Source: an uncultured delta proteobacterium (GTDB taxonomy: Bacteria; Desulfobacterota; Binatia; UBA9968). From it: a stretch of DNA of 64,000 nt. Each line of letters opens with the position of its first letter. Position 1 is the stretch's first letter. Of the stretch, positions 1 to 64,000 are shown one piece after another. A model generated the notes under the pieces. It was not told the DNA's origin. It saw nothing but the letters and a program-made list of their open reading frames with translations, and did no database searches. Position numbers and translations under genes: made by a program. Where the stretch lies: NCBI GenBank assembly GCA_963745035.1, contig CAVUVW010000014.1, forward strand, positions 352,001-416,000. Direction: 5' to 3'.

Positions 1-216
1 GAATAGCGCCGCGTGGCGTTGTGGCAATGCGCAGATTTAGAAACGAGAACATTGGTTCTCTTTGTTTCCCCGCAGTCGATTGTTACCGCCCGTCGGCCGG
101 GGATGGTTTTCCTTGCACTGGAGATTGCCGCTGGTTCCTTCCACCCGGGTCCGATTCAAGATACACGCCCCGGAAGTCGATCCCTCCGGAGCCTTTAAGG
201 CGGTGAGATCTTTGGT

Positions 217-2702
<2,486 letters not shown>

Positions 2703-2985
2703 GGGGCTGACCTCCAGCGGCCTGAGAATTCAAATTTTGAATCAATCTTCTATAACGAATACCGATGGGGTATTCAACCCGGATTGCGCCAACGCGCTTG
2801 GCTCAACCCCGCAGCGCACAATGCTAAACCCGTGAAGACGCTCATAGGACGCGGCCGCAAAGTCTCTTCATGCCCCCGGCGGCAACCCTCTTGATCTCCC
2901 ACCTCGGACTACGATCCGTAGCAGTAACGCATTGCCCACGTAAGGACTGCGCCCCGGGGCTTCCCTGCGAATTTCGGATTCAACC

Positions 2986-3261
2986 TTACTCGTCTTCGTT
3001 GAATCGGTTGTCGATGAGCCTCTCGATAGCTTTGACGGCGCGCTCGGCGTCCTCGCCGCTCGCTTCGACCTGGATTTTGCTGCCTTGAGCGGCGGCGAGC
3101 GTGAGCACGCCCATGATGCTTCGGGCGTCGATGGTTTGGCCGTCTTTGGAAAGACTCACGTGGGCGGAGAATTTGTTGCGGTCTGCACGAGCAAGGCGGC
3201 CGCGCGCGCGTGCAGTCCAAGCTTATTCTTGATTTCGATCTTTTCGAACGACTTTGCCCAC
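2986..3261 (-). CDS. ptsH: Phosphocarrier HPr; two compensating indels
   Basis: Manual translation gives IKNKLGLHARAAA...IDARSIMGVLTLAAAQGS, containing the HPr His15 and Ser46 motifs. Confidence 0.9.
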
Positions 3262-3266
3262 GGCGT

Positions 3267-4134
3267 CTATTTCTCGATATCGCGGTGCTTGACGTGAATC
3301 CGAAAACGGCCGTCGCCGAATCTTTTCTGCAATTCTTCGATCAAAACCACGGAACGATGCCGCCCGCCGGTGCAACCGAGAGCCAAGCGTGAGACTGCTT
3401 TTGCCCTCGCGCTCATACAGCGGCAGAGCAAACTCCAGGAGATCGTAAAGGCGGTCGAGAAACGTCCGCGTCTCGGCGTTGCCAAGCACGTACTCGCGCA
3501 CTTCGGCATCCGCGCCGCTCTTTGGCCGCAGCTCATTGACGAAGTAAGGGTTCGGCAAAAATCGCACATCGAAAATCATGTCGGCATCGTGGGGAATGCC
3601 GAATTTGTAGCCGAAGGACGTAAAGAACAGCGCCATGCGCCGTCCGCTCGGCGCCTGGCAGAACTGCTGCTCCATTTCACGCTTGAGGTCGTGCACGTTG
3701 AAGTCGCTGGTGTCGATCACCTTATCGGCCAAGGCGCGAATCGATTCCAACGCCTTGCTCTCGCGCGAAATCCCTTCTTGAATCGATTCCTCGCCGGCTT
3801 GCGGATGGGGCCGGCGGGTTTCACTGAAGCGTCTCAGCAGGACGTCGTCGGCAGCGTCGAAAAACAACACCTGGACCTGATGGCCGGCGGCGCGCAGGTC
3901 CGCCAGCACCTCGGGCAGCGCCTGCAGAAAGTGCCCGCCGCGCAGGTCGACGCCGAGCGCGATTCGGCGAATCTCCTCTTGGTAGCCCTGGCACAGGTCG
4001 ATGAACTTGGGAATCAGCAGCGCGGGAAAATTATCGACGCAAAAAAAACCGTTATCTTCGAGGGCGCGGATGGCAAAACTTTTGCCCGACCCGGACAGGC
4101 CGGTGATCACGATGATGTCCAAGCCGTTCGCCAT
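3267..4134 (-). CDS. rapZ: RNase adapter RapZ; frameshift near C-terminus
   Basis: ITGLSGSGKS, CVDN, RRFSETRRPHP, SFGYKFG and DVRFLPNPY; GCTGGRHRSV lies in the adjacent frame. Confidence 0.93.
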
Positions 4135-4140
4135 AGAAAA

Positions 4141-4604
4141 TCAAAACTTCTCGTCCTCTTCCGCGATCAGCGTGTAGAGCTCCTGGCTGGCTCTGCGCCG
4201 CCATCAGACGGTGCCGAAATCCGTCGTCCTTGAGCAGGCGGGAGATCCGCGCCAGCGCCTTTAAATGATCCGCCGCGGCGTTTTGCGGCGCGATCAAAGC
4301 AAAGAACAAATGGGTCGGCTCGCCGTCCAACGACGCGAAGTCGATCCCCTCCTGGCTGCGCGCAAACACGCCCACAACCCGATCCACGCTCGGCAGCTTG
4401 CCGTGGGGAATGGCCACGCCCTCGCCAATGGCGGTCGTGCTGATGCGCTCGCGCTCGAGCAAGCACGTCGAGAACTTGCTTCCCATCGAGCTCCCGGTGG
4501 CGGGATGCGAGCAAGGCCGCCATCTCTTCGATGGCGCTGTTCTTGTCGCGACACTCGAGCCCGGGGATGACGGAATCGACACTCAAAAAGTCGGTGATTT
4601 TCAC
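4141..4604 (-). CDS. ptsN: PTS EIIA (nitrogen-regulatory type); apparent frameshifts
   Basis: RERISTTAIGEGVAIPHGK, FASLDGEP and HLKALARISRLL; located after rpoN. Confidence 0.9.
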
Positions 4605-4741
4605 GCTTGAACCTTTTGTGAAGCAGCCTGTTCTCGGGCGCGGGAGTAATCGGCGCGCCGCTTCTCTTGCCGATCGCGCGATCGCGGCGCAATGGAGGCC
4701 ATCCGTCATGATCGCCCTTCGACGCGCTCGTCCGGCGGGAC

Positions 4742-6221
4742 TCATCGACGCAGAAAGGGTTGGCGGCGTTTGGAAGAAGGAAGAATGCCCATAGCCTCGC
4801 GGTATTTGGCGACCGTGCGGCGGGCGATATCGATGGAATCGCTCGACAGCATGGCGGCGATGTGCTGATCGCTGTAGGGCTTGCGCGGATCTTCGGCGCC
4901 GATAATGCCGCGAATTTTTTCTTTGACGCTCTCGCTCGCGACGTCCTCGCCGTTGCCGCCCTTGAGCCCGCTCTGGAAAAAGAATTTGAGCTCGAAAAGT
5001 CCCTGGGGCGTGTGCACGTATTTGTTGGCCGTGGCGCGGCTCACGGTGGACTCGTGCATGTGAATGTCCTCGGCAACGTCGCGCAGCACCATCGGCTTGA
5101 GCTGGCTCACGCCGTGGTCGAGAAACTCCTGCTGGAACTTGAAAATGCTTTGCGTGACTCGAAAGAGCGTTTGCTGGCGCTGCTGGATGCTCTTGATCAG
5201 CCAGGTCGCCGCCCGCACTTTTTCTTGCAGATACTGGCGCGCCTGTTCCTCTGCCGCGCCCTCCTGTCCCGCCATCCGGCGGTAAAGCGAGCTCACCCGC
5301 AGGCGCGGCACGCCGTCATCGTTTAAGTAAATCAAATATTCATCGCCGACCTTCTCGACGAAAACATCGGGCAACACGGTACGCACTTCGTCCTGCTCGA
5401 AGCCGCGCGAGGGCTTGGGCTCCAACGATGCGATCAGGTGCGCCGCCTCGGCGATCTCGTCGATGGTGATGGCCAGATCTTTCGCCAGCTTTTCATATCT
5501 TTTGGACTCGAGAAAGCTCAAGTGATCGGCGACGATGCGCGCCGCCAGGCTGTCGCTGAGCTTCAGGTTTTCGAGCTGGACCAGCAAACACTCGCGCAGA
5601 TCGCGCGCGGCGACTCCGACCGGGTCAAAAAACTGAATGCGCCGCAGCACGACTTCGAACTCTTCGGGAGTGCTTTCCGTCGCGTTGCAGATCTCGTCGC
5701 GGCTGAGCGCCAGATAACCGTTCTCATTGAGATTTTGAATGATGTGCAGGCCGATGGTCGATTCGCGCTCGGTAATTTTGGACAGGCGCAGCTGCCAGAT
5801 CAGATGATCTTCCAGGGTGGTTTTCTTGGTCAGGCTGTTTTCCCACGACGGCGGCGAGTCGCCGTCCTCCGACGTCGCTTCGGCCGTGAGCGAGCCGTGA
5901 ATCGAATTGGAATGGGTATCGAGATATTCCTGCCAGTCCAAAGTGCCAATCTTGTCGACAGCGGAAAGCTCGCGGTTGAGCACCGCATCGGTAGCTTTCG
6001 ACACCGGGGATCACCTCCGGAGTTTCGCTGCGCGCCTGCTCGCTGGTTTCACCCTCTTCGGTCGGTCCCTCCTCCAAAGCGGGATTTTCCTGCAGCTCCT
6101 TGGACACCATCTCTTCCAGTTCCACTCGCGAGAGCTGCAGCAGCTTGATCGCCTGCTGCAGCTGCGGCGTCATCACTAGCTGCTGCGCCAGTTTTTGAAC
6201 CTGTCGAATTTCAAGAGCCAT
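4742..6221 (-). CDS. rpoN: RNA polymerase sigma-54; frameshift near 6000
   Basis: N-terminal QQLVMTPQLQQAIKLLQL, HTH HESTVSRA and RpoN box ARRTVAKYRE. Confidence 0.96.
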
Positions 6222-6223
6222 AG

Positions 6224-6946
6224 CTAGAACTTAAAACCTTCTCCCAAATAAAATTTGCGCGCCTTGTCGCTGGCGGCGATGGTTTCGGGCGTGCCTTCTT
6301 CGAGCACCACGCCTTCGTTGATGATGTAGGCGCGGTCGCAGATTCCCAGCGTCTCGCGCACGTTGTGATCGGTGATCAAAATGCCGATGCCGGTGCTGAT
6401 CAGCCGGCGCACGATTTTTTGGATTTCCGCCACCGCGATCGGATCGATGCCGGTAAACGGCTCGTCGAGCAGCAAGAAGAACGGCGACAGCACCAGCGCG
6501 CGTGCGATCTCGACTCGCCGGCGCTCGCCGCCGGAGAGCGTGATGGCCATGTGGGTCGCCAGATGCGCGACTCCGAGCATCTTCATCAACGCGTCGGCCC
6601 GTTCGCGCTGCTCGCTCGCGTCCAAGTCCAGGGTCTGAAGGATCGCGCGCAAATTATCTTCCACCGTCAGGCGGCGAAACACCGACGATTCTTGCGGCAG
6701 GTAGCTGATGCCCGCCTGCGCGCGCTGGTGCATCGGCGCGCTCGTCAAGTCGTCGCCGTTCATGGAGACCCGCCCGTCGTCGGGCCGAACCAAACCAACC
6801 ATCATATGAAACGTCGTCGTCTTCCCCGCGCCATTGGGACCGAGTAGACCGACCACCTCGCCGCCTTTGACTTCCAAGCTGATGCCATTAACTACCCGCC
6901 GCCCGCCATAAGATTTTGCGACCGACTCCGCCTTGAGGACGCTCAT
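6224..6946 (-). CDS. lptB: LPS export ABC ATPase
   Basis: GPNGAGKTT, LSGGERRRVEIARAL, LLDEPF and ITDHNVRETL. Confidence 0.96.
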   Translation of the reverse strand: MSVLKAESVAKSYGGRRVVNGISLEVKGGEVVGLLGPNGAGKTTTFHMMVGLVRPDDGRVSMNGDDLTSAPMHQRAQAGISYLPQESSVFRRLTVEDNLRAILQTLDLDASEQRERADALMKMLGVAHLATHMAITLSGGERRRVEIARALVLSPFFLLLDEPFTGIDPIAVAEIQKIVRRLISTGIGILITDHNVRETLGICDRAYIINEGVVLEEGTPETIAASDKARKFYLGEGFKF

Positions 6947-7504
6947 TCTTTCTTGGCGTCCTCTTTTTCCTTGCCCTTGAGATCCTCGGGAAATACTGTC
7001 GCTTCCACGCGTCGCGCTTTGCCGTCCCCTTCCGCCGTCGCCTTGTCTTGCTCGATAAAGTAGATAATCTTGGCGCCGCTCACTTGGCTGTTTCCTTGGC
7101 GCATCACCGGGCTGCCGGTGAGAGTGACGGTCTTGGCCGTGTCGTCGAAAACCGCCTTGTCGCCGGTGGCCACCCGATTGCCCTGGGTGGCATTGACCTT
7201 TCCCTCGGCGACGATTTGTTTCATCTGCTTCATTTCAGGATCGAAGTAGGCGGTAAGCGTCTCGCTGCGCATCGTCATGTCGTTCTGAATCGTCACCACG
7301 CGCCCCTTGTATGTAATCGACTGTTTCTTCTGATCGACTTCCATCCAATCCGCGGTGATGTAGATGGGATCGTTTTTATTGAACTCAAAAGTTGAGCTGC
7401 TTTTCTTGCCATCGTCTTTGGCGCTGGCGGGAGCCTCGCCGGCCAAGGCGGGATGCGCCATCGACAAAAGAATAACGAAAGTTATCAGGCACCAGCCGGC
7501 TCAT
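6943..7504 (-). CDS. lptA: LPS transport periplasmic protein; start probably ATG 7504 with an indel in the signal peptide
   Basis: OstA-like beta-jellyroll motifs (PIYITADWME, AEGKV, LTGSP); located between lptC and lptB. Confidence 0.85.
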
Positions 7505-8136
7505 CGTCTCATCCCCCGACCCGCGCGTTGGCGCGAGGCCACGGCCTTTTTTTTGCCGAGCTTTTCGGGCTCGATCTTCGTCTTGACCGCCTGAATCATG
7601 CGAATCTTTTTCTCCTCCAACTCCACTTCCATGCGGGCGCCTTCCACGGAAATCCCCTCACCGACGACGGTCGTGCGACTCGGGAGCACGATCTGGTCCG
7701 TAGCGGGCGTGTAGTTCGCCTCCTCGGACTTGAGCACGTAGCCTTGAAAAGTCACTTCGATGCCGCCCCGCAGCTCCATTCGTTCCAGCTCTTTTTCATT
7801 GAGATAGATAACCGCCTGGTCTCCTTGAGTCTCGGCCACTTCGCCCTTCTTGTCATAGTAGTAAAATCGCGGCTTTTTGATCACCGCTTCTTTTCGTTCC
7901 TTGTAGTAATTGGCTTCCTCGCCGAAAAGCTCCCAGACCTTGCGGCCGTCTTCGATCTTGGATCGATGAAAGTCTTTTATTTGAAGGGCGGACTCAGGCA
8001 GGTAATCGAGGGCCTTCAGTGGATTTGCCTTAATTTCTTTTTGCACGCGACCGACGATCTCCGCGACTTTGTAGGTCACCCCTCCCAAAGAAGCGAGAAT
8101 CCCGGCCAACAGAATATATCGCCTGACTTTACGCAT
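7501..8136 (-). CDS. lptC: LPS export protein LptC
   Basis: N-terminal TM anchor, beta-rich body (GRKVWEL) and synteny. Confidence 0.8.
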   Translation of the reverse strand: MRKVRRYILLAGILASLGGVTYKVAEIVGRVQKEIKANPLKALDYLPESALQIKDFHRSKIEDGRKVWELFGEEANYYKERKEAVIKKPRFYYYDKKGEVAETQGDQAVIYLNEKELERMELRGGIEVTFQGYVLKSEEANYTPATDQIVLPSRTTVVGEGISVEGARMEVELEEKKIRMIQAVKTKIEPEKLGKKKAVASRQRAGRGMRR

Positions 8137-8156
8137 GACGCCTCACGTAAAGTGCA

Positions 8157-8185
8157 AAAGTACCACTCTTCAGGAAGCCTGTAAA
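8157..8185 (-). promoter_or_regulatory. Putative sigma70 promoter for lptCAB-rpoN
   Basis: Minus strand reads TTTACA-17 nt-TACTTT with an extended TGn, about 20 nt upstream of lptC. Confidence 0.5.
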
Positions 8186-8190
8186 GGAAG

Positions 8191-8206
8191 CGGCATGAAT
8201 ATTGCT
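8191..8206 (+). promoter_or_regulatory. Sigma54-type -24/-12 site, opposite orientation to the operon
   Basis: CGGCATGAATATTGCT fits GG-N10-GC with TTGCT. Confidence 0.45.
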
Positions 8207-8236
8207 AAAATTGCTCTGAAAACTGAAAAAACTCTT

Positions 8237-8777
8237 TTATCTTCCGACGATCTTAGCGATCAACCCCGACCACTGGCCCTGGCTTTTGAGCAGCAGCTCA
8301 GCGACTTCGCGCACCGCGCCGTGTCCGCCGCGGGCAGCGGTTACGAAGTCGGCGGCAGCGCGAACGCCTTCCCAGCCGTCGGCGACCGAAAAGGCGACGC
8401 CCGCGCGGCGTAACAGCGGGAGATCGACGATGTCGTCGCCCATGAAGGCAATCTGGGCGTCGCTCAAGCCGGCGCCTTTGCCGGATCGACTCGTAGGCCG
8501 CGAGTTTGTCGCGCACTCCTTGTCGGAGGAGACGAACGCCGAGATCCCTGGCGCGATGGCGCACGCTGGCTGAAGAGCGGGCCGTTAGGAAGCCGACTTC
8601 GATCCCGCCGCGCAAGAGCAGAGCGATGCCCTGCCCGTCGCGCACATGAAAGTGCTTGGTTTCGACGCCGCGGTCGTCGACGATGATGCGGCCGTCGGTG
8701 AGCACGCCGTCGACGTCGAGCAGCAGCAACACGATATTTTTGGCCTTGCTGCGAAGGCGCGCGGGAATACGCTTCAC
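8237..8777 (-). CDS. kdsC: KDO 8-phosphate phosphatase; frameshifted
   Basis: LLDVDGVLTDG, FHVRDGQGI, AFMGDDIVDLP and GGHGAVRE. Confidence 0.92.
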
Positions 8778-8788
8778 GGCGCGCTCGC

Positions 8789-9767
8789 TCAGATCCCCGT
8801 CTTGAGAATGTCGTGGAGATGAATGATGCCGACGGGTTTGCGGCCGCCGTCGAGCACGAACAGGCAAGTGATCGGACGCGTGGGGTTCGCTTCCATTTCC
8901 GCCAGCGCCTGGGCGGCGAGCGCGTCTTTGTCGATGGTCCGCGGACGGGCAGTCATGACCTCGTCGGCTTTCTTGTGGAGAATCCCATCGCCGTGAGCTT
9001 GCAATCCGCGGCGCACGTCGCCGTCGGTGATGATGCCGACGAGCGCGCCGCTTCGCGTCGATTACGCCGGTCACGCCCAAGCGCTTGGAGGTGATCTCGA
9101 ACAGGGCGTCCTTGACGGACATGTCGTGGCGTACCAACGGCAGTTCCTCGCCTCGATGCATCAAGTCCTCGACGCGTAAAATCAGTCTGCGGCCCAAAAT
9201 ACCGCCGGGATGGCGCACCGCGAAGTCTTCTTCCTTGAAGCCCTTCTGTTCCAGCAACACAACCGCCAGGGCGTCGCCCATCGCCAGCGCCACCGTCGTG
9301 CTCGCGGTGGGAGCCAATCCCAGCGGGCAGGCCTCCTTCACACGGACGTTGAGCACCACGTCGCCCGCGCGGGCGAGCGACGACTCCGGATTGCCAGTCA
9401 TGACGATCAATTTGATACCGTGCAGCTTGAAATGCGGCAGCAGCTTGAGAATCTCCTCGGTCTCGCCGCTGTTGGAGACCGCGAGGATCACATCGCCCTT
9501 CATCACCATGCCGAGATCGCCGTGCATGCCATCGCCGGAGTGGAGAAAAAACGCCGGTGTGCCGGTGCTCGCAAAAGTCGCGGCGATCTTACGGCAGATC
9601 AAACCGGACTTTCCCAGCCCGGTCACCACCACCTTGCCGCGACATTGGCGCAACATCTGCACCGCGCGCACGAAGCTCTCATCCAGGCGCTCGACCATGG
9701 AGAGAATTCCCTCCGCTTCGATGCGCAGCACGTCGGCGGCGCGCGTGAGCGCTGCGCTCGATTTCAC
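8789..9767 (-). CDS. kdsD: Arabinose-5-phosphate isomerase (KpsF/GutQ), SIS plus CBS domains; frameshift near 9050
   Basis: [37 protein letters not shown] and CBS GIIHLHD. Confidence 0.93.
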
Positions 9768-10621
9768 GCCCGCCCGCCGTGCGCCTGCTTCACCAGCGCG
9801 TCCACCTGCTTGACGACCCGCAAGAGACCTTCGAAATCTTCCAGTTTGAGCGAATTGGGGCCATCGCTCATGGCGTGGTCGGGATCTTCATGCACTTCCA
9901 TAAAAAGCGCGTCCACACCGGCGGCGACTCCGGCCCGCGCCAGCGCGGGAATATACTTCCGTTCGCCACCCGAAGCATTGCCTAGCCCGCCCGGCAGCTG
10001 CAGACTGTGGGTGGCATCGAAGACCACCGGATAGCCGAGCTCGCGCATGACCACCAGCGAGCGCATGTCGGAAACCAGATTATTATAGCCAAAGGAAGCG
10101 CCGCGCTCGGTGAGCAGAACCTGATCGTTGCCGGCGGCGAGGATTTTGTCGAGCACGTTGCTCATGTCCCAGGGCGCGAGAAATTGCCCTTTCTTTACGT
10201 TGACGACTTTTCCCGAGCGCGCCACCGCCAAAACAAAGTCGGTCTGGCGGCAGAGAAACGCCGGGATCTGCAAGACGTCCGCCACCTCTTTCACCGCCGC
10301 CACCTGATCGATCTCGTGAACATCGGTAAGAATCGGCACGCCGATTCGCGCTTTGACCTCGGCGAGGATTTCCAACCCCTTTTTCAGGCCGGGACCGCGG
10401 AAGGAGTTGACCGAAGAGCGGTTCGCCTTGTCGTAGGAAGATTTAAAAATATAGGAAACGCCGGCTCGGTCGGCTTTTTCTTTCAGCGCCGCGGCGTGGC
10501 GTAGCGCCGCTTCCCTGCTTTCGATCACGCACGGACCGGCGATGACGGCCAGCGGCGCGTTCCCGCCGATTTCAATGCGCCCGACTTTGACGACTTTGGT
10601 TGCCATCGAGATCAAGGCCAT
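9764..10621 (-). CDS. kdsA: KDO 8-phosphate synthase
   Basis: [31 protein letters not shown] and FDATHS. Confidence 0.97.
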
Positions 10622-10627
10622 TGCCCG

Positions 10628-13063
<2,436 letters not shown>

Positions 13064-13424
13064 TCATTAACTCAGATGTGAAAACGCGTACACTGGCATC
13101 ATCGTCGGGACGGGTTCCGCCAAAAAGAAAAAACCGTAACCGCTTTCGGCGAAAGCGCATTACGGAATTTTAATATACGCGGCGCATAAAAATGTGTCAA
13201 CGAGTTTCTGCCAATGGTGCTCAGGGAAATTCGAATTCCATCCACGGGAATTCGTGCCGTCATGCGCGCGCGAAAAAATTACCGCAAAAACTTCGATAAG
13301 CGCAACCGGCGCTACCGTCGATCGAAAGGCGCATGACCACGTGAGCGCGCGGGAGAATGTCGCAGCATGGTTGGAAAGCCCAAGAATAGGGGATGGAGAG
13401 CGCGCAGGCAGGCCGCCGAAACGC

Positions 13425-16400
13425 TCAGGATGTCCGCAGCGACCACTCCAAAACCGGCTCGGTCGGGCGCTCGCCGGCGGCGACCTCGATGCGATCTCGA
13501 CCGGTCTCCTTGGCGCGGTAAAGCGCGTGATCGGCCGCCTGCAGCAGCGATTGGCTGGTGCGCCCGTGCACCGGATAGAACGCCACACCCATGGAGACCG
13601 TCACCGCCTGGATCGATTGACCTTCCTCGCGCACGATCATGCCAGAGAGGTCGCTGCGCAGCTGTTCAAGCCGCTGGCGGGCGTCGTCCACGGAGATATC
13701 GGGGAGGATAATCACGAATTCTTCGCCGCCGTAGCGGCAGACGATGTCGCTGCCGCGAAACTTGGCTTTCAGCAGCTCGCTCCACTCGCGCAGCACGGCG
13801 TCAGCCGCGGTGTGGCCGAAGGTGTCGTTGAGGCGCTTGAAGTGATCGATATCCACCATCGCCACTACGACCGTCCTGCCCAACCGCTCGGCCCGGCTCA
13901 ATTCGCGGATCAGAGAGTCCTCCATGTAGCGGCGGTTGAACAGTCCCGTTTGCGGATCGCGGATGCTCTGGTTCTTGAGCGTCTCCCGCAGGCGGAGATT
14001 GGCGAGAATCAACGACAGCTGCTCGGCGGCGGCGAGCGCCGACTGGGCGATGATGTTTCTCACCCCTTCGTGGCTCTCGGCATAGCGAATATGCAGCAAG
14101 CCCATGATTTCACCGTGGGCGACCATGGGCAGACACAAATACGCTGTGCCGTTCTCCAGCTCGACGTGTTTGCAGACGAGGTCCGTTTCCTCGGACGCCA
14201 TGCCGTGCGGCTTGTTGCGCCGCAGCGCCCAGCAGTCCTCGGGGTCGAGAATCTTGTCGAACTCGCCGTTGGGCTCGCCCCAGTGGCTCACGCTTTCGAG
14301 CAGGTTGCGCGAGGCGGCGATCATGTAGAGCACCCCGCGGGTGCCGCGCAGCAGCAAGGGCAGGCGGCGCGAGATCACGTTGTGGGCCTCGTCCAGGTTG
14401 CGGCACGATTCCAGCAGCTCGACCATCTCGCTGACGAGCCTCATTTCCTGGTTGCGCCGCTCGAGCTCAAGCACCGAGCGTTGCAGATCGTCGTGGGCCT
14501 GCTGGAGCTCGCTTTCGACCAATCGCCGCTGGGCGTTTTCGGCTTCGAGCTCCTTGGTTCGTTCGGTCACCCGATGCTCCAGGTTGGCGTTGAGCGCCTG
14601 CACTTCGCCGGTGCGTTCGGCCACCCGGCGCTCGAGCGTCACGTTGAGCGCGCGGATTTCCTCCTCCACTCGCTTGCGCTCGGTGATGTCGACCACCGAA
14701 GCCAGCACCTCGGTGCCGCCGGGCGCGGGAATCGCATTCAGGCTGATTTCGACGGGAATCTCTGTGCCGTCGCTGCGCAGCGCGAACAGCTCGCGGCCCC
14801 GGCCGATGGAGCGCGGCTCGGTTCGATCGAAAACCTGCTCGGAATGGCCGGCCTGCGCGGCGCGGAAGCGGGCCGGCAGCAAAAATTCGGTGGGCTTGCC
14901 GAGCAGCTCTTCGCGCGAATACCCGAACAATTGCTCCACTTGCGAATTGACCAGAGTGATCGTGCCGCTTTCGTCGATGCGCAGCATGCCGTAGGGCGCC
15001 GACTCCACCACCAGGCGCAGTTGCTCCTCGGCCGATTTCTGCTCGCTGTTATCGACGTACATGGCGCGGGTGCCGACGATTTCGCCGGCGCTGTTGCTGA
15101 CCGGATCTCCCCGCACCAGCACCGGGATCAGCGCGCCGTCGCTGGCGATCAGCTCGCGGTCGCCGGAGACGACATTGCCTTGCATGGCGTCGCGGTAGCC
15201 GTTGTCTCCCAGCAGTTTGAGGCGCGACGACGGCGAATGAAAGTCGGCAAGCGGACGACCGATGACATCCTTGCGCGCGTATTTCAGCGTCTTCAAGAAG
15301 ACTTCATTGCAGTCGGTGATCACCGGCGCGCCGTTTTCATCGCCGGTGAGGACGTACATGGCGGGCGCCGCGTCGAACAGCGCGCGGTAGTGCCTCTCGG
15401 CGAGTTGCATCTGCAGCAGCGCGCGGTCGCGCATTCTGAGATAAAGGATCAGCGCGGCGGTAATCAGAATGCCGATCAGCAGCACCCCGAGGCTGTCCCA
15501 AATTGCTCCAATACCTGGGTAACTCGCGCCTGGCCGTGCCACCAGCAGCAACTCTCGGCCGCCGAGCGCCAACTGTGCCGCCTGGTGCGAGCCGATTTGC
15601 GCTTGCACGAGCTTCTGCACGTTGGCGGCCGGGAGTGACTCGTTCCACCCTCCAGACGTCGCCGCGAACGACGCCAGGTGCAGCGGCTCCTCGTCGTCGG
15701 TCACGTCGAGCAGATGGATTTCCCGGTTGCGAAACGATCCAACGGCCGCGGCGGATTTGGCCAATTCGATGATCGGAATTTCGATTCGAACTATTCCCAA
15801 GAACTTTTCCCGTCGCTGCGCCACCGAGGCGGGATCGGCCTCGTGATCGAGATAGAGCGGATCGTAAAGGTAGAGCCGCGGTCGGTCCTTTTTTCCGCGC
15901 GCCGTGCTCGCGAACGAAGCGGTGGTGCGATTAAAATCGCGCGCCGCATTGAGCACCGCCGCTGTTTCCGGAATCGACGCCAAGTCCAGCCCGATCTCGC
16001 TTGGGTGATCGCCCACCGGCTCGGAAAAGAGAATCGGATAGTATTCCGGGCGGCTCCCCGCCGCTACCCGCTCGCCGAGGGTCGTCCATTCGAAAACTTC
16101 GAACTGGGGCGCGCCGTCCACCCGGGCGCGCGCCTCGAACTGTGCCCGCCCCTCGATCTTGACCCGCGGCACCCATTGCAGCTGCGCCGGGGGCCGGTCA
16201 CCGCCGGAAAGCCGTGCGAGGAACTTACGAAAGTCCGCGCGCCGCACGCCCTCCGCGGTGGTCAGCAGACCTTTGACCGCGCGCGAGCGCTCCACTGCGC
16301 GTTCACTACTTCTTTCGACTTGGCGTGCCAGCTCGTGGACATCCTGGCGCAGTTTTTCATTGGCGGAAACGATTTTGTTTTGCCACATGAGATAGGAAAC

Positions 16401-17051
16401 CACCAAGGAGAGGCCGAGCCAAACCGTCGTGATCGGGAAAACGATGGGCGTGAGCGCGCCCCGCCGGCGCCAGGTGAGAATCATCATCATCAGCAGGGGC
16501 GTCAACGTCAATATCCCCGCATAGTCGCTCACCCACAAGGTGAGCCACACCGACGCCGCCTCGCTTGTCGAAAGCGCTTGAGTGATTTTCAGCGCCGCCG
16601 CCGCGACCGACGGCGAGATCACCGAGCTGAGCGCCACCAGCCCGATGAAAAGAAGAATATCGCGTGCGGTACTCGGCGCGCGCCGTAAATGCGGGGCCTC
16701 GCTGTGGACGCAAAGATCGGGGATGAAGCGGCGAATCAACAGCGTCGCCGTCAACATTTGCAGAGCCGCCGCCGTGGCGATCGCCAGTGGTGCCGCCGGC
16801 GCCGCCAGACCGTCGAGCGCTTGAAAACTCACGATCAACGCGCCGATCCAGACGCCGATGCCGCCGCGATAGCCGATCGCCAGGCCGACCGTCAGAGCAA
16901 TCGCTGCCGGCGGCGAGAGCGGAGAACCGTGGCCGTACAAAGATAAATGGGGCTTGATCTGGGCGCTCAGAACATACAGGACGGCGACGACGACTGCTTC
17001 AAGCAACAATCGGAGCGGCAGCCGTGTCGAAATTGCTTTCATTCCTTGCAC
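13425..17051 (-). CDS. Membrane diguanylate cyclase: MASE1-CHASE-PAS-PAS-coiled coil-GAF-GGDEF
   Basis: Multiple N-terminal TMs, CHASE-like YYPILFSEP...GLDL, two PAS/PAC domains, DIDHFKRLNDTFGH, RxxD I-site (RGSD) and RYGGEEF. Confidence 0.9.
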   Translation of the reverse strand: MQGMKAISTRLPLRLLLEAVVVAVLYVLSAQIKPHLSLYGHGSPLSPPAAIALTVGLAIGYRGGIGVWIGALIVSFQALDGLAAPAAPLAIATAAALQMLTATLLIRRFIPDLCVHSEAPHLRRAPSTARDILLFIGLVALSSVISPSVAAAALKITQALSTSEAASVWLTLWVSDYAGILTLTPLLMMMILTWRRRGALTPIVFPITTVWLGLSLVVSYLMWQNKIVSANEKLRQDVHELARQVERSSERAVERSRAVKGLLTTAEGVRRADFRKFLARLSGGDRPPAQLQWVPRVKIEGRAQFEARARVDGAPQFEVFEWTTLGERVAAGSRPEYYPILFSEPVGDHPSEIGLDLASIPETAAVLNAARDFNRTTASFASTARGKKDRPRLYLYDPLYLDHEADPASVAQRREKFLGIVRIEIPIIELAKSAAAVGSFRNREIHLLDVTDDEEPLHLASFAATSGGWNESLPAANVQKLVQAQIGSHQAAQLALGGRELLLVARPGASYPGIGAIWDSLGVLLIGILITAALILYLRMRDRALLQMQLAERHYRALFDAAPAMYVLTGDENGAPVITDCNEVFLKTLKYARKDVIGRPLADFHSPSSRLKLLGDNGYRDAMQGNVVSGDRELIASDGALIPVLVRGDPVSNSAGEIVGTRAMYVDNSEQKSAEEQLRLVVESAPYGMLRIDESGTITLVNSQVEQLFGYSREELLGKPTEFLLPARFRAAQAGHSEQVFDRTEPRSIGRGRELFALRSDGTEIPVEISLNAIPAPGGTEVLASVVDITERKRVEEEIRALNVTLERRVAERTGEVQALNANLEHRVTERTKELEAENAQRRLVESELQQAHDDLQRSVLELERRNQEMRLVSEMVELLESCRNLDEAHNVISRRLPLLLRGTRGVLYMIAASRNLLESVSHWGEPNGEFDKILDPEDCWALRRNKPHGMASEETDLVCKHVELENGTAYLCLPMVAHGEIMGLLHIRYAESHEGVRNIIAQSALAAAEQLSLILANLRLRETLKNQSIRDPQTGLFNRRYMEDSLIRELSRAERLGRTVVVAMVDIDHFKRLNDTFGHTAADAVLREWSELLKAKFRGSDIVCRYGGEEFVIILPDISVDDARQRLEQLRSDLSGMIVREEGQSIQAVTVSMGVAFYPVHGRTSQSLLQAADHALYRAKETGRDRIEVAAGERPTEPVLEWSLRTS

Positions 17052-17684
17052 ACTATCGCCGAAACTGGCATCCCGCGGATTCGTTCTGAGCGTCGTTCTA
17101 TTCCAATGCCGGATACGACGAATTAGAGATCGAAGCAGCGCGATGCATCTGAGAAAGCCGACGCGCTCGTCAAAGATATTTCAAATCAATTATCCGCTCT
17201 CCGCGGATGCCTTGTCAATCACGCGCAGGCCGTCGTTGAAAGCGCCCGTTCAGGTGATCGCGGGCGCACCGTGCTCATTTCATCCTGAATCTCAATTTGA
17301 CCGACCATGTCGTCGCCGGTCACGTAGCCTTTCCGCGTTTCGATTGAGTTTGGCTTGCGCGATGCCGCCGAACGGAGCAACGACGTGCCTACAAACGCTT
17401 GAAGGACTGATCCCGGCGACGACGTCGGAAACATAAAATGACGGCGGTCTCGGTAATCGGTCGAATAGCGGGCATGCGAGATTTCATGGGATGTCCAGCG
17501 CGGCCGTTTTTCAAAGGCGAGCCTGGTATTGCAATCGCGCATCGGCGGCTTGGCTGCGAACCTCTTGAAACCTCTTGACTGCTCACGGCCTGAGCGTGCT
17601 AGGAGGATAGTTTAGTTGCTCGGCGAATATCGCACAATGTAGGAAATCGCGATAAGTTCGCCAGAAACGTACTTGCGAGAGCAA

Positions 17685-18614
17685 ATGATGACAAGTCTGA
17701 CACCGCTTAGCGCTGGCTTCGCGACCATCGGACAAGGCGCGGGACCGATGATGGTGACTTGGAAGGCCGGCATCTTCGAACGTCACGGACTCGCCATCGA
17801 CCGCCCGCGCATCATGGGCGGCGCCAGAGGCGTGGTGCGCGGCCTGATGGCCGGAGAAATCCAGTTCGGCAACCTGGCGGCGCCCGCGCCGCTTCGAGCC
17901 AACCTCAAGGGCGGAGCGGACGTGGTCTTTTTAACCGGTGGCATCAATCAGCAATTCGTCATCGGCCGTCCCGGCATCCGCCGCCGTGAAGAGCTGGCGG
18001 GAAGGAAAATCGGCACGGTCGGTGACGGCGGCATCGGTGATGTGCTGGTGAAGTTCATCGTCGCAAAATTGGCCGCGGCAGGCATTACGGGCCTGCGCGA
18101 AGAACCGCTAGCGCATGGCGCGGCGGCGGAGCTCGAAGCGCTTCTCAGCGGCAAAGTCGATGCGGTCGTCGGCACGCCGCCCGAGTGCATCGACACGATC
18201 CGCCACGGCTGCCACTATCTGATCGACTTCGCCGAGTACGGCTTCAACTACGCCCTCGGCGGCATCGCCGCGCGGCGCGCCTACGTCGAAAAGCATCCCG
18301 AGATCACGCGCAAGTTCGTCAAAGCCTACGTCGAAGGCATGCACCGCTACCGCACCGATCGCGAATTTACCATCGACGTCCAGGCCGACTACAGCGGCAT
18401 CGCCGATCGCACCATCGCTGCGGAAACCTACGATCTCACCCGGCCCGGCATGCCGCGCGCGCCCTACCCGGTCGCGGCCGCGTTGCAAACCCTGCTCGAT
18501 TTTATGGCCGGCGAGTTGCCGGATGCGAAGGGCGCCGACGCGCGCAAGTTTATCGACGATCGCTTCGTGCGCGAGCTCGAAGACGACGGCTTTATCGACT
18601 CGTTGGAAAAATAG
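17685..18614 (+). CDS. NitT/TauT (SsuA/NMT1-like) substrate-binding protein
   Basis: GIFERHGL, ELAGRKIG, ALLSGKVDA and C-terminal FIDDRFVRELE. No clear signal peptide. Confidence 0.8.
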   Translation: MMTSLTPLSAGFATIGQGAGPMMVTWKAGIFERHGLAIDRPRIMGGARGVVRGLMAGEIQFGNLAAPAPLRANLKGGADVVFLTGGINQQFVIGRPGIRRREELAGRKIGTVGDGGIGDVLVKFIVAKLAAAGITGLREEPLAHGAAAELEALLSGKVDAVVGTPPECIDTIRHGCHYLIDFAEYGFNYALGGIAARRAYVEKHPEITRKFVKAYVEGMHRYRTDREFTIDVQADYSGIADRTIAAETYDLTRPGMPRAPYPVAAALQTLLDFMAGELPDAKGADARKFIDDRFVRELEDDGFIDSLEK

Positions 18615-18628
18615 CGGCGTTTGCGCCC

Positions 18629-19645
18629 ATGGCGGAACAAATCATTCGACTGCGCTTTTGGCTTGCCGTCCTGTTCTTTGCCGCGATTCCGCTCTTTCCC
18701 ACCGGCGCCGCGAGCACCGACGGCTTGCTCGATGCCGCCAAGCGCGAAGGCGAGCTGGTTTATTATGCGTCGATGAATCTGGGCGAAGCCAATAGCGTGA
18801 TCGGCGCCTTCGAAAAACGCTACCCCTTCGTCAAAGTCAGGCTCAACCGCATCGGCAGCGAGAAGCTCTTGACCCGGGTTCTGACGGAAGCGCGCGCGAA
18901 AAAATTCTTTGCCGACGTGATTCAAACCGTCGAGTTCAGCATGCATGTCTTCCAGCGCAGCGCCATCCTGGCGCGCTACACGACGCAAGCGGATGCGCTT
19001 TACCCGAAAGAATTCAAAGCAGAGGGGTTTTGGACGACGGCTTACTACAACGCCTACGTGACCGGCTATAATTCCCGCCTGGTGCCGGCGCGCGCCCTGC
19101 CGAAATCCTATGACGATCTGCTCGATCGCCAATGGAAAGGCGCATTGATGATGGAAGGCACCAAGGCGGATTGGTTCGCCGGCATGCTGCAGATCATGGG
19201 CCAGGAGCGCGGGCTCCAATACATGCGCGCGCTCGCCAAGCAGCAGCCGAGCCCGCGCGAGGGCCACGAGCTGCTCGCCCAACTCGTCGCCGCCGGCGAG
19301 GGTCTTTTCGACATCAATATTCCCGTCGCATCGGTGGAGCGCATGAAGGAGCGCGGCGCCCCCATCGACTGGACGGCGCTCGGCCCGGTGCCGGCGATCA
19401 TGGTCGGCATTGGGCTCGCGGGTCACGCCCCGCATCCGAACGCGGCGAAGTTATTTTTGGAATTTGTCCTGTCGCGCGAAGGGCAAAAACTGATGCAGAC
19501 GCCGGGACGGCATGTCGCCCGCCGCGATCTTCCTAACGATCACAGCGCGCGGCTTAAAGAGCTCCAGATCGTTCCGGTCAACCCGGCGCTGGCGGAGAAA
19601 CTTGACGAATACGCCAAGCAACTGCGAACGATCTTTGGCAGTTGA
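18629..19645 (+). CDS. Extracellular solute-binding protein (AfuA/Fe(III)-thiamine-like)
   Basis: Signal peptide, AAKREGELVYY, YNSRLV...PKSYDDLL and APHPNAAKLFLEF. Confidence 0.85.
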   Translation: MAEQIIRLRFWLAVLFFAAIPLFPTGAASTDGLLDAAKREGELVYYASMNLGEANSVIGAFEKRYPFVKVRLNRIGSEKLLTRVLTEARAKKFFADVIQTVEFSMHVFQRSAILARYTTQADALYPKEFKAEGFWTTAYYNAYVTGYNSRLVPARALPKSYDDLLDRQWKGALMMEGTKADWFAGMLQIMGQERGLQYMRALAKQQPSPREGHELLAQLVAAGEGLFDINIPVASVERMKERGAPIDWTALGPVPAIMVGIGLAGHAPHPNAAKLFLEFVLSREGQKLMQTPGRHVARRDLPNDHSARLKELQIVPVNPALAEKLDEYAKQLRTIFGS

Positions 19646-19706
19646 CTTGACTCCAACACGAGAGCCGAGACCCAAAACTCCAAACATACAGCCTAAGGAG
19701 GCCGCC

Positions 19707-20480
19707 ATGCGCTTCATGTTTTTGAATCATTCATATAAACGCCATTCGGCCGAGCTTGAAGCGCATATCCTCAAGCTGCTTAAAAGCTACGCCGCGCCGG
19801 ACAGCACTTTCGAGATCGCTTATCCCGAAGATCTCGGCGGCGGCGCGGTCTTGAGCTTGCTCGAAGAGCGCAAGGCGTTGTCCGGCCTGCATCATATTCT
19901 GGAAACTCCCGCGCTGGTCAAAAAAGCCATCGAAGCGGAGCGCAGCGGATTTGACGCGGTCATCCAGAGCAACACTTTCGACCCCGGGGTCGAAGCCAGC
20001 CGGCTGGCCGTGCGCATTCCGGTGATCGGCCTGCTGCGCGCTTCCCTCCACTTTACCGCGAGCATCTGCGATAAATTCGGCCTCATCGTGCCGCTCGAAA
20101 CGCACATGCCCCACACCATGCGCATGGTGCAGACCTACGGCATGGCGAATTTTGTTTTGGGCATACGCACCGTCGGCCTTTACGACACCGGAGATTTATC
20201 CGGCTATCATGACGTCGTCGTCGAGCGCACCCTCAAAGTCGGCAAGGAACTGGTCGAACAAGGAGCCGAGGCGATCATTCCTCTCGGCGGAAAAATTTAT
20301 CCTTACGTCGTTAAGCCTGAAGAGCTGGCGCCGCATCTCGGCGTGCCGGTGATCAACACCAAGGCGGTGGGCGTGAGCTATGCCGAGCTTATGGCGCGCA
20401 ACAAGATCCAGCACAGCATCAAAGCGTATCCCTGCCCCACTGGGCTCGATCCCGACGCGGTGTCCGAACGCGCACGCTGA
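19707..20480 (+). CDS. Asp/Glu/hydantoin racemase family protein
   Basis: AERSGFDAVIQSNTFDPG, IPVIG, GAEAIIPLG and LGVPVI. RBS AAGGAGG. Confidence 0.75.
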   Translation: MRFMFLNHSYKRHSAELEAHILKLLKSYAAPDSTFEIAYPEDLGGGAVLSLLEERKALSGLHHILETPALVKKAIEAERSGFDAVIQSNTFDPGVEASRLAVRIPVIGLLRASLHFTASICDKFGLIVPLETHMPHTMRMVQTYGMANFVLGIRTVGLYDTGDLSGYHDVVVERTLKVGKELVEQGAEAIIPLGGKIYPYVVKPEELAPHLGVPVINTKAVGVSYAELMARNKIQHSIKAYPCPTGLDPDAVSERAR

Positions 20481-20590
20481 GCGGCTGCCGCTCCGGTTGA
20501 AAAACCCCACGAAAGCCGAAATGGTGGAGGACAAGCCCAGCGGTTTTTGTCACGCTCGGCAGAAGCCTATTTTGCAAGGGAAGGTGCGGC

Positions 20591-21685
20591 ATGATCATCG
20601 ACGGTGACGGTCATTTTTTCGAAACGGAAGAAATCTTCGACAAGCACATGGAACCGGCGCTCAGAAACTATCGTCCGAGACTGCTCTCGGACGACCAGGG
20701 CCATAATTTCTGGGTGGTCGATGGTCAGACGCCGTACAAAAGACCATCGATCAAAGGCGCGGGCGCGCCGGGAACCGCCGCACCTCCGGGAAACGCGCTG
20801 CAATCGGCGCGGCGGGCCACGCCGGGAAGCCAGACGCTCACCAATCTCAAAGAGCGGCTCGATGATCTCGACCGCGAAGGCATCGACGTTCAGTTTATCT
20901 ATCCAAGTTTTCTCCTGCACGTGAACGCCTGGCCGGACGGCGTCTTGGCGATGGGCGTTTGCCGCGCCTACAACACCTGGCTCGCCGCAGCCTGCAAGCA
21001 GGCGCCCGATCGTCTGAAAGCCGTCGGCGTGGTATCGCTGCAGGATGCCCAGGGTGCCGCCAAAGAGCTTTCTCGCCTGCACGATATGGGTGTGCCCGCG
21101 GTTATGATCAACGGCACGGCGGGCGCCAAACGGCTCGACCATCCGGACCACGAAGTATTTTTCGCCGAAGCCGATCGTTTGAAAATGCCGATCGCCGTGC
21201 ACTTCAGCCTGCAGTTCCCGGTGGTCGACAAACTCTTCGAGCACCACTTTCCCAACCGAGTGCTGGCGGGCATCTTGCCGATCATGGCCGGCCTAACGAG
21301 CGTTCTCTGTTCCGGATTGCTCGATCGTTATCGGAATCTGAAATTCGCCTTTCTCGAAGGCGGCATCAGTTGGGTGCCGGCGCACGTCGAGCGCATGGAC
21401 GATCATTTCGAGAACCCTCGCTATGGCGCGCGCGATCTGCTGAGACATCCGCCCAGCGATTATTTGAAATCGGGCCGGATTTTTTTCGGCTGCGAAGGCA
21501 ACGAGTCGTTTCTCGGGCGGGTGGTAGAGGAGGTCGGCGAAGATCTGTTCATATTTTCCTCCGACTACCCGCACGCCGACCGCACGGAAGGTACCGCCAA
21601 GCTCCTGCGCGAGCGCGACGACATCGCCGCTCCGGTGCGAAAAAAGCTGCTGGAGGAAAACGCTCGCCGTTTTTATGATATCTAA
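20591..21685 (+). CDS. Amidohydrolase_2 family metal-dependent hydrolase/decarboxylase
   Basis: IIDGDGH, RAYNTW, AVH, AFLEGG and FSSDYPH. Confidence 0.88.
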   Translation: MIIDGDGHFFETEEIFDKHMEPALRNYRPRLLSDDQGHNFWVVDGQTPYKRPSIKGAGAPGTAAPPGNALQSARRATPGSQTLTNLKERLDDLDREGIDVQFIYPSFLLHVNAWPDGVLAMGVCRAYNTWLAAACKQAPDRLKAVGVVSLQDAQGAAKELSRLHDMGVPAVMINGTAGAKRLDHPDHEVFFAEADRLKMPIAVHFSLQFPVVDKLFEHHFPNRVLAGILPIMAGLTSVLCSGLLDRYRNLKFAFLEGGISWVPAHVERMDDHFENPRYGARDLLRHPPSDYLKSGRIFFGCEGNESFLGRVVEEVGEDLFIFSSDYPHADRTEGTAKLLRERDDIAAPVRKKLLEENARRFYDI

Positions 21686-21860
21686 GGAAAACGAGGTAGA
21701 CTGAGAGACCAATTCCAACCGGGACCGCGACCGCCGTGTCGCGCGGTTCCTTGCATCTTTGCCAGTGGCGCCGCACGTCCGAAAACGCTTGCTTGATTTA
21801 GGCCCATCACTTGGTACACTTTTTTCAACGAGGCTTCGCTGCGGCGAAGGAGGTGTGGAG

Positions 21861-22043
21861 ATGGACCTGCCGAAATGCCAAAAGTGCAACAATGGGCTAT
21901 TGATTCCACTATCCGATTACGGCCAGGAAGGCGCATCGGTACAGTATAAAGCCTGGGCCTGTACCAATCCGGATTGCGGCTTTTCAATCCGCATCGACAA
22001 GGGCGAGGTAAGCTACGGCAAGAGAATCGAGCCGAAGCACTGA
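21861..22043 (+). CDS. Small 60-aa zinc-ribbon protein
   Basis: CxxC (CQKC) and CxxxxC (CTNPDC); strong RBS AAGGAGG upstream. Confidence 0.75.
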   Translation: MDLPKCQKCNNGLLIPLSDYGQEGASVQYKAWACTNPDCGFSIRIDKGEVSYGKRIEPKH

Positions 22044-22123
22044 AGCGTCGTTGAGCATTTCATAGACATCGGCTGCTCGACCCCATCACTCCAATACTCC
22101 ACTGCTCCATTATTCCAATCTTC

Positions 22124-22780
22124 TCACGCCGGCATGCTCCGGTTGAAACTCTGAATCGCTCTGCCGAAGAGTTCGCACCCCTGCTTCAAGGCAGCCAGGC
22201 ATTTTTGCTGCATCGCGCCGTCGGTAACGTAACGGCGCAAGATCTCGGGCGCAATCCACTCGTGTCCTTCCTCATCGGCGAGCAACGTGTCGCGATAGAT
22301 GGCAGCGGTTTTCGGGTCGATGGCTGACACTCGTTCGATAAACGACTTCGACGTTCGTGGAAAGAATTCTTCGTGGCCGAACTGCACGCTGGCGATAAGC
22401 TCGCAAAGCGAACCGAGCTGCGCGTGAAACTCCCACAGCTCCTTGAGCTCGGGCAGAGGATGGTTCCACAGCGCGTCGGGATCGCCGTTCAACTCGCTGA
22501 TTCTTTTGCGTAAGATCGCAGCGTGCTTGAGCTCGTTGACAACGTATTCCGACATCGGCTGCTGCAGATCGAGATCGGGGATTTTCCCGACCCACGGCGC
22601 GGTCACTTCGGCGGCCTTGCGCTCCATCACGACGCCGAACTGGAGACGGCGCAGGACCACGGCCGGCGCCAGCGGTTTTTCCGCGCCGTAGCTCTTCCGC
22701 TCGGCATTCATTTTTTCCCAAAACTCTTCTCTCGCCGCGACCAATTGCTGGAGAAACTTTTCAGGATCTAAGGCTTCCAT
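22124..22780 (-). CDS. Ferritin-like four-helix diiron protein
   Basis: E...ExxH (NELKH) and E...ExxH (DEEGH) pattern; RBS GGAGG. Confidence 0.75.
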   Translation of the reverse strand: MEALDPEKFLQQLVAAREEFWEKMNAERKSYGAEKPLAPAVVLRRLQFGVVMERKAAEVTAPWVGKIPDLDLQQPMSEYVVNELKHAAILRKRISELNGDPDALWNHPLPELKELWEFHAQLGSLCELIASVQFGHEEFFPRTSKSFIERVSAIDPKTAAIYRDTLLADEEGHEWIAPEILRRYVTDGAMQQKCLAALKQGCELFGRAIQSFNRSMPA

Positions 22781-22808
22781 GATTTCCTCCGCAGGATCGA
22801 CATCCCGT

Positions 22809-22836
22809 TTGACACACAGAATATTTAAGGTATTAA
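22809..22836 (+). promoter_or_regulatory. Putative sigma70 promoter
   Basis: TTGACA-16 nt-TATTAA in the AT-rich divergent spacer. Confidence 0.4.
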
Positions 22837-22900
22837 CAATACAGGAAATTTACTGCGAGTAAAGGCAACTTTCTCGGCCTTAATCGCAAGTATTCACAAC

Positions 22901-23656
22901 TTGAAATCTGCTATGGAACCCGCCGAAGCGAAAGCGTTCGTCGACAATCTCTACAAAGACGTTTACGCGCATTGGGATAAAAAGATCAACCGCGGCGCTT
23001 TCATGACGCAGTTGCGCAACGGCACCCTGCCCCTGCCGTGCCTGCGCCGTTTTTTTAAAGACTGGGGGCTTTTTTCCATCGAGGTCGTCGCCCTAAACGC
23101 CGTTTCCTACTACGTCCATCTACCGTTTTTTGTCGAGAACTACGATCTGCTGCCCGCGTTTTCCGATAAGATCGCCGAGGAACTCATCGCGCCCAAGCCG
23201 CCGGGTCACATTTTGATTCTGCTCGAAACCGCCAACGCGCTCGGCTTGTCGAAAAAAGAACTCTTCGAGCAGCCCGCGTCCGCTCCCGGCCGCGCGATCA
23301 GCGATTACTGCCGGCGCGTTTTTCAGGACGGCTCGATCATCGAGCTCTGGGGCGCGCACGCCTACGAAGAAACTCTCGCGCATTGGTCGAAACAATGGGG
23401 CACCGCGCTGGTCAGCCACTATGGCATGAGCAAGCGCCAGTCGATTTATTTCACCGAACACGCCGAAGCCGACCTCGTGCAGCACGAGGAGCGCATGGGA
23501 CACGGCCCGATGAATCGCATGATCCTCCAGCGCATCGTCGAACAAGGAAAGACTTCGAAAAAGCTCGGTTACGACCCCAAATACTGCGCCTTCACCATGG
23601 TGGATCTGCACGCGCTGATGGAACAACACGCGCTGGAGAATCCTTATCAGGCGTAG
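22901..23656 (+). CDS. Heme-oxygenase-like (TenA/PqqC/CADD) iron-containing redox enzyme
   Basis: EEL...GH, YEE and EH...D...H motifs in an all-helical sequence. Confidence 0.7.
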   Translation: MKSAMEPAEAKAFVDNLYKDVYAHWDKKINRGAFMTQLRNGTLPLPCLRRFFKDWGLFSIEVVALNAVSYYVHLPFFVENYDLLPAFSDKIAEELIAPKPPGHILILLETANALGLSKKELFEQPASAPGRAISDYCRRVFQDGSIIELWGAHAYEETLAHWSKQWGTALVSHYGMSKRQSIYFTEHAEADLVQHEERMGHGPMNRMILQRIVEQGKTSKKLGYDPKYCAFTMVDLHALMEQHALENPYQA

Positions 23657-23805
23657 ACTGTTGTGGCAACGCAGTCCAGCAAGCTGCAAATCTGCACGAC
23701 ACCATTCACCACGAAGTGATTTATGAGCTTACGTACGCTAGCCCGGCGCAAGCTTCTCATCGGTCAACGAACGGTTTACGCCTTGATTGGCGACGAAGAA
23801 CTCGA

Positions 23806-24786
23806 TCACCCGTCCGGCAGCCATTCGAGGCGGCCCGGGAATTTGCCGGTGACAAAACCCACGTGCCCGCCGGCATGTGGAAAATCCAAAGTCACGGCCT
23901 CGGACACTTCGTCATTTTGCGGCAGCGCGCTCTCCGGCAAGAAGGGATCGTTGCGCGCGTTGATCAAGAGAGTCGGCACGCGGATCGATTTCAACCACCG
24001 TTTGCTGCTCGTGCTCGTCCAATATTCATCGGCGTCTTTAAAACCATGAAAGGGCGCCGTGTAAAGATCGTCGATGGCGCGAAAGGTCTTGCACGCGCGC
24101 ACGGCGCGCGCTTCGATCGACAGACCGTGCGCGGCTATCTTGTCCAGCACTTTCGGCCGCATCGACTGCAGAAAGTGTCGCGTGTAGAGGAGTTTTCCCA
24201 CTCCGAAGTCGAGCTGCTGCGCCGCGGCTTGCAAGTCGAGCGGCGTCGATACGGCGACCGCCCGGGCAACGATTTCTCGCGCCGCTTCGGTCTTTTCGCC
24301 CAGCCACTTGAGCAGCATATTCGCGCCGAGCGAGATCGCGACGACGTGGATCGCGCGCGCGGGCTCCCGGCTTTTCAGGCGGCGCAGGATCCAATCGATC
24401 TCCTCGGAATCGCCGGCGTGATACGAGCGCGGCAAGCAGTTGGCCTCGGCGCCGCAGCCGCGGAAGTGCGGCACGACTCCCGGCCAACCGCGCCGCGCCA
24501 GCGCGTCCATTAGACTGATCGCGTAGTGGCTCCGCGAGCAGCCTTCCAAGCCGTGAAAGAGCACCACTAGTTTGGCCGGGTTTGCCGGCGCATCGAGCCA
24601 GTCGAGATCGATAAAGTCTTCGTCCGGAGTGCGCCAGCGCTCGCGCCGATAAGGCACCGCAAGATGCCTGGACAAAAACCTCGCGTAGATCGTCTGCAAA
24701 TGGCCGCCCGGCAGCCACCAGGGCGCAACATACTCGCCGGTGTTATTGTCCTCCTTGGCAAACTTTGCGTCTTTGCGCGAGATCAT
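23806..24786 (-). CDS. yheT: YheT-family alpha/beta hydrolase; C-terminus possibly frameshifted
   Basis: WWLPGGHLQT, FHGLEG, ISLG nucleophile elbow, NARNDPF and GGHVGF. Confidence 0.85.
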   Translation of the reverse strand: MISRKDAKFAKEDNNTGEYVAPWWLPGGHLQTIYARFLSRHLAVPYRRERWRTPDEDFIDLDWLDAPANPAKLVVLFHGLEGCSRSHYAISLMDALARRGWPGVVPHFRGCGAEANCLPRSYHAGDSEEIDWILRRLKSREPARAIHVVAISLGANMLLKWLGEKTEAAREIVARAVAVSTPLDLQAAAQQLDFGVGKLLYTRHFLQSMRPKVLDKIAAHGLSIEARAVRACKTFRAIDDLYTAPFHGFKDADEYWTSTSSKRWLKSIRVPTLLINARNDPFLPESALPQNDEVSEAVTLDFPHAGGHVGFVTGKFPGRLEWLPDG

Positions 24787-24966
24787 TCGTAGTCCAGTAG
24801 TGGGGAAAAAATCCGAAATCCGAAACAAGCCTCCAATTCTGAAAATTCTAAAACTCGGATACAGAGACAGCCTTGGTTTCAGCCTTATGTTTTCTGCTCA
24901 TTTGAATTTGTTGCATCCCGATTTGAAATTGTTTCGGATTTCGTGCTTCGAATTTGTCTCTATTAT

Positions 24967-26529
24967 CTATTTCCGTAACTTCTCCGGCGGCGCAAAGCCG
25001 TGGCGCAGGGTGTTTTCCGAGATCGTTCGCGGTTCGAGAAACTGCAACAGATAATCGGGGCCGCCCGCCTTGGAGCCGATGCCCGAGAGCTTGAGCCCGC
25101 CGAAGGGCTGGCGCTCGACCACCGCGCCGGTGATACCGCGGTTGATATACAAATTGCCGACGCGAAATTCCTTGCGCGCCTGCTCGATATGCGCCGGTGA
25201 GCGCGAGAACACTCCGCCGGTGAGCGCGAAAGCGGAGCGATTGGCGATGTGCAGAGCCTGCGCGAAATCGCGCGCCTTGATCACGGCGAGAACCGGACCG
25301 AAGATTTCTTCCTGGGCGATGCGGCTGGCAGGATCGACTTCGCTGAAGATCGCCGGACCGACGAAGTAACCTTCCTTCGGCGCCGCCATCTCCAGAACGC
25401 ATTTCGCTTCTTTTTTGCCGAGAGCGATGTAGCGGCCGATGCGCTCCTGAGCTTCGCCTTCGATCACCGGCCCGACGGCATGGCGCGGATCTTCCGGCGG
25501 GCCGATTTTCAGGCTCCGCGCCGCCTCGGTCAACCGGGATAGAAACCGGTCGTGCACTTCGCGCACGAGGATCAGCCGCGAGGCCGCCGAGCACTTTTGC
25601 CCCTGGTAGCCGAAGGCCGAGTCGATGACGTGGTGCACCGCCTCGTCGAGGTCGGCGTCGCCATCGATGATCACCGCGTTCTTGCCGCCCATCTCGCATA
25701 CGACCCGCTTCACGTGCGCTTGTCCGGCGCGCTGCGTGTAGGCCTCGCGCAAAATCTCCAAGCCCACTTCGCGCGAACCGGTGAACGCGATCAAATGAAT
25801 CTTCGGCGACCGAACCAGATAAGCGCCGATCTCGCCGCCGCCTTGAAGGAGCTGGCAAGCGTCGGCCGGCAATCCGGCAGAGCGTAAAATATCCATGAGA
25901 TGCACCGCCATGATCGGCGACTGCTCGGCCGGCTTGACCAGCGCACAGTTGCCCGTCGCGAGCCCCGCCGCGGTCATACCGGTGAGGATTGCCAGCGGGA
26001 AATTCCACGGAGCGATGATCGCGGCGATGCCGCGGGGCTCGTAAAAATAGACGTTGGTTTCACCGGGGAGTTGTTGCGTATCCCGCGGCGCGGCAATGCG
26101 GAGCATCTCCCTCGCGTAATAATTCAGATAATCAATGGCCTCGATGATATCGGCGTCGGCCTCGCGCCATCCTTTGCCGACTTCGAAAACCTCCCAAGCC
26201 GCGAGCTCCCAGCGCCTTTCTCGCATGATGGCAGCGGCCCTAGTTAAAATCTTGGCGCGCTCTTGGGCGGGAGTACCGCGCCATTCGGGAAAGAAGCGTG
26301 CAGTCCGTTCCACCGCTTCCTGTGCCTGATCGACACTGGCAATGCGGACGCGTCCGACGATCTCTTTTGGATTGGCGGGATTAACCGAGTCGAGCCATTG
26401 GCCCGCGGTTCGCCTGGGGACGCGCTCTTTGAATTGACCGCGCACCTTCTCGAGGGTTTGCGCAAAGCGCTCCCGATTGTCGCGCCGGGAAAAGTCGATC
26501 GGTGGCTCGTTGCGAAAAGCCTCAGCCAT
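24967..26529 (-). CDS. putA: L-glutamate gamma-semialdehyde (P5C) dehydrogenase, PutA C-terminal module
   Basis: FRNEP, PWNFP, FTGS, CEMGGKN, GQKCSA, EEIFGP and GNLYINR. Confidence 0.92.
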   Translation of the reverse strand: MAEAFRNEPPIDFSRRDNRERFAQTLEKVRGQFKERVPRRTAGQWLDSVNPANPKEIVGRVRIASVDQAQEAVERTARFFPEWRGTPAQERAKILTRAAAIMRERRWELAAWEVFEVGKGWREADADIIEAIDYLNYYAREMLRIAAPRDTQQLPGETNVYFYEPRGIAAIIAPWNFPLAILTGMTAAGLATGNCALVKPAEQSPIMAVHLMDILRSAGLPADACQLLQGGGEIGAYLVRSPKIHLIAFTGSREVGLEILREAYTQRAGQAHVKRVVCEMGGKNAVIIDGDADLDEAVHHVIDSAFGYQGQKCSAASRLILVREVHDRFLSRLTEAARSLKIGPPEDPRHAVGPVIEGEAQERIGRYIALGKKEAKCVLEMAAPKEGYFVGPAIFSEVDPASRIAQEEIFGPVLAVIKARDFAQALHIANRSAFALTGGVFSRSPAHIEQARKEFRVGNLYINRGITGAVVERQPFGGLKLSGIGSKAGGPDYLLQFLEPRTISENTLRHGFAPPEKLRK

Positions 26530-27910
26530 GGTTTTGCTCGTTGGACAATAGAGCGTTTGCTTTGCTCGCCGGAATCGGCGGTTTGATCAAGCTCGCGATG
26601 TCCCGTCGATCGGCGTAGGTCTGGCGCAGGAAAGAAGTATTGGAAGTATTCTCCATCAGCCGGCGGATAAGATAGGACATGCCGGGCAGCAAGTCGCCGA
26701 CCGGCAGATAGACGCGCACGCGCTCGCCATGCCGGATGATCGCCTGGCGCACCGGCTCGGCCATGCCGTAAAGCATCTGGATCTCGTAGCCGCCGCGCGG
26801 CACGCCGATCATCTTCGCGACGACGATGGCGTGCGCCAAGCTCCGCAGATTGTGGCTGCCAAACGCCGCGTCGATCACGTCGTGATTCTCCAGAAGTAGC
26901 CGGCTCAGCCGCTCGTAGCTCGCGTCGGTCTCGGCTTTCTCGAGGTAGACCGGAATCGGCCAGCTTTTCTGTTTGGCCCAGGCGATCTCGCTGTCCCAGT
27001 ACGCTCCTTTCACCAGGCGCACGCCGATCCTGCGTTTATGCCGGCGCGCCCAGCGGATCAACTCGCGAACGTCCTGCTCGGCATCGCGCAGGTAGGCTTG
27101 CAACGCGATCGCCGCGCGCGGCTCCCGGCAGAACTCTTCTTCCTCCAGCACCGCGCGAAAGATCTCCAACGTCAACTCTTTGAACGCATACTGCTCCATG
27201 TCGACGGTAATCGCCGCGCCCAGACGGCTTGCCTCGCGAAACAGCTCGCGCAGCCTTTGGCCGACGGCAACCTCGGTGTTGGGGTCGAGCGGATCGAAGC
27301 GCGCGCACAACGCGGAGAGCTTGACCGACAGATTGACCCGCGGAATCTTTCCCGCCGGTGCGTCGTCGATCTGCGCGCATGTCTGCCAACTCTCGCTCGC
27401 CGTCGCCAATCGGCGTAGCAGATCGAGATAGCGCTGCTGCATGGCCTGCGCTTCGAAATCGCTGACCGTCGCCTCGCCGACGACGTCGAGCGTAAACGCC
27501 GCCGGCTCCTTGCGCAGGCTTTCCAGGACCGCGAACAAATGGCCGCTGCTCTCCTCGGCGATAAAGCGGCGCGCTAGGGTAACGACGTTGCGCCGCACCA
27601 CGGGCGCGACCAGCGTGCCCGCATGAAGCGCCTGGGCGAGAACGGCTAACCCGCCGAGCGCATGATCGACGCGCGAGAAATATTCTTCAAGATGGCGGCC
27701 GATCTCGCTGGACGATTCCAAGCTCGGCAAAACGTCGACGAAGCGAAACAAAGCGACGCGCAAAGACTCGTCTGCGAGCGACCAGTCGATCATCCGGCCG
27801 AGCAGATCCTTGGCTTCGAAAAGCGACGGCTTGTGCTCGGCCGCTTTATGGTAAAGCGCGCGCGCCAGCGATTGCACGGCGTGCTCGACGGTGTCCGGTC
27901 GCGTGGTCAT
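26522..27910 (-). CDS. putA: Proline dehydrogenase, PutA N-terminal module
   Basis: LFRFVDVLP, SVKLS, VDME, QAYL, RLVKGAYW, GSHN, QMLYGM and YLIRRLMEN. Confidence 0.92.
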   Translation of the reverse strand: MTTRPDTVEHAVQSLARALYHKAAEHKPSLFEAKDLLGRMIDWSLADESLRVALFRFVDVLPSLESSSEIGRHLEEYFSRVDHALGGLAVLAQALHAGTLVAPVVRRNVVTLARRFIAEESSGHLFAVLESLRKEPAAFTLDVVGEATVSDFEAQAMQQRYLDLLRRLATASESWQTCAQIDDAPAGKIPRVNLSVKLSALCARFDPLDPNTEVAVGQRLRELFREASRLGAAITVDMEQYAFKELTLEIFRAVLEEEEFCREPRAAIALQAYLRDAEQDVRELIRWARRHKRRIGVRLVKGAYWDSEIAWAKQKSWPIPVYLEKAETDASYERLSRLLLENHDVIDAAFGSHNLRSLAHAIVVAKMIGVPRGGYEIQMLYGMAEPVRQAIIRHGERVRVYLPVGDLLPGMSYLIRRLMENTSNTSFLRQTYADRRDIASLIKPPIPASKANALLSNEQNHG

Positions 27911-28129
27911 GGAGTTGGAAAAATGATTGGTAACACGACAGCGATCGCGATAGATTCTCCGTCTGATCGCCGCTGTTTGTGTTCGTATAGAACATCATAA
28001 TACGATCGCCGCCGACGGTGAAAGACCGTGATTTTTCATCGAACAGCTCGTTTCTTTCTCCCTCGCCACGAAGTAGGAGAGGGTGAGGTGAGGGCATCGG
28101 TAGAGTAGATCAACGAACGAGACTTTCCC

Positions 28130-29833
28130 ATGAACAAGCCCATCGAGACGGCAACTTCGACGATCACCGGCGCGGAGGCGGCAGTCGAGATGCTCCGAGC
28201 GCACGGCGTCGAGATTCTCTTCGGCCTGTGCGGCGATACCAGCTTGCCGTTCTACGACGCGCTGGCGCGCTTGCCGCACGGCATGCGCCACATACTCGCG
28301 CGCGACGAGCGCTCCGCCGCCTACATGGCCGACGGCTACGCGCGCGTGTCTGGCAAGGTCGGCATCTGCGAAGGTCCGAGCGGCGGCGGCGTGACTTATA
28401 TTCTGCCGGGGGTTGCCGAAGCCAACGAATCGTCGGTGCCGCTGTTATGCATCAATTCGGATATTTCCGTCGGCGCGCGCGGCCGCTTTACCCTGACGGA
28501 ACTGGATCAGGGCGCGCTCATGCGTCCGGTGACGAAATGGAACAGCGTGCTCGACAAAAGCGAAGATTTGCCGGGCGCGTTTCGCGAAGCTTTCAGGCAA
28601 ATGACCACCGGACGCCCGGGAGCCGCTCACATCGCTCTGCCCTTCGACGTGCAAAACGGCCTCGTGAATCGTACTGAAATTTGCGGCGATGCGAATTTTG
28701 GCCGGTATCCTGCCGAGCGCGCAGCGCCCGACTTAGATTCCGTCGAACGCGCCGCTCGATTGTTGCGTGAGGCGGCACGACCGGTTTTCATCTGCGGCGG
28801 CGGGGTGATGATCTCAGGCGCCGAGGCCGAACTCGCCCGACTCGCGGAGCGCCTTTCGGCGCCGGTCGCGACCACCATCAGCGGCAAAGGATCGATCAGC
28901 GAACATCATCCGCTTGCCACAGGCGTGGTCGGCTCCAACGGCGGCACCCCGGAGACCCGATCAATCGTAGATCAAGCCGACCTGATCATTTTCGTCGGCT
29001 GCCGCGCCGGCTCGGTGACCACCGAGCGCTGGCGCCATCCGGCGCCGGGAAAAACAAAGGTGGTTCACCTGGATGTGGACGAAAAGGTTCCCCGAACCAA
29101 CTATCCTGCTGACGCGGCGCTCCTCGGCGACGCGCAGCTCGGGCTTAGAATGTTGAACGAAGCGCTTGCCGATACACAGCGCCCGCTCGATGCAGCACTC
29201 GTGCAAAAGGCCAAGGAACAGAAATTCGCAAAGTTCCAGGCGCTCGCCGAGTCGCACGAAAAACCCATAAAACCGGAGCGCGTGGTTGCCGCGCTCGCCG
29301 GCGCGCTCGATGCCGATGCCATCGTCGTCGCTGACGCCGGCACGCCGTGCCCGTATTTTTCGGCCTATTATGAAGTGGGCGAAGCCGGCCGACGCTTTTT
29401 CTCTAACCGCGCCCACGGCGCACTCGGTTATTCGATGGCTGCCGCCATGGGCGCGCATTTCGCGAAGCCCCAAGTCAAATGCGTCTCGGTGATGGGCGAC
29501 GGCAGCTTCGGCTTCACCTGCGGCGAGCTCGAAACCGCCGCCCGCTACCGCCTGCCGATCACTTTTATCGTAATTTCAAACGCCAGCTACGGCTGGATCA
29601 AAGCCGGCCAAAAAGCCGGCTACGATCAACGCTATTTTTCCGTGGATTTCGCTGTAACGGATCACGCCGCCGTGGCAGCCGCCTTCGGCGTCAAGAGCTG
29701 GCGCGTGACCGAGCCCGGAGATTTGGCGAATTCATTGGGACAAGCCTTGGCGTACGGCGGGCCCAGTCTGGTGGACATCGTCTGTCAGCCGCTGCACGAA
29801 GCCAAAGCTCCGGTATCGGAGTGGATTGCGTGA
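28130..29833 (+). CDS. Thiamine-pyrophosphate enzyme, acetolactate synthase large-subunit-like
   Basis: RDERSAAYMADGYAR, GRPGAAHI and TPP motif GDGSF...SNASYG. Confidence 0.9.
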   Translation: MNKPIETATSTITGAEAAVEMLRAHGVEILFGLCGDTSLPFYDALARLPHGMRHILARDERSAAYMADGYARVSGKVGICEGPSGGGVTYILPGVAEANESSVPLLCINSDISVGARGRFTLTELDQGALMRPVTKWNSVLDKSEDLPGAFREAFRQMTTGRPGAAHIALPFDVQNGLVNRTEICGDANFGRYPAERAAPDLDSVERAARLLREAARPVFICGGGVMISGAEAELARLAERLSAPVATTISGKGSISEHHPLATGVVGSNGGTPETRSIVDQADLIIFVGCRAGSVTTERWRHPAPGKTKVVHLDVDEKVPRTNYPADAALLGDAQLGLRMLNEALADTQRPLDAALVQKAKEQKFAKFQALAESHEKPIKPERVVAALAGALDADAIVVADAGTPCPYFSAYYEVGEAGRRFFSNRAHGALGYSMAAAMGAHFAKPQVKCVSVMGDGSFGFTCGELETAARYRLPITFIVISNASYGWIKAGQKAGYDQRYFSVDFAVTDHAAVAAAFGVKSWRVTEPGDLANSLGQALAYGGPSLVDIVCQPLHEAKAPVSEWIA

Positions 29834-29836
29834 AGC

Positions 29837-29921
29837 AGGCATTAGGCGCTAGGCAACAGGCAACAGTAAGTCAAAATCGTTCTTCGTTTTCACTGTTGCC
29901 TAATGCCTGTTGCCTGTTGCC
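29837..29921. repeat. Inverted heptamer (AGGCAAC-like) tracts between convergent genes; possible bidirectional terminator hairpin
   Basis: aggcattaggcgctaggcaacaggcaacagt faces actgttgcctaatgcctgttgcctgttgcc. Confidence 0.65.
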
Positions 29922-29924
29922 TTT

Positions 29925-30387
29925 TTAATTCTTCAGCCGCACTTTGCTGCCGAGATTGGCGCAGTCTTCGTCGGTCTTGAGACCCGCGGCGCGGATGCCG
30001 TGCGCGGCGAGTTCCTCGTCGCGCTCCTGGGTATCGCCGGTGACGCCGACGGCGCCGAGCAGCTCGCCATTTTGAGTCGCGGACCAGCATGCCGCCGCCT
30101 TCGGGAAAAATCTGATCGTCGGAAGCGCGGATCAAATACTGCATGAACAGCGGTCGTTCCTCGGTACGCATGCGCACCAACGACGAAGAGCGCCCCAGAG
30201 CCAGCGCCGCGTACGCTTTGCCGAAGGCCATCTCGAATCGCATCATCGCGGAGTCGTCTTCTTTTTGAAACGCTTTGACCTTGGCGCCGGGCTCGACGAC
30301 GATCACGCTCATCGGCCGGCAATTCAGCTCGCGGGCCCGAGAAAAGATCGCGGTGATGATCCGGTTTGCCTGCTCCAGATTGATCAT
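29925..30387 (-). CDS. GlcG/HbpS heme-binding protein; frameshift near 30070
   Basis: SVIVVEPG, AFGKAYAA and PEGGGML; continues in another frame as GAVGVTGDT...DE. Confidence 0.8.
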
Positions 30388-30547
30388 ATCGATCCCTTCC
30401 GAGGGAGGGATTGATGAACGCTATCAAGACTCGACCCGCACAGAGTTTTCTGACCAAAGGGACGGATGCTTCACCATAACTGATTTATGAGTTTACGCTC
30501 GCCTCAGATAATAAATGGGAAGTTATCACGGCACGATTCCCGCCAGT

Positions 30548-30650
30548 CGTCATTCCCCGCACGCGGAAATCCAGGTTTTGTTTTCGCGAATTAGCCTGGA
30601 TACCCGCCCCCGCTTTCGCGAGGGCATGCTTTCGAATCGCTGGTATGACG
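30548..30650. repeat. REP/MITE-like palindromic element
   Basis: gtcattccccgcacgcggaaatccagg ... cctggatacccg ... ggtatgacg inverted ends in an intergenic region. Confidence 0.55.
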
Positions 30651-30769
30651 GAACCAACTACTCCCCCAGCTGCTAACATTCGCACCCTTCTTTCGAAAGA
30701 GCCGCGAAGGCCACGACAATTATCTAAACTAAATCTTGGCGTCCTTCGCGCCTTGTGGTTAGGCCAGTC

Positions 30770-31630
30770 TTAACTGAACAAAACGGCCGCCAGCTCGGAG
30801 CGATATTTATCCGTGAGCGGGTCGTCCGGTCCCAGGACCTCAAAGATCTGCAGCATCGCCTTGCGCGCGCCGTCGTCCTGAAAGTTACGATCGGCGCGCA
30901 CGATGTGCAGAAACTCCTTGAGCGCTTCTTCATACTTTTCCGCGCCTGCAAGCGCCTGGGCGAGCTCGTAGCGCGCCGCCAAATTGTTCGGCTCCGCCTT
31001 TACTTTCTCTCTGAGGGCGTTCAGGTTCTCCGCCGCGCCGCCCTGGAGCTTGAGGCGGGCAATCAAACGATCGGCATCCTTGCGCGCGTCGTCGACCAGA
31101 GAAATTTTCTCTAGATGCTCCAGTGCGGCGTCGTTGTCTCCTTCGTTCATCGCGAGCCGGCCGAGCCCGAGCAGTGCCTTGGCATGATTGGGATCGACGT
31201 CGATGATCGCCTGGTACGCGCGCTTGGCCTCGGCGGTTTTTCCGGCCGCCTCCAGCTCGGCCGCCTCGTCGGCTTCTTTGTCCGCGGCGGTGGGCAGGAA
31301 CTTGGACAAAAACTCCCGCACCATCGGCTCGGGCAGTGCGCCGGTGAATTCTGAAGCCAGGTCACCATCCTTGAAAAGCTTCACCGCCGGGATGCCTTGA
31401 ATGCCGAACACGCCGGCGAGATTCGGATTTTCATCGACGTTCACCTTGGCGAGCCGAAATTCTCCTTTGTACTCGTCGGCAAGCTTTTCCAGCAGCGGTC
31501 CGAGGGTTTTGCATGGTCCGCACCACGGCGCCCAGAAGTCCACCAGCACGGGAACTTCGGTGGAGCGCTCCAAGACCTCGCTCTCGAAATTTTCCTCGCC
31601 AACGTCGGTAGTCCACTGATTCATTTGCAA
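30770..31630 (-). CDS. cnoX: Thioredoxin-TPR co-chaperone (CnoX/YbbN)
   Basis: [11 protein letters not shown] domain, TPR helices and C-terminal [10 protein letters not shown]. Confidence 0.9.
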
Positions 31631-31681
31631 TGCTCTCTTATCTCCAGCCGTTTAAGCTATTTGGACGGCTTGAACGATTCT

Positions 31682-31927
31682 TTATTTTGCGATGATCGCT
31701 TTGGCGAAATTGCGCACGTTGGCCGCCACCGGACGCATGGCGTAAACGACCGTCTCCCAAATCTCGTCCTCGCTCGCGCCCAGCTCCCGCGCCCGGCCCA
31801 GGTGAAGTTTCGCGCCGTGCTCATGGCCGATCGCCAAATTGACTGCAAACAAGATAAGCTGCGCCGCCTTCGGATCCAGCGAACCTTCTTTGTACTTTAC
31901 GTTGAAAAATTCTTTGTCCGTCGTCAT
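31682..31927 (-). CDS. Carboxymuconolactone decarboxylase/AhpD-like small protein
   Basis: LDPKAAQLI...HLGRARELGASEDEIWE CMD motif. No cysteines. Confidence 0.7.
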   Translation of the reverse strand: MTTDKEFFNVKYKEGSLDPKAAQLILFAVNLAIGHEHGAKLHLGRARELGASEDEIWETVVYAMRPVAANVRNFAKAIIAK

Positions 31928-31968
31928 CGCATCACCTCCAAGCGGTCATCGGAATCGGAAGGTACGAA

Positions 31969-32054
31969 ACTCACCGCGGAGACGCGGAGTACGCCAAGAA
32001 AGGAAATCTCATTATGAAACGCTCCGAAACTCCGCGCACTCCGCGCCTCCGCGG
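31969..32054. repeat. Inverted 9-mer (CGCGGAGAC-like) repeat hairpin
   Basis: accgcggagacgcggagtacgc faces ctccgcgcactccgcgcctccgcggt. Confidence 0.55.
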
Positions 32055-32088
32055 TCGATCGTATTTAGCTCAATCGTTGGCCGCATCA

Positions 32089-32583
32089 TCATTTATTTTT
32101 GAAAGACTCAGGATCGAATGGCGCGCCATTCAAGCGGTACTCGCTTTTCACTTCGGTCGGTTGGCGAATGGTCTGGATCACGTAACATCCCGCTTCGGCG
32201 TTGCGCACCACCTTGGCGATCTTCTCCGGCGGCTCGCTTGAAGCGATCTCGCAGCGGGTCTCCACGCCCAGTCCCTGCGCCTGCACGGTTTCCCGCAATA
32301 CCGAGCCTTCGTTCTTGAAGCGGGCCGTCACAAAAATCTTCGCCTTATCGATGTGGGTTTTGAGCATTTCCCCGTACCGGGAAATTTGCGTGAGCAGTCA
32401 AAACCCGACCGATAGCCCGAAGTACGCGAGCGGCGGCGGCGCGGTGTTGTCGCCACCGATACGCTCCCCCTCGTCACAATAAACCGTGAAACCGCGCGCG
32501 TGCCCTTCCTTGCGCATCCGTTCCAGGGTCTCGGCGTCGGCTTCCAAAACAATTTCGCGCTTGATCTCCAAGTCATCCGCCAT
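32089..32583 (-). CDS. OsmC-family peroxiredoxin-like protein with in-frame UGA (probable selenocysteine at codon 62)
   Basis: ORFs 32398..32583 and 32089..32367 are in the same frame, separated only by TGA: GGDNTAPPPLAYFGLSVGF-U-LLTQ. Second Cys in AEAGCYV. Hairpin follows the UGA. Confidence 0.8.
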
Positions 32584-32649
32584 AAATTGCTCCTAGTTGT
32601 GGGCCGCCGCTGCTATCAATATAAGAATAATCCCGTGCCCTTGCCAACC

Positions 32650-33735
32650 TCAGTCGAGTGAAATTTTGTTATCTTGCTCAGGCTGTCGATACTCCTCCGA
32701 ATAGAGATCCAGCAAGGCTCTGAGCAAGGCGAAGATCACCGGACCGAGGACGATGCCGACCGCTCCGAACAGCGCCAGGCCGCCGAGGATGCCGAAGAAA
32801 AGGAAGAGCACCGGCAATCCGAGCCGGTTGCCGATGATCAACGGCTTGAGGACGTTATCCACCGTGCCGACGATTCCGAGCGACCACGCCAGCAGCAGGA
32901 AGGCCCTGAGGGTTTCGCCCTGGAGAAACAAATAAATCGTCGCCGGGATCGAAACCAAGGTCGAGCCGCCCACCGGCAGGAGCGCGACGAATCCCGTGAC
33001 CACGCCCCACAATACGGCGAACGGCACGCCCAAAAAATAATAGGCGAAGCCAGCGAGAAGCCCCTGGACCATCCCGACCACTAGCGAGCCATGCACGACG
33101 GCCAAGACCGCATCGACGATATTCTTGAACAAGCGTTGTTGATGTTCCCGATCCATCGGCACCAGCCGCTGCAGCTTGGAAAAAAATTCCTTGCCGTCGC
33201 GCAGCAGAAAAAACAACGTGATCAGCGTAATGATGACGTTGACGGTAAAAAGCAATACATTTTGGGCGATACCGGTGGCGCGCTCGACCAGGACCTTGGA
33301 AGACGATTGCGCTCCCTGGGCGAGCAACTCTTTCCAGTTGATGTTGAAGTCCATCAAACGGAACGAGACCAGGTTCCACCAACCCACGAGCTGCTGCACC
33401 CAGGGCTTGGCCAGCCACTCTTGCTTGCCGTCTTCTTCCAGCAGGGAGCGAAACGATTGAACCAACAGAACCGCCTCTTCGGTCAAAAACTTGCCGAGCT
33501 CGATCCCCGGCGCAATGATGATCAGGGCGATGGCGGCGATCACCGTGATCGCCGCGAGCGTCGTCCGCCCGCGAAAACGCTGCAGCAGCCAAATGTAGAA
33601 GGGATACACCAGGATGGCGAGGATCGCCGCCCAGGTGATCGCGGTCAAAAACGGCGTCAAGACCAAGAACGCGCCGTAGAGAATCAGGCTAAATAGCGCG
33701 AAAAAAAAAGCCGTCACGAGCCAAGTTTGGTTCAC
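32650..33735 (-). CDS. AI-2E family transporter
   Basis: Multi-TM protein with FFLLRDG, QGLLAG, DNVLKP and GIVLGP. Confidence 0.9.
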   Translation of the reverse strand: MNQTWLVTAFFFALFSLILYGAFLVLTPFLTAITWAAILAILVYPFYIWLLQRFRGRTTLAAITVIAAIALIIIAPGIELGKFLTEEAVLLVQSFRSLLEEDGKQEWLAKPWVQQLVGWWNLVSFRLMDFNINWKELLAQGAQSSSKVLVERATGIAQNVLLFTVNVIITLITLFFLLRDGKEFFSKLQRLVPMDREHQQRLFKNIVDAVLAVVHGSLVVGMVQGLLAGFAYYFLGVPFAVLWGVVTGFVALLPVGGSTLVSIPATIYLFLQGETLRAFLLLAWSLGIVGTVDNVLKPLIIGNRLGLPVLFLFFGILGGLALFGAVGIVLGPVIFALLRALLDLYSEEYRQPEQDNKISLD

Positions 33736-33953
33736 CGATCGTTCTCCATTTGCGATAGCTCCAAAACTCTACGCATAAGCTACCCGACCTTCAAGCGCTC
33801 GGCTCATTGGACTGGTTTTGAAGCGCAGCAAGCTTGCTACAGGGATATATCAAAACGACTACGCTCGCCTCGACTCGGCAGGCGCTGCGCTCCCCGCCCG
33901 CGAAAATAGCCCTGTAGGTCAAGAGCTTGCCACGGAAAGAATTGATCTGGCGC

Positions 33954-33969
33954 TTGGTACGCCACTTGC
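33954..33969 (+). promoter_or_regulatory. Putative sigma54 promoter upstream of the SBP array
   Basis: TTGGTACGCCACTTGC matches TGGYACG-N4-TTGC, about 120 nt before the first SBP ATG. Confidence 0.55.
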
Positions 33970-34087
33970 GCTATGAACCGTGGTCGAACCGGATACATCG
34001 CTTGCCGGACCGTTCGCCTCGATCAACGTCCAAAACTCTGGCTGCCTAATCCCCATGCAGTCCTGCCGGAAGGCTACGCAAAATTTT

Positions 34088-35059
34088 ATGACGAGACAAA
34101 TTTTTCTGTTGCTGGCTTCTTTGTTTGTGCTGGCGCCTCGGTTGGCTATCGGGCAGGCGACAAAACCGCACCGCGTCGGAGTGATTCATCCCGGCGGCTC
34201 ACAGTACGAGACCCTCGACGGTTTGCGCCAGGGGCTCAAGGAACTCGGCTTAGAGGAAGGTCGACAAATTGTCCTGGATATTCGCGATCTCAAGGGCGAT
34301 GCGTCCGCCGCGGACAAGGAAGCCGCCTCGTTGGAGAAGGAAAATGTCAGCTTGATCTACGCGTTGACGACAACGGTGATCAGCAAGGCGAAGGCGGCGA
34401 CCAGCAAAGTCCCCATTGTATTCGCCATCGGCAGCGATCCGGTTACCGGCGGATTGGTGGACAGCTTCGCCAGGCCCGGCGGCCGGCTGACCGGCGTTCA
34501 TTATCTGGTGCGCGATCTTACGGGTAAACGGCTCGAGATCTTGAAAGAGATCTTGCCCAAGATCAACCGTGTCCTCACCTTCTACGATCCCACCAGTCGC
34601 GTCGCCATTGAGGGGGCAAGCTTGGCGCGCGAAGACGCCAAGCGGCTCGGCATCAAGCTTATCGAACGGCATGTCCGCTCCGTTGAGGAAGTGAAAGCCG
34701 AGATCCAAAAGCTCAAGACTGGCGACGCCGATGCGTTTCTTTTCTCGCCAGACCCAATGGTCGGCAGCCAATCGCAGCTCATCATCGATGTCGCAAAAGC
34801 GAAAAAGCTCCCCACAATGTTTCAAGAGCAAGGCATGGTCGGAAAAGGAGCGCTCGCTGCTTACGGGCAGAATTATCAGGAGATCGGCTGGGTCTCGGCC
34901 AAGTACGTGCAGCAGATTCTCAACGGCGCCAATCCGAGAGACATGAAAATCGAAACCGTGGACAGCGTCGAGCTGGCGATCAATCTACAGACCGCCAAGC
35001 AACTCGGCGTGGCGATTCCACCGCAGGTCCTGGCGCGGGCGAAGAAAGTGATCCGGTGA
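34088..35059 (+). CDS. ABC_sub_bind-type SBP, copy 1 (most divergent)
   Basis: Signal peptide, DPVTGGLVDSFARPGG, GKRLEILKE and INLQTAKQLG...VLARA. Confidence 0.9.
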   Translation: MTRQIFLLLASLFVLAPRLAIGQATKPHRVGVIHPGGSQYETLDGLRQGLKELGLEEGRQIVLDIRDLKGDASAADKEAASLEKENVSLIYALTTTVISKAKAATSKVPIVFAIGSDPVTGGLVDSFARPGGRLTGVHYLVRDLTGKRLEILKEILPKINRVLTFYDPTSRVAIEGASLAREDAKRLGIKLIERHVRSVEEVKAEIQKLKTGDADAFLFSPDPMVGSQSQLIIDVAKAKKLPTMFQEQGMVGKGALAAYGQNYQEIGWVSAKYVQQILNGANPRDMKIETVDSVELAINLQTAKQLGVAIPPQVLARAKKVIR

Positions 35060-36063
35060 TGCGATTTTGGATTAGCGGATCGAGGGCGCGACCGCTAATG
35101 GTCACCCTTTGCGCGTTGCTCCTTCTTTTCTCGGTCCGACTCCAGGCGCAGCAAACCGGCAAAGTTTATCAGCTCGGTTTTCTCTCGCCGGCAACCCCAC
35201 AACCGTCGATCCCTTCCGCTTTAAATCTGGTGCCGAAGCTGCTGCAGGATTCTGGTTACATAGAGGGCCGAAACCTGGAGGTTCATCGGCGCTTCGCGGA
35301 AGGCAAACTCGAGCGGCTCCCGCAACTGGCCAAGGAGTTGGTCGATTTGCGAATGGATGTGATCGTTGCCGTCAGCCCTACCGCCATCAAGCCGGCACAA
35401 GACGCGACGAAGTCCATTCCGATCGTCATGGGCTTCGGCAAAGACCCGGTCAGGGACGGCTTCATCGCCAGCTTCGCCAAGCCCGGCGGCAATATCACCG
35501 GCGTCGTTGTGGCGCCCGAGGATGTGCTTTCCGGCAAGAGATTGGAACTACTCACGGAAGCGGTTCCCCGCGCCAGAACCATCGCTGTGCTCGCGACCGG
35601 AGAAGCCAGCTCTAAGCTGCAAATCGCGGAAGTGCAAAAAATTGCGCCGCAGCTCGAAGTAAAACTGGTCATCGTCGAGCTGCAGAAAACGGATTACGAA
35701 CATGCCTTCGCAACCCTCGCGGCCGCGAAAGCCAATGCGCTTTTTGTTCTAGCCAGTCCTATCCTCAACGCCGGCCGCGACAAGATCATACAACTCGCCG
35801 CCAAGCATAGCCTCCCGACAATCTACGAATGGCCCGAGCAAGCCGAAGTAGGTGGCATGATGGCCTACGGCAGTAGCCTGGCGGGATTATCCGGGCGCGT
35901 CGCGTGGTATGTCGAGCGAATCTTCAAAGGCGCCAAGCCCACCGATTTGCCCGTCGAGCAACCGACCAAGTTCGAGCTGGTGATCAATCTCAAAACCGCC
36001 AAACAAATCGGCCTTACCATTCCCCCGAATGTGCTGGCGCGGGCCGATCGGGTAATTCGGTGA
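35056..36063 (+). CDS. ABC_sub_bind-type SBP, copy 2
   Basis: Family motifs; start overlaps the copy 1 stop (GTGA). Confidence 0.9.
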   Translation: MMRFWISGSRARPLMVTLCALLLLFSVRLQAQQTGKVYQLGFLSPATPQPSIPSALNLVPKLLQDSGYIEGRNLEVHRRFAEGKLERLPQLAKELVDLRMDVIVAVSPTAIKPAQDATKSIPIVMGFGKDPVRDGFIASFAKPGGNITGVVVAPEDVLSGKRLELLTEAVPRARTIAVLATGEASSKLQIAEVQKIAPQLEVKLVIVELQKTDYEHAFATLAAAKANALFVLASPILNAGRDKIIQLAAKHSLPTIYEWPEQAEVGGMMAYGSSLAGLSGRVAWYVERIFKGAKPTDLPVEQPTKFELVINLKTAKQIGLTIPPNVLARADRVIR

Positions 36064-36144
36064 TCTGGCAACGATACAAAATGCGAATGGATCGATTCGT
36101 TCGATACAGAGAATGCAAGTGAAGGTTGGCGCGCCTATCGCGCG

Positions 36145-36495
36145 CTAGCCGACAAACCCGTCGACGGGAACCAATCGCTTGGCGACAGGATCGACGGCGA
36201 GGAAAAGACTTTCGAGAGCCACGGCGCCGAGCAGCGCCGGACCGTCGGGTGCGATGAAGCATGGAGTCGTAACTTCAACACCGTTCAGAGACAAACGCGC
36301 TTCGGCCACCGGCCAGACATCTCGCTGCCCGCCTGCGATTACGACTCTCTGAGAACGGACAGCTTTCAGTTCAAGCCTTTCCGCAAGCGATCGGGGTACC
36401 ACACTAAGCGTGGCGCCAGTGTCCACCAGAAGCTCTATGTCTTCAGCACGACCTGTTGGACCGGTGAGATAAGCCTTTACGTGAAATAGTCCCAT
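36145..36495 (-). CDS. Clan AA (retropepsin-like) aspartyl protease
   Basis: LVDTGA catalytic motif and C-terminal ALLGAVALE...VDP. Confidence 0.85.
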   Translation of the reverse strand: MGLFHVKAYLTGPTGRAEDIELLVDTGATLSVVPRSLAERLELKAVRSQRVVIAGGQRDVWPVAEARLSLNGVEVTTPCFIAPDGPALLGAVALESLFLAVDPVAKRLVPVDGFVG

Positions 36496-36646
36496 ATGAG
36501 GGCCCTCAGAAAATTACGGCCATTCTAACGCAGCCGGCAAACAACGCAATATCACTGTGCGCTAGCATGCGGCACACTGTTGGCGCGTTTGGATCAGTAG
36601 TCAAACGACAGCGAGCAGAGCACATTGACAGGCTAAGGAGTCGGTC

Positions 36647-37618
36647 ATGAGAAAACCATTTGTCAGTTTCCTGCTGTGCTCGGCGCTCCTGGCGTCCTGC
36701 CTGCCAGCTTACGCTCAAAAAATTCCCCGCGTCGGTATTCTTCGGGCCGGTACGCCGCTTCCGGCTGGCGAACCGGATGCAGTCTTACAGGCGCTCCGCA
36801 GCCTGGGTTATGTTGAAACGAAGAATATTATCGTGGACATCCGCTATGCCGAGGGTAATCGGAATCGTCTACGTGAATTGGCGATTGAGCTAGTCCAATC
36901 GAAAGTGGACGCGATCTACACTGGCTCCAGTCCAGCCATCTTCGCTCTCAAGCAGGCGACCCAGAGTATTCCCATCATTATCGTTAGCTCTACCGATCCG
37001 GTTCGGTCAGGTATCGTCGCCAGTCTCGCCAACCCCGGCGGCAATATCACAGGCATGTCCCTGATTTCCGCCGACCTGTGGCCTAAACGCCTGGAGATGA
37101 TCAAGGAGATTTTGCCGAAGGCTTCACGCGTGGCCATTTTTTGGAACAAGAGCAACACCGGCATGGCGATCGAAGCCAAAGCGACGCAAGACGCGGCCGT
37201 TCCCATGGGCATAACGTTGCAAGATCGCGGGGTGAAAGATGCGAGCGAGATGGAGGTGGTTTTCGATGCGATGAGCAAAGAGCGCCCGGATGCGTTCCTC
37301 GCCCTCATGGATATCACCCTTGGCGCTCACCGGAAACGCATTTTAGATTTCCTGGCGAAGGATCGAGTTCCGGCCATTTTTGAAAGTAAGGACTGGGTGC
37401 AAGCGGGCGGGCTTATATCCTACGGGCCGGACGGCGCCGATGTCACGCGTCGGGCCGTCATTCAATTGGACAAGATTCTCAAAGGCGCCAGGCCTTCCGA
37501 CATACCCGTCGAACAGCCGACCAAATTCGAGATGGTGATCAACCTCAAGACCGCGCAGCAAATCGGCCTGACGATTCCGCCGAACGTGTTAGCGAGAGCA
37601 GATCGCGTCATCCGGTGA
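36647..37618 (+). CDS. ABC_sub_bind-type SBP, copy 3
   Basis: Family motifs; RBS AAGGAG. Confidence 0.9.
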   Translation: MRKPFVSFLLCSALLASCLPAYAQKIPRVGILRAGTPLPAGEPDAVLQALRSLGYVETKNIIVDIRYAEGNRNRLRELAIELVQSKVDAIYTGSSPAIFALKQATQSIPIIIVSSTDPVRSGIVASLANPGGNITGMSLISADLWPKRLEMIKEILPKASRVAIFWNKSNTGMAIEAKATQDAAVPMGITLQDRGVKDASEMEVVFDAMSKERPDAFLALMDITLGAHRKRILDFLAKDRVPAIFESKDWVQAGGLISYGPDGADVTRRAVIQLDKILKGARPSDIPVEQPTKFEMVINLKTAQQIGLTIPPNVLARADRVIR

Positions 37619-38671
37619 CAGAAGTTACAGGTCCGCAGTCAGAAATCACACGTCCGGCGGAGCGAAGGGAAAATGACGCTGAGTGTTCCCACGAGACAAG
37701 CTAGGTGATCAAGCGAACGAATTGTGCGGACGGTCACTTCGCGGAGGCAAGCATGAATAAATGCATTCTTGTCATCGTTGCGGCGCTTCTAAGTTCCGCG
37801 CACATGGCCTTGGCGCAAAGCCTCGGCAAAATTCCGCGTATCGGCTTTCTCGCCCTGGAAAATCGGCCGTCCGGCCAGGTCGAAGCCTTTCGTCAGGGAC
37901 TTCGCGATCTGGGCTACATAGAGGGACGGACTATCAAAATCGAGTACCGGGCGCATGAGGACCGCGCACAGCTTGGCGCGCTCGCCAGTGAGCTGGTCCG
38001 GGAAAAAGTTGATGTTATCGTCACGCGTGGCGCCGCAAGCCGAGCCGCCCAGACGGTGAAAACGGTGCCGGTTGTGTTCGGTTTCAGTGGCGATCCGGTC
38101 GAAGCGGGGCTCGTGAAGAGCCTGGCGCGACCGGAAGCAAACATGACCGGTATCACTATGTTGGCTTTCGAGTTGGTCGGGAAACGCCTGGAGGTTTTAA
38201 AAGAAAGCGTCCCGAAAGTTTCTCGCGTTGCCGTGCTTTCCAGTCCAGCCCACCCAGGCGAGCAGCGCGAGCTGGCTGAAACTCAGAAGACCGCGCGAAA
38301 TCTCGGCATTATACTTCTCTACCATCAGCTTAATAGCGGGGCTGACGTTAACGCGGCGATTGACGCAACCATTAAGGACAACGCACACGCGCTCCTTGCG
38401 TTTCCGGACCCGGTAACGAACGCGCATCGCGGGCAGATCATGGATTTTGCGATCAAGCATCGACTTCCGAGCGTCTTCGGAACGGGCGAGTTTGTCGAGG
38501 CGGGAGGTCTTATGTCCTATGGCCCAGACCATAATGCATTATGGAGACGGCTCGCCGTGTACGTGGACAAGATCCTCAAGGGCGCCAAACCCGCGGATCT
38601 CCCCGTCGAACAGCCGACGAAGTTCGAGCTGGTGATCAATCTCAAAACCGCGAAGCAGATCGGATTAGCTA

Positions 38672-40141
38672 GTTCTCACTGAAAAAGTAGGGTTGAGACT
38701 GGATTGGAGATCATCAGCGACTGAATCGGTTTTTCAAATGGGAACAATCTTTAGAGTTGATCATCACTCAGGTTCTTTGCCACAGGTTGTAAGAGAAGAT
38801 CGCCCATCCTGTCCAGATAGCCGTTCCTGCAGAGCCCTTGGCCAGCACTCGACCCAAGCCGAACTTGCGTTTCAGCATACTGATGGAGGCTTCTATGCCG
38901 CAGCGAAACCGTTGCAATTGTCTGAACCACTTCTTTCTTTGATGAGTCTTTTCACGGCTGCTCAAGCGGCCCACTTTCGGGATGCCGATTTTCTCAATCC
39001 CGGCCTGGCTGAGTTTCAGCACGTTATCGCAACTGTAGTAACCTCGATCCGCGGCCAGTTCCTTAGGTTTTATCCCCACAGCGGTTTTTGCCTGTCGCAG
39101 TACCGAAAGCAGTTCGGTCCTGTCGCTGGGGTTGCCCCTGTGAACCTCGTAGTGAACGATGACTCCACAACTGTCCTGCACCAACTGCAGCGTGCGCCCA
39201 AACTCCACCGCCTTATTAAGTTTCCCTTTGCGAATCGGCCGCACCTCAGGGTCGTGGAAGGAAACGATCCGCTGCGGGATCGATTTTTGTCCCTCAAGCT
39301 TTTGCTCGGTCTGGCTCAGAATAGTTTGGGCCCGCTCGATTTGCTCCAAAAACTTCCCCTTGAGCTTAGCACACTGATCCGACACCGATGGAAACGCTTG
39401 GCGGCTCTGTCGAACGGTGTGTTGGCAAGCTTGGCCACTTTCTTGAGGATTTTTTTTCCCTTCCTTTGACGCTCTTTGGGCTTGCCCTTGGCCGACTGAC
39501 TCCAGCTAAAAAGCGCCCGCTTGGTGGCCCGCACGTGGCTGGTGATCTTTTGACCCAAAGAGCGCGCCGTACGGGTAAGCGTTTTGATCGCCTGGTGCAT
39601 CACTCCAACATCGTTGGGGTAGCTGATGTGAGCCTCCAGGGTGGTGGAGTCGATCCGAATCCGGCGCGGCTTAATCGATCGACTCTTGATCAACTGCTTG
39701 ACCAAATGCTTGTTGAGACCGCTGATCCGATCTTGGCCAAATCTTTGATTGAGCTTGATCAAAGTCGTAGCGTCGGGGACGGGATCCATCAGGGAAAGAT
39801 GGCAAAAATACCGCCACGGCAGCCTCTCTCGGACTTCCCGCTCCACTTCTTCGTAGCTCAAGCCCCAGCGAAATTTCAGGTACATCATCCGCAGATAGAT
39901 CCCCACCGCCGTGCCGGGACGGCCCAGACTCGGATCGAAAACCTCTTCAAAGGGTCTCAGCAACGGCGCATTGGACAAAAGCTCATCGACCTTTTTAAGC
40001 TCTTCATCCAATTCGTAGAGCGAGGCATCGATAAAACCATCGCCAAAACTCATTTGCTGAGATATGGGTCTGCGCATGATTTACTCTTTACACGATACTA
40101 CTGCTCAGACCCAAGAAAATTTGTACTTTTTCAGTGAGAAC
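38672..40141 (-). mobile_element. 1470-bp insertion sequence (IS5/ISNCY-like) with perfect 18-bp IRs and 6-bp target duplication
   Basis: IR GTTCTCACTGAAAAAGTA / TACTTTTTCAGTGAGAAC. TAGCTA at 38666-38671 and 40142-40147. Confidence 0.93.
38768..40077 (-). CDS. DDE transposase in two ORFs (frameshift near 39400)
   Basis: GRP, PDATTL, RIDST, GRTLQL, AADRGY and RCGIEASISMLKR. Confidence 0.88.
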
Positions 40142-40196
40142 TAGCTATTCCGCCGAATGTGTTGGCGAGGGCGGACAGGGTGATCAAGTAAATCTG

Positions 40197-41175
40197 ATGA
40201 AACGACTGGCTAGCTTGGTACTGGCCGTTCTTCTTTTTCCCTTCGGCTCAGTCGATGCGCAGCAGCCGAAGAAGGTCTCTCGCATAGGTTATCTATCGTC
40301 GGGCTCCACTTCCGGCAGCGTAGCCAGCCTCGAAGCTTTCCACCAAGGTTTACGAGAGTCCGGTTACGTCGAGCGAAAAAATATTATCATCGAGTACAGA
40401 TGGGCCGAGGGTAAACTTGACCGGCTTCCCGAACTTGCAACCGAACTGGTCAACCTTGGCGTGGATATCATCGTGACGGTGGGCACGCCGCCGGTTCTCG
40501 CTGCCAAGCGCGCGACCAACACGATCCCCATCATCGCCGCCAATGCAGATAATCTTGTCGAGTTGGGTGTTGTCGCAAGCCTCGCTCGACCCGGTGGAAA
40601 CGTCACGGGATCGACGAGAGTTGACGCGGATTTCAGCGCAAAGCGGCTGGAACTCCTAAAGGAAACTCTCCCCAAGCTCTCTCGTGTAGCTGTGCTTTCC
40701 CATGGAGCGCTCGGCGCAGATCAGGAGGAATTGAAAGAGATCCAGGCGGCAGCCCGACCTTTAGGAATTCAGATTCATTCCTTCACGACGCAAGAGCCTG
40801 GGCATTTCCTGGCCGCCTATGCTGAAATGCTCAAGCGACGTGCCGATGCTCTTATTGTTTTTACCAGCGCCTTCACCTCGTTCCATCGCAGTCACCTCGT
40901 AGAGCTTGCCGTCAAGAACCGGGCTGCCGACGATGTGTGGCGGAGCTAACTGGACCGACGTTGGTTGCGTCATGTCCTATGGGCCAAACGTACTAGAACT
41001 GTCCCGGCGCGCCGCCGTTTTTGTGGACAAGATTTTGAAAGGAACAAAGCCAGCCGACATTCCAGTCGAGCAGCCGACGAAGTTCGAGTTCATCATCAAC
41101 CTCAAAGCAGCCAAGCAGATCGGCCTGACGATTCCGCCGAACGTGCTAGCGCGGGCGGACAAAGTGATTCGGTGA
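40197..41175 (+). CDS. ABC_sub_bind-type SBP, copy 5; frameshift near 40920
   Basis: ORFs 40134..40949 and 40906..41175 join into a full family member. Confidence 0.85.
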
Positions 41176-42206
41176 TTCCATTTTGGATTTTAGATTTTGC
41201 ACTTTCGATTAGCGGAGCGAGAGCGCGACTTCCGTTGGTTTTGCTTTGCGCCTTGCTCGTTGCGTTTAGCGTGCCCGGCGAAGCTCAGCAATCATTGGGC
41301 AAACTCCCACGAATAGGATTCATCTCAGGGAGCGGCGATCCGTCCAATCCCGCCGTCTCAGAAAGAGCGTTTCGCCAAGCTCTGAGAGATCTCGCCTATG
41401 TCGAAGGCAGAAACCTGGTCCTTGACGTCCGCTATGCCGAGGGAGACCGAAATCGTATTCCAAGCATTGTGGCAGAACTGGTCCAGCTAAGAGTCGATGC
41501 GATCGTCACGGGCAATCTAACCGCCGTCCGCGCAGCCAAACATGCGACCCAGACGATTCCGATCGTAATGGTCACCAACGCCGATCCGGTTGCAACACAA
41601 CTCATCGACAGTCTGGCGCGTCCCGGCGGAAATATCACCGGCCTCACGAATCTCAGTCGAGACTTGAGCGCGAAGCGCCTCGAGCTGCTCAAAGAGATCG
41701 TCCCGAACCTTTCGCGTGTTGCCATTCTCTGGGACGATTCTAATGAAGGCTCTGTCATCGGCTTCAAGGAGTATGAAGCGGCTGCGCGTCCTTTGAAGCT
41801 GCACATTGAATCGCTGGCCGTGCGTGGTGCCGAGCCGGATATTGAGCTCGCGGTTGCATCCGTGAAAGGCCGAGCTAACGGCTTTATTCCCATCAGAAGC
41901 GCCGTAATCCTCCGCTATCCCGCCAGGATCGCTCGGCTCGCGTTGACTCACCGGCTGCCTTCGATTCACGACGGAAGTAACTACGTCGAGGCTGGCGGAT
42001 TGGCATCCTATTCATCGAATGATGCTGACCTTTTCAGACGAGCCGCCGTATTTGTAGATAGAATTCTAAAAGGCACAAAACCTTCCGACTTGCCGGTAGA
42101 ACAACCGACGAAGTTTGAGCTGGTGATCAATCTTAAAACCGCCAAGCAAATCGGCCTCACTATTCCGCCGAACGTGCTGGCCAGAGCGGATAGAGTCATC
42201 CGATGA
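41172..42206 (+). CDS. ABC_sub_bind-type SBP, copy 6
   Basis: GTG overlaps the copy 5 stop; family motifs. Confidence 0.88.
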   Translation: MIPFWILDFALSISGARARLPLVLLCALLVAFSVPGEAQQSLGKLPRIGFISGSGDPSNPAVSERAFRQALRDLAYVEGRNLVLDVRYAEGDRNRIPSIVAELVQLRVDAIVTGNLTAVRAAKHATQTIPIVMVTNADPVATQLIDSLARPGGNITGLTNLSRDLSAKRLELLKEIVPNLSRVAILWDDSNEGSVIGFKEYEAAARPLKLHIESLAVRGAEPDIELAVASVKGRANGFIPIRSAVILRYPARIARLALTHRLPSIHDGSNYVEAGGLASYSSNDADLFRRAAVFVDRILKGTKPSDLPVEQPTKFELVINLKTAKQIGLTIPPNVLARADRVIR

Positions 42207-42256
42207 CCGACAATCCAAACACAGCAATCCAAAATCGAAGATCTAAAATCGTCATG

Positions 42257-42295
42257 GTTCCGCCCAATGTTTTGGCTAGGACGAACTGAGTTATC
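42257..42295 (+). pseudogene. Degenerate orphan copy of the SBP 3' end
   Basis: Translates VPPNVLARTN*VI versus consensus [13 protein letters not shown]. Confidence 0.6.
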
Positions 42296-42542
42296 GATCA
42301 TCCGAGCAATCGCTGAGCGCCGCTGAAATATCCAAGCGGAACCGGCGAAATTTGATGTTTATAGTATGCAAGCGCAGCGCGTCCAGTTGACCCGACTAAA
42401 TTGACACACGACAACTTTGATGTATATCGTCTGCCCGGTAATAGGATCCTTTACGCCGCTTCGACCAGGGCAAACGAGCTGAATCCAGAAGAGTTTGGCT
42501 GTGTTGCCGTAGCAAGGCAGCCGAGACCCTGAAGGAGGACCG

Positions 42543-43520
42543 ATGAAACATCTGCTCGCAGCACTTGCCAGCCTCGCAATGGCCGCGTGCGGCGCCACCA
42601 ATCTGAGCAACACCAGTGGAGTCGTGAAAATCACCGGGCTCGGTAGCCATGACGGCGAGCTCTGTTCCTTCGATCGCGCGATCATTTTCGAGGACCCCGA
42701 CGGCACGCGAATCCTTTATGATGTCGGCCGCACGGTGCGCGGCGGCAACGATCCGCGGCTGGGCAAAATCGACGCGGTGCTCCTTACCCATGTGCATGGC
42801 GATCATATCGGTGACTCGCACCAGCCCTCCGCGAACGCCGGCAGTTGCCCAAAACCCGACGTGTCGGTCAATGCTGCGCCCAACTCCAACACCGTGAATG
42901 TCGTACTTGCCAAGCAGGCGCCTCTGATCGTAGGCGGCGAAATGCACTTTTTCTTCTCGGCGAAACTCAAGTCCCTCGGCGGGGACCCGGCCAGGCTGGT
43001 GCGGTTGGTGCGCTTCGGCGCGACCACTTCGATCGGAAAGGTCGTGGTCGCGGGCGTTCCCGCCTCTCACACCAACGGCCTCCCGCCGGCCTTCCTCCCC
43101 AAGGAGCAACAGCAGCTCTTAGCGGCGAGCGGCCTTACCGCCTACGTCGGACCGCCGGGCGGATTCGTTCTGCGCTTCAGCAACGGCCTCGTCGCTTACC
43201 TGTCCGGCGATACGGGCATTACTGCCGAGCAGGAGCTTGTGGTACGCCGGCACCATGGTGCCAACGTCGTGGTGATGAGCGTCGCTGGCGCTCCCAATAT
43301 GACCGGGCCGAGCGAGGCGGCATTCGTCGTAAACGATCTGGTTCGGCCGAACTCGGTCATCGTCACGCATGTCAACGAGGCAGCGACGGTGAACGGCAAA
43401 GTGGTTCCGACAAGCAAGACCGCCGCCTTTCAGAAGGCGGTCACAGTGCCGGTGCACGTGCCGCTCAGCGGCAAGACAATGGAATTCGACGGCAGCGGGC
43501 GCTGCTCCTCGAATTGCTGA
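42543..43520 (+). CDS. Metallo-beta-lactamase-fold hydrolase, probable lipoprotein
   Basis: Lipobox-like MAAC, THVHGDH, SH, YLSGDTG and VTH; RBS GGAGG. Confidence 0.85.
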   Translation: MKHLLAALASLAMAACGATNLSNTSGVVKITGLGSHDGELCSFDRAIIFEDPDGTRILYDVGRTVRGGNDPRLGKIDAVLLTHVHGDHIGDSHQPSANAGSCPKPDVSVNAAPNSNTVNVVLAKQAPLIVGGEMHFFFSAKLKSLGGDPARLVRLVRFGATTSIGKVVVAGVPASHTNGLPPAFLPKEQQQLLAASGLTAYVGPPGGFVLRFSNGLVAYLSGDTGITAEQELVVRRHHGANVVVMSVAGAPNMTGPSEAAFVVNDLVRPNSVIVTHVNEAATVNGKVVPTSKTAAFQKAVTVPVHVPLSGKTMEFDGSGRCSSNC

Positions 43521-43648
43521 AAACCCTTATGCCATCCACCAAATCCTCGCTGCGACATAATCCCGACAACACAGGCGCGTCGAAGATGAACGGCAGCGGG
43601 TTTATGGCGAAACATTCCGGACGCGTGGGCATGCCGAGATTTCTTTTT

Positions 43649-43945
43649 ATGAACCGCTTTCGTTCAATCCTTCTTGCCATCCTGCCAATCGTGGTGACTG
43701 CCTGCGCCATGGGCGAATTTCATGAGACGGCTCTATACACACAAGAAACCAATGATGGTGACGGCTACTGCCACAAGGTATTTCAACCCATAGGTCCCAC
43801 AGATCTGATAAGGCCGACGCAAAGCCGCGCAGGCGACTACATCAATTACTCCGGTCCGTGCGACGGCCTCACAGTCGAGGAACAGGCCAGAAAGCAAAGA
43901 CGTTTCGAGCAATTTCGCTTCGGCAGAGACTTCATGCCCGGGTGA
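43649..43945 (+). CDS. Small secreted or lipoprotein hypothetical, YCH...GPC family (A)
   Basis: Signal ending VTAC; GYCHKVF...GDYINYSGPCD. Paralogues at 52.3 kb and 55.2 kb. Confidence 0.7.
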   Translation: MNRFRSILLAILPIVVTACAMGEFHETALYTQETNDGDGYCHKVFQPIGPTDLIRPTQSRAGDYINYSGPCDGLTVEEQARKQRRFEQFRFGRDFMPG

Positions 43946-44060
43946 CGCATTCCTCTTCATCATAGCCGATTCCCGTTTTTCGCAAAGATCGAGATCCCAC
44001 CGCGGGAGGCAGAGACCACTAAATTGTTGGAAAGCACCTTCGCGTCCGCGGAGAAAAGCC

Positions 44061-45044
44061 ATGAAAAGAATTTTCATCGCCCTCGCTCTTCTCATCATGC
44101 TCCCTGGCTTTGCTGTCATCGCTCAGGCTCAGCAAACGGCAAGACTCCCGCGCGTCGCGCGCCTTTCACCGAGCACTGCGAACGCGGATGAGATCATGCT
44201 GGCGGGGTTTCGGCAGGGACTGAAAGAGCACGGCTGGATAGAGAACAAGAATATCGCGCTCGAATACCGATTCGCGGACGGCAAAACCGATCGGCTGAAC
44301 GACCTTGCGGCAGAACTTGTCCGGCTTAAAGTCGACGTTATCCTCTCCGGAGCGACCGTAGGCGCGCAGGCTGCCAAACGCGCGACCAGTACGATTCCGA
44401 TCGTGCTGGTAACAACCGGCGATCCCGTCGCTGCCGGTCTGGTCGCAAGTTTGGCGCGGCCCGGCGGCAATTTAACCGGAGTGACGGCGCTCGGCCAGGA
44501 ACTGAGCGGCAAGCGGCTCCAGCTTCTCAAAGAAGCTTTGCCCGGTATCAATCACGTAGCGGTATTGTCGAATCCGACCAATCCCGACAGCAAATTCTCC
44601 GTGAAAGAGGTTGAAGCCGCGGCCAATGACCTCGGGGTACGGATCAAAGTGCATGAAGCCGCCGATCCGAGCAGGTTTGAAGGGGCGTTTCGGGCCATGA
44701 CCGCCGAGCGTGCCGGCGCGGTCCTAGTGCTCACGGATTCCATGCTTTTCACGTACCGCAAACGGATCGTAGAACTCGCGGCACAAAGTCGTTTGCCCGC
44801 GATGTATCCCATCAGCGAATACGCGAACGTCGGCGGGCTGATGTTTTACGGCGCGAACTTTCCCGACATGTACCGCCAGGCCGCGGCCTTCGTGGACAAG
44901 ATTCTCAGAGGCACCAGGCCGGCCGATCTTCCGGTCGAGCAAGCGAAGAAATTCGAATTGATTATCAATCTCAATGCCGCCAAGCAGATCGGCCTGACCA
45001 TTCCGCCGAACGTGCTGGCGCGGGCGGACAAGGTGATCAAATGA
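44061..45044 (+). CDS. ABC_sub_bind-type SBP, copy 7
   Basis: Family motifs. Confidence 0.9.
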   Translation: MKRIFIALALLIMLPGFAVIAQAQQTARLPRVARLSPSTANADEIMLAGFRQGLKEHGWIENKNIALEYRFADGKTDRLNDLAAELVRLKVDVILSGATVGAQAAKRATSTIPIVLVTTGDPVAAGLVASLARPGGNLTGVTALGQELSGKRLQLLKEALPGINHVAVLSNPTNPDSKFSVKEVEAAANDLGVRIKVHEAADPSRFEGAFRAMTAERAGAVLVLTDSMLFTYRKRIVELAAQSRLPAMYPISEYANVGGLMFYGANFPDMYRQAAAFVDKILRGTRPADLPVEQAKKFELIINLNAAKQIGLTIPPNVLARADKVIK

Positions 45045-46069
45045 CAGTCGTCAGTAGTCAGTGGTCAGTAGTCAGCAAAAAAGCAGGTCTTTTCTGGTTA
45101 CTGATCACTGTCTTGCTGATTACTGTTTCTCCCGCCACGGCGCAGCAGCCAGCGAAAGTCTCCCGGTTAGGGTATCTATCAAATACCGATCCAGCTACTG
45201 ACTCCGCCCGTGCCGAAGGAATTCGGCTAGCTCTGCGCGAGCTTGGCTACATAGAAGGACAGAACATCGCCATCGAGTACCGATATGCGGAGGGGAGGCC
45301 CGAGCGGGATCCTGGGCTTGCGGCCGAGCTGGTGCGTCTCAAGGTTGATATCATCGTGGTAGCGTCAGGGGACGTGACGATCCGGGCGGCCAAGAATGCA
45401 ACCAAGACGATTCCCATCGTCATGACGGGCCTTGGGTCCGATCCTGTTAGGGCAGGTTTCGTTGAAAGCCTTGCTCGTCCCGGCGGCAATGTCACCGGCC
45501 TCACAGCCCTTAACAGGGAACTAGGCGGGAAGCGGCTGGAGCTGCTCAAAGAAGCGGTTCCCAAACTTTCCTTTGTCGCGGTTCTCTACGATCCGGCCAA
45601 TCCGCCCAGTTTACACGAGATGAAAGAGCTTCTCCCGGTCGACGCGCATGCACTAAAGTTGACTATTCAACCTTGGGAGATACGAGCGGTGGACGACTTC
45701 GAGAAGGTCTTTGCTGCGCTAAACAAGCAGCGCCCGGATGGACTCTACCCGTTCGGCGCGGGCGGGATAATGCGTCCTAACCGAAAACGAATCGTGGACT
45801 TTGCGTTAAAGAGCCGGCTACCGTCGATGTACTCCAGCAGAGAAGCTGTAGAGGCTGGTGGCCTCATGTCCTACGCCGCGGACGTCGCAGACAGTTACCG
45901 GCGCGTAGCTATCTACGTGGACAAAATCCTGAAGGGAGCCAAACCTGCCGATCTCCCTGTCGAACAGCCGACGAAATTTGAGCTGGTGATCAACTTGAAG
46001 ACGGCAAAGCAGATTGGCGTCACCATTTCCCAGAAAGTGCTGGCGCGAGCGGATAAAGTGATCCGATAG
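45041..46069 (+). CDS. ABC_sub_bind-type SBP, copy 8
   Basis: ATGA overlap with copy 7; N-terminus encoded by CAGTNGT heptamers. Confidence 0.9.
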   Translation: MTVVSSQWSVVSKKAGLFWLLITVLLITVSPATAQQPAKVSRLGYLSNTDPATDSARAEGIRLALRELGYIEGQNIAIEYRYAEGRPERDPGLAAELVRLKVDIIVVASGDVTIRAAKNATKTIPIVMTGLGSDPVRAGFVESLARPGGNVTGLTALNRELGGKRLELLKEAVPKLSFVAVLYDPANPPSLHEMKELLPVDAHALKLTIQPWEIRAVDDFEKVFAALNKQRPDGLYPFGAGGIMRPNRKRIVDFALKSRLPSMYSSREAVEAGGLMSYAADVADSYRRVAIYVDKILKGAKPADLPVEQPTKFELVINLKTAKQIGVTISQKVLARADKVIR

Positions 46070-46111
46070 ACACGGATCGGGGATGTGGCAGGGTTGATTT
46101 GGTGCGCCGGT

Positions 46112-46525
46112 TTAAGGGACGATCTGGAAAGCGCGATTTCGATTCATTCGGTAGCTGGAAAACCCGCGGCGATCAAGAGTGAAAACCCAGTCGGTTTCCA
46201 ATTCTTCTCCCAACACGACAAGGGTGGCATCGGCAAAGTCCATGGGCACATTGCGGTATCTTTCCATCAGTACCGCCACCCGTTGCAAGCTCTTCGCCGA
46301 AGACGGAACCAAGTGAAAAGCCCCTCGGAGAACAAATTCGAGACAAGCTTTCTGCGCGCGCCACTGGGGTCCGACCAAGTGAAGCGTTTCGGTCAAAACG
46401 GCTTCGGTGGTGACGACGGGCCCGGTCCATTTCTCCAACGCCGCCACGCAATCACCATGCAGCTTTTCGTCTCGGTCCACCAGCGCCACGAACGCGCCGG
46501 TATCCAACAAGAGATCATCGGCCAC
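46112..46525 (-). CDS. vapC: PIN-domain toxin (VapC)
   Basis: LLDTG, VLTE, MDFADA and FTLDRRGF. Confidence 0.9.
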   Translation of the reverse strand: MADDLLLDTGAFVALVDRDEKLHGDCVAALEKWTGPVVTTEAVLTETLHLVGPQWRAQKACLEFVLRGAFHLVPSSAKSLQRVAVLMERYRNVPMDFADATLVVLGEELETDWVFTLDRRGFSSYRMNRNRAFQIVP

Positions 46526-46763
46526 GGCGTAATCGACGGATCAGATAGTCGCGGTGGCGCTGCCCGAGATCGGACCGGCCGCTGGCGACGCTGCCGAGAA
46601 GATCACGCACCCGTTCGATGGGGCGCACTTCCGGCTGGGTGTCCAGATATTGCTCCAACGCCTCGCGCACCACTTCCGAGCGCTTGCGTTTCAAGCGCTT
46701 GGCCGACTGCTCCAGCTTTGTGGCCAAATCCGCGGGCAGCCGCATGCTCAATTGCCGTTCCAT
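46515..46763 (-). CDS. Ribbon-helix-helix antitoxin (VapB-like)
   Basis: LSMRLP...KRSEVVREALEQYL; overlaps the toxin start. Confidence 0.85.
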   Translation of the reverse strand: MERQLSMRLPADLATKLEQSAKRLKRKRSEVVREALEQYLDTQPEVRPIERVRDLLGSVASGRSDLGQRHRDYLIRRLRRGR

Positions 46764-46888
46764 TGGCTTTGCCTCCCGATGCAATACAATGTAATGCATA
46801 GCGGTACAAATGTCCAATCGTCCGTCAGCAACTCGATGGCGCGTCCCCACAATTGGCTATGCAGTCTTGGGGGCTTCGAGCTGTGGAC

Positions 46889-47052
46889 GCCGCAACCTAC
46901 ATGCACAAAATTCTTAAAGGCACCAAGCGCACCGACTCCCTGTCGAGTGGCCAACCAAGTTCGAGTTCGTAACTAATTTGAAAACCGTCAAACACACCGG
47001 TTTAATCATTCCGCCGCATGGCTTGGGGAGAGTCGATAACATCATACGGTGA
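46889..47052 (+). pseudogene. Degenerate orphan copy of the SBP 3' end
   Basis: AATYMHKILKGTK...PTKFEFVTNLKTVKHTGLIIPPHGLGRVDNIIR*. Confidence 0.8.
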
Positions 47053-47126
47053 GTCGGAAGCGTGATCGATTCGAGTAATCGATTCAGGCAAGATCGGCCA
47101 AATTGGTTAGGACAGGAGGATGTGCC

Positions 47127-48106
47127 ATGAAAACGAAATCCTCTCGCTGGTGGTGCGCCGTCATCCTGCTTGCGACATCCTTTTCAGGCTTCCGCGTCGA
47201 GGCGGCGCAGAAAGACCTGCAAAAACTCACCGTCGGCTACACGCCGATCTCCGGCGCGGCTTTGCCGTTCTTCATCGCCGTGGAAGAAAAACTATTTCAG
47301 AAGCACGGCTTCGAGGTTTCTCCAGTATTCATGGGCGGCTCGCCGCTGATCAATTCGGCGATACTCGCCGGCGAATTTCCCATCGGTTACACCGGCGGCG
47401 GCGCGATCATCTCGAGCCGGCTCGCGGGAAGCGATCTGATCGCGATCGCCTCTCCGCTGTCCGTGCTTACCATCGACGCCTGGGCAAAGCCGGAAATCAA
47501 ATCGGTCAGCGATCTGCGCGGCAAGAGAATCGGCGTCACCCGCTTCGGCGCCTCGACCCATTTCGCCGGCCTGTCGATGTTGGACTCGGCGGGCATCAAG
47601 CCGAACGAGGTTGTTTTCATCCAAAACGGCGGCGTCGGCGAATCGCTCGCCGCTTTGATCGGCGGCCGGGTGGACGCATCGATGATCGGATATCCGTTCG
47701 GCCTTAGAGCGAAAAGCGCCGGCTTTCCTCTCCTCTTCCGGCCGATGGATAGCGATTATGGGCTCTTCCCGACCGCCGTCATTGCGGCGCGAGAGTCCTG
47801 GTTAAAGGATCCGAAGAATCGCAAGGTCGCCGTCGATTTTTTGCGGGCGACTCAACGAGGGACTCCTGCTCACGCGAGAAAGTCCCAACACAGTCAAGCG
47901 AGCGCTGCGAAAATATACTCGCGTCGACGATGAGGCCTTGTTGCAAGGCAGCGTCGAATATTTCCGAGATGCTTTCCCGAAGACGCTTCAGAACCCCGGA
48001 GAAGGCGATGACCAATGCGCTCAAGTTCATCGACCATCCCAAAGCCAAGTCGTACGACGTGACGCAATCTTTCGACAACAGCTTGGTCAACGAAGCGGCC
48101 AAATAG
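47127..48106 (+). CDS. NitT/TauT-type SBP; frameshifts in the 3' part
   Basis: Close paralogue of 51236..52216 (LTVGYTPI...MGGSPLINSAILAGEF). Confidence 0.85.
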
Positions 48107-48132
48107 TCGCAAGCACCAGGCCAATAATAAGA

Positions 48133-49113
48133 ATGCGCATGTCTAGAAAAATTATTCCCTTTTTAGTTTACGCCTTGCTCTTTGCAATTTGCGGCTCTGC
48201 CAATGCGCAGCAAAAGAAAGTCCCCCGAATAGGATACCTGAGCGCTTCCTCGGCTTCCGAGGCGTCAGTAAGGACAAATGCGTTCCGTCAAGGGCTGGAA
48301 GAGCTTGGTTATGTCGAAGGGAAGAATCTTATCCTGGAGTTTCGCTATGCCGAGGGAAAATTCGATCGGCTTTCCCCCCTCGCTGCCGAACTCGTGCGGC
48401 TCAATGTAGACGCTATCGTCACCGCGGGCCCGTCGGTCACCCGCCCCGCGAAGGAAGCGACCGCTGCTATTCCTATCGTCATGACGAACGATAGCGATCC
48501 TATCGGCAGTGGCTTTATCGCCAGTCTGGCGCGGCCCGGAGGGAACGTTACCGGACTATCGAGCCTAGCCCGGGAGTTAAGCGGCAAACGGGTGGAGCTT
48601 CTAAAAGAGATCCTTCCCAATCTTTCTCGCCTCGCGATTTTGGGCACTTTCGATATTCCTGGAAACGCACAAGCTAGCCGAGAGACCGAACAGGCCGCGG
48701 CCGCTTTTAACCTGCAAACGCAATATTTTGACATACAAAGTGCGAAGGATGTCGACGCCGTATTCCGGGCCGCGAACAAATGGCGCGCCGATGCAGGCGT
48801 CGTGCTGAACGGCCCGCCTCATATTCAGCGACTGATTCCCGGCGCCGCAGTAAAGAGCCGGCTCCCCGCTATCTACTCCAATTTGGCAATCATGGACGAT
48901 GCGGGGCTGATGAGCTACGGCACGAATCTCAGCGACCTGGACCGGCGCGCCGCGATTTACGTCGATCGAATTCTCAAAGGGGCCAAGCCAGCCGATCTTC
49001 CCGTCGAGCAGCCGACCAAGTTCGATCTCGTGATCAATTTGAAAGCCGCCAAGCAGATCGGTCTGACGATTCCGCCGAATGTGTTGGCAAGAGCAGATCG
49101 AGTTATCCGATGA
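48133..49113 (+). CDS. ABC_sub_bind-type SBP, copy 9
   Basis: Family motifs; close to copy 10. Confidence 0.9.
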   Translation: MRMSRKIIPFLVYALLFAICGSANAQQKKVPRIGYLSASSASEASVRTNAFRQGLEELGYVEGKNLILEFRYAEGKFDRLSPLAAELVRLNVDAIVTAGPSVTRPAKEATAAIPIVMTNDSDPIGSGFIASLARPGGNVTGLSSLARELSGKRVELLKEILPNLSRLAILGTFDIPGNAQASRETEQAAAAFNLQTQYFDIQSAKDVDAVFRAANKWRADAGVVLNGPPHIQRLIPGAAVKSRLPAIYSNLAIMDDAGLMSYGTNLSDLDRRAAIYVDRILKGAKPADLPVEQPTKFDLVINLKAAKQIGLTIPPNVLARADRVIR

Positions 49114-49148
49114 TTCCAGAATCGAAAGTCCCAATCGTGTAGTGAGCG

Positions 49149-50138
49149 ATGGCGAAGCATCGAAAACGGGCCGAGCTTTTTGCAATCGTTGTCGCGCTCA
49201 CGGTGGGCTGGGCGACGGTTGAGGCGCAGCAGCCGAAGAAAATTCCGCGCATCGGATATCTAAGCGCTTCCTCGGCTGCCGAGGTTTCGCCCCGAACCGA
49301 GGCGTTCCGGCAGGGGTTGCGCGAGCTTGGCTATGTGGAAGGCAAAAGCCTCGTCATTGAGTTTCGCTATGCGGAGGGAAAATTCGACAATCTCGCCGAT
49401 CTCGCAGCCGAACTGGTGCGTCTCAACGTCGACGTAATCGTCACGGCCGGTCCCTCGGTAACCCGTCCCGCCAAGGAAGCTACCGCTACAATCCCCATTG
49501 TCATGACCAACGATACCGATCCGGTTGCGAGCGGATTCGTCGCCAGTCTTGCGCGTCCGGGCGCAAATATTACGGGACTGACCAATCTTGCCCAGGAGTT
49601 AAGTGGAAAACGGCTGGAGCTTCTCAAGGACATTCTTCCCAAGCTCTCGCGCGTCGCCGTACTCGGAACTTCGGATATCCCCAGAAATGCGCAGGCGTTG
49701 AGAGAGACGGAACTAGCCGCAGGCGCGCTCGGTGTCCAGATTCAGTACTTAGACATCCGCACTGCGAAGGATATCGAATCTGCATTTGGAGCTGCGCGCA
49801 AATGGCGCGCTGATGCAGTCTCCGTACTGAACGGCCCGCCCCACATTCAGCGACTGATTCCGGCGATCGCAGCGAAAAGTCGAATGCCTGCTATGTATTT
49901 CAACCCGGCGCTCATCGAACGCGACGAGGGATTAATAAGCTACGGTACGAATCTCAACGATTTGGACAGGCGCGCCGCCGCTTACGTCGACAAAATTCTC
50001 AAAGGCGCGAAGCCCGCCGATTTGCCCGTGGAGCAACCGACCAAATTTGAATTGGTCATCAATCTCAAAACCGCCAAGCAGATCGGCCTGACGATTCCAC
50101 CGAATGTTTTAGCCAGAGCCGACCGGGTGATTAAGTAG
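49149..50138 (+). CDS. ABC_sub_bind-type SBP, copy 10
   Basis: Shares [21 protein letters not shown] and LNGPPHIQRLIP with copy 9. Confidence 0.9.
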   Translation: MAKHRKRAELFAIVVALTVGWATVEAQQPKKIPRIGYLSASSAAEVSPRTEAFRQGLRELGYVEGKSLVIEFRYAEGKFDNLADLAAELVRLNVDVIVTAGPSVTRPAKEATATIPIVMTNDTDPVASGFVASLARPGANITGLTNLAQELSGKRLELLKDILPKLSRVAVLGTSDIPRNAQALRETELAAGALGVQIQYLDIRTAKDIESAFGAARKWRADAVSVLNGPPHIQRLIPAIAAKSRMPAMYFNPALIERDEGLISYGTNLNDLDRRAAAYVDKILKGAKPADLPVEQPTKFELVINLKTAKQIGLTIPPNVLARADRVIK

Positions 50139-50174
50139 GCAATAGGCACGAGGCAACAGGCAACAGTGAGGAAC

Positions 50175-51142
50175 ATGAACAAAAGAATTTACAGCTTTGC
50201 TCTTGCCGCTTTGCTCTTCGCGATAAACTCGCCGGCCGAGGCGCAGGTCAAAGGGAAGCCCAAGGTGGGCGTACTCACGCCTGCCGAGCGGCAGTGGGAG
50301 GGCGCGGCGTTCCGTGAGGCATTGCGCGGCCTTGGTTATATTGAAGGATCGAATATTCGATCGATGTTCGCTCGGCGGAAGGCAAGCTGGAGCGCATGCC
50401 GGAGTTGGCGGCGGCGCTCGTCAACTCCGATGTCGATGTGATCCTTTCCGTAAACACGCCGGGGGCGCGCGCAGCCATCGAAGCGACCAAGACGGTTCCC
50501 ATCGTCATGACTGCCATAGGCGACCCGGTCGGCTTGGGCTTGGTGACGAGTCTGGCCCGACCGGGAGGCAATGTTACGGGCCTTTCGAACATGAGCGGGG
50601 ATTTGGCCGGGAAGCGTCTTGAGCTGCTCAAAGAAGCCGTTCCGGCGGCAAGGCGCATCGCCGTGATGATGCATCCCGATGAGCCGATCGTGCCGATTCA
50701 AGTCAAAGACATCAACGCGACGGCCGCTCGTATGGGAGTGGAGTTGGAAATTATTCCGTTGCGCCACACCCACGAGCTCGAGCGGGCTTTTCAAAGAGCT
50801 CTTCAATGGCGCGCGCAAGGATTGTTGCGCTTGGCAGGACAAGCGACGGTGATCGGCCCGCCGACGGCTGAGCTGGCTTTGAAACACCGGATGCCCGCCA
50901 TGCTGCTGCTCAGACAGGACGTCGAGGCCGGCGCGCTTATGTCGTACTTTACCGATCATCCAGCGATGTTTCGGCGCGCCGCCGCGTACGTCGATAAGAT
51001 CTTGAAAGGAAGCAAAGTAGGCGAGCTTCCCGTCGAGCAGCCTTCACGATTCGAATTTTACGTAAATTTGAAGACGGCGAAGCAAATCGGCTTGACGATT
51101 CCACCGAACCTGCTAGCGCGAGCAGACAAAGTAATCAGATAG
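50175..51142 (+). CDS. ABC_sub_bind-type SBP, copy 11; frameshift near 50360
   Basis: ORFs 50166..50441 and 50396..51142. Confidence 0.85.
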
Positions 51143-51235
51143 GCAACAGGCACGAGGCAACAGGCAACAGAAAGAAAGCTGAAAAATCTAAAATCAAAAA
51201 TCGCAAATCGAAAATACTAAGAGGGGAGGATTACC

Positions 51236-52216
51236 ATGAAAGCGAGAGACCCGCGTTGGTGGTTTATAACCTTCCTGACTACGGCATCGTTGCTGAGCGT
51301 CTGCGCGCATGCGGCGCAAAGGGATTTGCAAAAGCTCACGGTCGGCTACACGCCGATCGGCGGCGCGGCGATCCCGCTATATATCGCCGTGGAAGAGAAA
51401 ATCTTTCAGAAGAATGGCTACGATATTTTCCCCGTGTTCATGGGCGGCTCGCCGCTGATCAATTCGGCGATCCTCGCGGGTGAATTCCCCATCGGCTACA
51501 CCGGAGGCGGCGCGATCATCGCCAGCCGGCTAAGCGGCAGCGACCTGATCGCCATCGCCTCTCCCCTGCCCGTGCTTACTATCGACGGCTGGTCCAAGCC
51601 CGAGATCAAATCCATCGGCGATGTCAAAGGCAAAAGAATCGGGGTTACGCGCTTCGGCGCATCGAGCTACTTCTCGGCCCTCTCCATGTTGGAGTCGGGC
51701 GGCGTGAAGCCGACCGAAGTAACGTTCATTCAGAATGGCGGCGTCGGCGAATCCTACGCCGCCCTCGTCGGCGGTCGCGTCGATGTGTGCATGATCGGCT
51801 ATCCTTTCGGGCTCAGCGCCAAGAACGCCGGATTCAATCTGCTGTTCCGGCCTTTGCAGAGTGAATACGGGCTCTTTCCAACCGCGGTGATTGGAGCGCG
51901 CGAGTCCTGGCTCAAGGAACCGAAGAATCGCAAGGTCGCCGTCGAGTTTCTCCGCGCCCTCCACGCAGGCCAACAGTTGGCCAGGGAAAACGCCGCGGTG
52001 ACCAAGCGCGCGCTGCGTAAATTCACCCGCACCGAAGATGACGCATTACTGCAAGGCACTTTCGAGTTCTACAAGGACGCCTTCCCGAGCTCGCTTCGGG
52101 TCAACGAAAAAGCGATGGCGAACGCGCTCAAGTTCGTCGAACATCCGAAAGCCAAGCAGTTCGACGTGCGCCAGTCCTTCGACAACAGCTTCGTCGATGA
52201 GGCAATGAGGCAGTAG
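51236..52216 (+). CDS. NitT/TauT-type SBP
   Basis: Signal peptide, KGKRIGVTRFG, ALVGGRVD and FDNSFVDE. Confidence 0.88.
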   Translation: MKARDPRWWFITFLTTASLLSVCAHAAQRDLQKLTVGYTPIGGAAIPLYIAVEEKIFQKNGYDIFPVFMGGSPLINSAILAGEFPIGYTGGGAIIASRLSGSDLIAIASPLPVLTIDGWSKPEIKSIGDVKGKRIGVTRFGASSYFSALSMLESGGVKPTEVTFIQNGGVGESYAALVGGRVDVCMIGYPFGLSAKNAGFNLLFRPLQSEYGLFPTAVIGARESWLKEPKNRKVAVEFLRALHAGQQLARENAAVTKRALRKFTRTEDDALLQGTFEFYKDAFPSSLRVNEKAMANALKFVEHPKAKQFDVRQSFDNSFVDEAMRQ

Positions 52217-52301
52217 GTGAGAGGCATGAGGCACGAGCAACAGGCATGAGGCGTAGATCAACCGTCAGCGTGGAACGATTTTGAATTGCAGGAGAAAATT
52301 A

Positions 52302-52652
52302 ATGAGACGAAAGCGTTTTGCTGAATTTAGGAATCTCCAGTCCGGCAATCTGAGCGCTCTTATCGCTATGCTGTTTGTGTTTGAAACTCTGCTGCCGATC
52401 CCGCTACTCTGGGCGGCGGAAGGCGTTATCTACAAAGTTTCCGATTCGACCGGCACATACTGTCATCTCAAGTTTCCGGCGATCACCAGGAACACGCTTT
52501 TTTCAGATCGGCCGGTTCTGAAGGACCCGAGCGAAGGCGATATTCGAGATTTCTATGGACGCTGCGATTACGATCCGCTGGGTGCAGAGGAAATTCGCCG
52601 CCAACGGGTCGAGCACCAGCGTCAGCGCCGCCGGATTCTCAGCAGAGATTGA
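52302..52652 (+). CDS. Small secreted hypothetical, YCH...GxC family (B)
   Basis: Hydrophobic N-terminus; TYCHLKFPAI...GDIRDFYGRCD...EEIRRQR. Start uncertain. Confidence 0.65.
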   Translation: MRRKRFAEFRNLQSGNLSALIAMLFVFETLLPIPLLWAAEGVIYKVSDSTGTYCHLKFPAITRNTLFSDRPVLKDPSEGDIRDFYGRCDYDPLGAEEIRRQRVEHQRQRRRILSRD

Positions 52653-52762
52653 CGGATCTCCTGCTTGAACATTCCAAGGGTAGCTATGATCAGCAAAGCC
52701 TACGCACTGGCTTGAGGCGTGAGCCGTGAGGCGTCAGGCGTGAGAATACTGAGAATACAAGG

Positions 52763-53749
52763 ATGAATCAAAACATTTTTCGTTTCATGCTTTGCGGAAT
52801 GCTCTTGGCGTTTTGCCTCCCCGCCGAGGCGCAGCAGACAGGAAAAATCTTCCGCATCGGTTACCTGGATACCAGCACTGCTTCCGGTAGCGCAGTCCAC
52901 ATTGATGCCTTCCGCCAGGAGATGCGCAAGCTTGGATGGATCGAGGGAAAGAATATCACTATCGAGTATCGGTTTGCCGAGCAAAAAAATGAGCGCTTGC
53001 CCGAGCTTGCGGCGGACTTGGTTCGTCTTAAGGTTGATCTGATTGTGGTCGTGGGGACGCAAGCGTCTTTGGCGGCAAAGCGAGCAACTGCGACCATCCC
53101 CATCGTGATGGCGAGCGTTGCGGACCCTGTGGCGGCGGGCCTGGTTGCCAGTCTGGCGCGGCCGGGAGGCAATGTGACCGGGACTATCGGGTTTATCGCC
53201 TGAGCTAAATACCAAAAGGTTGGAGATACTTAAGGACGCGGTCCCCAAGCTCGTCCGTGTTGGACTTTTTGGCTGTCGGGACGCGGCATAGGACAAGAAC
53301 TCCAAATGAAAGAGCTTAGGCCTGCGGCTCTGGCACTGAAGCTAAATTGGAGGAGATCGAGACTCAACCCGACGCCAAAGGTTTAGAGAGCGCCTTTCAA
53401 ACCGCCAAGCAGAAGCAAGTCAACGCGATTATGACGACCACCGGTACTTCCTTTTTCGCTGAAAGAAAGCGGATCGTCGAGCTTGCCGCCAAATACCGGC
53501 TGCCTGCTATTTACACACAGAAGGAGTTTGTCGTTGCGGGCGGTCTCATTCCTATGGGGTGGATCTCTTGAGCTCTGCCGACGCGCGGCGGGTTACGTGG
53601 ACAAAATCTTGAAAGGCGCCAAACCGGCTGATTTGCCGGTGCAGCAGGCAACCAAGTTTGAATTCATCATCAACCTGAACGCGGCAAAGCAAATCGGTCT
53701 GACAATTCCAGCGCGCGTGCTCGAGCGGGCGAATCAGGTGATTAAATAG
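52763..53749 (+). CDS. ABC_sub_bind-type SBP, copy 12; several frameshifts (error or pseudogene)
   Basis: Fragments 52763..53203, 53347..53571 and 53483..53749 are collinear. Confidence 0.8.
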
Positions 53750-53978
53750 GCAATAGGCATGAGACAACAGTAAGAAAGTTGAATCGGGCAATAGGTAAAA
53801 CATTTGTAGTGAGCTGTGTCGAAACCATTAAAAATCTCAAATCGGAAGATTCTGCCCAACGTACAGGCGTAATCAGATAGAAGTTGGAGTTATGGAATAT
53901 TTGGGCAGCCGGGAAAAAGCATTACTTCGGTACTCCAATACTCCAGTACTCCAACGAAGCTGAGTTAGGAGAGCCAAC

Positions 53979-54962
53979 ATGCAGAAGACGTTTTTGCCCT
54001 GGGTCCTGCTAACCGCATTTCTGACAATCGTTTCTCCCGCGTCAGCGCAGCAGACGGAGAAGACTTGGAAGATCGGCGTGCTGGTTTCCGGCACGGCCTC
54101 GATCAACGCGCCGCGCGATGAAGCGCTGCGCCGCGGGCTCCGCGATTTCGGTTACGAAGAGGGCAAGAATATTGTGTTCGCCTACAGGTATGCCGAAGGC
54201 AAAACCGATCGCTTGCCAAAACTCGCCAAAGAACTGATCGCGGAAAAGCCCGATGTGGTGGTCGTCGGCGGCACCGCCGTCGCCGTCGCGGCGAAAAACG
54301 CCACCAGCACGATCCCGATCGTCGTCGCGGGAGCGGGCGACCTCGTCGAAGCCGGACTCATCAAAAGCTTCATGTATCCCGGCGGCAATGTGACCGGCGT
54401 GGCGCGGCTATCGGCCGATTTCTTCGGCGACCGGCTCAAGCTTATTAAGGAAGTAGTGCCAAAGGCAGCCCAAGTAACGGCGCTTTCAAATCCGAACAAT
54501 TCCGGCCATGGCCGCAGCCTCAAAGACGCCGAGTTGGGCGCGCGTTCGTCGGCCATGACCTTCGGAAACGTCAGCGCGCGATCAGCCGATGAGCTGGATA
54601 AAGCGATCGCCGCTGCCGCGCAAGGCGGCGCCAGCGCGCTCTTTCTGATGACCGATGCCATGTTCAACTCCAACCTGGCGCGGATCGCGCAACTTGCGCT
54701 CAAGCACCGACTACCGTCGGTTTACGATCGCACCGAGTATGTCGAGGCCGGCGGGCTGATGAGCAATGGCGTGAATCTCTCCGATCTCTCGCGCCGCGCC
54801 GCCGAGTACGTTCACCAAATTCTCAAAGGCACCAAGCCGGGCGACCTCACTCTCGTCCAGCCGACCAAATTCGATCTGGCGGTGAATCTCAAGACCGCTC
54901 AGCAGATCGGATTAACTATTCCGCCGAATGTTTTGGCGAGAGCGGACAAAGTAATTAAGTAA
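53979..54962 (+). CDS. ABC_sub_bind-type SBP, copy 13
   Basis: Family motifs; RBS AGGAG. Confidence 0.9.
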   Translation: MQKTFLPWVLLTAFLTIVSPASAQQTEKTWKIGVLVSGTASINAPRDEALRRGLRDFGYEEGKNIVFAYRYAEGKTDRLPKLAKELIAEKPDVVVVGGTAVAVAAKNATSTIPIVVAGAGDLVEAGLIKSFMYPGGNVTGVARLSADFFGDRLKLIKEVVPKAAQVTALSNPNNSGHGRSLKDAELGARSSAMTFGNVSARSADELDKAIAAAAQGGASALFLMTDAMFNSNLARIAQLALKHRLPSVYDRTEYVEAGGLMSNGVNLSDLSRRAAEYVHQILKGTKPGDLTLVQPTKFDLAVNLKTAQQIGLTIPPNVLARADKVIK

Positions 54963-55190
54963 GGAGTAAGTGGTGAGAAGTGAGGCGAAACAGAAATTTT
55001 GGATTTTGGATTGTCTATTTTGGATCAACGGTGCACGAAATATTTCGGACTCAATCCTCGATGCTCGCTCCGACAGTCGGGAAAAAACAGCAGGGAATGA
55101 TCCGATGAACCAGGCGACAGCCGCAAGCCAATGGGCTAGAGTCAGCCGATCTAGGATCACGCAAATCTGATTACAGATGAGGACATTTGA

Positions 55191-55485
55191 ATGAATGGAT
55201 TTCGCCTATAAATATCCTGCTTTCTATCTTGCTAGTCTTTTTCGTTGGCTTTGCTACCGGCGATTTCGATCAAGCAACCCGTACGAGCAAGAGATAGCTA
55301 AGGGCTACTGCCACAGGATATTGCAACCCGTGGGTCCCACCGAGATCATAAGACCGACGCAAAGCCGGTCCGGCGATTACATCAGCTACTACGGCCCCTG
55401 CGAGGGACCCTCCGCTGAGGAGCAGGCCAGAAAACAAAGACGTTTTGAGCGCTACCGCTTCGGCAGAGACTTCATGCCCGGATGA
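55191..55485 (+). CDS. Small YCH...GPC family protein (C); 5' part frameshifted or decayed
   Basis: GYCHRILQPVGPTEIIRPTQSRSGDYISYYGPCE...RFGRDFMPG is highly similar to 43649..43945. Confidence 0.65.
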
Positions 55486-55542
55486 GCACGGATTGAATGG
55501 AGTGAGCGCAACATTCCTTTGCACATCGCTTCGCTTGCCTGC

Positions 55543-55665
55543 ATGAAATATTTGCCCGGGCAACCGACGAAGTTTGAGTTCGTGGTCAATCTCAAAACAG
55601 CGAAGCAAATCGGCCTGACGATTCCGCCGAACGTGCTGGCGCGGGCGGACCGGGTAATTCGGTGA
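55543..55665 (+). pseudogene. Orphan intact copy of the SBP 3' end (possible mini-ORF)
   Basis: [40 protein letters not shown]. Confidence 0.8.
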
Positions 55666-55696
55666 AGTGAAGGGTGAGGAGTAAGGCGAATCCAAA

Positions 55697-56687
55697 ATGA
55701 AAATCCAAAATCCACAATGGCTGGGGGCTTTTACATTCGCCTTCGCGCTAGTCGGGGCCGCGGTTCAGGCTCAGCAGCCGACTAAAATCCCCCGGATCGG
55801 GTATCTCATCACTTCGTCGCCTGCGGCGATCGCGCCGCGCATGGAAGCATTTCAGCAAGGGCTGCGTGATCTCGGCTATGTCGAGGGGAAAAATATTGTC
55901 ATCGAGCACCGCTATGCAAACGGACGATCCGATCAACTCCGTGTGCTCGCCGCCGAACTGGTGCAACTGAACGTAGACATCATCGTTTCCAGCGGTCCGA
56001 CGGCGACGCGCCCCGCTAAGGAAGCAACCTCCAAAATCCCTATTGTCATGACCTTCGATGATGATCCAATCGGCAGCGGCTTCGTCGCCAGTCTCGCCCG
56101 GCCGGGTGGGAACGTCACCGGTTTGTCGACGCTTTCACCGGAGATCAGCGGAAAGCAACTGGAGCTGTTGAAAGAGATCGTGCCCAAGATCACTCGAGTA
56201 GCTGTGCTGGGAACTTTGACGAGGGAAGGCACCGCGCAGAATCTAAAAGAGATGGAACTCGCCGCTGGAGCATTCGGACTGAAGCTTAAATATTTGGACA
56301 CGCAAAATGTCAAGGACATCGAGGGTAGCTTCGAAAACGCGAGTAAAGGGCGCGCCGAGGCCGTCCTCATATTGCAGAGCCCGGTGTTCAATTCGCAACG
56401 ACCACAGATCGCGGAGCTCGCGCTAAAGAGGCGGCTTCCCGCGATCTATCCGCGACGAGAATTCGTCGAAGACGGCGGTCTGATGAGCTACGGCGTGAGC
56501 ATTCTCGATTTGGACCGCCGCGCCGCGATTTACGTGGACAAGATCCTCAAGGGTGCCAAGCCCGCCGATCTCCCAGTCGAGCAGCCGAACCAAGTTTGAG
56601 CTGATGATCAATCTAAAAGCCGCCAAGCAAATCGGCCTGATCATTCCTCCCAACGTCCTGGCGCGTGCGGACAAAGTAATACGGTAA
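55697..56687 (+). CDS. ABC_sub_bind-type SBP, copy 14; frameshift near 56590
   Basis: Family motifs; C-terminal tail in the next frame. Confidence 0.88.
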
Positions 56688-56758
56688 GGAGTAAGTGGTG
56701 AGGAGTGAGGCGAAAAACAAATTTTGGATTTTCGATTGAAACCCAAGAGAACAAACCG

Positions 56759-57859
56759 ATGAACGCAATGCCTTCGAAGTCTCTTTCCGACAATCCAAAA
56801 CCTGTCCCTTCGATAAACTCAGGGCAGGCTCTGAGCCATGCCGAAGGATCGGCAATCGAAAATCGAAAATTGGTGGGGATTGTTGCTCTCGCTGTCGCAT
56901 TCATAACGTGTGGGGCCTTGGCCACGGCGCAGCAGCCGAAGAAAGTCTCCCGAATAGGGTATCTTTCGAATACCGATGCAGCTACTGACTCCGCCCGCGC
57001 CGAGGGAATTCGGCTGGCTCTGCGCGAGCTTGGCTACATAGAAGGACAGAACATCGCCATCGAGTACCGATATGCGGAGGGGAAGGTCGATCGGGCTCCT
57101 GAGCATGCGGCGGAGCTTGTGCGTCTGAAGGTTGATATCATCGTGGTAGCGTCAGGGGACCCGTGGATCCGGGCGGCCAAGAATGCAACCAAGACGATTC
57201 CCATCGTCATGATGGGCCATAGGGTCCGATCCTGTTAGGGCAGGCTTCGTTGAAAGCCTTGCTCGTCCCGGCGGCAATGTCACCGGCCTCACAGCCCTTA
57301 CCAGAGAACTAGGCGGGAAGCGGCTGGAGCTGCTCAAAGAAGCGGTACCCAAACTTGCCCGTGTCGCGGTTCTCTACGATCCGGCCAATCCGCCCAGTGT
57401 ACGCGAGGTGAAAGAGGTTCTCCCAGTCGCGGCGCGTGCGCTGGGGTTGACTATTCAACCTTGGGAGGTACGAGCTGCGGGCGGTTTCGAGAGGGTATTT
57501 GCTGCGATAAACAAGGAGCGCCCGGATGGACTCTACTCGTTCGCCGCGGGCCCGGTAATGCGTCCTAACCAAAAACGAATCGTGGGCTTTGCGTTAAAGA
57601 GCCGGTTACCGTCGGTGTACAGCAGCAGAGAAGCTGTAGAGGCCGGCGGGCTCATGTCCTACGGCCGGGACCTCGCGGACAGCTACCGGCGCGTAGCCAC
57701 CTACGTGGACAAGATTCTGAAAGGCGCCAAGCCCGGCCGACCTGCCGGTGGAGCAGCCGACCAAGTTCGAGTTGGTGATCAATCTGAAAACAGCGAAGCA
57801 GATCGGCGCTGACGATTCCGCCGAACGTGCTGGCGAGGGCGGATAGGGTGATTCGCTAA
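56759..57859 (+). CDS. ABC_sub_bind-type SBP, copy 15; frameshifts, start uncertain
   Basis: Mature region is very similar to copy 8 ([19 protein letters not shown]). Confidence 0.82.
56800..56848. repeat. REP-like palindromic insert in the leader of SBP copy 15
   Basis: ccttcg...ctcag ggcaggct ctgag...cgaagg hairpin sits inside an AATCGAA/AATCCAA heptamer tract. Confidence 0.55.
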
Positions 57860-57892
57860 GCAGTGAAGGAGATGAAGAGATGATCGCAAGCA

Positions 57893-58345
57893 TTACGGAC
57901 CAGAAGGCGAACTGAGCTTGGCCTCGAGGGTGGCGACTTCTTTTACGACGAGCCAGTCCTCCGGATTAAGCACGCTTACCTGAGAACTATTAAAGTCCTT
58001 TGTGTTTCGAGTAATGAGATGATTCACGGAGACAGATTCAGCACTGGCGAGTTGAATGTTATCCTCGAAGTCGGTCCCGGCAGAGGTGAGCGCGCGGTCG
58101 AGAATGATTGGAGTCAGTGGAACCAGCTGAAGCCCTTTCAAGATCTCCCGCGCATCGGCGCGAGCAGTATTCTCATCGACGACGCGTCGCCTAAAGAAGT
58201 AGATCAAGGGGAGAGTAAGCGCCGAAGACCAACTCTCGATTTCTTGCGATCGGCGGGCCAAGTTAAGCACCCGGAGACTTTGGCTCCAACCGTTTCGTTT
58301 CGTCATCACGTCAATGAAGACATTAACGTCGATGAAGATTTTCAA
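57893..58345 (-). CDS. PIN-domain toxin (VapC-like)
   Basis: IFIDVNVFID, DFEDNIQ and LITRNTKDF. Confidence 0.88.
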   Translation of the reverse strand: MKIFIDVNVFIDVMTKRNGWSQSLRVLNLARRSQEIESWSSALTLPLIYFFRRRVVDENTARADAREILKGLQLVPLTPIILDRALTSAGTDFEDNIQLASAESVSVNHLITRNTKDFNSSQVSVLNPEDWLVVKEVATLEAKLSSPSGP

Positions 58346-58632
58346 TCCGTCAATCTCCGGGCGATGGACTCGCTAATAAGGGCTTTATCGTCTTGGACGG
58401 GATTTTCCGGATGGATTCCAACAAGCTTAAGAAGTTCGGGATCAATGGGCACATTGGGGCATTGCTTAGATACGGCGTCTCGGTCTGCTTTGGTTTGTCG
58501 CTGCTTTGCCTCATCCCGCTCTTTTTCTTCAAGCAGTGAGCGCAGTTGTCGTTCAAGGGCTCGCAGGGTGGCGACATCCTCGTCTCTCACAAGTTTAAGC
58601 AACTGGTCCAGTTCTTCCGCTGTCTTCCCCAT
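58342..58632 (-). CDS. Putative antitoxin of unrecognised family
   Basis: Small charged helical ORF overlapping the PIN gene start by 4 nt. Confidence 0.65.
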   Translation of the reverse strand: MGKTAEELDQLLKLVRDEDVATLRALERQLRSLLEEKERDEAKQRQTKADRDAVSKQCPNVPIDPELLKLVGIHPENPVQDDKALISESIARRLTD

Positions 58633-58696
58633 GATAAGTGGAATTATAGACAGTGGCGCGAGCAATGGTCAAGCCAATCGGCGACGATCACCGCAG

Positions 58697-58777
58697 ATCG
58701 CCCTGAAAACAGTGAAGCAGATCGAACTTGCAATCCCGCCGAATGTGCTGGCTCGGGCGGATAAGGTGATCAAGTGA
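58697..58777 (+). pseudogene. Orphan copy of the SBP 3' end
   Basis: [26 protein letters not shown]. Confidence 0.8.
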
Positions 58778-58820
58778 CACCAACGCAACAGGCATTAGAC
58801 ACTAGACAATAGAAAAAGAC

Positions 58821-59799
58821 ATGAAGAGAAAAATTATCGTCCTTGCGCTTTGCGCCGTGCTGTCATCGCTTGGCTTGTCCGCTGAGGCACAGCAGTCCGT
58901 GACGGTCCCCCGGATTGGGTTTCAATCCGCAGGTAGCAGGGAGGCCTGTTAGGAAGGAGTTTGTCCGTGGACTCCGTGATTTGGGATATGTGGAAGGACA
59001 AAACATCCTTATCGAGTGGCGATTTGCGGAAGGGAAACTCGATCAGGTCCCGCGCAACGCGGCGGAGCTAGTCCGCGCAAAGGTCGAAGTCATTGTTACT
59101 GGTGGTTCGACGGATACCCGTGCTGCCAAGGAAGCAACCAACACGATTCCCATTGTGATGGTCCAGGATAACGATCCTGTTGGGAGCGGGTTCGTCGCCA
59201 GCCTGGCGCGACCCGGCGGAAACATCACGGGATTGTCCACCCTTCGTGCGGAGACTAGTGGAAAACGGCTGGAGCTTTTGAAGGAGATTGTTCCTAAGCT
59301 TTCGCGCGTGGCGATTCTCGGGGACCTCAAGCAATCCAGGCAACGCCCAAGGACTAAAAGAGACGGAACTCGCTGCTTCAGCGTTCAAAATACAACTTCA
59401 ATACCTGAACGTACAAAAGTCTCAAGGATTTAGAGAGTGCATTTCGAGAGGTGCGCAAGGGAGCTGCTGACGCGGTTCTCGATCTGGGAGGCCCGGTATT
59501 AACCGTTCAGCGAAGAGCGCTTGTAGACCTCGCGGCAAAGAGCCGGCTCCCGATGATGTACGTCAGGCGAAGTTTGTCGAAGCGGGCGGCCTTATCAGCT
59601 ATGGCGTGAACCTTTCCGACCTACAGCGGCGCGCCGCTACCTATGTGGACAAGATTTTGAAAGGCGCCAAGCCCTGCTGAATTGCCAGTAGAGCAGCCGA
59701 CCAAGTTCGAGCTGTTCATTAATCTCAAAGACAGCGAAGCAGATCGGTCTGACGATTCCGCCGAATGTGCTGTCGCGGGCGGATCGGGTGATCAAATAA
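58821..59799 (+). CDS. ABC_sub_bind-type SBP, copy 16; several frameshifts
   Basis: Signal peptide at 58821 and collinear fragments with family motifs. Confidence 0.8.
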
Positions 59800-59850
59800 A
59801 CAGTGATCTGTGGTCAGTCGCCAGCGCTCAGCAAAAACATCGAACAAATC

Positions 59851-60834
59851 ATGAATAGAAAAATCTTTGGTACTTCACTGTGCGCTCTGCTCTTTGTGTT
59901 TAGCCCCTCAGTTGATGCGCAGCAGCCAGTCAAGGTCCCCCGAATAGGATTCCTGGGTTTTCCCTCCCCTTCCGCTAACGCGGCACGTAACGAAGCATTC
60001 CGTCAGGGTCTCCGCGAGCTCGGGTACGTGGAGGGGAAGAACATTGTCATTGAGTGGCGCTTTGCAGAAGGAAAACTGGATCGCGTTTCGGCTCTCGCGG
60101 CCGAGCTAGTCCGTCTCAAGGTAGATGTCATCGTCACCGGTGGTGCGGGTTCAACGCGTCCTGCCAACGAAGCGACGAATACGATTCCTATCGTAATGGC
60201 GCAGGATCCCGATCCGGTCGGAAATGGTTTCGTCGCCAGTCTTGCACGACCCGGCCGGAACATTACCGGATTGTCGACCCTTGCGCCGGAGCTAAGCGGC
60301 AAACAACTGGAGCTTCTGAAGGAGATCGCTGCAAAGCTCTCGCGCGTGGCCGTCCTTGGGACTTCAACCAGCCCGGCCAACGCACAATCGTTAAGAGAAG
60401 TGGAACTCGCCGCAGGCGCATTAAATGTGCAGCTGCAGTACCTAGACATACGAAGTCCGAATGATATTGAGCTCGCATTCCAGGAGGCGCGCAAGACGCG
60501 CGTTGACGCATTCCTCGCACTAATCGGACCTGTGCTTGCCAATCAGCGAACACAAATTGCGGACCTTGCGGTAAAGAGCCGGCTCCCGGCGATATATGGC
60601 CAGCCAGAATATGTGGAAGCCGGGGGACTCATGAGCTACGCCGTAAGCTTTACCGACTTGCACCGGCGCGCTGCCACGTATGTGGACAAGATTTTGAAGG
60701 GCGCCAAGCCCGCCGATCTCCCGGTGGAGCAGCCCACGAAATTCGAGTTGATCATCAATCTGAAAACCGCCAAGCAGATCGGACTCACCATTTCGCCGAA
60801 CTTGCTGGCGCGAGCGGACAGGGTGATCAAGTGA
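59851..60834 (+). CDS. ABC_sub_bind-type SBP, copy 17
   Basis: Family motifs. Confidence 0.9.
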   Translation: MNRKIFGTSLCALLFVFSPSVDAQQPVKVPRIGFLGFPSPSANAARNEAFRQGLRELGYVEGKNIVIEWRFAEGKLDRVSALAAELVRLKVDVIVTGGAGSTRPANEATNTIPIVMAQDPDPVGNGFVASLARPGRNITGLSTLAPELSGKQLELLKEIAAKLSRVAVLGTSTSPANAQSLREVELAAGALNVQLQYLDIRSPNDIELAFQEARKTRVDAFLALIGPVLANQRTQIADLAVKSRLPAIYGQPEYVEAGGLMSYAVSFTDLHRRAATYVDKILKGAKPADLPVEQPTKFELIINLKTAKQIGLTISPNLLARADRVIK

Positions 60835-61874
60835 CAGCAGTCATTGGTCAGCTATCAGCGGTCAGCAACTTACCGGAGACAAAACCCACGAACGAAATCT
60901 ATTCTTGTCTGGCTCCTGGCAACTATCTCTTCTGGCGACTGGCTCTTGTCGCCGAGGCGCAGCAGCCAACGAAAGTCCCGCGGATAGGATTTCTAGGCGC
61001 GTCCTCCGCCGCCGTTCTCGCGGCCCGCACCGAGGCATTCCGGCAAGGTCTGCGCGAGATTGGTTACGTGGAGGGAAAAAACATTATCATTGAGTGGCGA
61101 TCTGCTGAAGGGAAAACGGATCGTCTGCCTACGCTCGCGGCCGAGCTAGTGCGCCTCAAGGTAGACGTCATCGTGACAACTGGTCCGGCACCAACCCGTC
61201 CCGCCAAGGAAGCAACTTCCACGATTCCCATTGTCATGGCGTTTGATAATGACCCGGTTGGAAACGGGTTCGTCGCCAGCCTCGCGCGACCGGGAGGAAA
61301 CATTACTGGATTGTCCACCCTTGCCCCGGAGATAAGCGGAAAACAACTGGAGCTTCTGAAGGAGATCGTTCCTAGACTCTCCCGCGTGGCCGTCCTAGGG
61401 TCTTCGACCACCCCAGGCAACGCACAATCGTTAAAGGAAACAGAACTCGCCGCCGTGGCGCTCGCGGTACAGCTTCAATACGTAGACGTACGAGATCCCA
61501 AGGATATTGAGACTGCATTCCGAGCCGCAGGCAAGGCGCGTGCTGACTCTATCCTGGTGCTGACGAGCCCTGTCGTCAATCCTTATCGAAGAGAGATTGC
61601 AGGCCTCGCGGTAAAGAACCGGTTACCGGCGATATACTCGACCCCTGAATTTGTGAAAGACGGCGGGCTTATGACCTACGGCGTCAGCCTTACCGACTTG
61701 TACCGCCGTGCCGCTATCTATGTAGACAAAATTTTGAAAGGCGCTAAACCCGCGGATCTTCCCGTCGAGCAACCAACTAAGTTCGAACTCATCGTTAATC
61801 TGAAAGCGGCAAAGCAGATCGGCCTCACGATTCCGCCGAGCGTGCTCGCAAGAGCGGACAAAGTAATCAAATGA
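60831..61874 (+). CDS. ABC_sub_bind-type SBP, copy 18
   Basis: GTGA overlap with copy 17; family motifs. Confidence 0.9.
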   Translation: MTAVIGQLSAVSNLPETKPTNEIYSCLAPGNYLFWRLALVAEAQQPTKVPRIGFLGASSAAVLAARTEAFRQGLREIGYVEGKNIIIEWRSAEGKTDRLPTLAAELVRLKVDVIVTTGPAPTRPAKEATSTIPIVMAFDNDPVGNGFVASLARPGGNITGLSTLAPEISGKQLELLKEIVPRLSRVAVLGSSTTPGNAQSLKETELAAVALAVQLQYVDVRDPKDIETAFRAAGKARADSILVLTSPVVNPYRREIAGLAVKNRLPAIYSTPEFVKDGGLMTYGVSLTDLYRRAAIYVDKILKGAKPADLPVEQPTKFELIVNLKAAKQIGLTIPPSVLARADKVIK

Positions 61875-61984
61875 CTATAGGCGTGAGGACTCAGGTGATA
61901 GGCGACCTTACGGATGTCCATCAAAACGACCGTTAGTAGAATCGGCAGCATAGCGGCAAAGATGATAAGGTAGCAGCGTTCACT

Positions 61985-64000
61985 ATGCCCAACTGGAAAG
62001 ACAAAATTCGCAACTTCTTCTCATTGCGCAAAACCGGGGCGCGCCGGCGCGAGCGGTTGGTGCGCGAGTACTTTTTGATCTCCGTGGCGCTGATCGGCGG
62101 AGGATTGATCACGAGCGGGCTGATCGAGATCTACTACCGCTACCACGAGAGCCGCGATCAGCTCGCGCGCTTGCAAAAAGAGATCGCCGCGGGCGCTGCC
62201 TACAAGATCGAGCACTTCGTTCAAGAGATTCACAACATTCTCAAAGGCGCCACGAAAAGCCGCGACATCGCGCCAAAGGGTCTCACCGCCGATTTCCGCT
62301 TCGAGCTGGAAAAGCTGTTGTTGATCGCGCCGGCGGTCACCGAAGCGGTGGCGCTCAATGAAAACGGTTTGATCCAAGTTCAAGCTTCGCGCCTGCGCAC
62401 GGTATTGCCGGACGCTAAAAAAGATCTTTCAACCTCGGCGCCGTTTCAGCGCGCGCGGCAAGGCAAGTCCTTCTACGGGCCGGTCTATTTCGTGCGCGGC
62501 TCGGAACCCTACATGACGATCGCCGTCCCCATCGAGCGTTTTGCCGGCGACGTCATCGGCGTGCTGCAGGCGGAAGTGAATCTCAAATACATCGGCGACG
62601 TGGTTTCGAGCATCAGCATCGGCAAAGCGGGCTATGCCTATGCCGTGACCCGAGGGGGCGAGCTCATCGCCCACCCCGATATCAGCTTGGTCTTGCAGCG
62701 CCGCAGCGTCAGCCCGCTTCAGGTCGTAAAAGCCGCTTTCGAAAGCGCTCCCGGTCCCAACGCCCAAAACGCCATCGTCGCGGCGAATATTCAAGGGAAA
62801 GAGGTTCTGAGCTCCTTCGCGCTCATAAAAGACCTGGACTGGGCAGTCATCGTCGACCTGCCCGTCGAAGAAGCCTACGAAGCGCTCTACGCCTCCATCA
62901 TGCGCACCTCTACTTTGTTCTTGATCGGCCTCGGCATGTCGCTGATCGCGAGTTTTTTCCTCGCGCGCCGGGTCGTGCAACCGATGCGGGTCTTGCGCGA
63001 GGGCGTGGAGCGCATCGGCACCGGCGATCTCGGCTATCGTCTCGATCTCAAGACCGGCGATGAAATCGAAGTGCTGGCGGATGAGTTCAACAAGATGACC
63101 TCGCAGCTCCAGGAGTCCTACATAAACCTGGAGCAGAAAGTCGAAGACCGCACCCGTGAGCTGACCGAGTCTCTCGAGCAACAGACGGCCACGAGCGAGA
63201 TTTTAGGCGTCATCGCCAGCTCGCCCACCGACGTGCAGCCGGTCTTGGCGGTGGTCGCCGAAAACGCGGCGCGCTTGTGCGATGCCAGCGATGCACAGAT
63301 ACGTCTGGTCGAGAATGATGGGACGAAATTGGTCGCTTCGTTCGGTTCGACTCCGGCACCTGACTTTCGTCCGACCAACCCGCGCCACCCGTCTGGCCGC
63401 GCGATATTGGAACGACGAACGGTTCATGTCGAAGACCTCGCCGAAGCGGCAAAGACCGAGTTTGCAGACAGCCAGGAATTGCAGCAGCGCACGGGCACGC
63501 GAACCTTTCTTAGCACGCCGATGCTCAGGGAAGGAAACCCAATCGGTCTAATAAACATCCGGCGTACCGAAGTTCGGCCGTTCTCGGACAAACAAATCGC
63601 GCTGCTAAAAACCTTTGCCGATCAGGCGGTTATCGCCATCGAAAATGTGCGTCTGTTCCAGGAGATCCAGGATAAGAACCGCGAGCTCACAGAGTCATTG
63701 GAGCAGCAAACTGCAACGAGCCAGGTTTTGGGCGTTATCAGCAGCTCGCCGCGAGACCTGCAACCGGTGTTCGAAAGCCATGCTCGCCAACGCGACACGA
63801 TTGGGCAGCTCCGATTACGGCGCGATTTTTAGATTTGATGGGGAGGTTTTCAGCCTGACCACGGCTCAATATGTTTCGCCGCACATGACGGTATTGGCAG
63901 ACCGAACCTTTCCGCCGGATTCGACAACCGCCGTGGGCCGCGTCGGCCTGGAAAAAAAGATCGTGCACATCCCCGATGTTAGCGCCGATCCGAATTGGAA
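61985..64000 (+). CDS. Membrane sensor TM-dCache-TM-HAMP-GAF-GAF...; frameshift near 63775; runs off the window, output domain unseen
   Basis: Two TMs flank a Cache-like region ([20 protein letters not shown]). HAMP (GDL...[13 protein letters not shown]) and repeated EQQTATS...[14 protein letters not shown] units follow. Confidence 0.88.

What the first reader, a model, noticed from the sequence alone, without database searches (positions are those of the whole stretch)
34088..64000. 28-kb array of 18 transporter-less ABC_sub_bind paralogues ending at a Cache-HAMP-GAF sensor: candidate diversified receptor repertoire
Seen: 18 co-oriented paralogues of about 325 aa with cleavable signal peptides. 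No permease or ATPase gene lies anywhere in the window, and a membrane sensor follows directly in the same orientation. Blocks such as [11 protein letters not shown], [15 protein letters not shown] and the roughly 50-aa tail [47 protein letters not shown] are strongly conserved. The segments after the first beta strand, after DVIV and after VAVL differ among copies. Known: type I periplasmic binding proteins bind ligand through such cleft loops, and some SBPs signal through membrane kinases (LuxP/LuxQ, TorT/TorS). Inference: these are interchangeable sensing heads with a constant docking surface and variable pockets, feeding one or a few shared transducers rather than acting as transport components.
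Basis: partly seen in the sequence, partly recalled or inferred. Interest (0 to 1): 0.9.

Follow-up and report, generated by a model that had tools for sequence, protein, structure and literature searches.

The report
Binding-protein array feeding a membrane sensor
A soil bacterium carries about 80 copies of a periplasmic binding protein with no transporter of their own, and gene order across many bacteria and archaea suggests that these proteins hand their signals to a membrane sensor encoded just downstream.

Summary
Window 34.0-61.9 kb carries 19 co-oriented PF04392 (ABC_sub_bind) units, about 17.4 gene equivalents. Eleven are uninterrupted, one is cut by an IS element, and the rest are frameshifted or fragmentary. 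Several of those frameshifts look like assembly indels. The array ends at a dCache-HAMP-GAF-GAF histidine kinase.

The genome holds about 80 gene equivalents of this SBP, one cognate-type ABC permease/ATPase locus and two sensors of this dCache type.

The main new result is gene order. A PF04392 gene sits directly upstream of this dCache-HAMP sensor type, in the same orientation:
- in 20 of 20 loci examined across the genus;
- in several other families of the phylum, often with a 4-bp overlap;
- in 69 of 74 evaluable loci whose record titles name many bacterial phyla and archaea.

The sensor's output domain varies (kinase, MCP, STAS). No ABC permease or ATPase lies in any of these loci. Sixteen loci outside the genus have tandem SBP arrays.

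Among the paralogues, variation sits in the residues that follow the β-strands, including known specificity positions. The tail is kept by purifying selection but is conserved family-wide.

Physical binding is not shown. This is a new variant of SBP-dependent receptors, with an extreme expansion of the SBP partner.

The parts
34088..35059 (+). PF04392 SBP copy 1, divergent, intact
   Evidence: Pfam E 2.7e-56; HMM positions 2-327
35056..36063 (+). SBP copy 2, intact; 4-bp overlap with copy 1
   Evidence: Pfam E 1.2e-43
36647..37618 (+). SBP copy 3, intact
   Evidence: Pfam E 7.7e-51
37705..38682 (+). SBP copy 4, C-terminus cut by the IS insertion
   Evidence: Pfam profile positions 17-279 of 293; own HMM 7-313
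38690..40130 (-). IS element; its transposase is split over two frames (DUF772 and DDE_Tnp_1); boundaries approximate
40134..41172 (+). SBP copy 5, one frameshift in this assembly
   Evidence: HMM 6-244 and 242-327 in two frames
41232..42206 (+). SBP copy 6, intact
   Evidence: HMM 6-327
42543..43520 (+). Secreted metallo-beta-lactamase-fold protein interleaved in the array
   Evidence: Lactamase_B_2 E 3.4e-10
44061..45044 (+). SBP copy 7, intact
   Evidence: Pfam E 1e-52
45041..46069 (+). SBP copy 8, intact; 4-bp overlap with copy 7
   Evidence: HMM 2-327
46112..46525 (-). PIN-domain gene on the opposite strand
   Evidence: PF01850 E 7e-11
47103..47933 (+). NMT1/THI5-type SBP; its C-terminus is out of frame
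   Evidence: PF09084 E 3.4e-19
48133..49113 (+). SBP copy 9, intact
   Evidence: HMM 1-327; translation
49149..50138 (+). SBP copy 10, intact; reference copy for the model and the alignments
   Evidence: AF2 pLDDT 92.4; TM 0.88-0.90 to 3LKV
50139..51142 (+). SBP copy 11, one frameshift in this assembly
   Evidence: HMM 1-66 and 67-327 in two frames
51236..52216 (+). NMT1/THI5-type SBP, intact
   Evidence: PF09084 E 5.3e-17
52730..53746 (+). SBP copy 12, several frame changes; public contigs carry an extra A behind 53343
53979..54962 (+). SBP copy 13, intact; its orthologues are the sensor-adjacent copy in two other genomes of the genus
   Evidence: Pfam E 8.9e-55; tree
55486..55662 (+). C-terminal SBP remnant
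   Evidence: HMM 294-327
55697..56684 (+). SBP copy 15, frameshift near the C-terminus
   Evidence: HMM 12-297 and 295-327
56702..57809 (+). SBP copy 16, frameshifted; public contigs lack one base at 57220; a tail piece lies at ~58697-58774
57893..58345 (-). PIN_3-domain gene between the body and the tail piece of copy 16
   Evidence: PF13470 E 1.3e-12
58903..59677 (+). SBP copy 17, fragmentary in this assembly; a public contig with no substitutions lacks one base at 59327 and at 59415
59803..60834 (+). SBP copy 18, intact
   Evidence: HMM 1-327, 532 bits
60831..61874 (+). SBP copy 19, next to the sensor; N-terminus uncertain (public contigs differ by indels at 60889, 60929, 60941)
   Evidence: Pfam E 5.9e-51
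61985..64000 (+). Sensor histidine kinase: TM, dCache_1 (residues 56-290), TM, HAMP, GAF, GAF, then HisKA/HATPase beyond the window; one frame break near 63.7 kb in this assembly

Best explanation
The paralogues are secreted PF04392 solute-binding proteins that work as detachable ligand-recognition subunits of a membrane receptor, not as transporter parts. The receptor's periplasmic dCache_1 domain and HAMP linker are encoded directly downstream. I infer that a ligand-loaded SBP docks on the dCache domain and switches the cytoplasmic output. Here the output is a GAF-GAF histidine kinase; in other lineages it is an MCP, a STAS domain or a PAS-kinase. The SBP-plus-dCache-HAMP pair is an old, widespread two-gene input module. 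In this soil lineage the SBP side has been multiplied and its cleft loops diversified: about 17 gene equivalents beside this sensor and about 80 in the genome, against two sensors. The result would be a repertoire of specificities that converge on very few transducers.

Shown: the gene family, the fold, the absence of a transporter, the conserved gene order, the pattern of variation and purifying selection.

Inferred: physical docking, and that copies far from a sensor use it in trans.
For: 1. Family and fold. Pfam PF04392 E-values run from 1e-41 to 1e-56. The AF2 model has pLDDT 92.4 and TM 0.88-0.90 to 3LKV, 3LFT and 6HNI.

2. No transporter.
- The genome gives 123 PF04392 HMM pieces, about 80 gene equivalents, 44 of them full length in one frame.
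- There are 12 BPD_transp_2 pieces at 6 loci.
- Only one permease is of the cognate type. It lies with an ATPase beside a divergent double-domain SBP at C14:48.4-53.5 kb.

3. Gene order.
- In 20 of 20 loci from 17 genomes of the genus, the sensor has a co-oriented SBP gene beside it.
- The two genus genomes first scored as lacking the sensor do have it, with an SBP or SBP remnants upstream.
- Both sensors of this type in the window's genome have an SBP upstream.
- In other families of the phylum, sensors only 25-36% identical still have the SBP directly upstream, often overlapping by 4 bp: L052, L053, L055, L056, L072, L075.
- Fifteen weaker, generic dCache hits have none.
- Across all species genomes, 69 of 74 evaluable loci among the best 80 of 223 relatives have it. 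Record titles name Desulfobacterota, Planctomycetota, Chloroflexota, Spirochaetota, Bacillota, Elusimicrobia, Omnitrophota and archaea.

4. The association follows the dCache-HAMP input module while the outputs differ: HK with receiver, PAS-HK, STAS, MCPsignal and HisKA_2.

5. There are 0 ABC permease or ATPase homologues in all 134 loci scanned; the 80 cross-phylum loci alone total 577,582 bases.

6. Tandem SBPs upstream of one sensor occur outside the genus. Sixteen loci have at least 3 full copies, with a median pairwise identity of 53%.

7. Variation among the 44 paralogues is higher in the 8 residues after β-strands (2.10 bits, n=87) than in the 6 residues before them (1.15 bits, n=70; Mann-Whitney p = 1.8e-8). 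The positions equivalent to VC_1101 A246 and Y262, which set specificity (PMC6816091, passages), fall in variable segments.

8. Synonymous sites are saturated everywhere (pS 0.64-0.80). pN is 0.09-0.11 in the tail and 0.20-0.53 elsewhere, so the copies are old and under purifying selection.

9. The sensor's periplasmic domain lacks the carboxyl-binding part of the dCache amino-acid motif in 18 of 18 aligned sequences (motif from PMC8915833, passages). Among close relatives it is more conserved (83-95% identity) than the GAF domain (46-68%).
Against: - No physical interaction has been shown.
- The two largest arrays (C2:0-27 kb, about 21 equivalents; C17:177-205 kb, about 23) have no sensor in their flanks. 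Their link to a sensor rests on homology alone.
- The ratio of about 80 SBPs to 2 sensors is extreme for a docking model.
- One cognate-type ABC permease/ATPase exists and could be shared.
- The characterised members of PF04392 are importer SBPs.
- The strongly conserved tail is also conserved in those transport SBPs, so it does not mark a sensor-specific surface.
- Five of 74 loci lack the adjacency.
- The loci were found through two sensor peptide patterns, and related genomes are not independent samples.
- Taxon labels of metagenome bins may be wrong.
- No fusion of this SBP subfamily to an output domain appeared among the best 120 of 302 longer relatives; all listed were double SBPs.
- The sensor-adjacent SBP belongs to different paralogue clades in different genomes. 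This fits interchangeability but also fits a loose, non-specific linkage.
- A third of the window's copies are broken in this assembly.
Confidence: 0.55

Rival explanations
1. Orphan transport receptors. The paralogues are ordinary importer SBPs that all share the single PF04392-type ABC permease/ATPase of the genome (C14:48.4-50.2 kb). This would resemble what has been proposed for the many Bug/TctC proteins of Bordetella, which share few membrane components. The neighbouring sensor would only regulate them or be unrelated.
For: - The characterised family members are importer SBPs for Trp, Tyr and Phe.
- One cognate-type permease and ATPase exist in the genome.
- The family-wide conserved tail is shared with transport SBPs.
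- The large arrays on C2 and C17 are not next to sensors.
Against: - That permease locus has its own membrane-anchored double-domain SBP. It is far from the array family: 96-131 bits against the array HMM, where array copies score above 350.
- No ABC permease or ATPase lies in any of 134 SBP-sensor loci across phyla.
- The adjacency follows the dCache-HAMP module whatever the output, including MCP and STAS outputs, which do not control transcription directly.
- The array copies score 131-153 bits against the NCBIfam TrpX model, whose cut-off is 390.
Confidence: 0.2
2. Functional but indirect coupling. SBP and sensor act in the same pathway without docking. For example, the SBPs might buffer, sequester or deliver a periplasmic compound that the dCache domain binds itself. 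Alternatively, the sensor's pathway might control expression of the SBP genes.
For: - The gene order is conserved, and conserved order by itself cannot tell docking from a shared pathway.
- The dCache model is closest to chemoreceptor domains that bind small ligands directly: PctA/B/C, Mlp37 and Tlp3, with TM 0.65-0.72.
Against: - The carboxyl-binding residues of the amino-acid motif are missing in 18 of 18 sensors.
- Overlapping stop and start codons between SBP and sensor genes suggest coupled synthesis.
- In every SBP-receptor pair listed in the passages of the 2021 review that I read (PMC8050422) whose SBP gene lies beside the signalling gene, the SBP interacts with the receptor's ligand-binding domain.
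Confidence: 0.15
3. Decaying duplications. The arrays are largely non-functional remnants of runaway tandem duplication in a large soil genome.
For: - Eight of 19 units in the window are cut, frameshifted or fragmentary in this assembly, and many more on C17.
- An IS element and PIN genes are inserted in the array.
Against: - pN is well below the saturated pS along the whole length.
- Public Illumina contigs differ from the window by single-base indels at several break points, so many breaks are probably assembly errors.
- Frame breaks also occur in housekeeping genes of the window.
- The expansion is kept in 18 of 18 genomes of the genus searched; this count includes the unpublished G005.
Confidence: 0.05

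Closest known systems
LuxP/LuxQ (Vibrio) and HptA/HptS (Staphylococcus): SBP-dependent sensor kinases with dCache-like periplasmic domains
   Same: A secreted SBP encoded beside a membrane kinase whose periplasmic domain is of the dCache type. There are no transporter genes in the locus, and the SBP is the ligand-binding part (PMC8050422, passages).
   Different: The SBP family differs: PF04392 here, against Peripla_BP_4 and SBP_bac_11. PF04392/ABC_sub_bind does not occur in the main text of that review (0 occurrences). The known systems have one SBP per sensor. Here there are arrays of 3-4 in other phyla and about 17 beside this sensor. Binding is not shown here.
BasB/BasT and CosB/CosT of Halobacterium salinarum; NspS/MbaA of Vibrio cholerae
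   Same: An SBP gene lies next to a receptor with a dCache-like domain, and the output is not a kinase (MCP or GGDEF/EAL). This shows that one SBP-plus-sensor input principle serves several outputs (PMC8050422). One search shows the same spread of outputs here.
   Different: Different SBP families (Peripla_BP_6, OpuAC, SBP_bac_8). These are single pairs, with no expansion.
Bug (TctC-family) proteins of Bordetella, including BctC/BctE
   Same: [quoted passage not shown] One member, BctC, also signals to a kinase, BctE (PMC8050422). That the Bug proteins far outnumber their membrane partners is recalled and comes from no call.
   Different: The family is TctC (PF03401), not PF04392. I did not test whether Bug genes show a conserved position upstream of one sensor type.
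TrpX / CD0873 / VC_1101 (PF04392 importer SBPs; PDB 3LFT, 6HNI, 3LKV)
   Same: Same Pfam family and fold: profile E 1.8e-52 to 5e-38 and TM 0.87-0.90. They share the same conserved PGGN(I/V)TG block and C-terminal tail.
   Different: Those are encoded with a permease and an ATPase and import aromatic amino acids. The window's copies have no such neighbours, score far below the TrpX cut-off and vary at the specificity positions.

Membership tests
Pfam PF04392 (ABC_sub_bind) | Score above the Pfam gathering cut-off (25.9 bits) over most of the profile | tested here: met
   141-191 bits for 7 window copies; 123 pieces in the genome
Pfam PF04392 (ABC_sub_bind) | Two-lobe class I / cluster B binding-protein fold as in 3LKV, 3LFT and 6HNI | tested here: met
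   AF2 pLDDT 92.4; Foldseek TM 0.87-0.90, E 1e-22 to 1e-25
TrpX tryptophan ABC transporter SBP (NCBIfam NF041285, equivalog) | Score at or above the curated cut-off of 390 bits | tested here: not met
   131, 153 and 104 bits
TrpXYZ-type ABC importer | SBP gene encoded with a BPD_transp_2 permease and an ABC ATPase | tested here: not met
   No permease in the window. Only one such locus in the genome, beside a divergent double SBP. 0 hits in 134 related loci.
SBP-dependent receptors (LuxPQ / HptAS / BasBT class) | SBP gene beside the gene of a membrane signalling protein, not beside transporter genes | tested here: met
   20 of 20 genus loci; 69 of 74 evaluable loci across phyla; no ABC genes
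SBP-dependent receptors (LuxPQ / HptAS / BasBT class) | Physical complex of the SBP with the receptor's periplasmic domain | not testable with these tools
   Needs purified proteins or a solved complex. The one prediction job gave no verdict (see Tried and rejected).
SBP-dependent receptors (LuxPQ / HptAS / BasBT class) | Signal output depends on the ligand-loaded SBP | not testable with these tools
   Needs genetics or biochemistry
dCache_1 (PF02743) sensor domain | Pfam score above cut-off and a double-PDC fold behind a long N-terminal helix | tested here: met
   94.2 bits against a cut-off of 45; AF2 pLDDT 87.4; TM 0.65-0.72 to PctA, Mlp37 and Tlp3
dCache_1AA (amino-acid-binding dCache) | AA_motif Y121-x4-R126-x-W128-Y129 ... 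Y144 ... D173 (PctA numbering; PMC8915833) | tested here: not met
   The R and W positions are never R or W in 18 of 18 aligned sensors. The D173 position is mostly E. I mapped the register by hand from the Mlp37 alignment.
Bug-like orphan SBP expansion | Many SBP paralogues against very few cognate membrane components | tested here: met
   About 80 gene equivalents against 1 cognate-type permease. The expansion is found in 18 of 18 genus genomes searched, G005 included.
Bug-like orphan SBP expansion | Membership of the TctC family (PF03401) | tested here: not met
   The only SBP family matched is PF04392, plus a weak sub-threshold Peripla_BP_6 match

The most novel reading that the evidence does not exclude
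A receptor class found in bacteria and archaea and, as far as my searches reach, not described. A dCache-HAMP 'stalk' has no ligand specificity of its own and is served by exchangeable PF04392 'heads'. In this soil lineage the heads have grown into a repertoire of about 80 diversified binding proteins converging on two transducers. This would be a bacterial counterpart of a multigene chemoreceptor family, in which specificity evolves by duplicating a soluble subunit and not the receptor.
Probability: 0.35. Interest if true: 0.9.

Novelty: new variant of a known kind. Interest (0 to 1): 0.75.

Why it matters
- SBP-stimulated receptors are known from a handful of single pairs. The 2021 review counts thirteen SBP families, and PF04392 does not occur in its main text.
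- If the present reading is right, PF04392 adds a further family with a very wide distribution, including archaea by record title. It would show a new way of widening sensory range: multiplying the soluble ligand-binding subunit in front of one transducer.
- It gives a testable function to tens of thousands of metagenomic 'ABC transporter substrate-binding protein' annotations that have no transporter.
- It makes an open question directly testable with a defined protein pair: what large orphan SBP families are for.

Tried and rejected
- Complex prediction. I folded the sensor's periplasmic domain (residues 50-303, alignment A3) with the adjacent SBP (alignment A2). The verdict was 'no answer': scores 0.43, 0.24 and 0.08 against a mark of 0.32, and the controls were not run. 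I count this neither for nor against binding.

- Gene conversion as the cause of the conserved tail. Rejected, because synonymous differences in the tail are as saturated as elsewhere (pS 0.64-0.77). dN/dS above 1 in the variable loops could not be tested, because dS is saturated.

- Rosetta-stone fusions. The best 120 of 302 longer relatives carry only binding-protein Pfam families and are mostly about 580-740 aa, consistent with double SBPs. No output domains were found. The tool warns that this is weak evidence. A PF04392-like N-terminal domain fused to a PAS-kinase does exist in the genome (C14:515367-519146), but it is a distant relative (29 bits).

- Link to 'EQQTATS' GAF sensors. The other GAF ORFs with this motif (C11:202-222 kb, C14:115-124 kb) do not carry this dCache domain. 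The link is to dCache-HAMP.

- Promoter and terminator scan of 44.5-64 kb. There were fewer sites than in shuffles, so it was not informative.

- Reads. Only Logan contigs were available. Contigs from RNA libraries lie on 56009-56274, 57049-57151 and 58244-58459 with no mismatches, but such libraries may hold DNA. I do not claim expression. Depth and gaps in cover were not interpreted. The habitat labels (soil, rhizosphere) come from runs holding 0.55-0.62 of the sampled words.

- Literature searches. I found no description of a PF04392 expansion or of a PF04392-dCache pair in 'PF04392', 'COG2984', 'Binatota' + 'substrate-binding', the SBP signal-transduction terms or the SBP/Cache/tandem terms.

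Full report
**What is in the window**

On the + strand between 33,980 and 61,874 there are 19 units of one gene family. Seven tested copies match Pfam PF04392 (ABC_sub_bind) at E 1e-41 to 1e-56, with no other family above its cut-off. Measured against an HMM built from nine intact window copies, the units add up to 17.4 gene equivalents.

The state of the 19 units in this assembly is as follows:
- Eleven are full length in a single frame.
- One is truncated by an IS element, whose transposase carries DUF772 and DDE_Tnp_1.
- Five are frameshifted.
- One is fragmentary.
- One is a 59-residue C-terminal remnant.

Interleaved with them are a secreted MBL-fold gene, two NMT1/THI5-type SBP genes and two PIN-domain genes on the opposite strand. 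The translations show hydrophobic N-termini ending in A-x-A/QQ.

The array ends 110 bp before a gene for a membrane sensor with dCache_1, HAMP and GAF domains. Beyond the window this gene continues with a second GAF and HisKA/HATPase.

**How far the breaks can be trusted**

The genome is a 28-contig assembly, 92.6% complete with 5.8% contamination. Housekeeping genes in the first 10 kb of the window (ahcY, metK, kpsF/kdsC, named from their translations, which is recalled) also change frame.

Public soil and rhizosphere short-read contigs match the array region, and one of them has no substitutions over 787 bases. They differ from the window by single-base indels at 53343, 57220, 59327, 59415, 60889, 60929 and 60941. 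These positions lie at or near the frame breaks and in the odd N-terminus of the last copy. I therefore treat many of the 'pseudogenes' as probable assembly errors. The IS insertion and the small remnant are more likely real.

**The family in the genome and its relatives**

The whole genome gives 123 PF04392 HMM pieces, or about 80 gene equivalents of the array subfamily. Besides the window, the main arrays are at C2:0-27 kb (about 21 equivalents) and C17:177-205 kb (about 23), with smaller groups elsewhere. Forty-four copies are full length in one frame, with pairwise identity of 31-85% and a median of 50%.

Against this the genome has only 12 BPD_transp_2 pieces at six loci. Only one permease is of the type that goes with PF04392. 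It sits with an ABC ATPase next to a divergent, membrane-anchored double-domain SBP at C14:48.4-53.5 kb. A second double SBP at C14:806.8 kb has only a truncated ATPase beside it.

The expansion is shared by 18 of 18 genomes of the genus searched, with up to 218 candidate pieces in one genome. It is found in 4 of 5 genomes of one sister family and in 0 of 7 genomes of another (the genus count includes the unpublished G005). The nearest named relatives in the protein collection are metagenome bins labelled Candidatus Binatia.

**The decisive evidence: gene order**

I searched with the sensor's periplasmic domain.

Within the genus:
- It was found in 28 of 31 genomes, G000 included, at E <= 1e-30.
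- In all 20 loci that I enlarged, from 17 genomes, a co-oriented PF04392 gene lies beside the sensor. It is usually directly upstream, in arrays of one to eight.
- Two of the three genomes without a hit turned out to have more divergent sensors of the family. One has an intact SBP upstream and the other has SBP remnants. The third has only a weak generic dCache hit.
- The window's genome has a second sensor of the family on contig C5, and it too has an SBP upstream.

Across the phylum, in a sample of 301 genomes:
- Sensors only 25-36% identical, from other families, again have the SBP directly upstream, in several cases with overlapping stop and start codons.
- Fifteen weaker, generic dCache hits have none, which serves as a rough control.

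Across one genome per species of bacteria and archaea:
- A pattern scan returned 223 relatives of this sensor domain.
- Among the best 80, 74 could be evaluated, and 69 have a co-oriented PF04392 gene ending within 700 nt of the dCache domain's start. That is, it ends at or next to the sensor's start codon.
- The record titles name Desulfobacterota, Planctomycetota, Chloroflexota, Spirochaetota, Bacillota, Bacteroidales, Elusimicrobia, Omnitrophota, candidate-phyla bins and several archaea. Some bin labels may be wrong.

Three further points about these loci:
- Ten sensors from ten such lineages all share dCache_1-HAMP but differ downstream: a hybrid kinase, PAS-kinases, a STAS domain, an MCP signalling domain and an archaeal HisKA_2 kinase.
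- None of the 134 loci I held contains a homologue of the ABC permease or of any ABC ATPase. The same ATPase query finds 91 ORFs in the window's genome.
- Sixteen loci outside the genus have at least three full SBP genes in the 4 kb upstream of the sensor, diverged to a median of 53% identity.

Tandem SBPs in front of one sensor are therefore a general property of the module. The window shows its extreme form.

**The proteins**

The SBP model (pLDDT 92.4) superposes on the Phe-, Trp- and Tyr-binding proteins 3LKV, 3LFT and 6HNI at TM 0.87-0.90. Profile E-values against them run from 1.8e-52 to 5e-38.

The segments after β1, after DVIV, after IPIV, after VAVL, after the next strands and around residues 250-258 and 267-271 are variable.

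I had no coordinates, so I used the model's strand positions as a proxy. The eight residues after strands lie on the cleft side in this fold. They have a mean entropy of 2.10 bits (n=87), against 1.15 bits (n=70) for the six residues before strands (p = 1.8e-8).

The two residues reported to set specificity in VC_1101, CD0873 and SP1069 (PMC6816091, passages) map to variable positions 252 and 269 of the reference copy. This mapping comes from my hand reading of the HMMER alignment.

Synonymous differences are saturated along the whole gene, tail included (pS 0.64-0.80). Non-synonymous differences drop to 0.09-0.11 in the tail. The copies are therefore old, and the tail is held by selection on the protein, not by gene conversion.

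The tail is also conserved in the transport SBPs and, in a different version, in the sensor-adjacent SBPs of other phyla. It cannot be claimed as a sensor-docking surface.

A tree shows the window's copies scattered among copies from the other arrays. The sensor-adjacent copy of different genomes falls in at least five paralogue clades.

The sensor's periplasmic domain models as a canonical dCache (pLDDT 87.4). It is closest to amino-acid chemoreceptor domains, with TM 0.65-0.72. However, it lacks the R and W of the amino-acid motif in 18 of 18 aligned sequences (motif from PMC8915833, passages). Among close relatives it is better conserved than the cytoplasmic GAF domain: 83-95% against 46-68%.

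**Reading**

The most economical explanation is an SBP-dependent receptor of the LuxP/LuxQ, HptA/HptS or BasB/BasT kind (PMC8050422, passages). It would use an SBP family that does not occur in that review's main text (0 occurrences), with the SBP side multiplied.

Docking itself is inferred, not shown. The single prediction job gave no verdict.

The main rival is a Bug-like pool of transport SBPs sharing the one permease. It is weakened by the cross-phylum absence of ABC genes beside the module and by the MCP and STAS outputs. It is not excluded, particularly for the large arrays that lie far from any sensor.

**Novelty**

Five literature searches and the review's text gave no description of a PF04392 expansion or of a PF04392-dCache pair. 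Supplementary files could not be read.

I class this as a new variant of a known kind. The interest is high because the prediction is concrete, widely distributed and testable with two purified proteins.

Noticed in passing
window 365-2358, 8298-9767: Housekeeping genes change reading frame in this assembly. By their translations they look like ahcY, metK and kpsF/kdsC. This points to single-base indel errors in the assembly, not to real pseudogenes.
   Followed up: partly
window 38690-40130 (- strand): An IS element is inserted into the 3' end of SBP copy 4. Its transposase (DUF772 and DDE_Tnp_1) is split over two overlapping frames.
   Followed up: partly
window 46112-46525 and 57893-58345 (- strand): Two PIN-domain genes, probably toxin-antitoxin toxins, sit inside the array on the opposite strand. 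The second lies between the body and the detached tail piece of SBP copy 16.
   Followed up: no
window 47103-47933, 51236-52216; G000 C14:417052-418868: NMT1/THI5-type binding proteins are interleaved in the array and follow the sensor. Similar C-terminal sequences flank the C2 and C17 arrays. This may be a second transporter-less SBP family in the genome.
   Followed up: partly
window 52281-52652 and 43595-43945; G000 C14:137821-138222: Small ORFs with no Pfam match share a C-terminal motif (a Cys, then YDPLG-like residues, then an Arg-rich stretch). They recur beside or inside SBP arrays.
   Followed up: no
G000 C14:44505-53493 and C14:806819-811338: Two membrane-anchored proteins each carry two PF04392 domains in tandem. 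One lies with the genome's only cognate-type permease and ATPase, what look like a STAS-like ORF and a GAF-phosphatase ORF, and a SulP-type transporter; these three names are read from the translations and were not tested against any family library. The other lies with a truncated ATPase and a SulP-type transporter.
   Followed up: partly
G000 C14:515367-519146: A 1260-aa ORF has a weak PF04392-like periplasmic N-terminus (29 bits). From its translation, which I did not test against Pfam, it continues with a membrane segment, several PAS-like repeats and a histidine-kinase core. It would be a fused form of SBP-type sensing in the same genome.
   Followed up: no
G000 C11:202334-221586 and C14:114850-123718: There are clusters of ORFs carrying the 'EQQTATS' motif in front of GAF domains, many of them in broken frames. 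They lack the dCache domain of the window's sensor.
   Followed up: partly
window 62132-62893 compared with 63180-63660: Among close relatives, the sensor's periplasmic domain and HAMP are more conserved (83-95% identity) than its first GAF domain (46-68%). From general knowledge, which comes from no call, extracytoplasmic sensor domains are usually the less conserved part.
   Followed up: partly
loci L076, L078, L083 (about 6.7-7.7 kb): In some Desulfobacterota loci a further PF04392 gene lies downstream of the sensor on the opposite strand.
   Followed up: no

Follow-up and report, generated by a model that had tools for sequence, protein, structure and literature searches.

Why should detached 3' ends of substrate-binding-protein (SBP) genes stand alone beside small cargo genes? 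The question is raised by a 64,000-nt stretch of an uncultured delta proteobacterium (GCA_963745035.1 CAVUVW010000014.1:352001-416000; hereafter the window), in which the segment from 34 to 62 kb is a tandem array of ~18-22 SBP genes of family PF04392. The 7.4-Mb soil genome holds at least 8 tandem SBP arrays, with ~85 copies and 98.7 kb in total, i.e., 1.33% of the genome. Relatives of the same order are labelled Candidatus Binatia. Searches were performed with tblastn and with nhmmer, the latter using a DNA profile of 996 positions built from 39 intact SBP copies. The array members that matter here, and an insertion sequence (IS) among them, are as follows:

35056-36063, + strand: PF04392-type SBP gene, array member (tblastn and nhmmer, full-length)
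37705-38668, + strand: SBP gene interrupted in its tail by an IS (tblastn)
38669-40141, - strand: IS5-like insertion sequence with a DUF772 transposase in two frames (Pfam PF05598, 55.5 bits)
41274-42206, + strand: SBP gene (tblastn, nhmmer)
45041-46069, + strand: SBP gene upstream of TA1 (Pfam PF04392, 154.8 bits, cut-off 25.9)
47103-48100, + strand: NMT1-family SBP gene, apparently broken (tblastn with the NMT1 gene at 51236-52216, three pieces)
53979-54962, + strand: SBP gene upstream of a small ORF (tblastn, nhmmer)
55697-56687, + strand: SBP gene, frameshifted close to the 3' end (tblastn, two frames)
56888-57858, + strand: SBP gene preceding TA2, frameshifted several times in the assembly (tblastn, four frames)
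58876-59799, + strand: SBP gene with several frameshifts (tblastn)
59803-61874, + strand: final two SBP genes of the array, 59803-60834 and 60831-61874 (tblastn, nhmmer)

Family membership is clear for the gene at 45041-46069, which covers positions 15-293 of the 293 in the PF04392 profile for substrate-binding proteins of ABC transporters. Some of the frameshifts behind dead-looking copies may reflect assembly errors or variation between strains; in the copy at 56888-57858, one base is absent in other runs at 57220, at 57735 and at 57807-57809. The IS, which we take to belong to the IS5 family, has a transposase, terminal inverted repeats (ends CTAGTTCTCACTG.../...CAGTGAGAAC) and a 3-bp target duplication, TAG, at 38666-38668 and 40142-40144, and a second copy on contig C26 is 97.7% identical and carries a TAA duplication.

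A sequence-only reading of the window had reported four stand-alone copies of the SBP 3' end, and the profile found all four, within 17 nt of the coordinates proposed; the three longer ones were also recovered by tblastn. In each of these four stubs, a 3'-terminal piece of 45-165 nt is all that remains of a PF04392 SBP gene, the first 85-95% being gone. Two further tails had been missed, one displaced by the IS and one decayed:

~36560-36650, + strand: decayed SBP tail stub (aligns with a 25-nt deletion to the intact stub of relative G015, L009:5630-5756)
40145-40191, + strand: displaced true tail of the SBP gene at 37705-38668, severed by the IS (nhmmer 946-996, E 8.2e-11)
42252-42295, + strand: short tail stub of ~45 nt (nhmmer 947-990, E 0.33, a weak match that is visible by eye)
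46888-47052, + strand: decayed, frameshifted SBP tail stub (nhmmer 831-996, E 5.9e-26)
55560-55665, + strand: intact-looking SBP tail stub (nhmmer 891-996, E 3.8e-35)
58703-58777, + strand: SBP tail stub (nhmmer 922-996, E 1.9e-16)

The stub at 42252-42295 lies 46 nt past the stop codon of the SBP gene at 41274, after a heptamer-repeat spacer. The other three of the original four close units in which an SBP gene, cargo and stub follow one another, and the cargo was as claimed, namely one small ORF and two toxin-antitoxin (TA) operons of the PIN type in reverse orientation. The cargo genes of the array are:

36145-36495, - strand: retropepsin-like ORF, reverse cargo (Pfam PF13650, 46.2 bits)
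46112-46525, - strand: TA1 toxin, PIN domain (Pfam PF01850, 43.2 bits)
46515-46850, - strand: TA1 antitoxin, ribbon-helix-helix (RHH; Pfam PF01402, 29.5 bits)
55195-55485, + strand: small ORF, 'YCH' protein C, forward cargo
57893-58345, - strand: TA2 toxin, PIN_3 domain (Pfam PF13470, 49 bits)
58342-58665, - strand: TA2 partner, presumed antitoxin (4-nt overlap with the toxin start; co-conserved with the toxin)
58643-58672, - strand: TA2 promoter-like site TTGACC-18-TATAAT (11/12 consensus matches; conserved in 6 genomes)

Thus unit 1 runs from the SBP gene at 45041-46069 through the PIN and RHH genes of TA1 to the stub at 46888, unit 2 from the SBP gene at 53979-54962 through the small ORF to the stub at 55560, and unit 3 from the SBP gene at 56888-57858 through the PIN_3 gene and its partner to the stub at 58703. 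Independent environmental DNA contigs, drawn from three studies, span 45968-47316 (from the SBP tail through TA1 and the stub into the following gene), 54752-55626 (SBP tail, small ORF and stub) and, with 0 differences, 58212-58902 (antitoxin, stub and next SBP gene). Since these contigs bridge the units, their layout is no assembly artefact.

The toxins of TA1 and TA2 both have domains of known TA families. The TA1 toxin has relatives of 72-86% identity in 6 related genomes, and orthologues of the TA2 toxin are 66-78% identical in 6 genomes, with in-frame stops in G105, G106 and G090. The TA1 antitoxin gene overlaps the toxin gene by 11 nt; its relatives align from about residue 30, and its start is likely at 46763. 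A promoter-like site at 46816-46788 and a conserved operator-like palindrome are predicted for TA1. The TA2 partner, for which a Pfam match was sought and none found, likely starts at 58632. YCH protein C gave no match in Pfam or Atlas; it has paralogues at 43718-43942 and 52281-52652 and on contigs C2, C14 and C25. The retropepsin-like ORF is orthologous to L009:5195-5545 of G015. The same layout recurs in relatives with other cargo: a PIN toxin with a MazE-type antitoxin, plus the retropepsin-like gene, in G015; a Phd antitoxin in G014; and a PIN toxin with an AbrB-type antitoxin in G004.

The SBP arrays accumulate compact, self-contained modules, which are mostly type II TA operons with promoter-like sites of their own. 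Genome-wide, 5 of 20 toxin-gene matches fall in SBP arrays, against the arrays' 1.33% of the genome (PIN, 2 of 11; PemK/MazF, 2 of 3; ParE, 1 of 6), for which our own arithmetic gives a binomial P of ~5e-6. The modules sit opposite to the direction of the array, usually with an SBP 3' stub on their promoter side: all five array toxin genes are antiparallel to the array, and four of them are followed by a stub. Across TA families, ~7 modules are reversed and 1 is co-oriented, the latter being a RelE/Phd-like pair in G018 identified by eye only.

The explanation that we favor, with modest confidence, is that the array is a landing place for TA operons, that the neighbouring SBP gene loses its 5' part, and that host recombination swaps sequence at the tails, the stubs being relics. 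The redundant SBP array would be tolerated as a landing place, and addictive TA operons, once landed, would persist in it. The SBP gene adjoining an insert would have lost its 5' part, and host homologous recombination, with no dedicated recombinase, would exchange the sequence flanking the tails. Swaps would fall at the tail because it holds most of the long exact identity between paralogues. A plain landing-place model makes no prediction for 5' loss with 3' retention, and the orientation bias of the TA modules is unaccounted for even by the explanation that we favor. Also against it, at least 7 short stubs begin within 6 nt of one point (profile 946-952), which is unexpected under random deletion.

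Exchanges with junctions in the conserved tail have remodelled the array. Such breakpoints had been expected in relatives, and the junctions map to the tail in two of two close pairs examined. Between G105 and G106, identity is 0.59 in the SBP body, 0.87 in the post-stop spacer and 0.94 in the TA2 toxin gene; between G085 and G007, the values are 0.54, 0.82 and 0.94; and in both pairs the switch lies within ~15 nt of the stop codon, in the tail. In G085 and G000, the orthologous SBP bodies are 0.82 identical, and a replaced 30-nt tail patch at -45 to -16 is 0.57 identical. Homologous exchange is marked here by an abrupt switch from orthologue to paralogue identity inside the tail. Among 741 paralogue pairs in this genome, exact runs of at least 20 nt occur in the tail in 102 pairs vs. 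26 pairs with such runs in the body; no pair of intact tails among the 741 is more than 89% identical, and no recent exchange is visible among them, which weighs against the favored explanation. The synonymous conservation predicted for the tail is in excess over the last 30 codons but only mildly (1.4-1.6 vs. 1.0-1.3), and a few other SBP blocks also reach 1.33-1.42. Of the earlier proposal, then, shuffling of the array by homologous recombination at the tail is supported by junctions and identity runs, while capture of cargo at the tail is not supported, nor is its integron-like logic, there being no attC-like site in a crude scan, no stable hairpin and no local recombinase to go with it.

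Tandem paralogue arrays generally evolve by unequal crossing-over, gene conversion and birth-and-death. The present array resembles them in that units are swapped or lost at the most conserved segment, a short patch has been converted and many copies are broken; it differs in having selfish TA operons aboard, a marked excess of 3' stubs and no homogenised tails in this genome.

In this genome the stubs do not duplicate the adjacent tail: each finds its best match elsewhere than in the SBP gene directly upstream. The highest identity of the stub at 46888-47052 to any other tail is 0.69, and that of the stub at 55560-55665 is 0.87, to scattered paralogues rather than to the upstream SBP gene. 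In G085, G106 and G090, the two tails that flank TA2 are both of a rare type, IPQWTL, with an identity of 0.73-0.83 (0.81 and 0.83 in G085 and G106), which tail duplication at insertion would explain as well as a truncated sister gene. The stubs decay approximately at the synonymous (neutral) rate, with an identity of 0.55-0.71 where four-fold sites in the toxin gene beside them have 0.54-0.79; of 6 orthologous stubs, 2 have been lost. They are relics, not working sites. In Neisseria pilS, silent 5'-truncated cassettes serve antigenic variation. The stubs are likewise promoterless, 5'-truncated copies of an expressed family near full copies; unlike pilS cassettes, they decay neutrally and store no diversity, since the invariant tail alone is kept.

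The units are old, because their borders are held across relatives: TA2 with its stub is common to four genomes in three genera, the edge of that stub lies at profile 915-930 in 4 of 7 TA2-bearing genomes (this one, G085, G106 and G090), one TA1-stub junction is common to 8 public genomes or loci, and G015 retains intact the stub that is decayed here at 36560-36650.

A possible but doubtful alternative is that tail, cargo and tail move together as a cassette without an integrase, by RecA-type double crossover in both tails, from array to array within and between genomes, so that the stub would be a working right-hand homology arm. Of 61 public loci with a relative of the TA1 toxin, 22 have a PF04392 SBP gene no more than 2.5 kb away (their labels are Binatia, 'delta proteobacterium', Thermodesulfobacteriota, Burkholderiales/Betaproteobacteria and Gammaproteobacteria), a count that is no statistical test, since kin are not independent. 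TA1 is antiparallel to the SBP gene at every one of these loci, and in many of them SBP tails flank it on both sides. It occupies different places in congeners, and its neighbors are unrelated paralogues: on a quick-search tree, the 8 upstream and 9 downstream SBPs require 7 and 7 changes, against shuffled means of 7.2 and 7.8. The tail-end junctions of the two close pairs, the excess of long exact runs in tails and the rare tail type around TA2 in three genomes fit cassette movement as well. It is opposed by the neutral decay of stubs and their loss in some lineages, by the ceiling of 89% on tail identity in this genome, where each TA is also single-copy, by TA modules without a stub (C17:194273, G003 and L032), and by stub lengths, which differ between and within cargo families and range from 20 to ~200 nt for TA1. 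In homology-facilitated illegitimate recombination during transformation, a short conserved anchor admits adjoining foreign DNA. Entry of this kind would fit TA1 in SBP arrays of distant lineages; the array differs in having tails on both sides of the cargo, which suggests two homologous crossovers, and the organisms are uncultured.

Stubs might instead be kept for a function in cis, serving the next SBP gene as leader or ribosome-binding region or shielding the TA promoter as a spacer, and every stub does reach the stop codon (profile end 988-996). By our count, ~13 of 19 stubs have a same-strand gene within ~100 nt downstream; the following start codon overlaps the stub end at C2:19240 and at 36647 in the window, where it sits inside the last codons of the stub at 36560-36650. 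In several units, 15-30 nt separate the TA -35 box from the stub edge, which is upstream of it, and the last 30 codons show the mild synonymous excess. However, stubs are as divergent as four-fold sites, orthologous stubs have disappeared in 2 of 6 cases, none of the 6 promoter-like sites in 20 kb lies in a tail, a search for Rfam families gave no match to the tails, and no stable structure is predicted for them; we therefore consider a cis function unlikely.

Plain pseudogene debris, in which random indels accumulate in a decaying array, the tail is irrelevant and the pattern reflects detectability, would agree with the failure of clean single-frame translation in 19 of 58 near-full-length SBP copies, with neutral stub decay and with variable left edges (profile 639-962). 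The claim that orphan 5' ends are missing was borne out in the window by the profile search, and genome-wide there are 19 3'-only pieces vs. 3 5'-only, 1 internal and 1 3'-truncated copy; the 19 take in 1 IS-displaced piece and 3 weak ones (E > 0.1) but not 2 pieces at contig edges. In a simulation with 39 SBP genes outside the profile, decayed by 0, 10 and 20%, 150-nt 5' pieces were detected in 38, 31 and 12 of 39 cases and 100-nt 3' pieces in 39, 36 and 22. Since this bias is too small for a ratio of 19:3, the 3' excess is real. With tail-end junctions in both close pairs, and with TA enrichment and orientation bias that it does not predict, debris alone is very unlikely.

Genomic islands at the 3' ends of tRNA, tmRNA or protein genes leave a gene, an insert and a direct repeat. 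The units resemble them in layout, a complete gene being followed by inserted DNA and then by another SBP 3' end, which may be a repeat of that gene's own in G085 and G106, where the tails around TA2 are of one rare type. Here, in contrast, repeat lengths vary from case to case, the stubs of this genome are not closest to the adjoining tail, and the inserts consist only of a TA pair or one small ORF, with no integrase gene inside them. As had been observed, no recombinase is visible locally: none of 20 tyrosine-recombinase (PF00589) matches lies in the window. The genome does hold a single integron integrase above cut-off, at C6:42038-43168 (TIGR02249, 445 bits, cut-off 265), whose flanks, 19 kb to each side, contain no repeat family and no cassette array. 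The attC-like sites that an integron would imply were absent from the window and from C6:25-60 kb in a crude pattern scan for attC boxes, a weak test. Consistent inverted repeats were absent from four cargo borders, and 14 of 14 tails fold like shuffled sequences, with no stable hairpin (z -1.8 to +1.0).

Reverse-oriented TA cassettes, each with its own promoter, are a typical feature of chromosomal integrons such as the Vibrio cholerae superintegron, where they are believed to prevent array loss (PMC13108822). The array resembles such integrons, as described there, in carrying own-promoter TA operons among units of similar size with a repeated boundary (PMC13108822). Unlike attC, however, the boundary repeat consists of coding sequence from the 3' end of the array genes, with no special fold, attC boxes (in the crude scan) or adjoining integrase, and in place of diverse promoterless cassettes the array genes are tightly packed paralogues of one family. 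That a tyrosine recombinase acting in trans targets a site in the coding tail, inserts cassettes and duplicates the site is thus most improbable, for although the integrase, the reverse TA cassettes, the common left edge of the short stubs and the rare tails around TA2 in three genomes would suit it, the longer stubs begin anywhere from profile 639 to 940 and the stubs here are not copies of the adjoining tail. A lexA-like gene adjoins the integrase gene on C6.

The array at ~34-62 kb of the window holds ~18-22 paralogous SBP genes (PF04392 ABC-transporter substrate-binding proteins) in tandem, each of 325-345 codons and all on the + strand; the member tested by Pfam matched PF04392 at 154.8 bits (cut-off, 25.9). 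The assembly under study, G000 (7.43 Mb, 28 contigs, 58% G+C), carries ~85 SBP copies, most of them in arrays on contigs C2, C14 (two arrays), C15, and C17, with small clusters on C11 and C13, and by our own summation the array spans come to 98.7 kb, or 1.33% of the genome. Clean translation was obtained for 39 copies and failed for 19 of the 58 near-full-length candidates. Since contigs from other sequencing runs differ by single-base insertions or deletions at the frameshift sites (53343, 57220, 57735, and 57807-57809), some of these SBP "pseudogenes" may be intact in other strains or may be assembly errors. Public runs that matched window DNA were soil and rhizosphere metagenomes. Tandem heptamers (e.g., CAGTAGT, AGGCAAC, AAAATCG, ATGAGGC, GGCGTGA, and AATCCAA) occupy spacers 3' of SBP stop codons and occasionally extend into the first codons of the following gene, and similar repeats lie beside SBP genes in distant public genomes.

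Heptamer spacers in the window
41180-41210
45045-45075
50137-50166
51141-51220
52197-52252
52709-52744
54996-55025
55689-55718
58796-58821

A sequence-only reading of the window had described four stand-alone copies of the conserved coding 3' end (the tail) of the SBP gene. A DNA profile (length, 996) built from the 39 intact SBP copies of G000 recovered all four of these 3'-only remnants, or stubs, that at 42252-42295 weakly, and tblastn agreed for the other three. Two further pieces had been overlooked, one of which, at ~36560-36650, could be recognised only from the related genome G015, whose orthologous locus keeps the stub intact.

SBP 3' pieces and toxin-antitoxin (TA) genes in the window
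~36560-36650, + strand, decayed stub behind a reverse-oriented retropepsin-like gene
40145-40191, + strand, real tail of SBP 37705, displaced by an IS element
42252-42295, + strand, weak 3'-only piece (DNA profile)
46112-46525, - strand, PIN toxin of TA1
46515-46850, - strand, ribbon-helix-helix antitoxin of TA1
46888-47052, + strand, 3'-only piece (DNA profile and tblastn)
55560-55665, + strand, 3'-only piece (DNA profile and tblastn)
57893-58345, - strand, PIN_3 toxin of TA2
58342-58665, - strand, overlapping partner in TA2
58703-58777, + strand, 3'-only piece (DNA profile and tblastn)

The stubs at 46888, 55560, and 58703 each close a unit of SBP gene, cargo, and stub, as had been proposed, the cargo being TA1, a 96-codon ORF without a family, and TA2, respectively. 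TA1 and TA2 are both encoded on the minus strand, with promoter-like sites in the stretch that separates antitoxin start from stub. Since contigs from three independent studies bridge the three units, their layout is not an assembly artefact; contig joints at 90% identity, mostly cross-matching paralogues with sides of 20-39 nt, were not used as evidence. The IS5-like element that severs the tail of SBP 37705 (38669-40141, 1473 bp) is flanked by a 3-bp TAG duplication, and a second copy (C26:94092-95550, 97.7% identical) by TAA, with the transposase split over two frames in both. With only two copies and 3-bp TAG/TAA targets, insertion in the tail looks like chance, and targeting of the tail by the IS was rejected.

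Across the genome, 3'-only pieces numbered 19 (including one IS case and three with E > 0.1; two contig-edge pieces were excluded), alongside three 5'-only pieces, one internal piece, and one 3'-truncated copy. None of the three 5'-only pieces lies inside an array. Detection power was gauged on 39 SBP genes from relatives, absent from the profile, under simulated decay of 0, 10, and 20%: 150-nt 5' pieces were recovered in 38, 31, and 12 of the 39, and 100-nt 3' pieces in 39, 36, and 22. A detection bias is therefore present but far too small for a ratio of 19:3, and the excess of 3' pieces is not explained by detection.

The arrangement of a reversed module followed by a stub recurs in other arrays of the genome.

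Modules followed by a stub elsewhere in G000
C2:5374-6212, retropepsin-like two-gene module
C2:18508-19243, PemK/MazF pair
C17:192070-192824, ParE toxin and "Unstab_antitox" antitoxin

Another MazF gene, also reversed, lies in the C17 array without a stub. Five of the 20 toxin-family matches in the whole genome (PIN, 2 of 11; PemK, 2 of 3; ParE, 1 of 6) fall inside the 1.33% occupied by SBP arrays (P ~5e-6 by our own binomial arithmetic), and all five genes are antiparallel to their array. Orthologous arrays in five congeners sit between the same flanking genes (the G018 locus is spread over two contigs, and G014 yielded no upstream flank) and span ~11-13 kb in G004, G015, and G003 versus 28 kb in G000. 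The G015 array has four stubs, which follow a retropepsin-like gene, a PIN/MazE-type pair, and two further inserts, and G014 has a Phd antitoxin and then a stub. Counter-examples are a RelE/Phd-like pair in array orientation without a stub (G018) and, in G003, a reversed PIN/Phd pair with no detectable stub and a 5' SBP fragment adjoining a retropepsin-like insert. The RelE/Phd-like pair and the two unnamed G015 inserts were judged by eye from the sequence, without Pfam, and since kin are not independent, counts across genomes are descriptive only. Retropepsin-like (PF13650) small genes lie in reverse in SBP arrays at 36145-36495 and C2:5374-6008 and at two further loci (L009:5195-5545 and L011:11539-12052); in two cases a 76-codon partner lies upstream, and these genes look like another two-gene type of selfish module.

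Comparisons of close relatives provide direct evidence of recombination at the tail. The TA2 toxin genes are 94% identical both between G105 and G106 and between G085 and G007, the post-stop spacers 87 and 82%, and the upstream SBP bodies, which belong to different paralogues, 59 and 54%; in both pairs the identity switch falls in roughly the final 15 nt of the coding tail. The upstream SBPs of G085 and G000 are orthologous (body, 82%; positions -75 to -46 counted back from the stop, 90%), but positions -45 to -16 have been replaced (57%), with G000 carrying the common 10-residue version and G085, G106, and G090 a rare IPQWTL version. In these last three genomes both tails flanking TA2 are of the rare type, which may stem either from duplication of a tail when TA2 inserted or from a sister gene that was truncated. 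Profile positions 946-952 (ATTCCGCC) form a recurrent break point of the SBP gene, at which at least seven short stubs of ~45 nt begin, immediately after a heptamer spacer. It also marks the start of the converted patch in SBP 56888 and the end of the G007 stub, and the motif GCTGGCG lies just downstream. The junction between G000 and G015 downstream of SBP 56888 was not resolvable, the tails being too alike.

Sites of the break at profile 946-952
40145, window
42252, window
C2:11420
C2:15778
C17:189817
L009:8545, locus of G015
L032, a further locus
L086, a further locus

The earlier proposal that the array shuffles by tail recombination is supported by the junctions in G105/G106 and G085/G007. 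Within G000 no recent exchange was seen: the top tail identity among 741 pairs of intact copies was 0.89, and since no pair exceeded it, concerted evolution of tails was rejected. Exact runs of at least 20 nt fall within the final 120 nt in 102 of the 741 pairs and within the remaining ~870 nt in 26, and the longest exact run lies within the tail in 414; by our own rough estimate, the counts of long exact runs do not go beyond what per-site identity alone would give.

Stub left edges range over profile positions 639-962, and the best stub identities within G000 (0.5-0.94) are to scattered paralogues. Since no stub in G000 has its best match in the tail of the immediately preceding SBP, target-site duplication was rejected for this genome. 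The retropepsin stub is older than the split between G000 and G015, and TA2 with a stub edge at 915-930 is common to G000, G085, G106, and G090 (three genera), the stub having been lost in G105 and half lost in G007. Pairwise identity among these four keepers (0.55-0.71) resembles what is seen at four-fold sites in the neighbouring toxin gene (0.54-0.79), indicating that the stubs drift as neutral DNA. Nucleotide conservation of the tail is mostly accounted for by ~80% amino-acid identity. The excess of synonymous conservation that the sequence-only reading had named as a test of the tail is present but mild, the shared-codon excess at identical residues being 1.38-1.59 in the last 30 codons, as against 1.0-1.3 along most of the gene, with a few blocks elsewhere reaching 1.33-1.42. 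A structured RNA or DNA site in the tail was rejected (14 of 14 tails fold like shuffles), and Rfam gave no match in 33-64 kb; a promoter in the tail was likewise rejected, as a consensus scan gave 6 sites in 20 kb (shuffles, 8.1) and none in tails.

The account we favour, and lean toward as probably correct, combines neutral relics, addictive modules, and homologous recombination at the tail. Small addictive modules would come to lie in a redundant, tolerant array, SBP genes at their sites would lose the 5' part, and the stubs would stay as neutral relics, the modules themselves persisting in the array because they are addictive. Ordinary homologous recombination would remodel the array, with junctions in the tail as its sole well-conserved stretch, and no dedicated recombinase would be involved. 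Systems for comparison are tRNA-type islands, pilS cassettes, homology-facilitated illegitimate recombination, and TA-mediated stabilisation.

The TA1 block, which covers ~710 nt between the toxin stop and a point ~50 nt before the antitoxin start, has identical limits and differing flanks in seven related genomes. PF04392 genes lie within 2.5 kb of a TA1-type toxin, always antiparallel, in 22 of 61 public loci, including ones labelled Burkholderiales, Betaproteobacteria, and Gammaproteobacteria. Eight loci have one junction in common, a ~85-nt stub abutting the -35 box, and others have stubs of ~165-200 nt, ~20 nt, or none. In a quick maximum-likelihood tree (one row with stops replaced by X; two upstream rows from the same genome), the SBP neighbours of TA1 formed no clades, the eight upstream and nine downstream genes needing 7 and 7 changes, as many as shuffled labels; TA1 has therefore come beside different paralogues, which would fit either tail exchange or an array that has turned over repeatedly around an insert fixed in place. 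The TA2 toxin gene is interrupted by in-frame stops in three of the six other genomes (G105, G106, and G090; loci L083, L084, and L085), where the partner gene and promoter are conserved.

A bolder reading, which we hold to be possible but doubtful, is that crossovers in the tails actively move tail-cargo-tail units, the stub being a working arm, rather than a neutrally drifting relic, and the tail a universal homology arm. TA operons flanked by two tails would then constitute an integrase-free cassette system, which host homologous recombination would put into SBP arrays, give new neighbours, and move between distant lineages, while the addictive cargo would shield recombination-prone arrays from collapse. 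If tail-to-tail exchange is general, a large paralogue family would double as a recombinase-free platform for storing and passing selfish or accessory genes, a functional integron analogue made of ordinary coding sequence, and would be a concrete case of TA operons accumulating in, and perhaps stabilising, repeat-rich regions outside integrons. A literature search on TA systems, gene remnants, and SBP arrays found no paper with at least three of the four terms used, and none of the six papers found to name PF04392 or ABC_sub_bind is about arrays, as judged by titles and the opening of abstracts.

A site-specific, integron-like mechanism is very improbable: a true integron integrase exists in G000 (C6:42038-43168, TIGR02249, 445 bits, beside a lexA-like gene), but on contig C6, which could be a binning contaminant, and no repeat family, cassette-like array, or attC-like repeats occur within 19 kb on either side of it. 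None of the 20 tyrosine-recombinase matches lies in the window, where no recombinase gene had been seen, and attC sites were rejected after a crude pattern scan and an inverted-repeat search at the cargo borders both came out negative, a weaker test than an IntegronFinder run. Clusters of 9-nt tandem repeats (GTTCAA-type; C6:36111-36944, equivalent to L094:12112-12945), in inverted arrays ~300-450 nt apart, lie ~5 kb from the integrase gene.

Even under the favoured account of neutral relics and addictive modules, SBP arrays are likely trouble spots in the assembly and binning of such soil genomes, and gene calling can easily mistake stubs for small genes or include them in long antisense ORFs. 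One such ORF (252 codons; 58019-58777, + strand) runs antisense through TA2, ends in the stub, and is most likely spurious.

NMT1/THI5-like substrate-binding proteins are also hugely expanded in G000, with hundreds of tblastn matches to 51236-52216 spread across almost every contig. RNA-library contigs touch TA2 and two small ORFs, which is no proof of transcription. A family of small "YCH" ORFs (43718-43942, 52281-52652, and 55195-55485; also C2:200607, C14:138060, and C25:25242) had neither Pfam nor Atlas matches and has a conserved C-terminal part of ~60 residues; its window members share the strand of the array and follow a metallo-beta-lactamase-fold gene, an NMT1-type SBP, or a PF04392 SBP.
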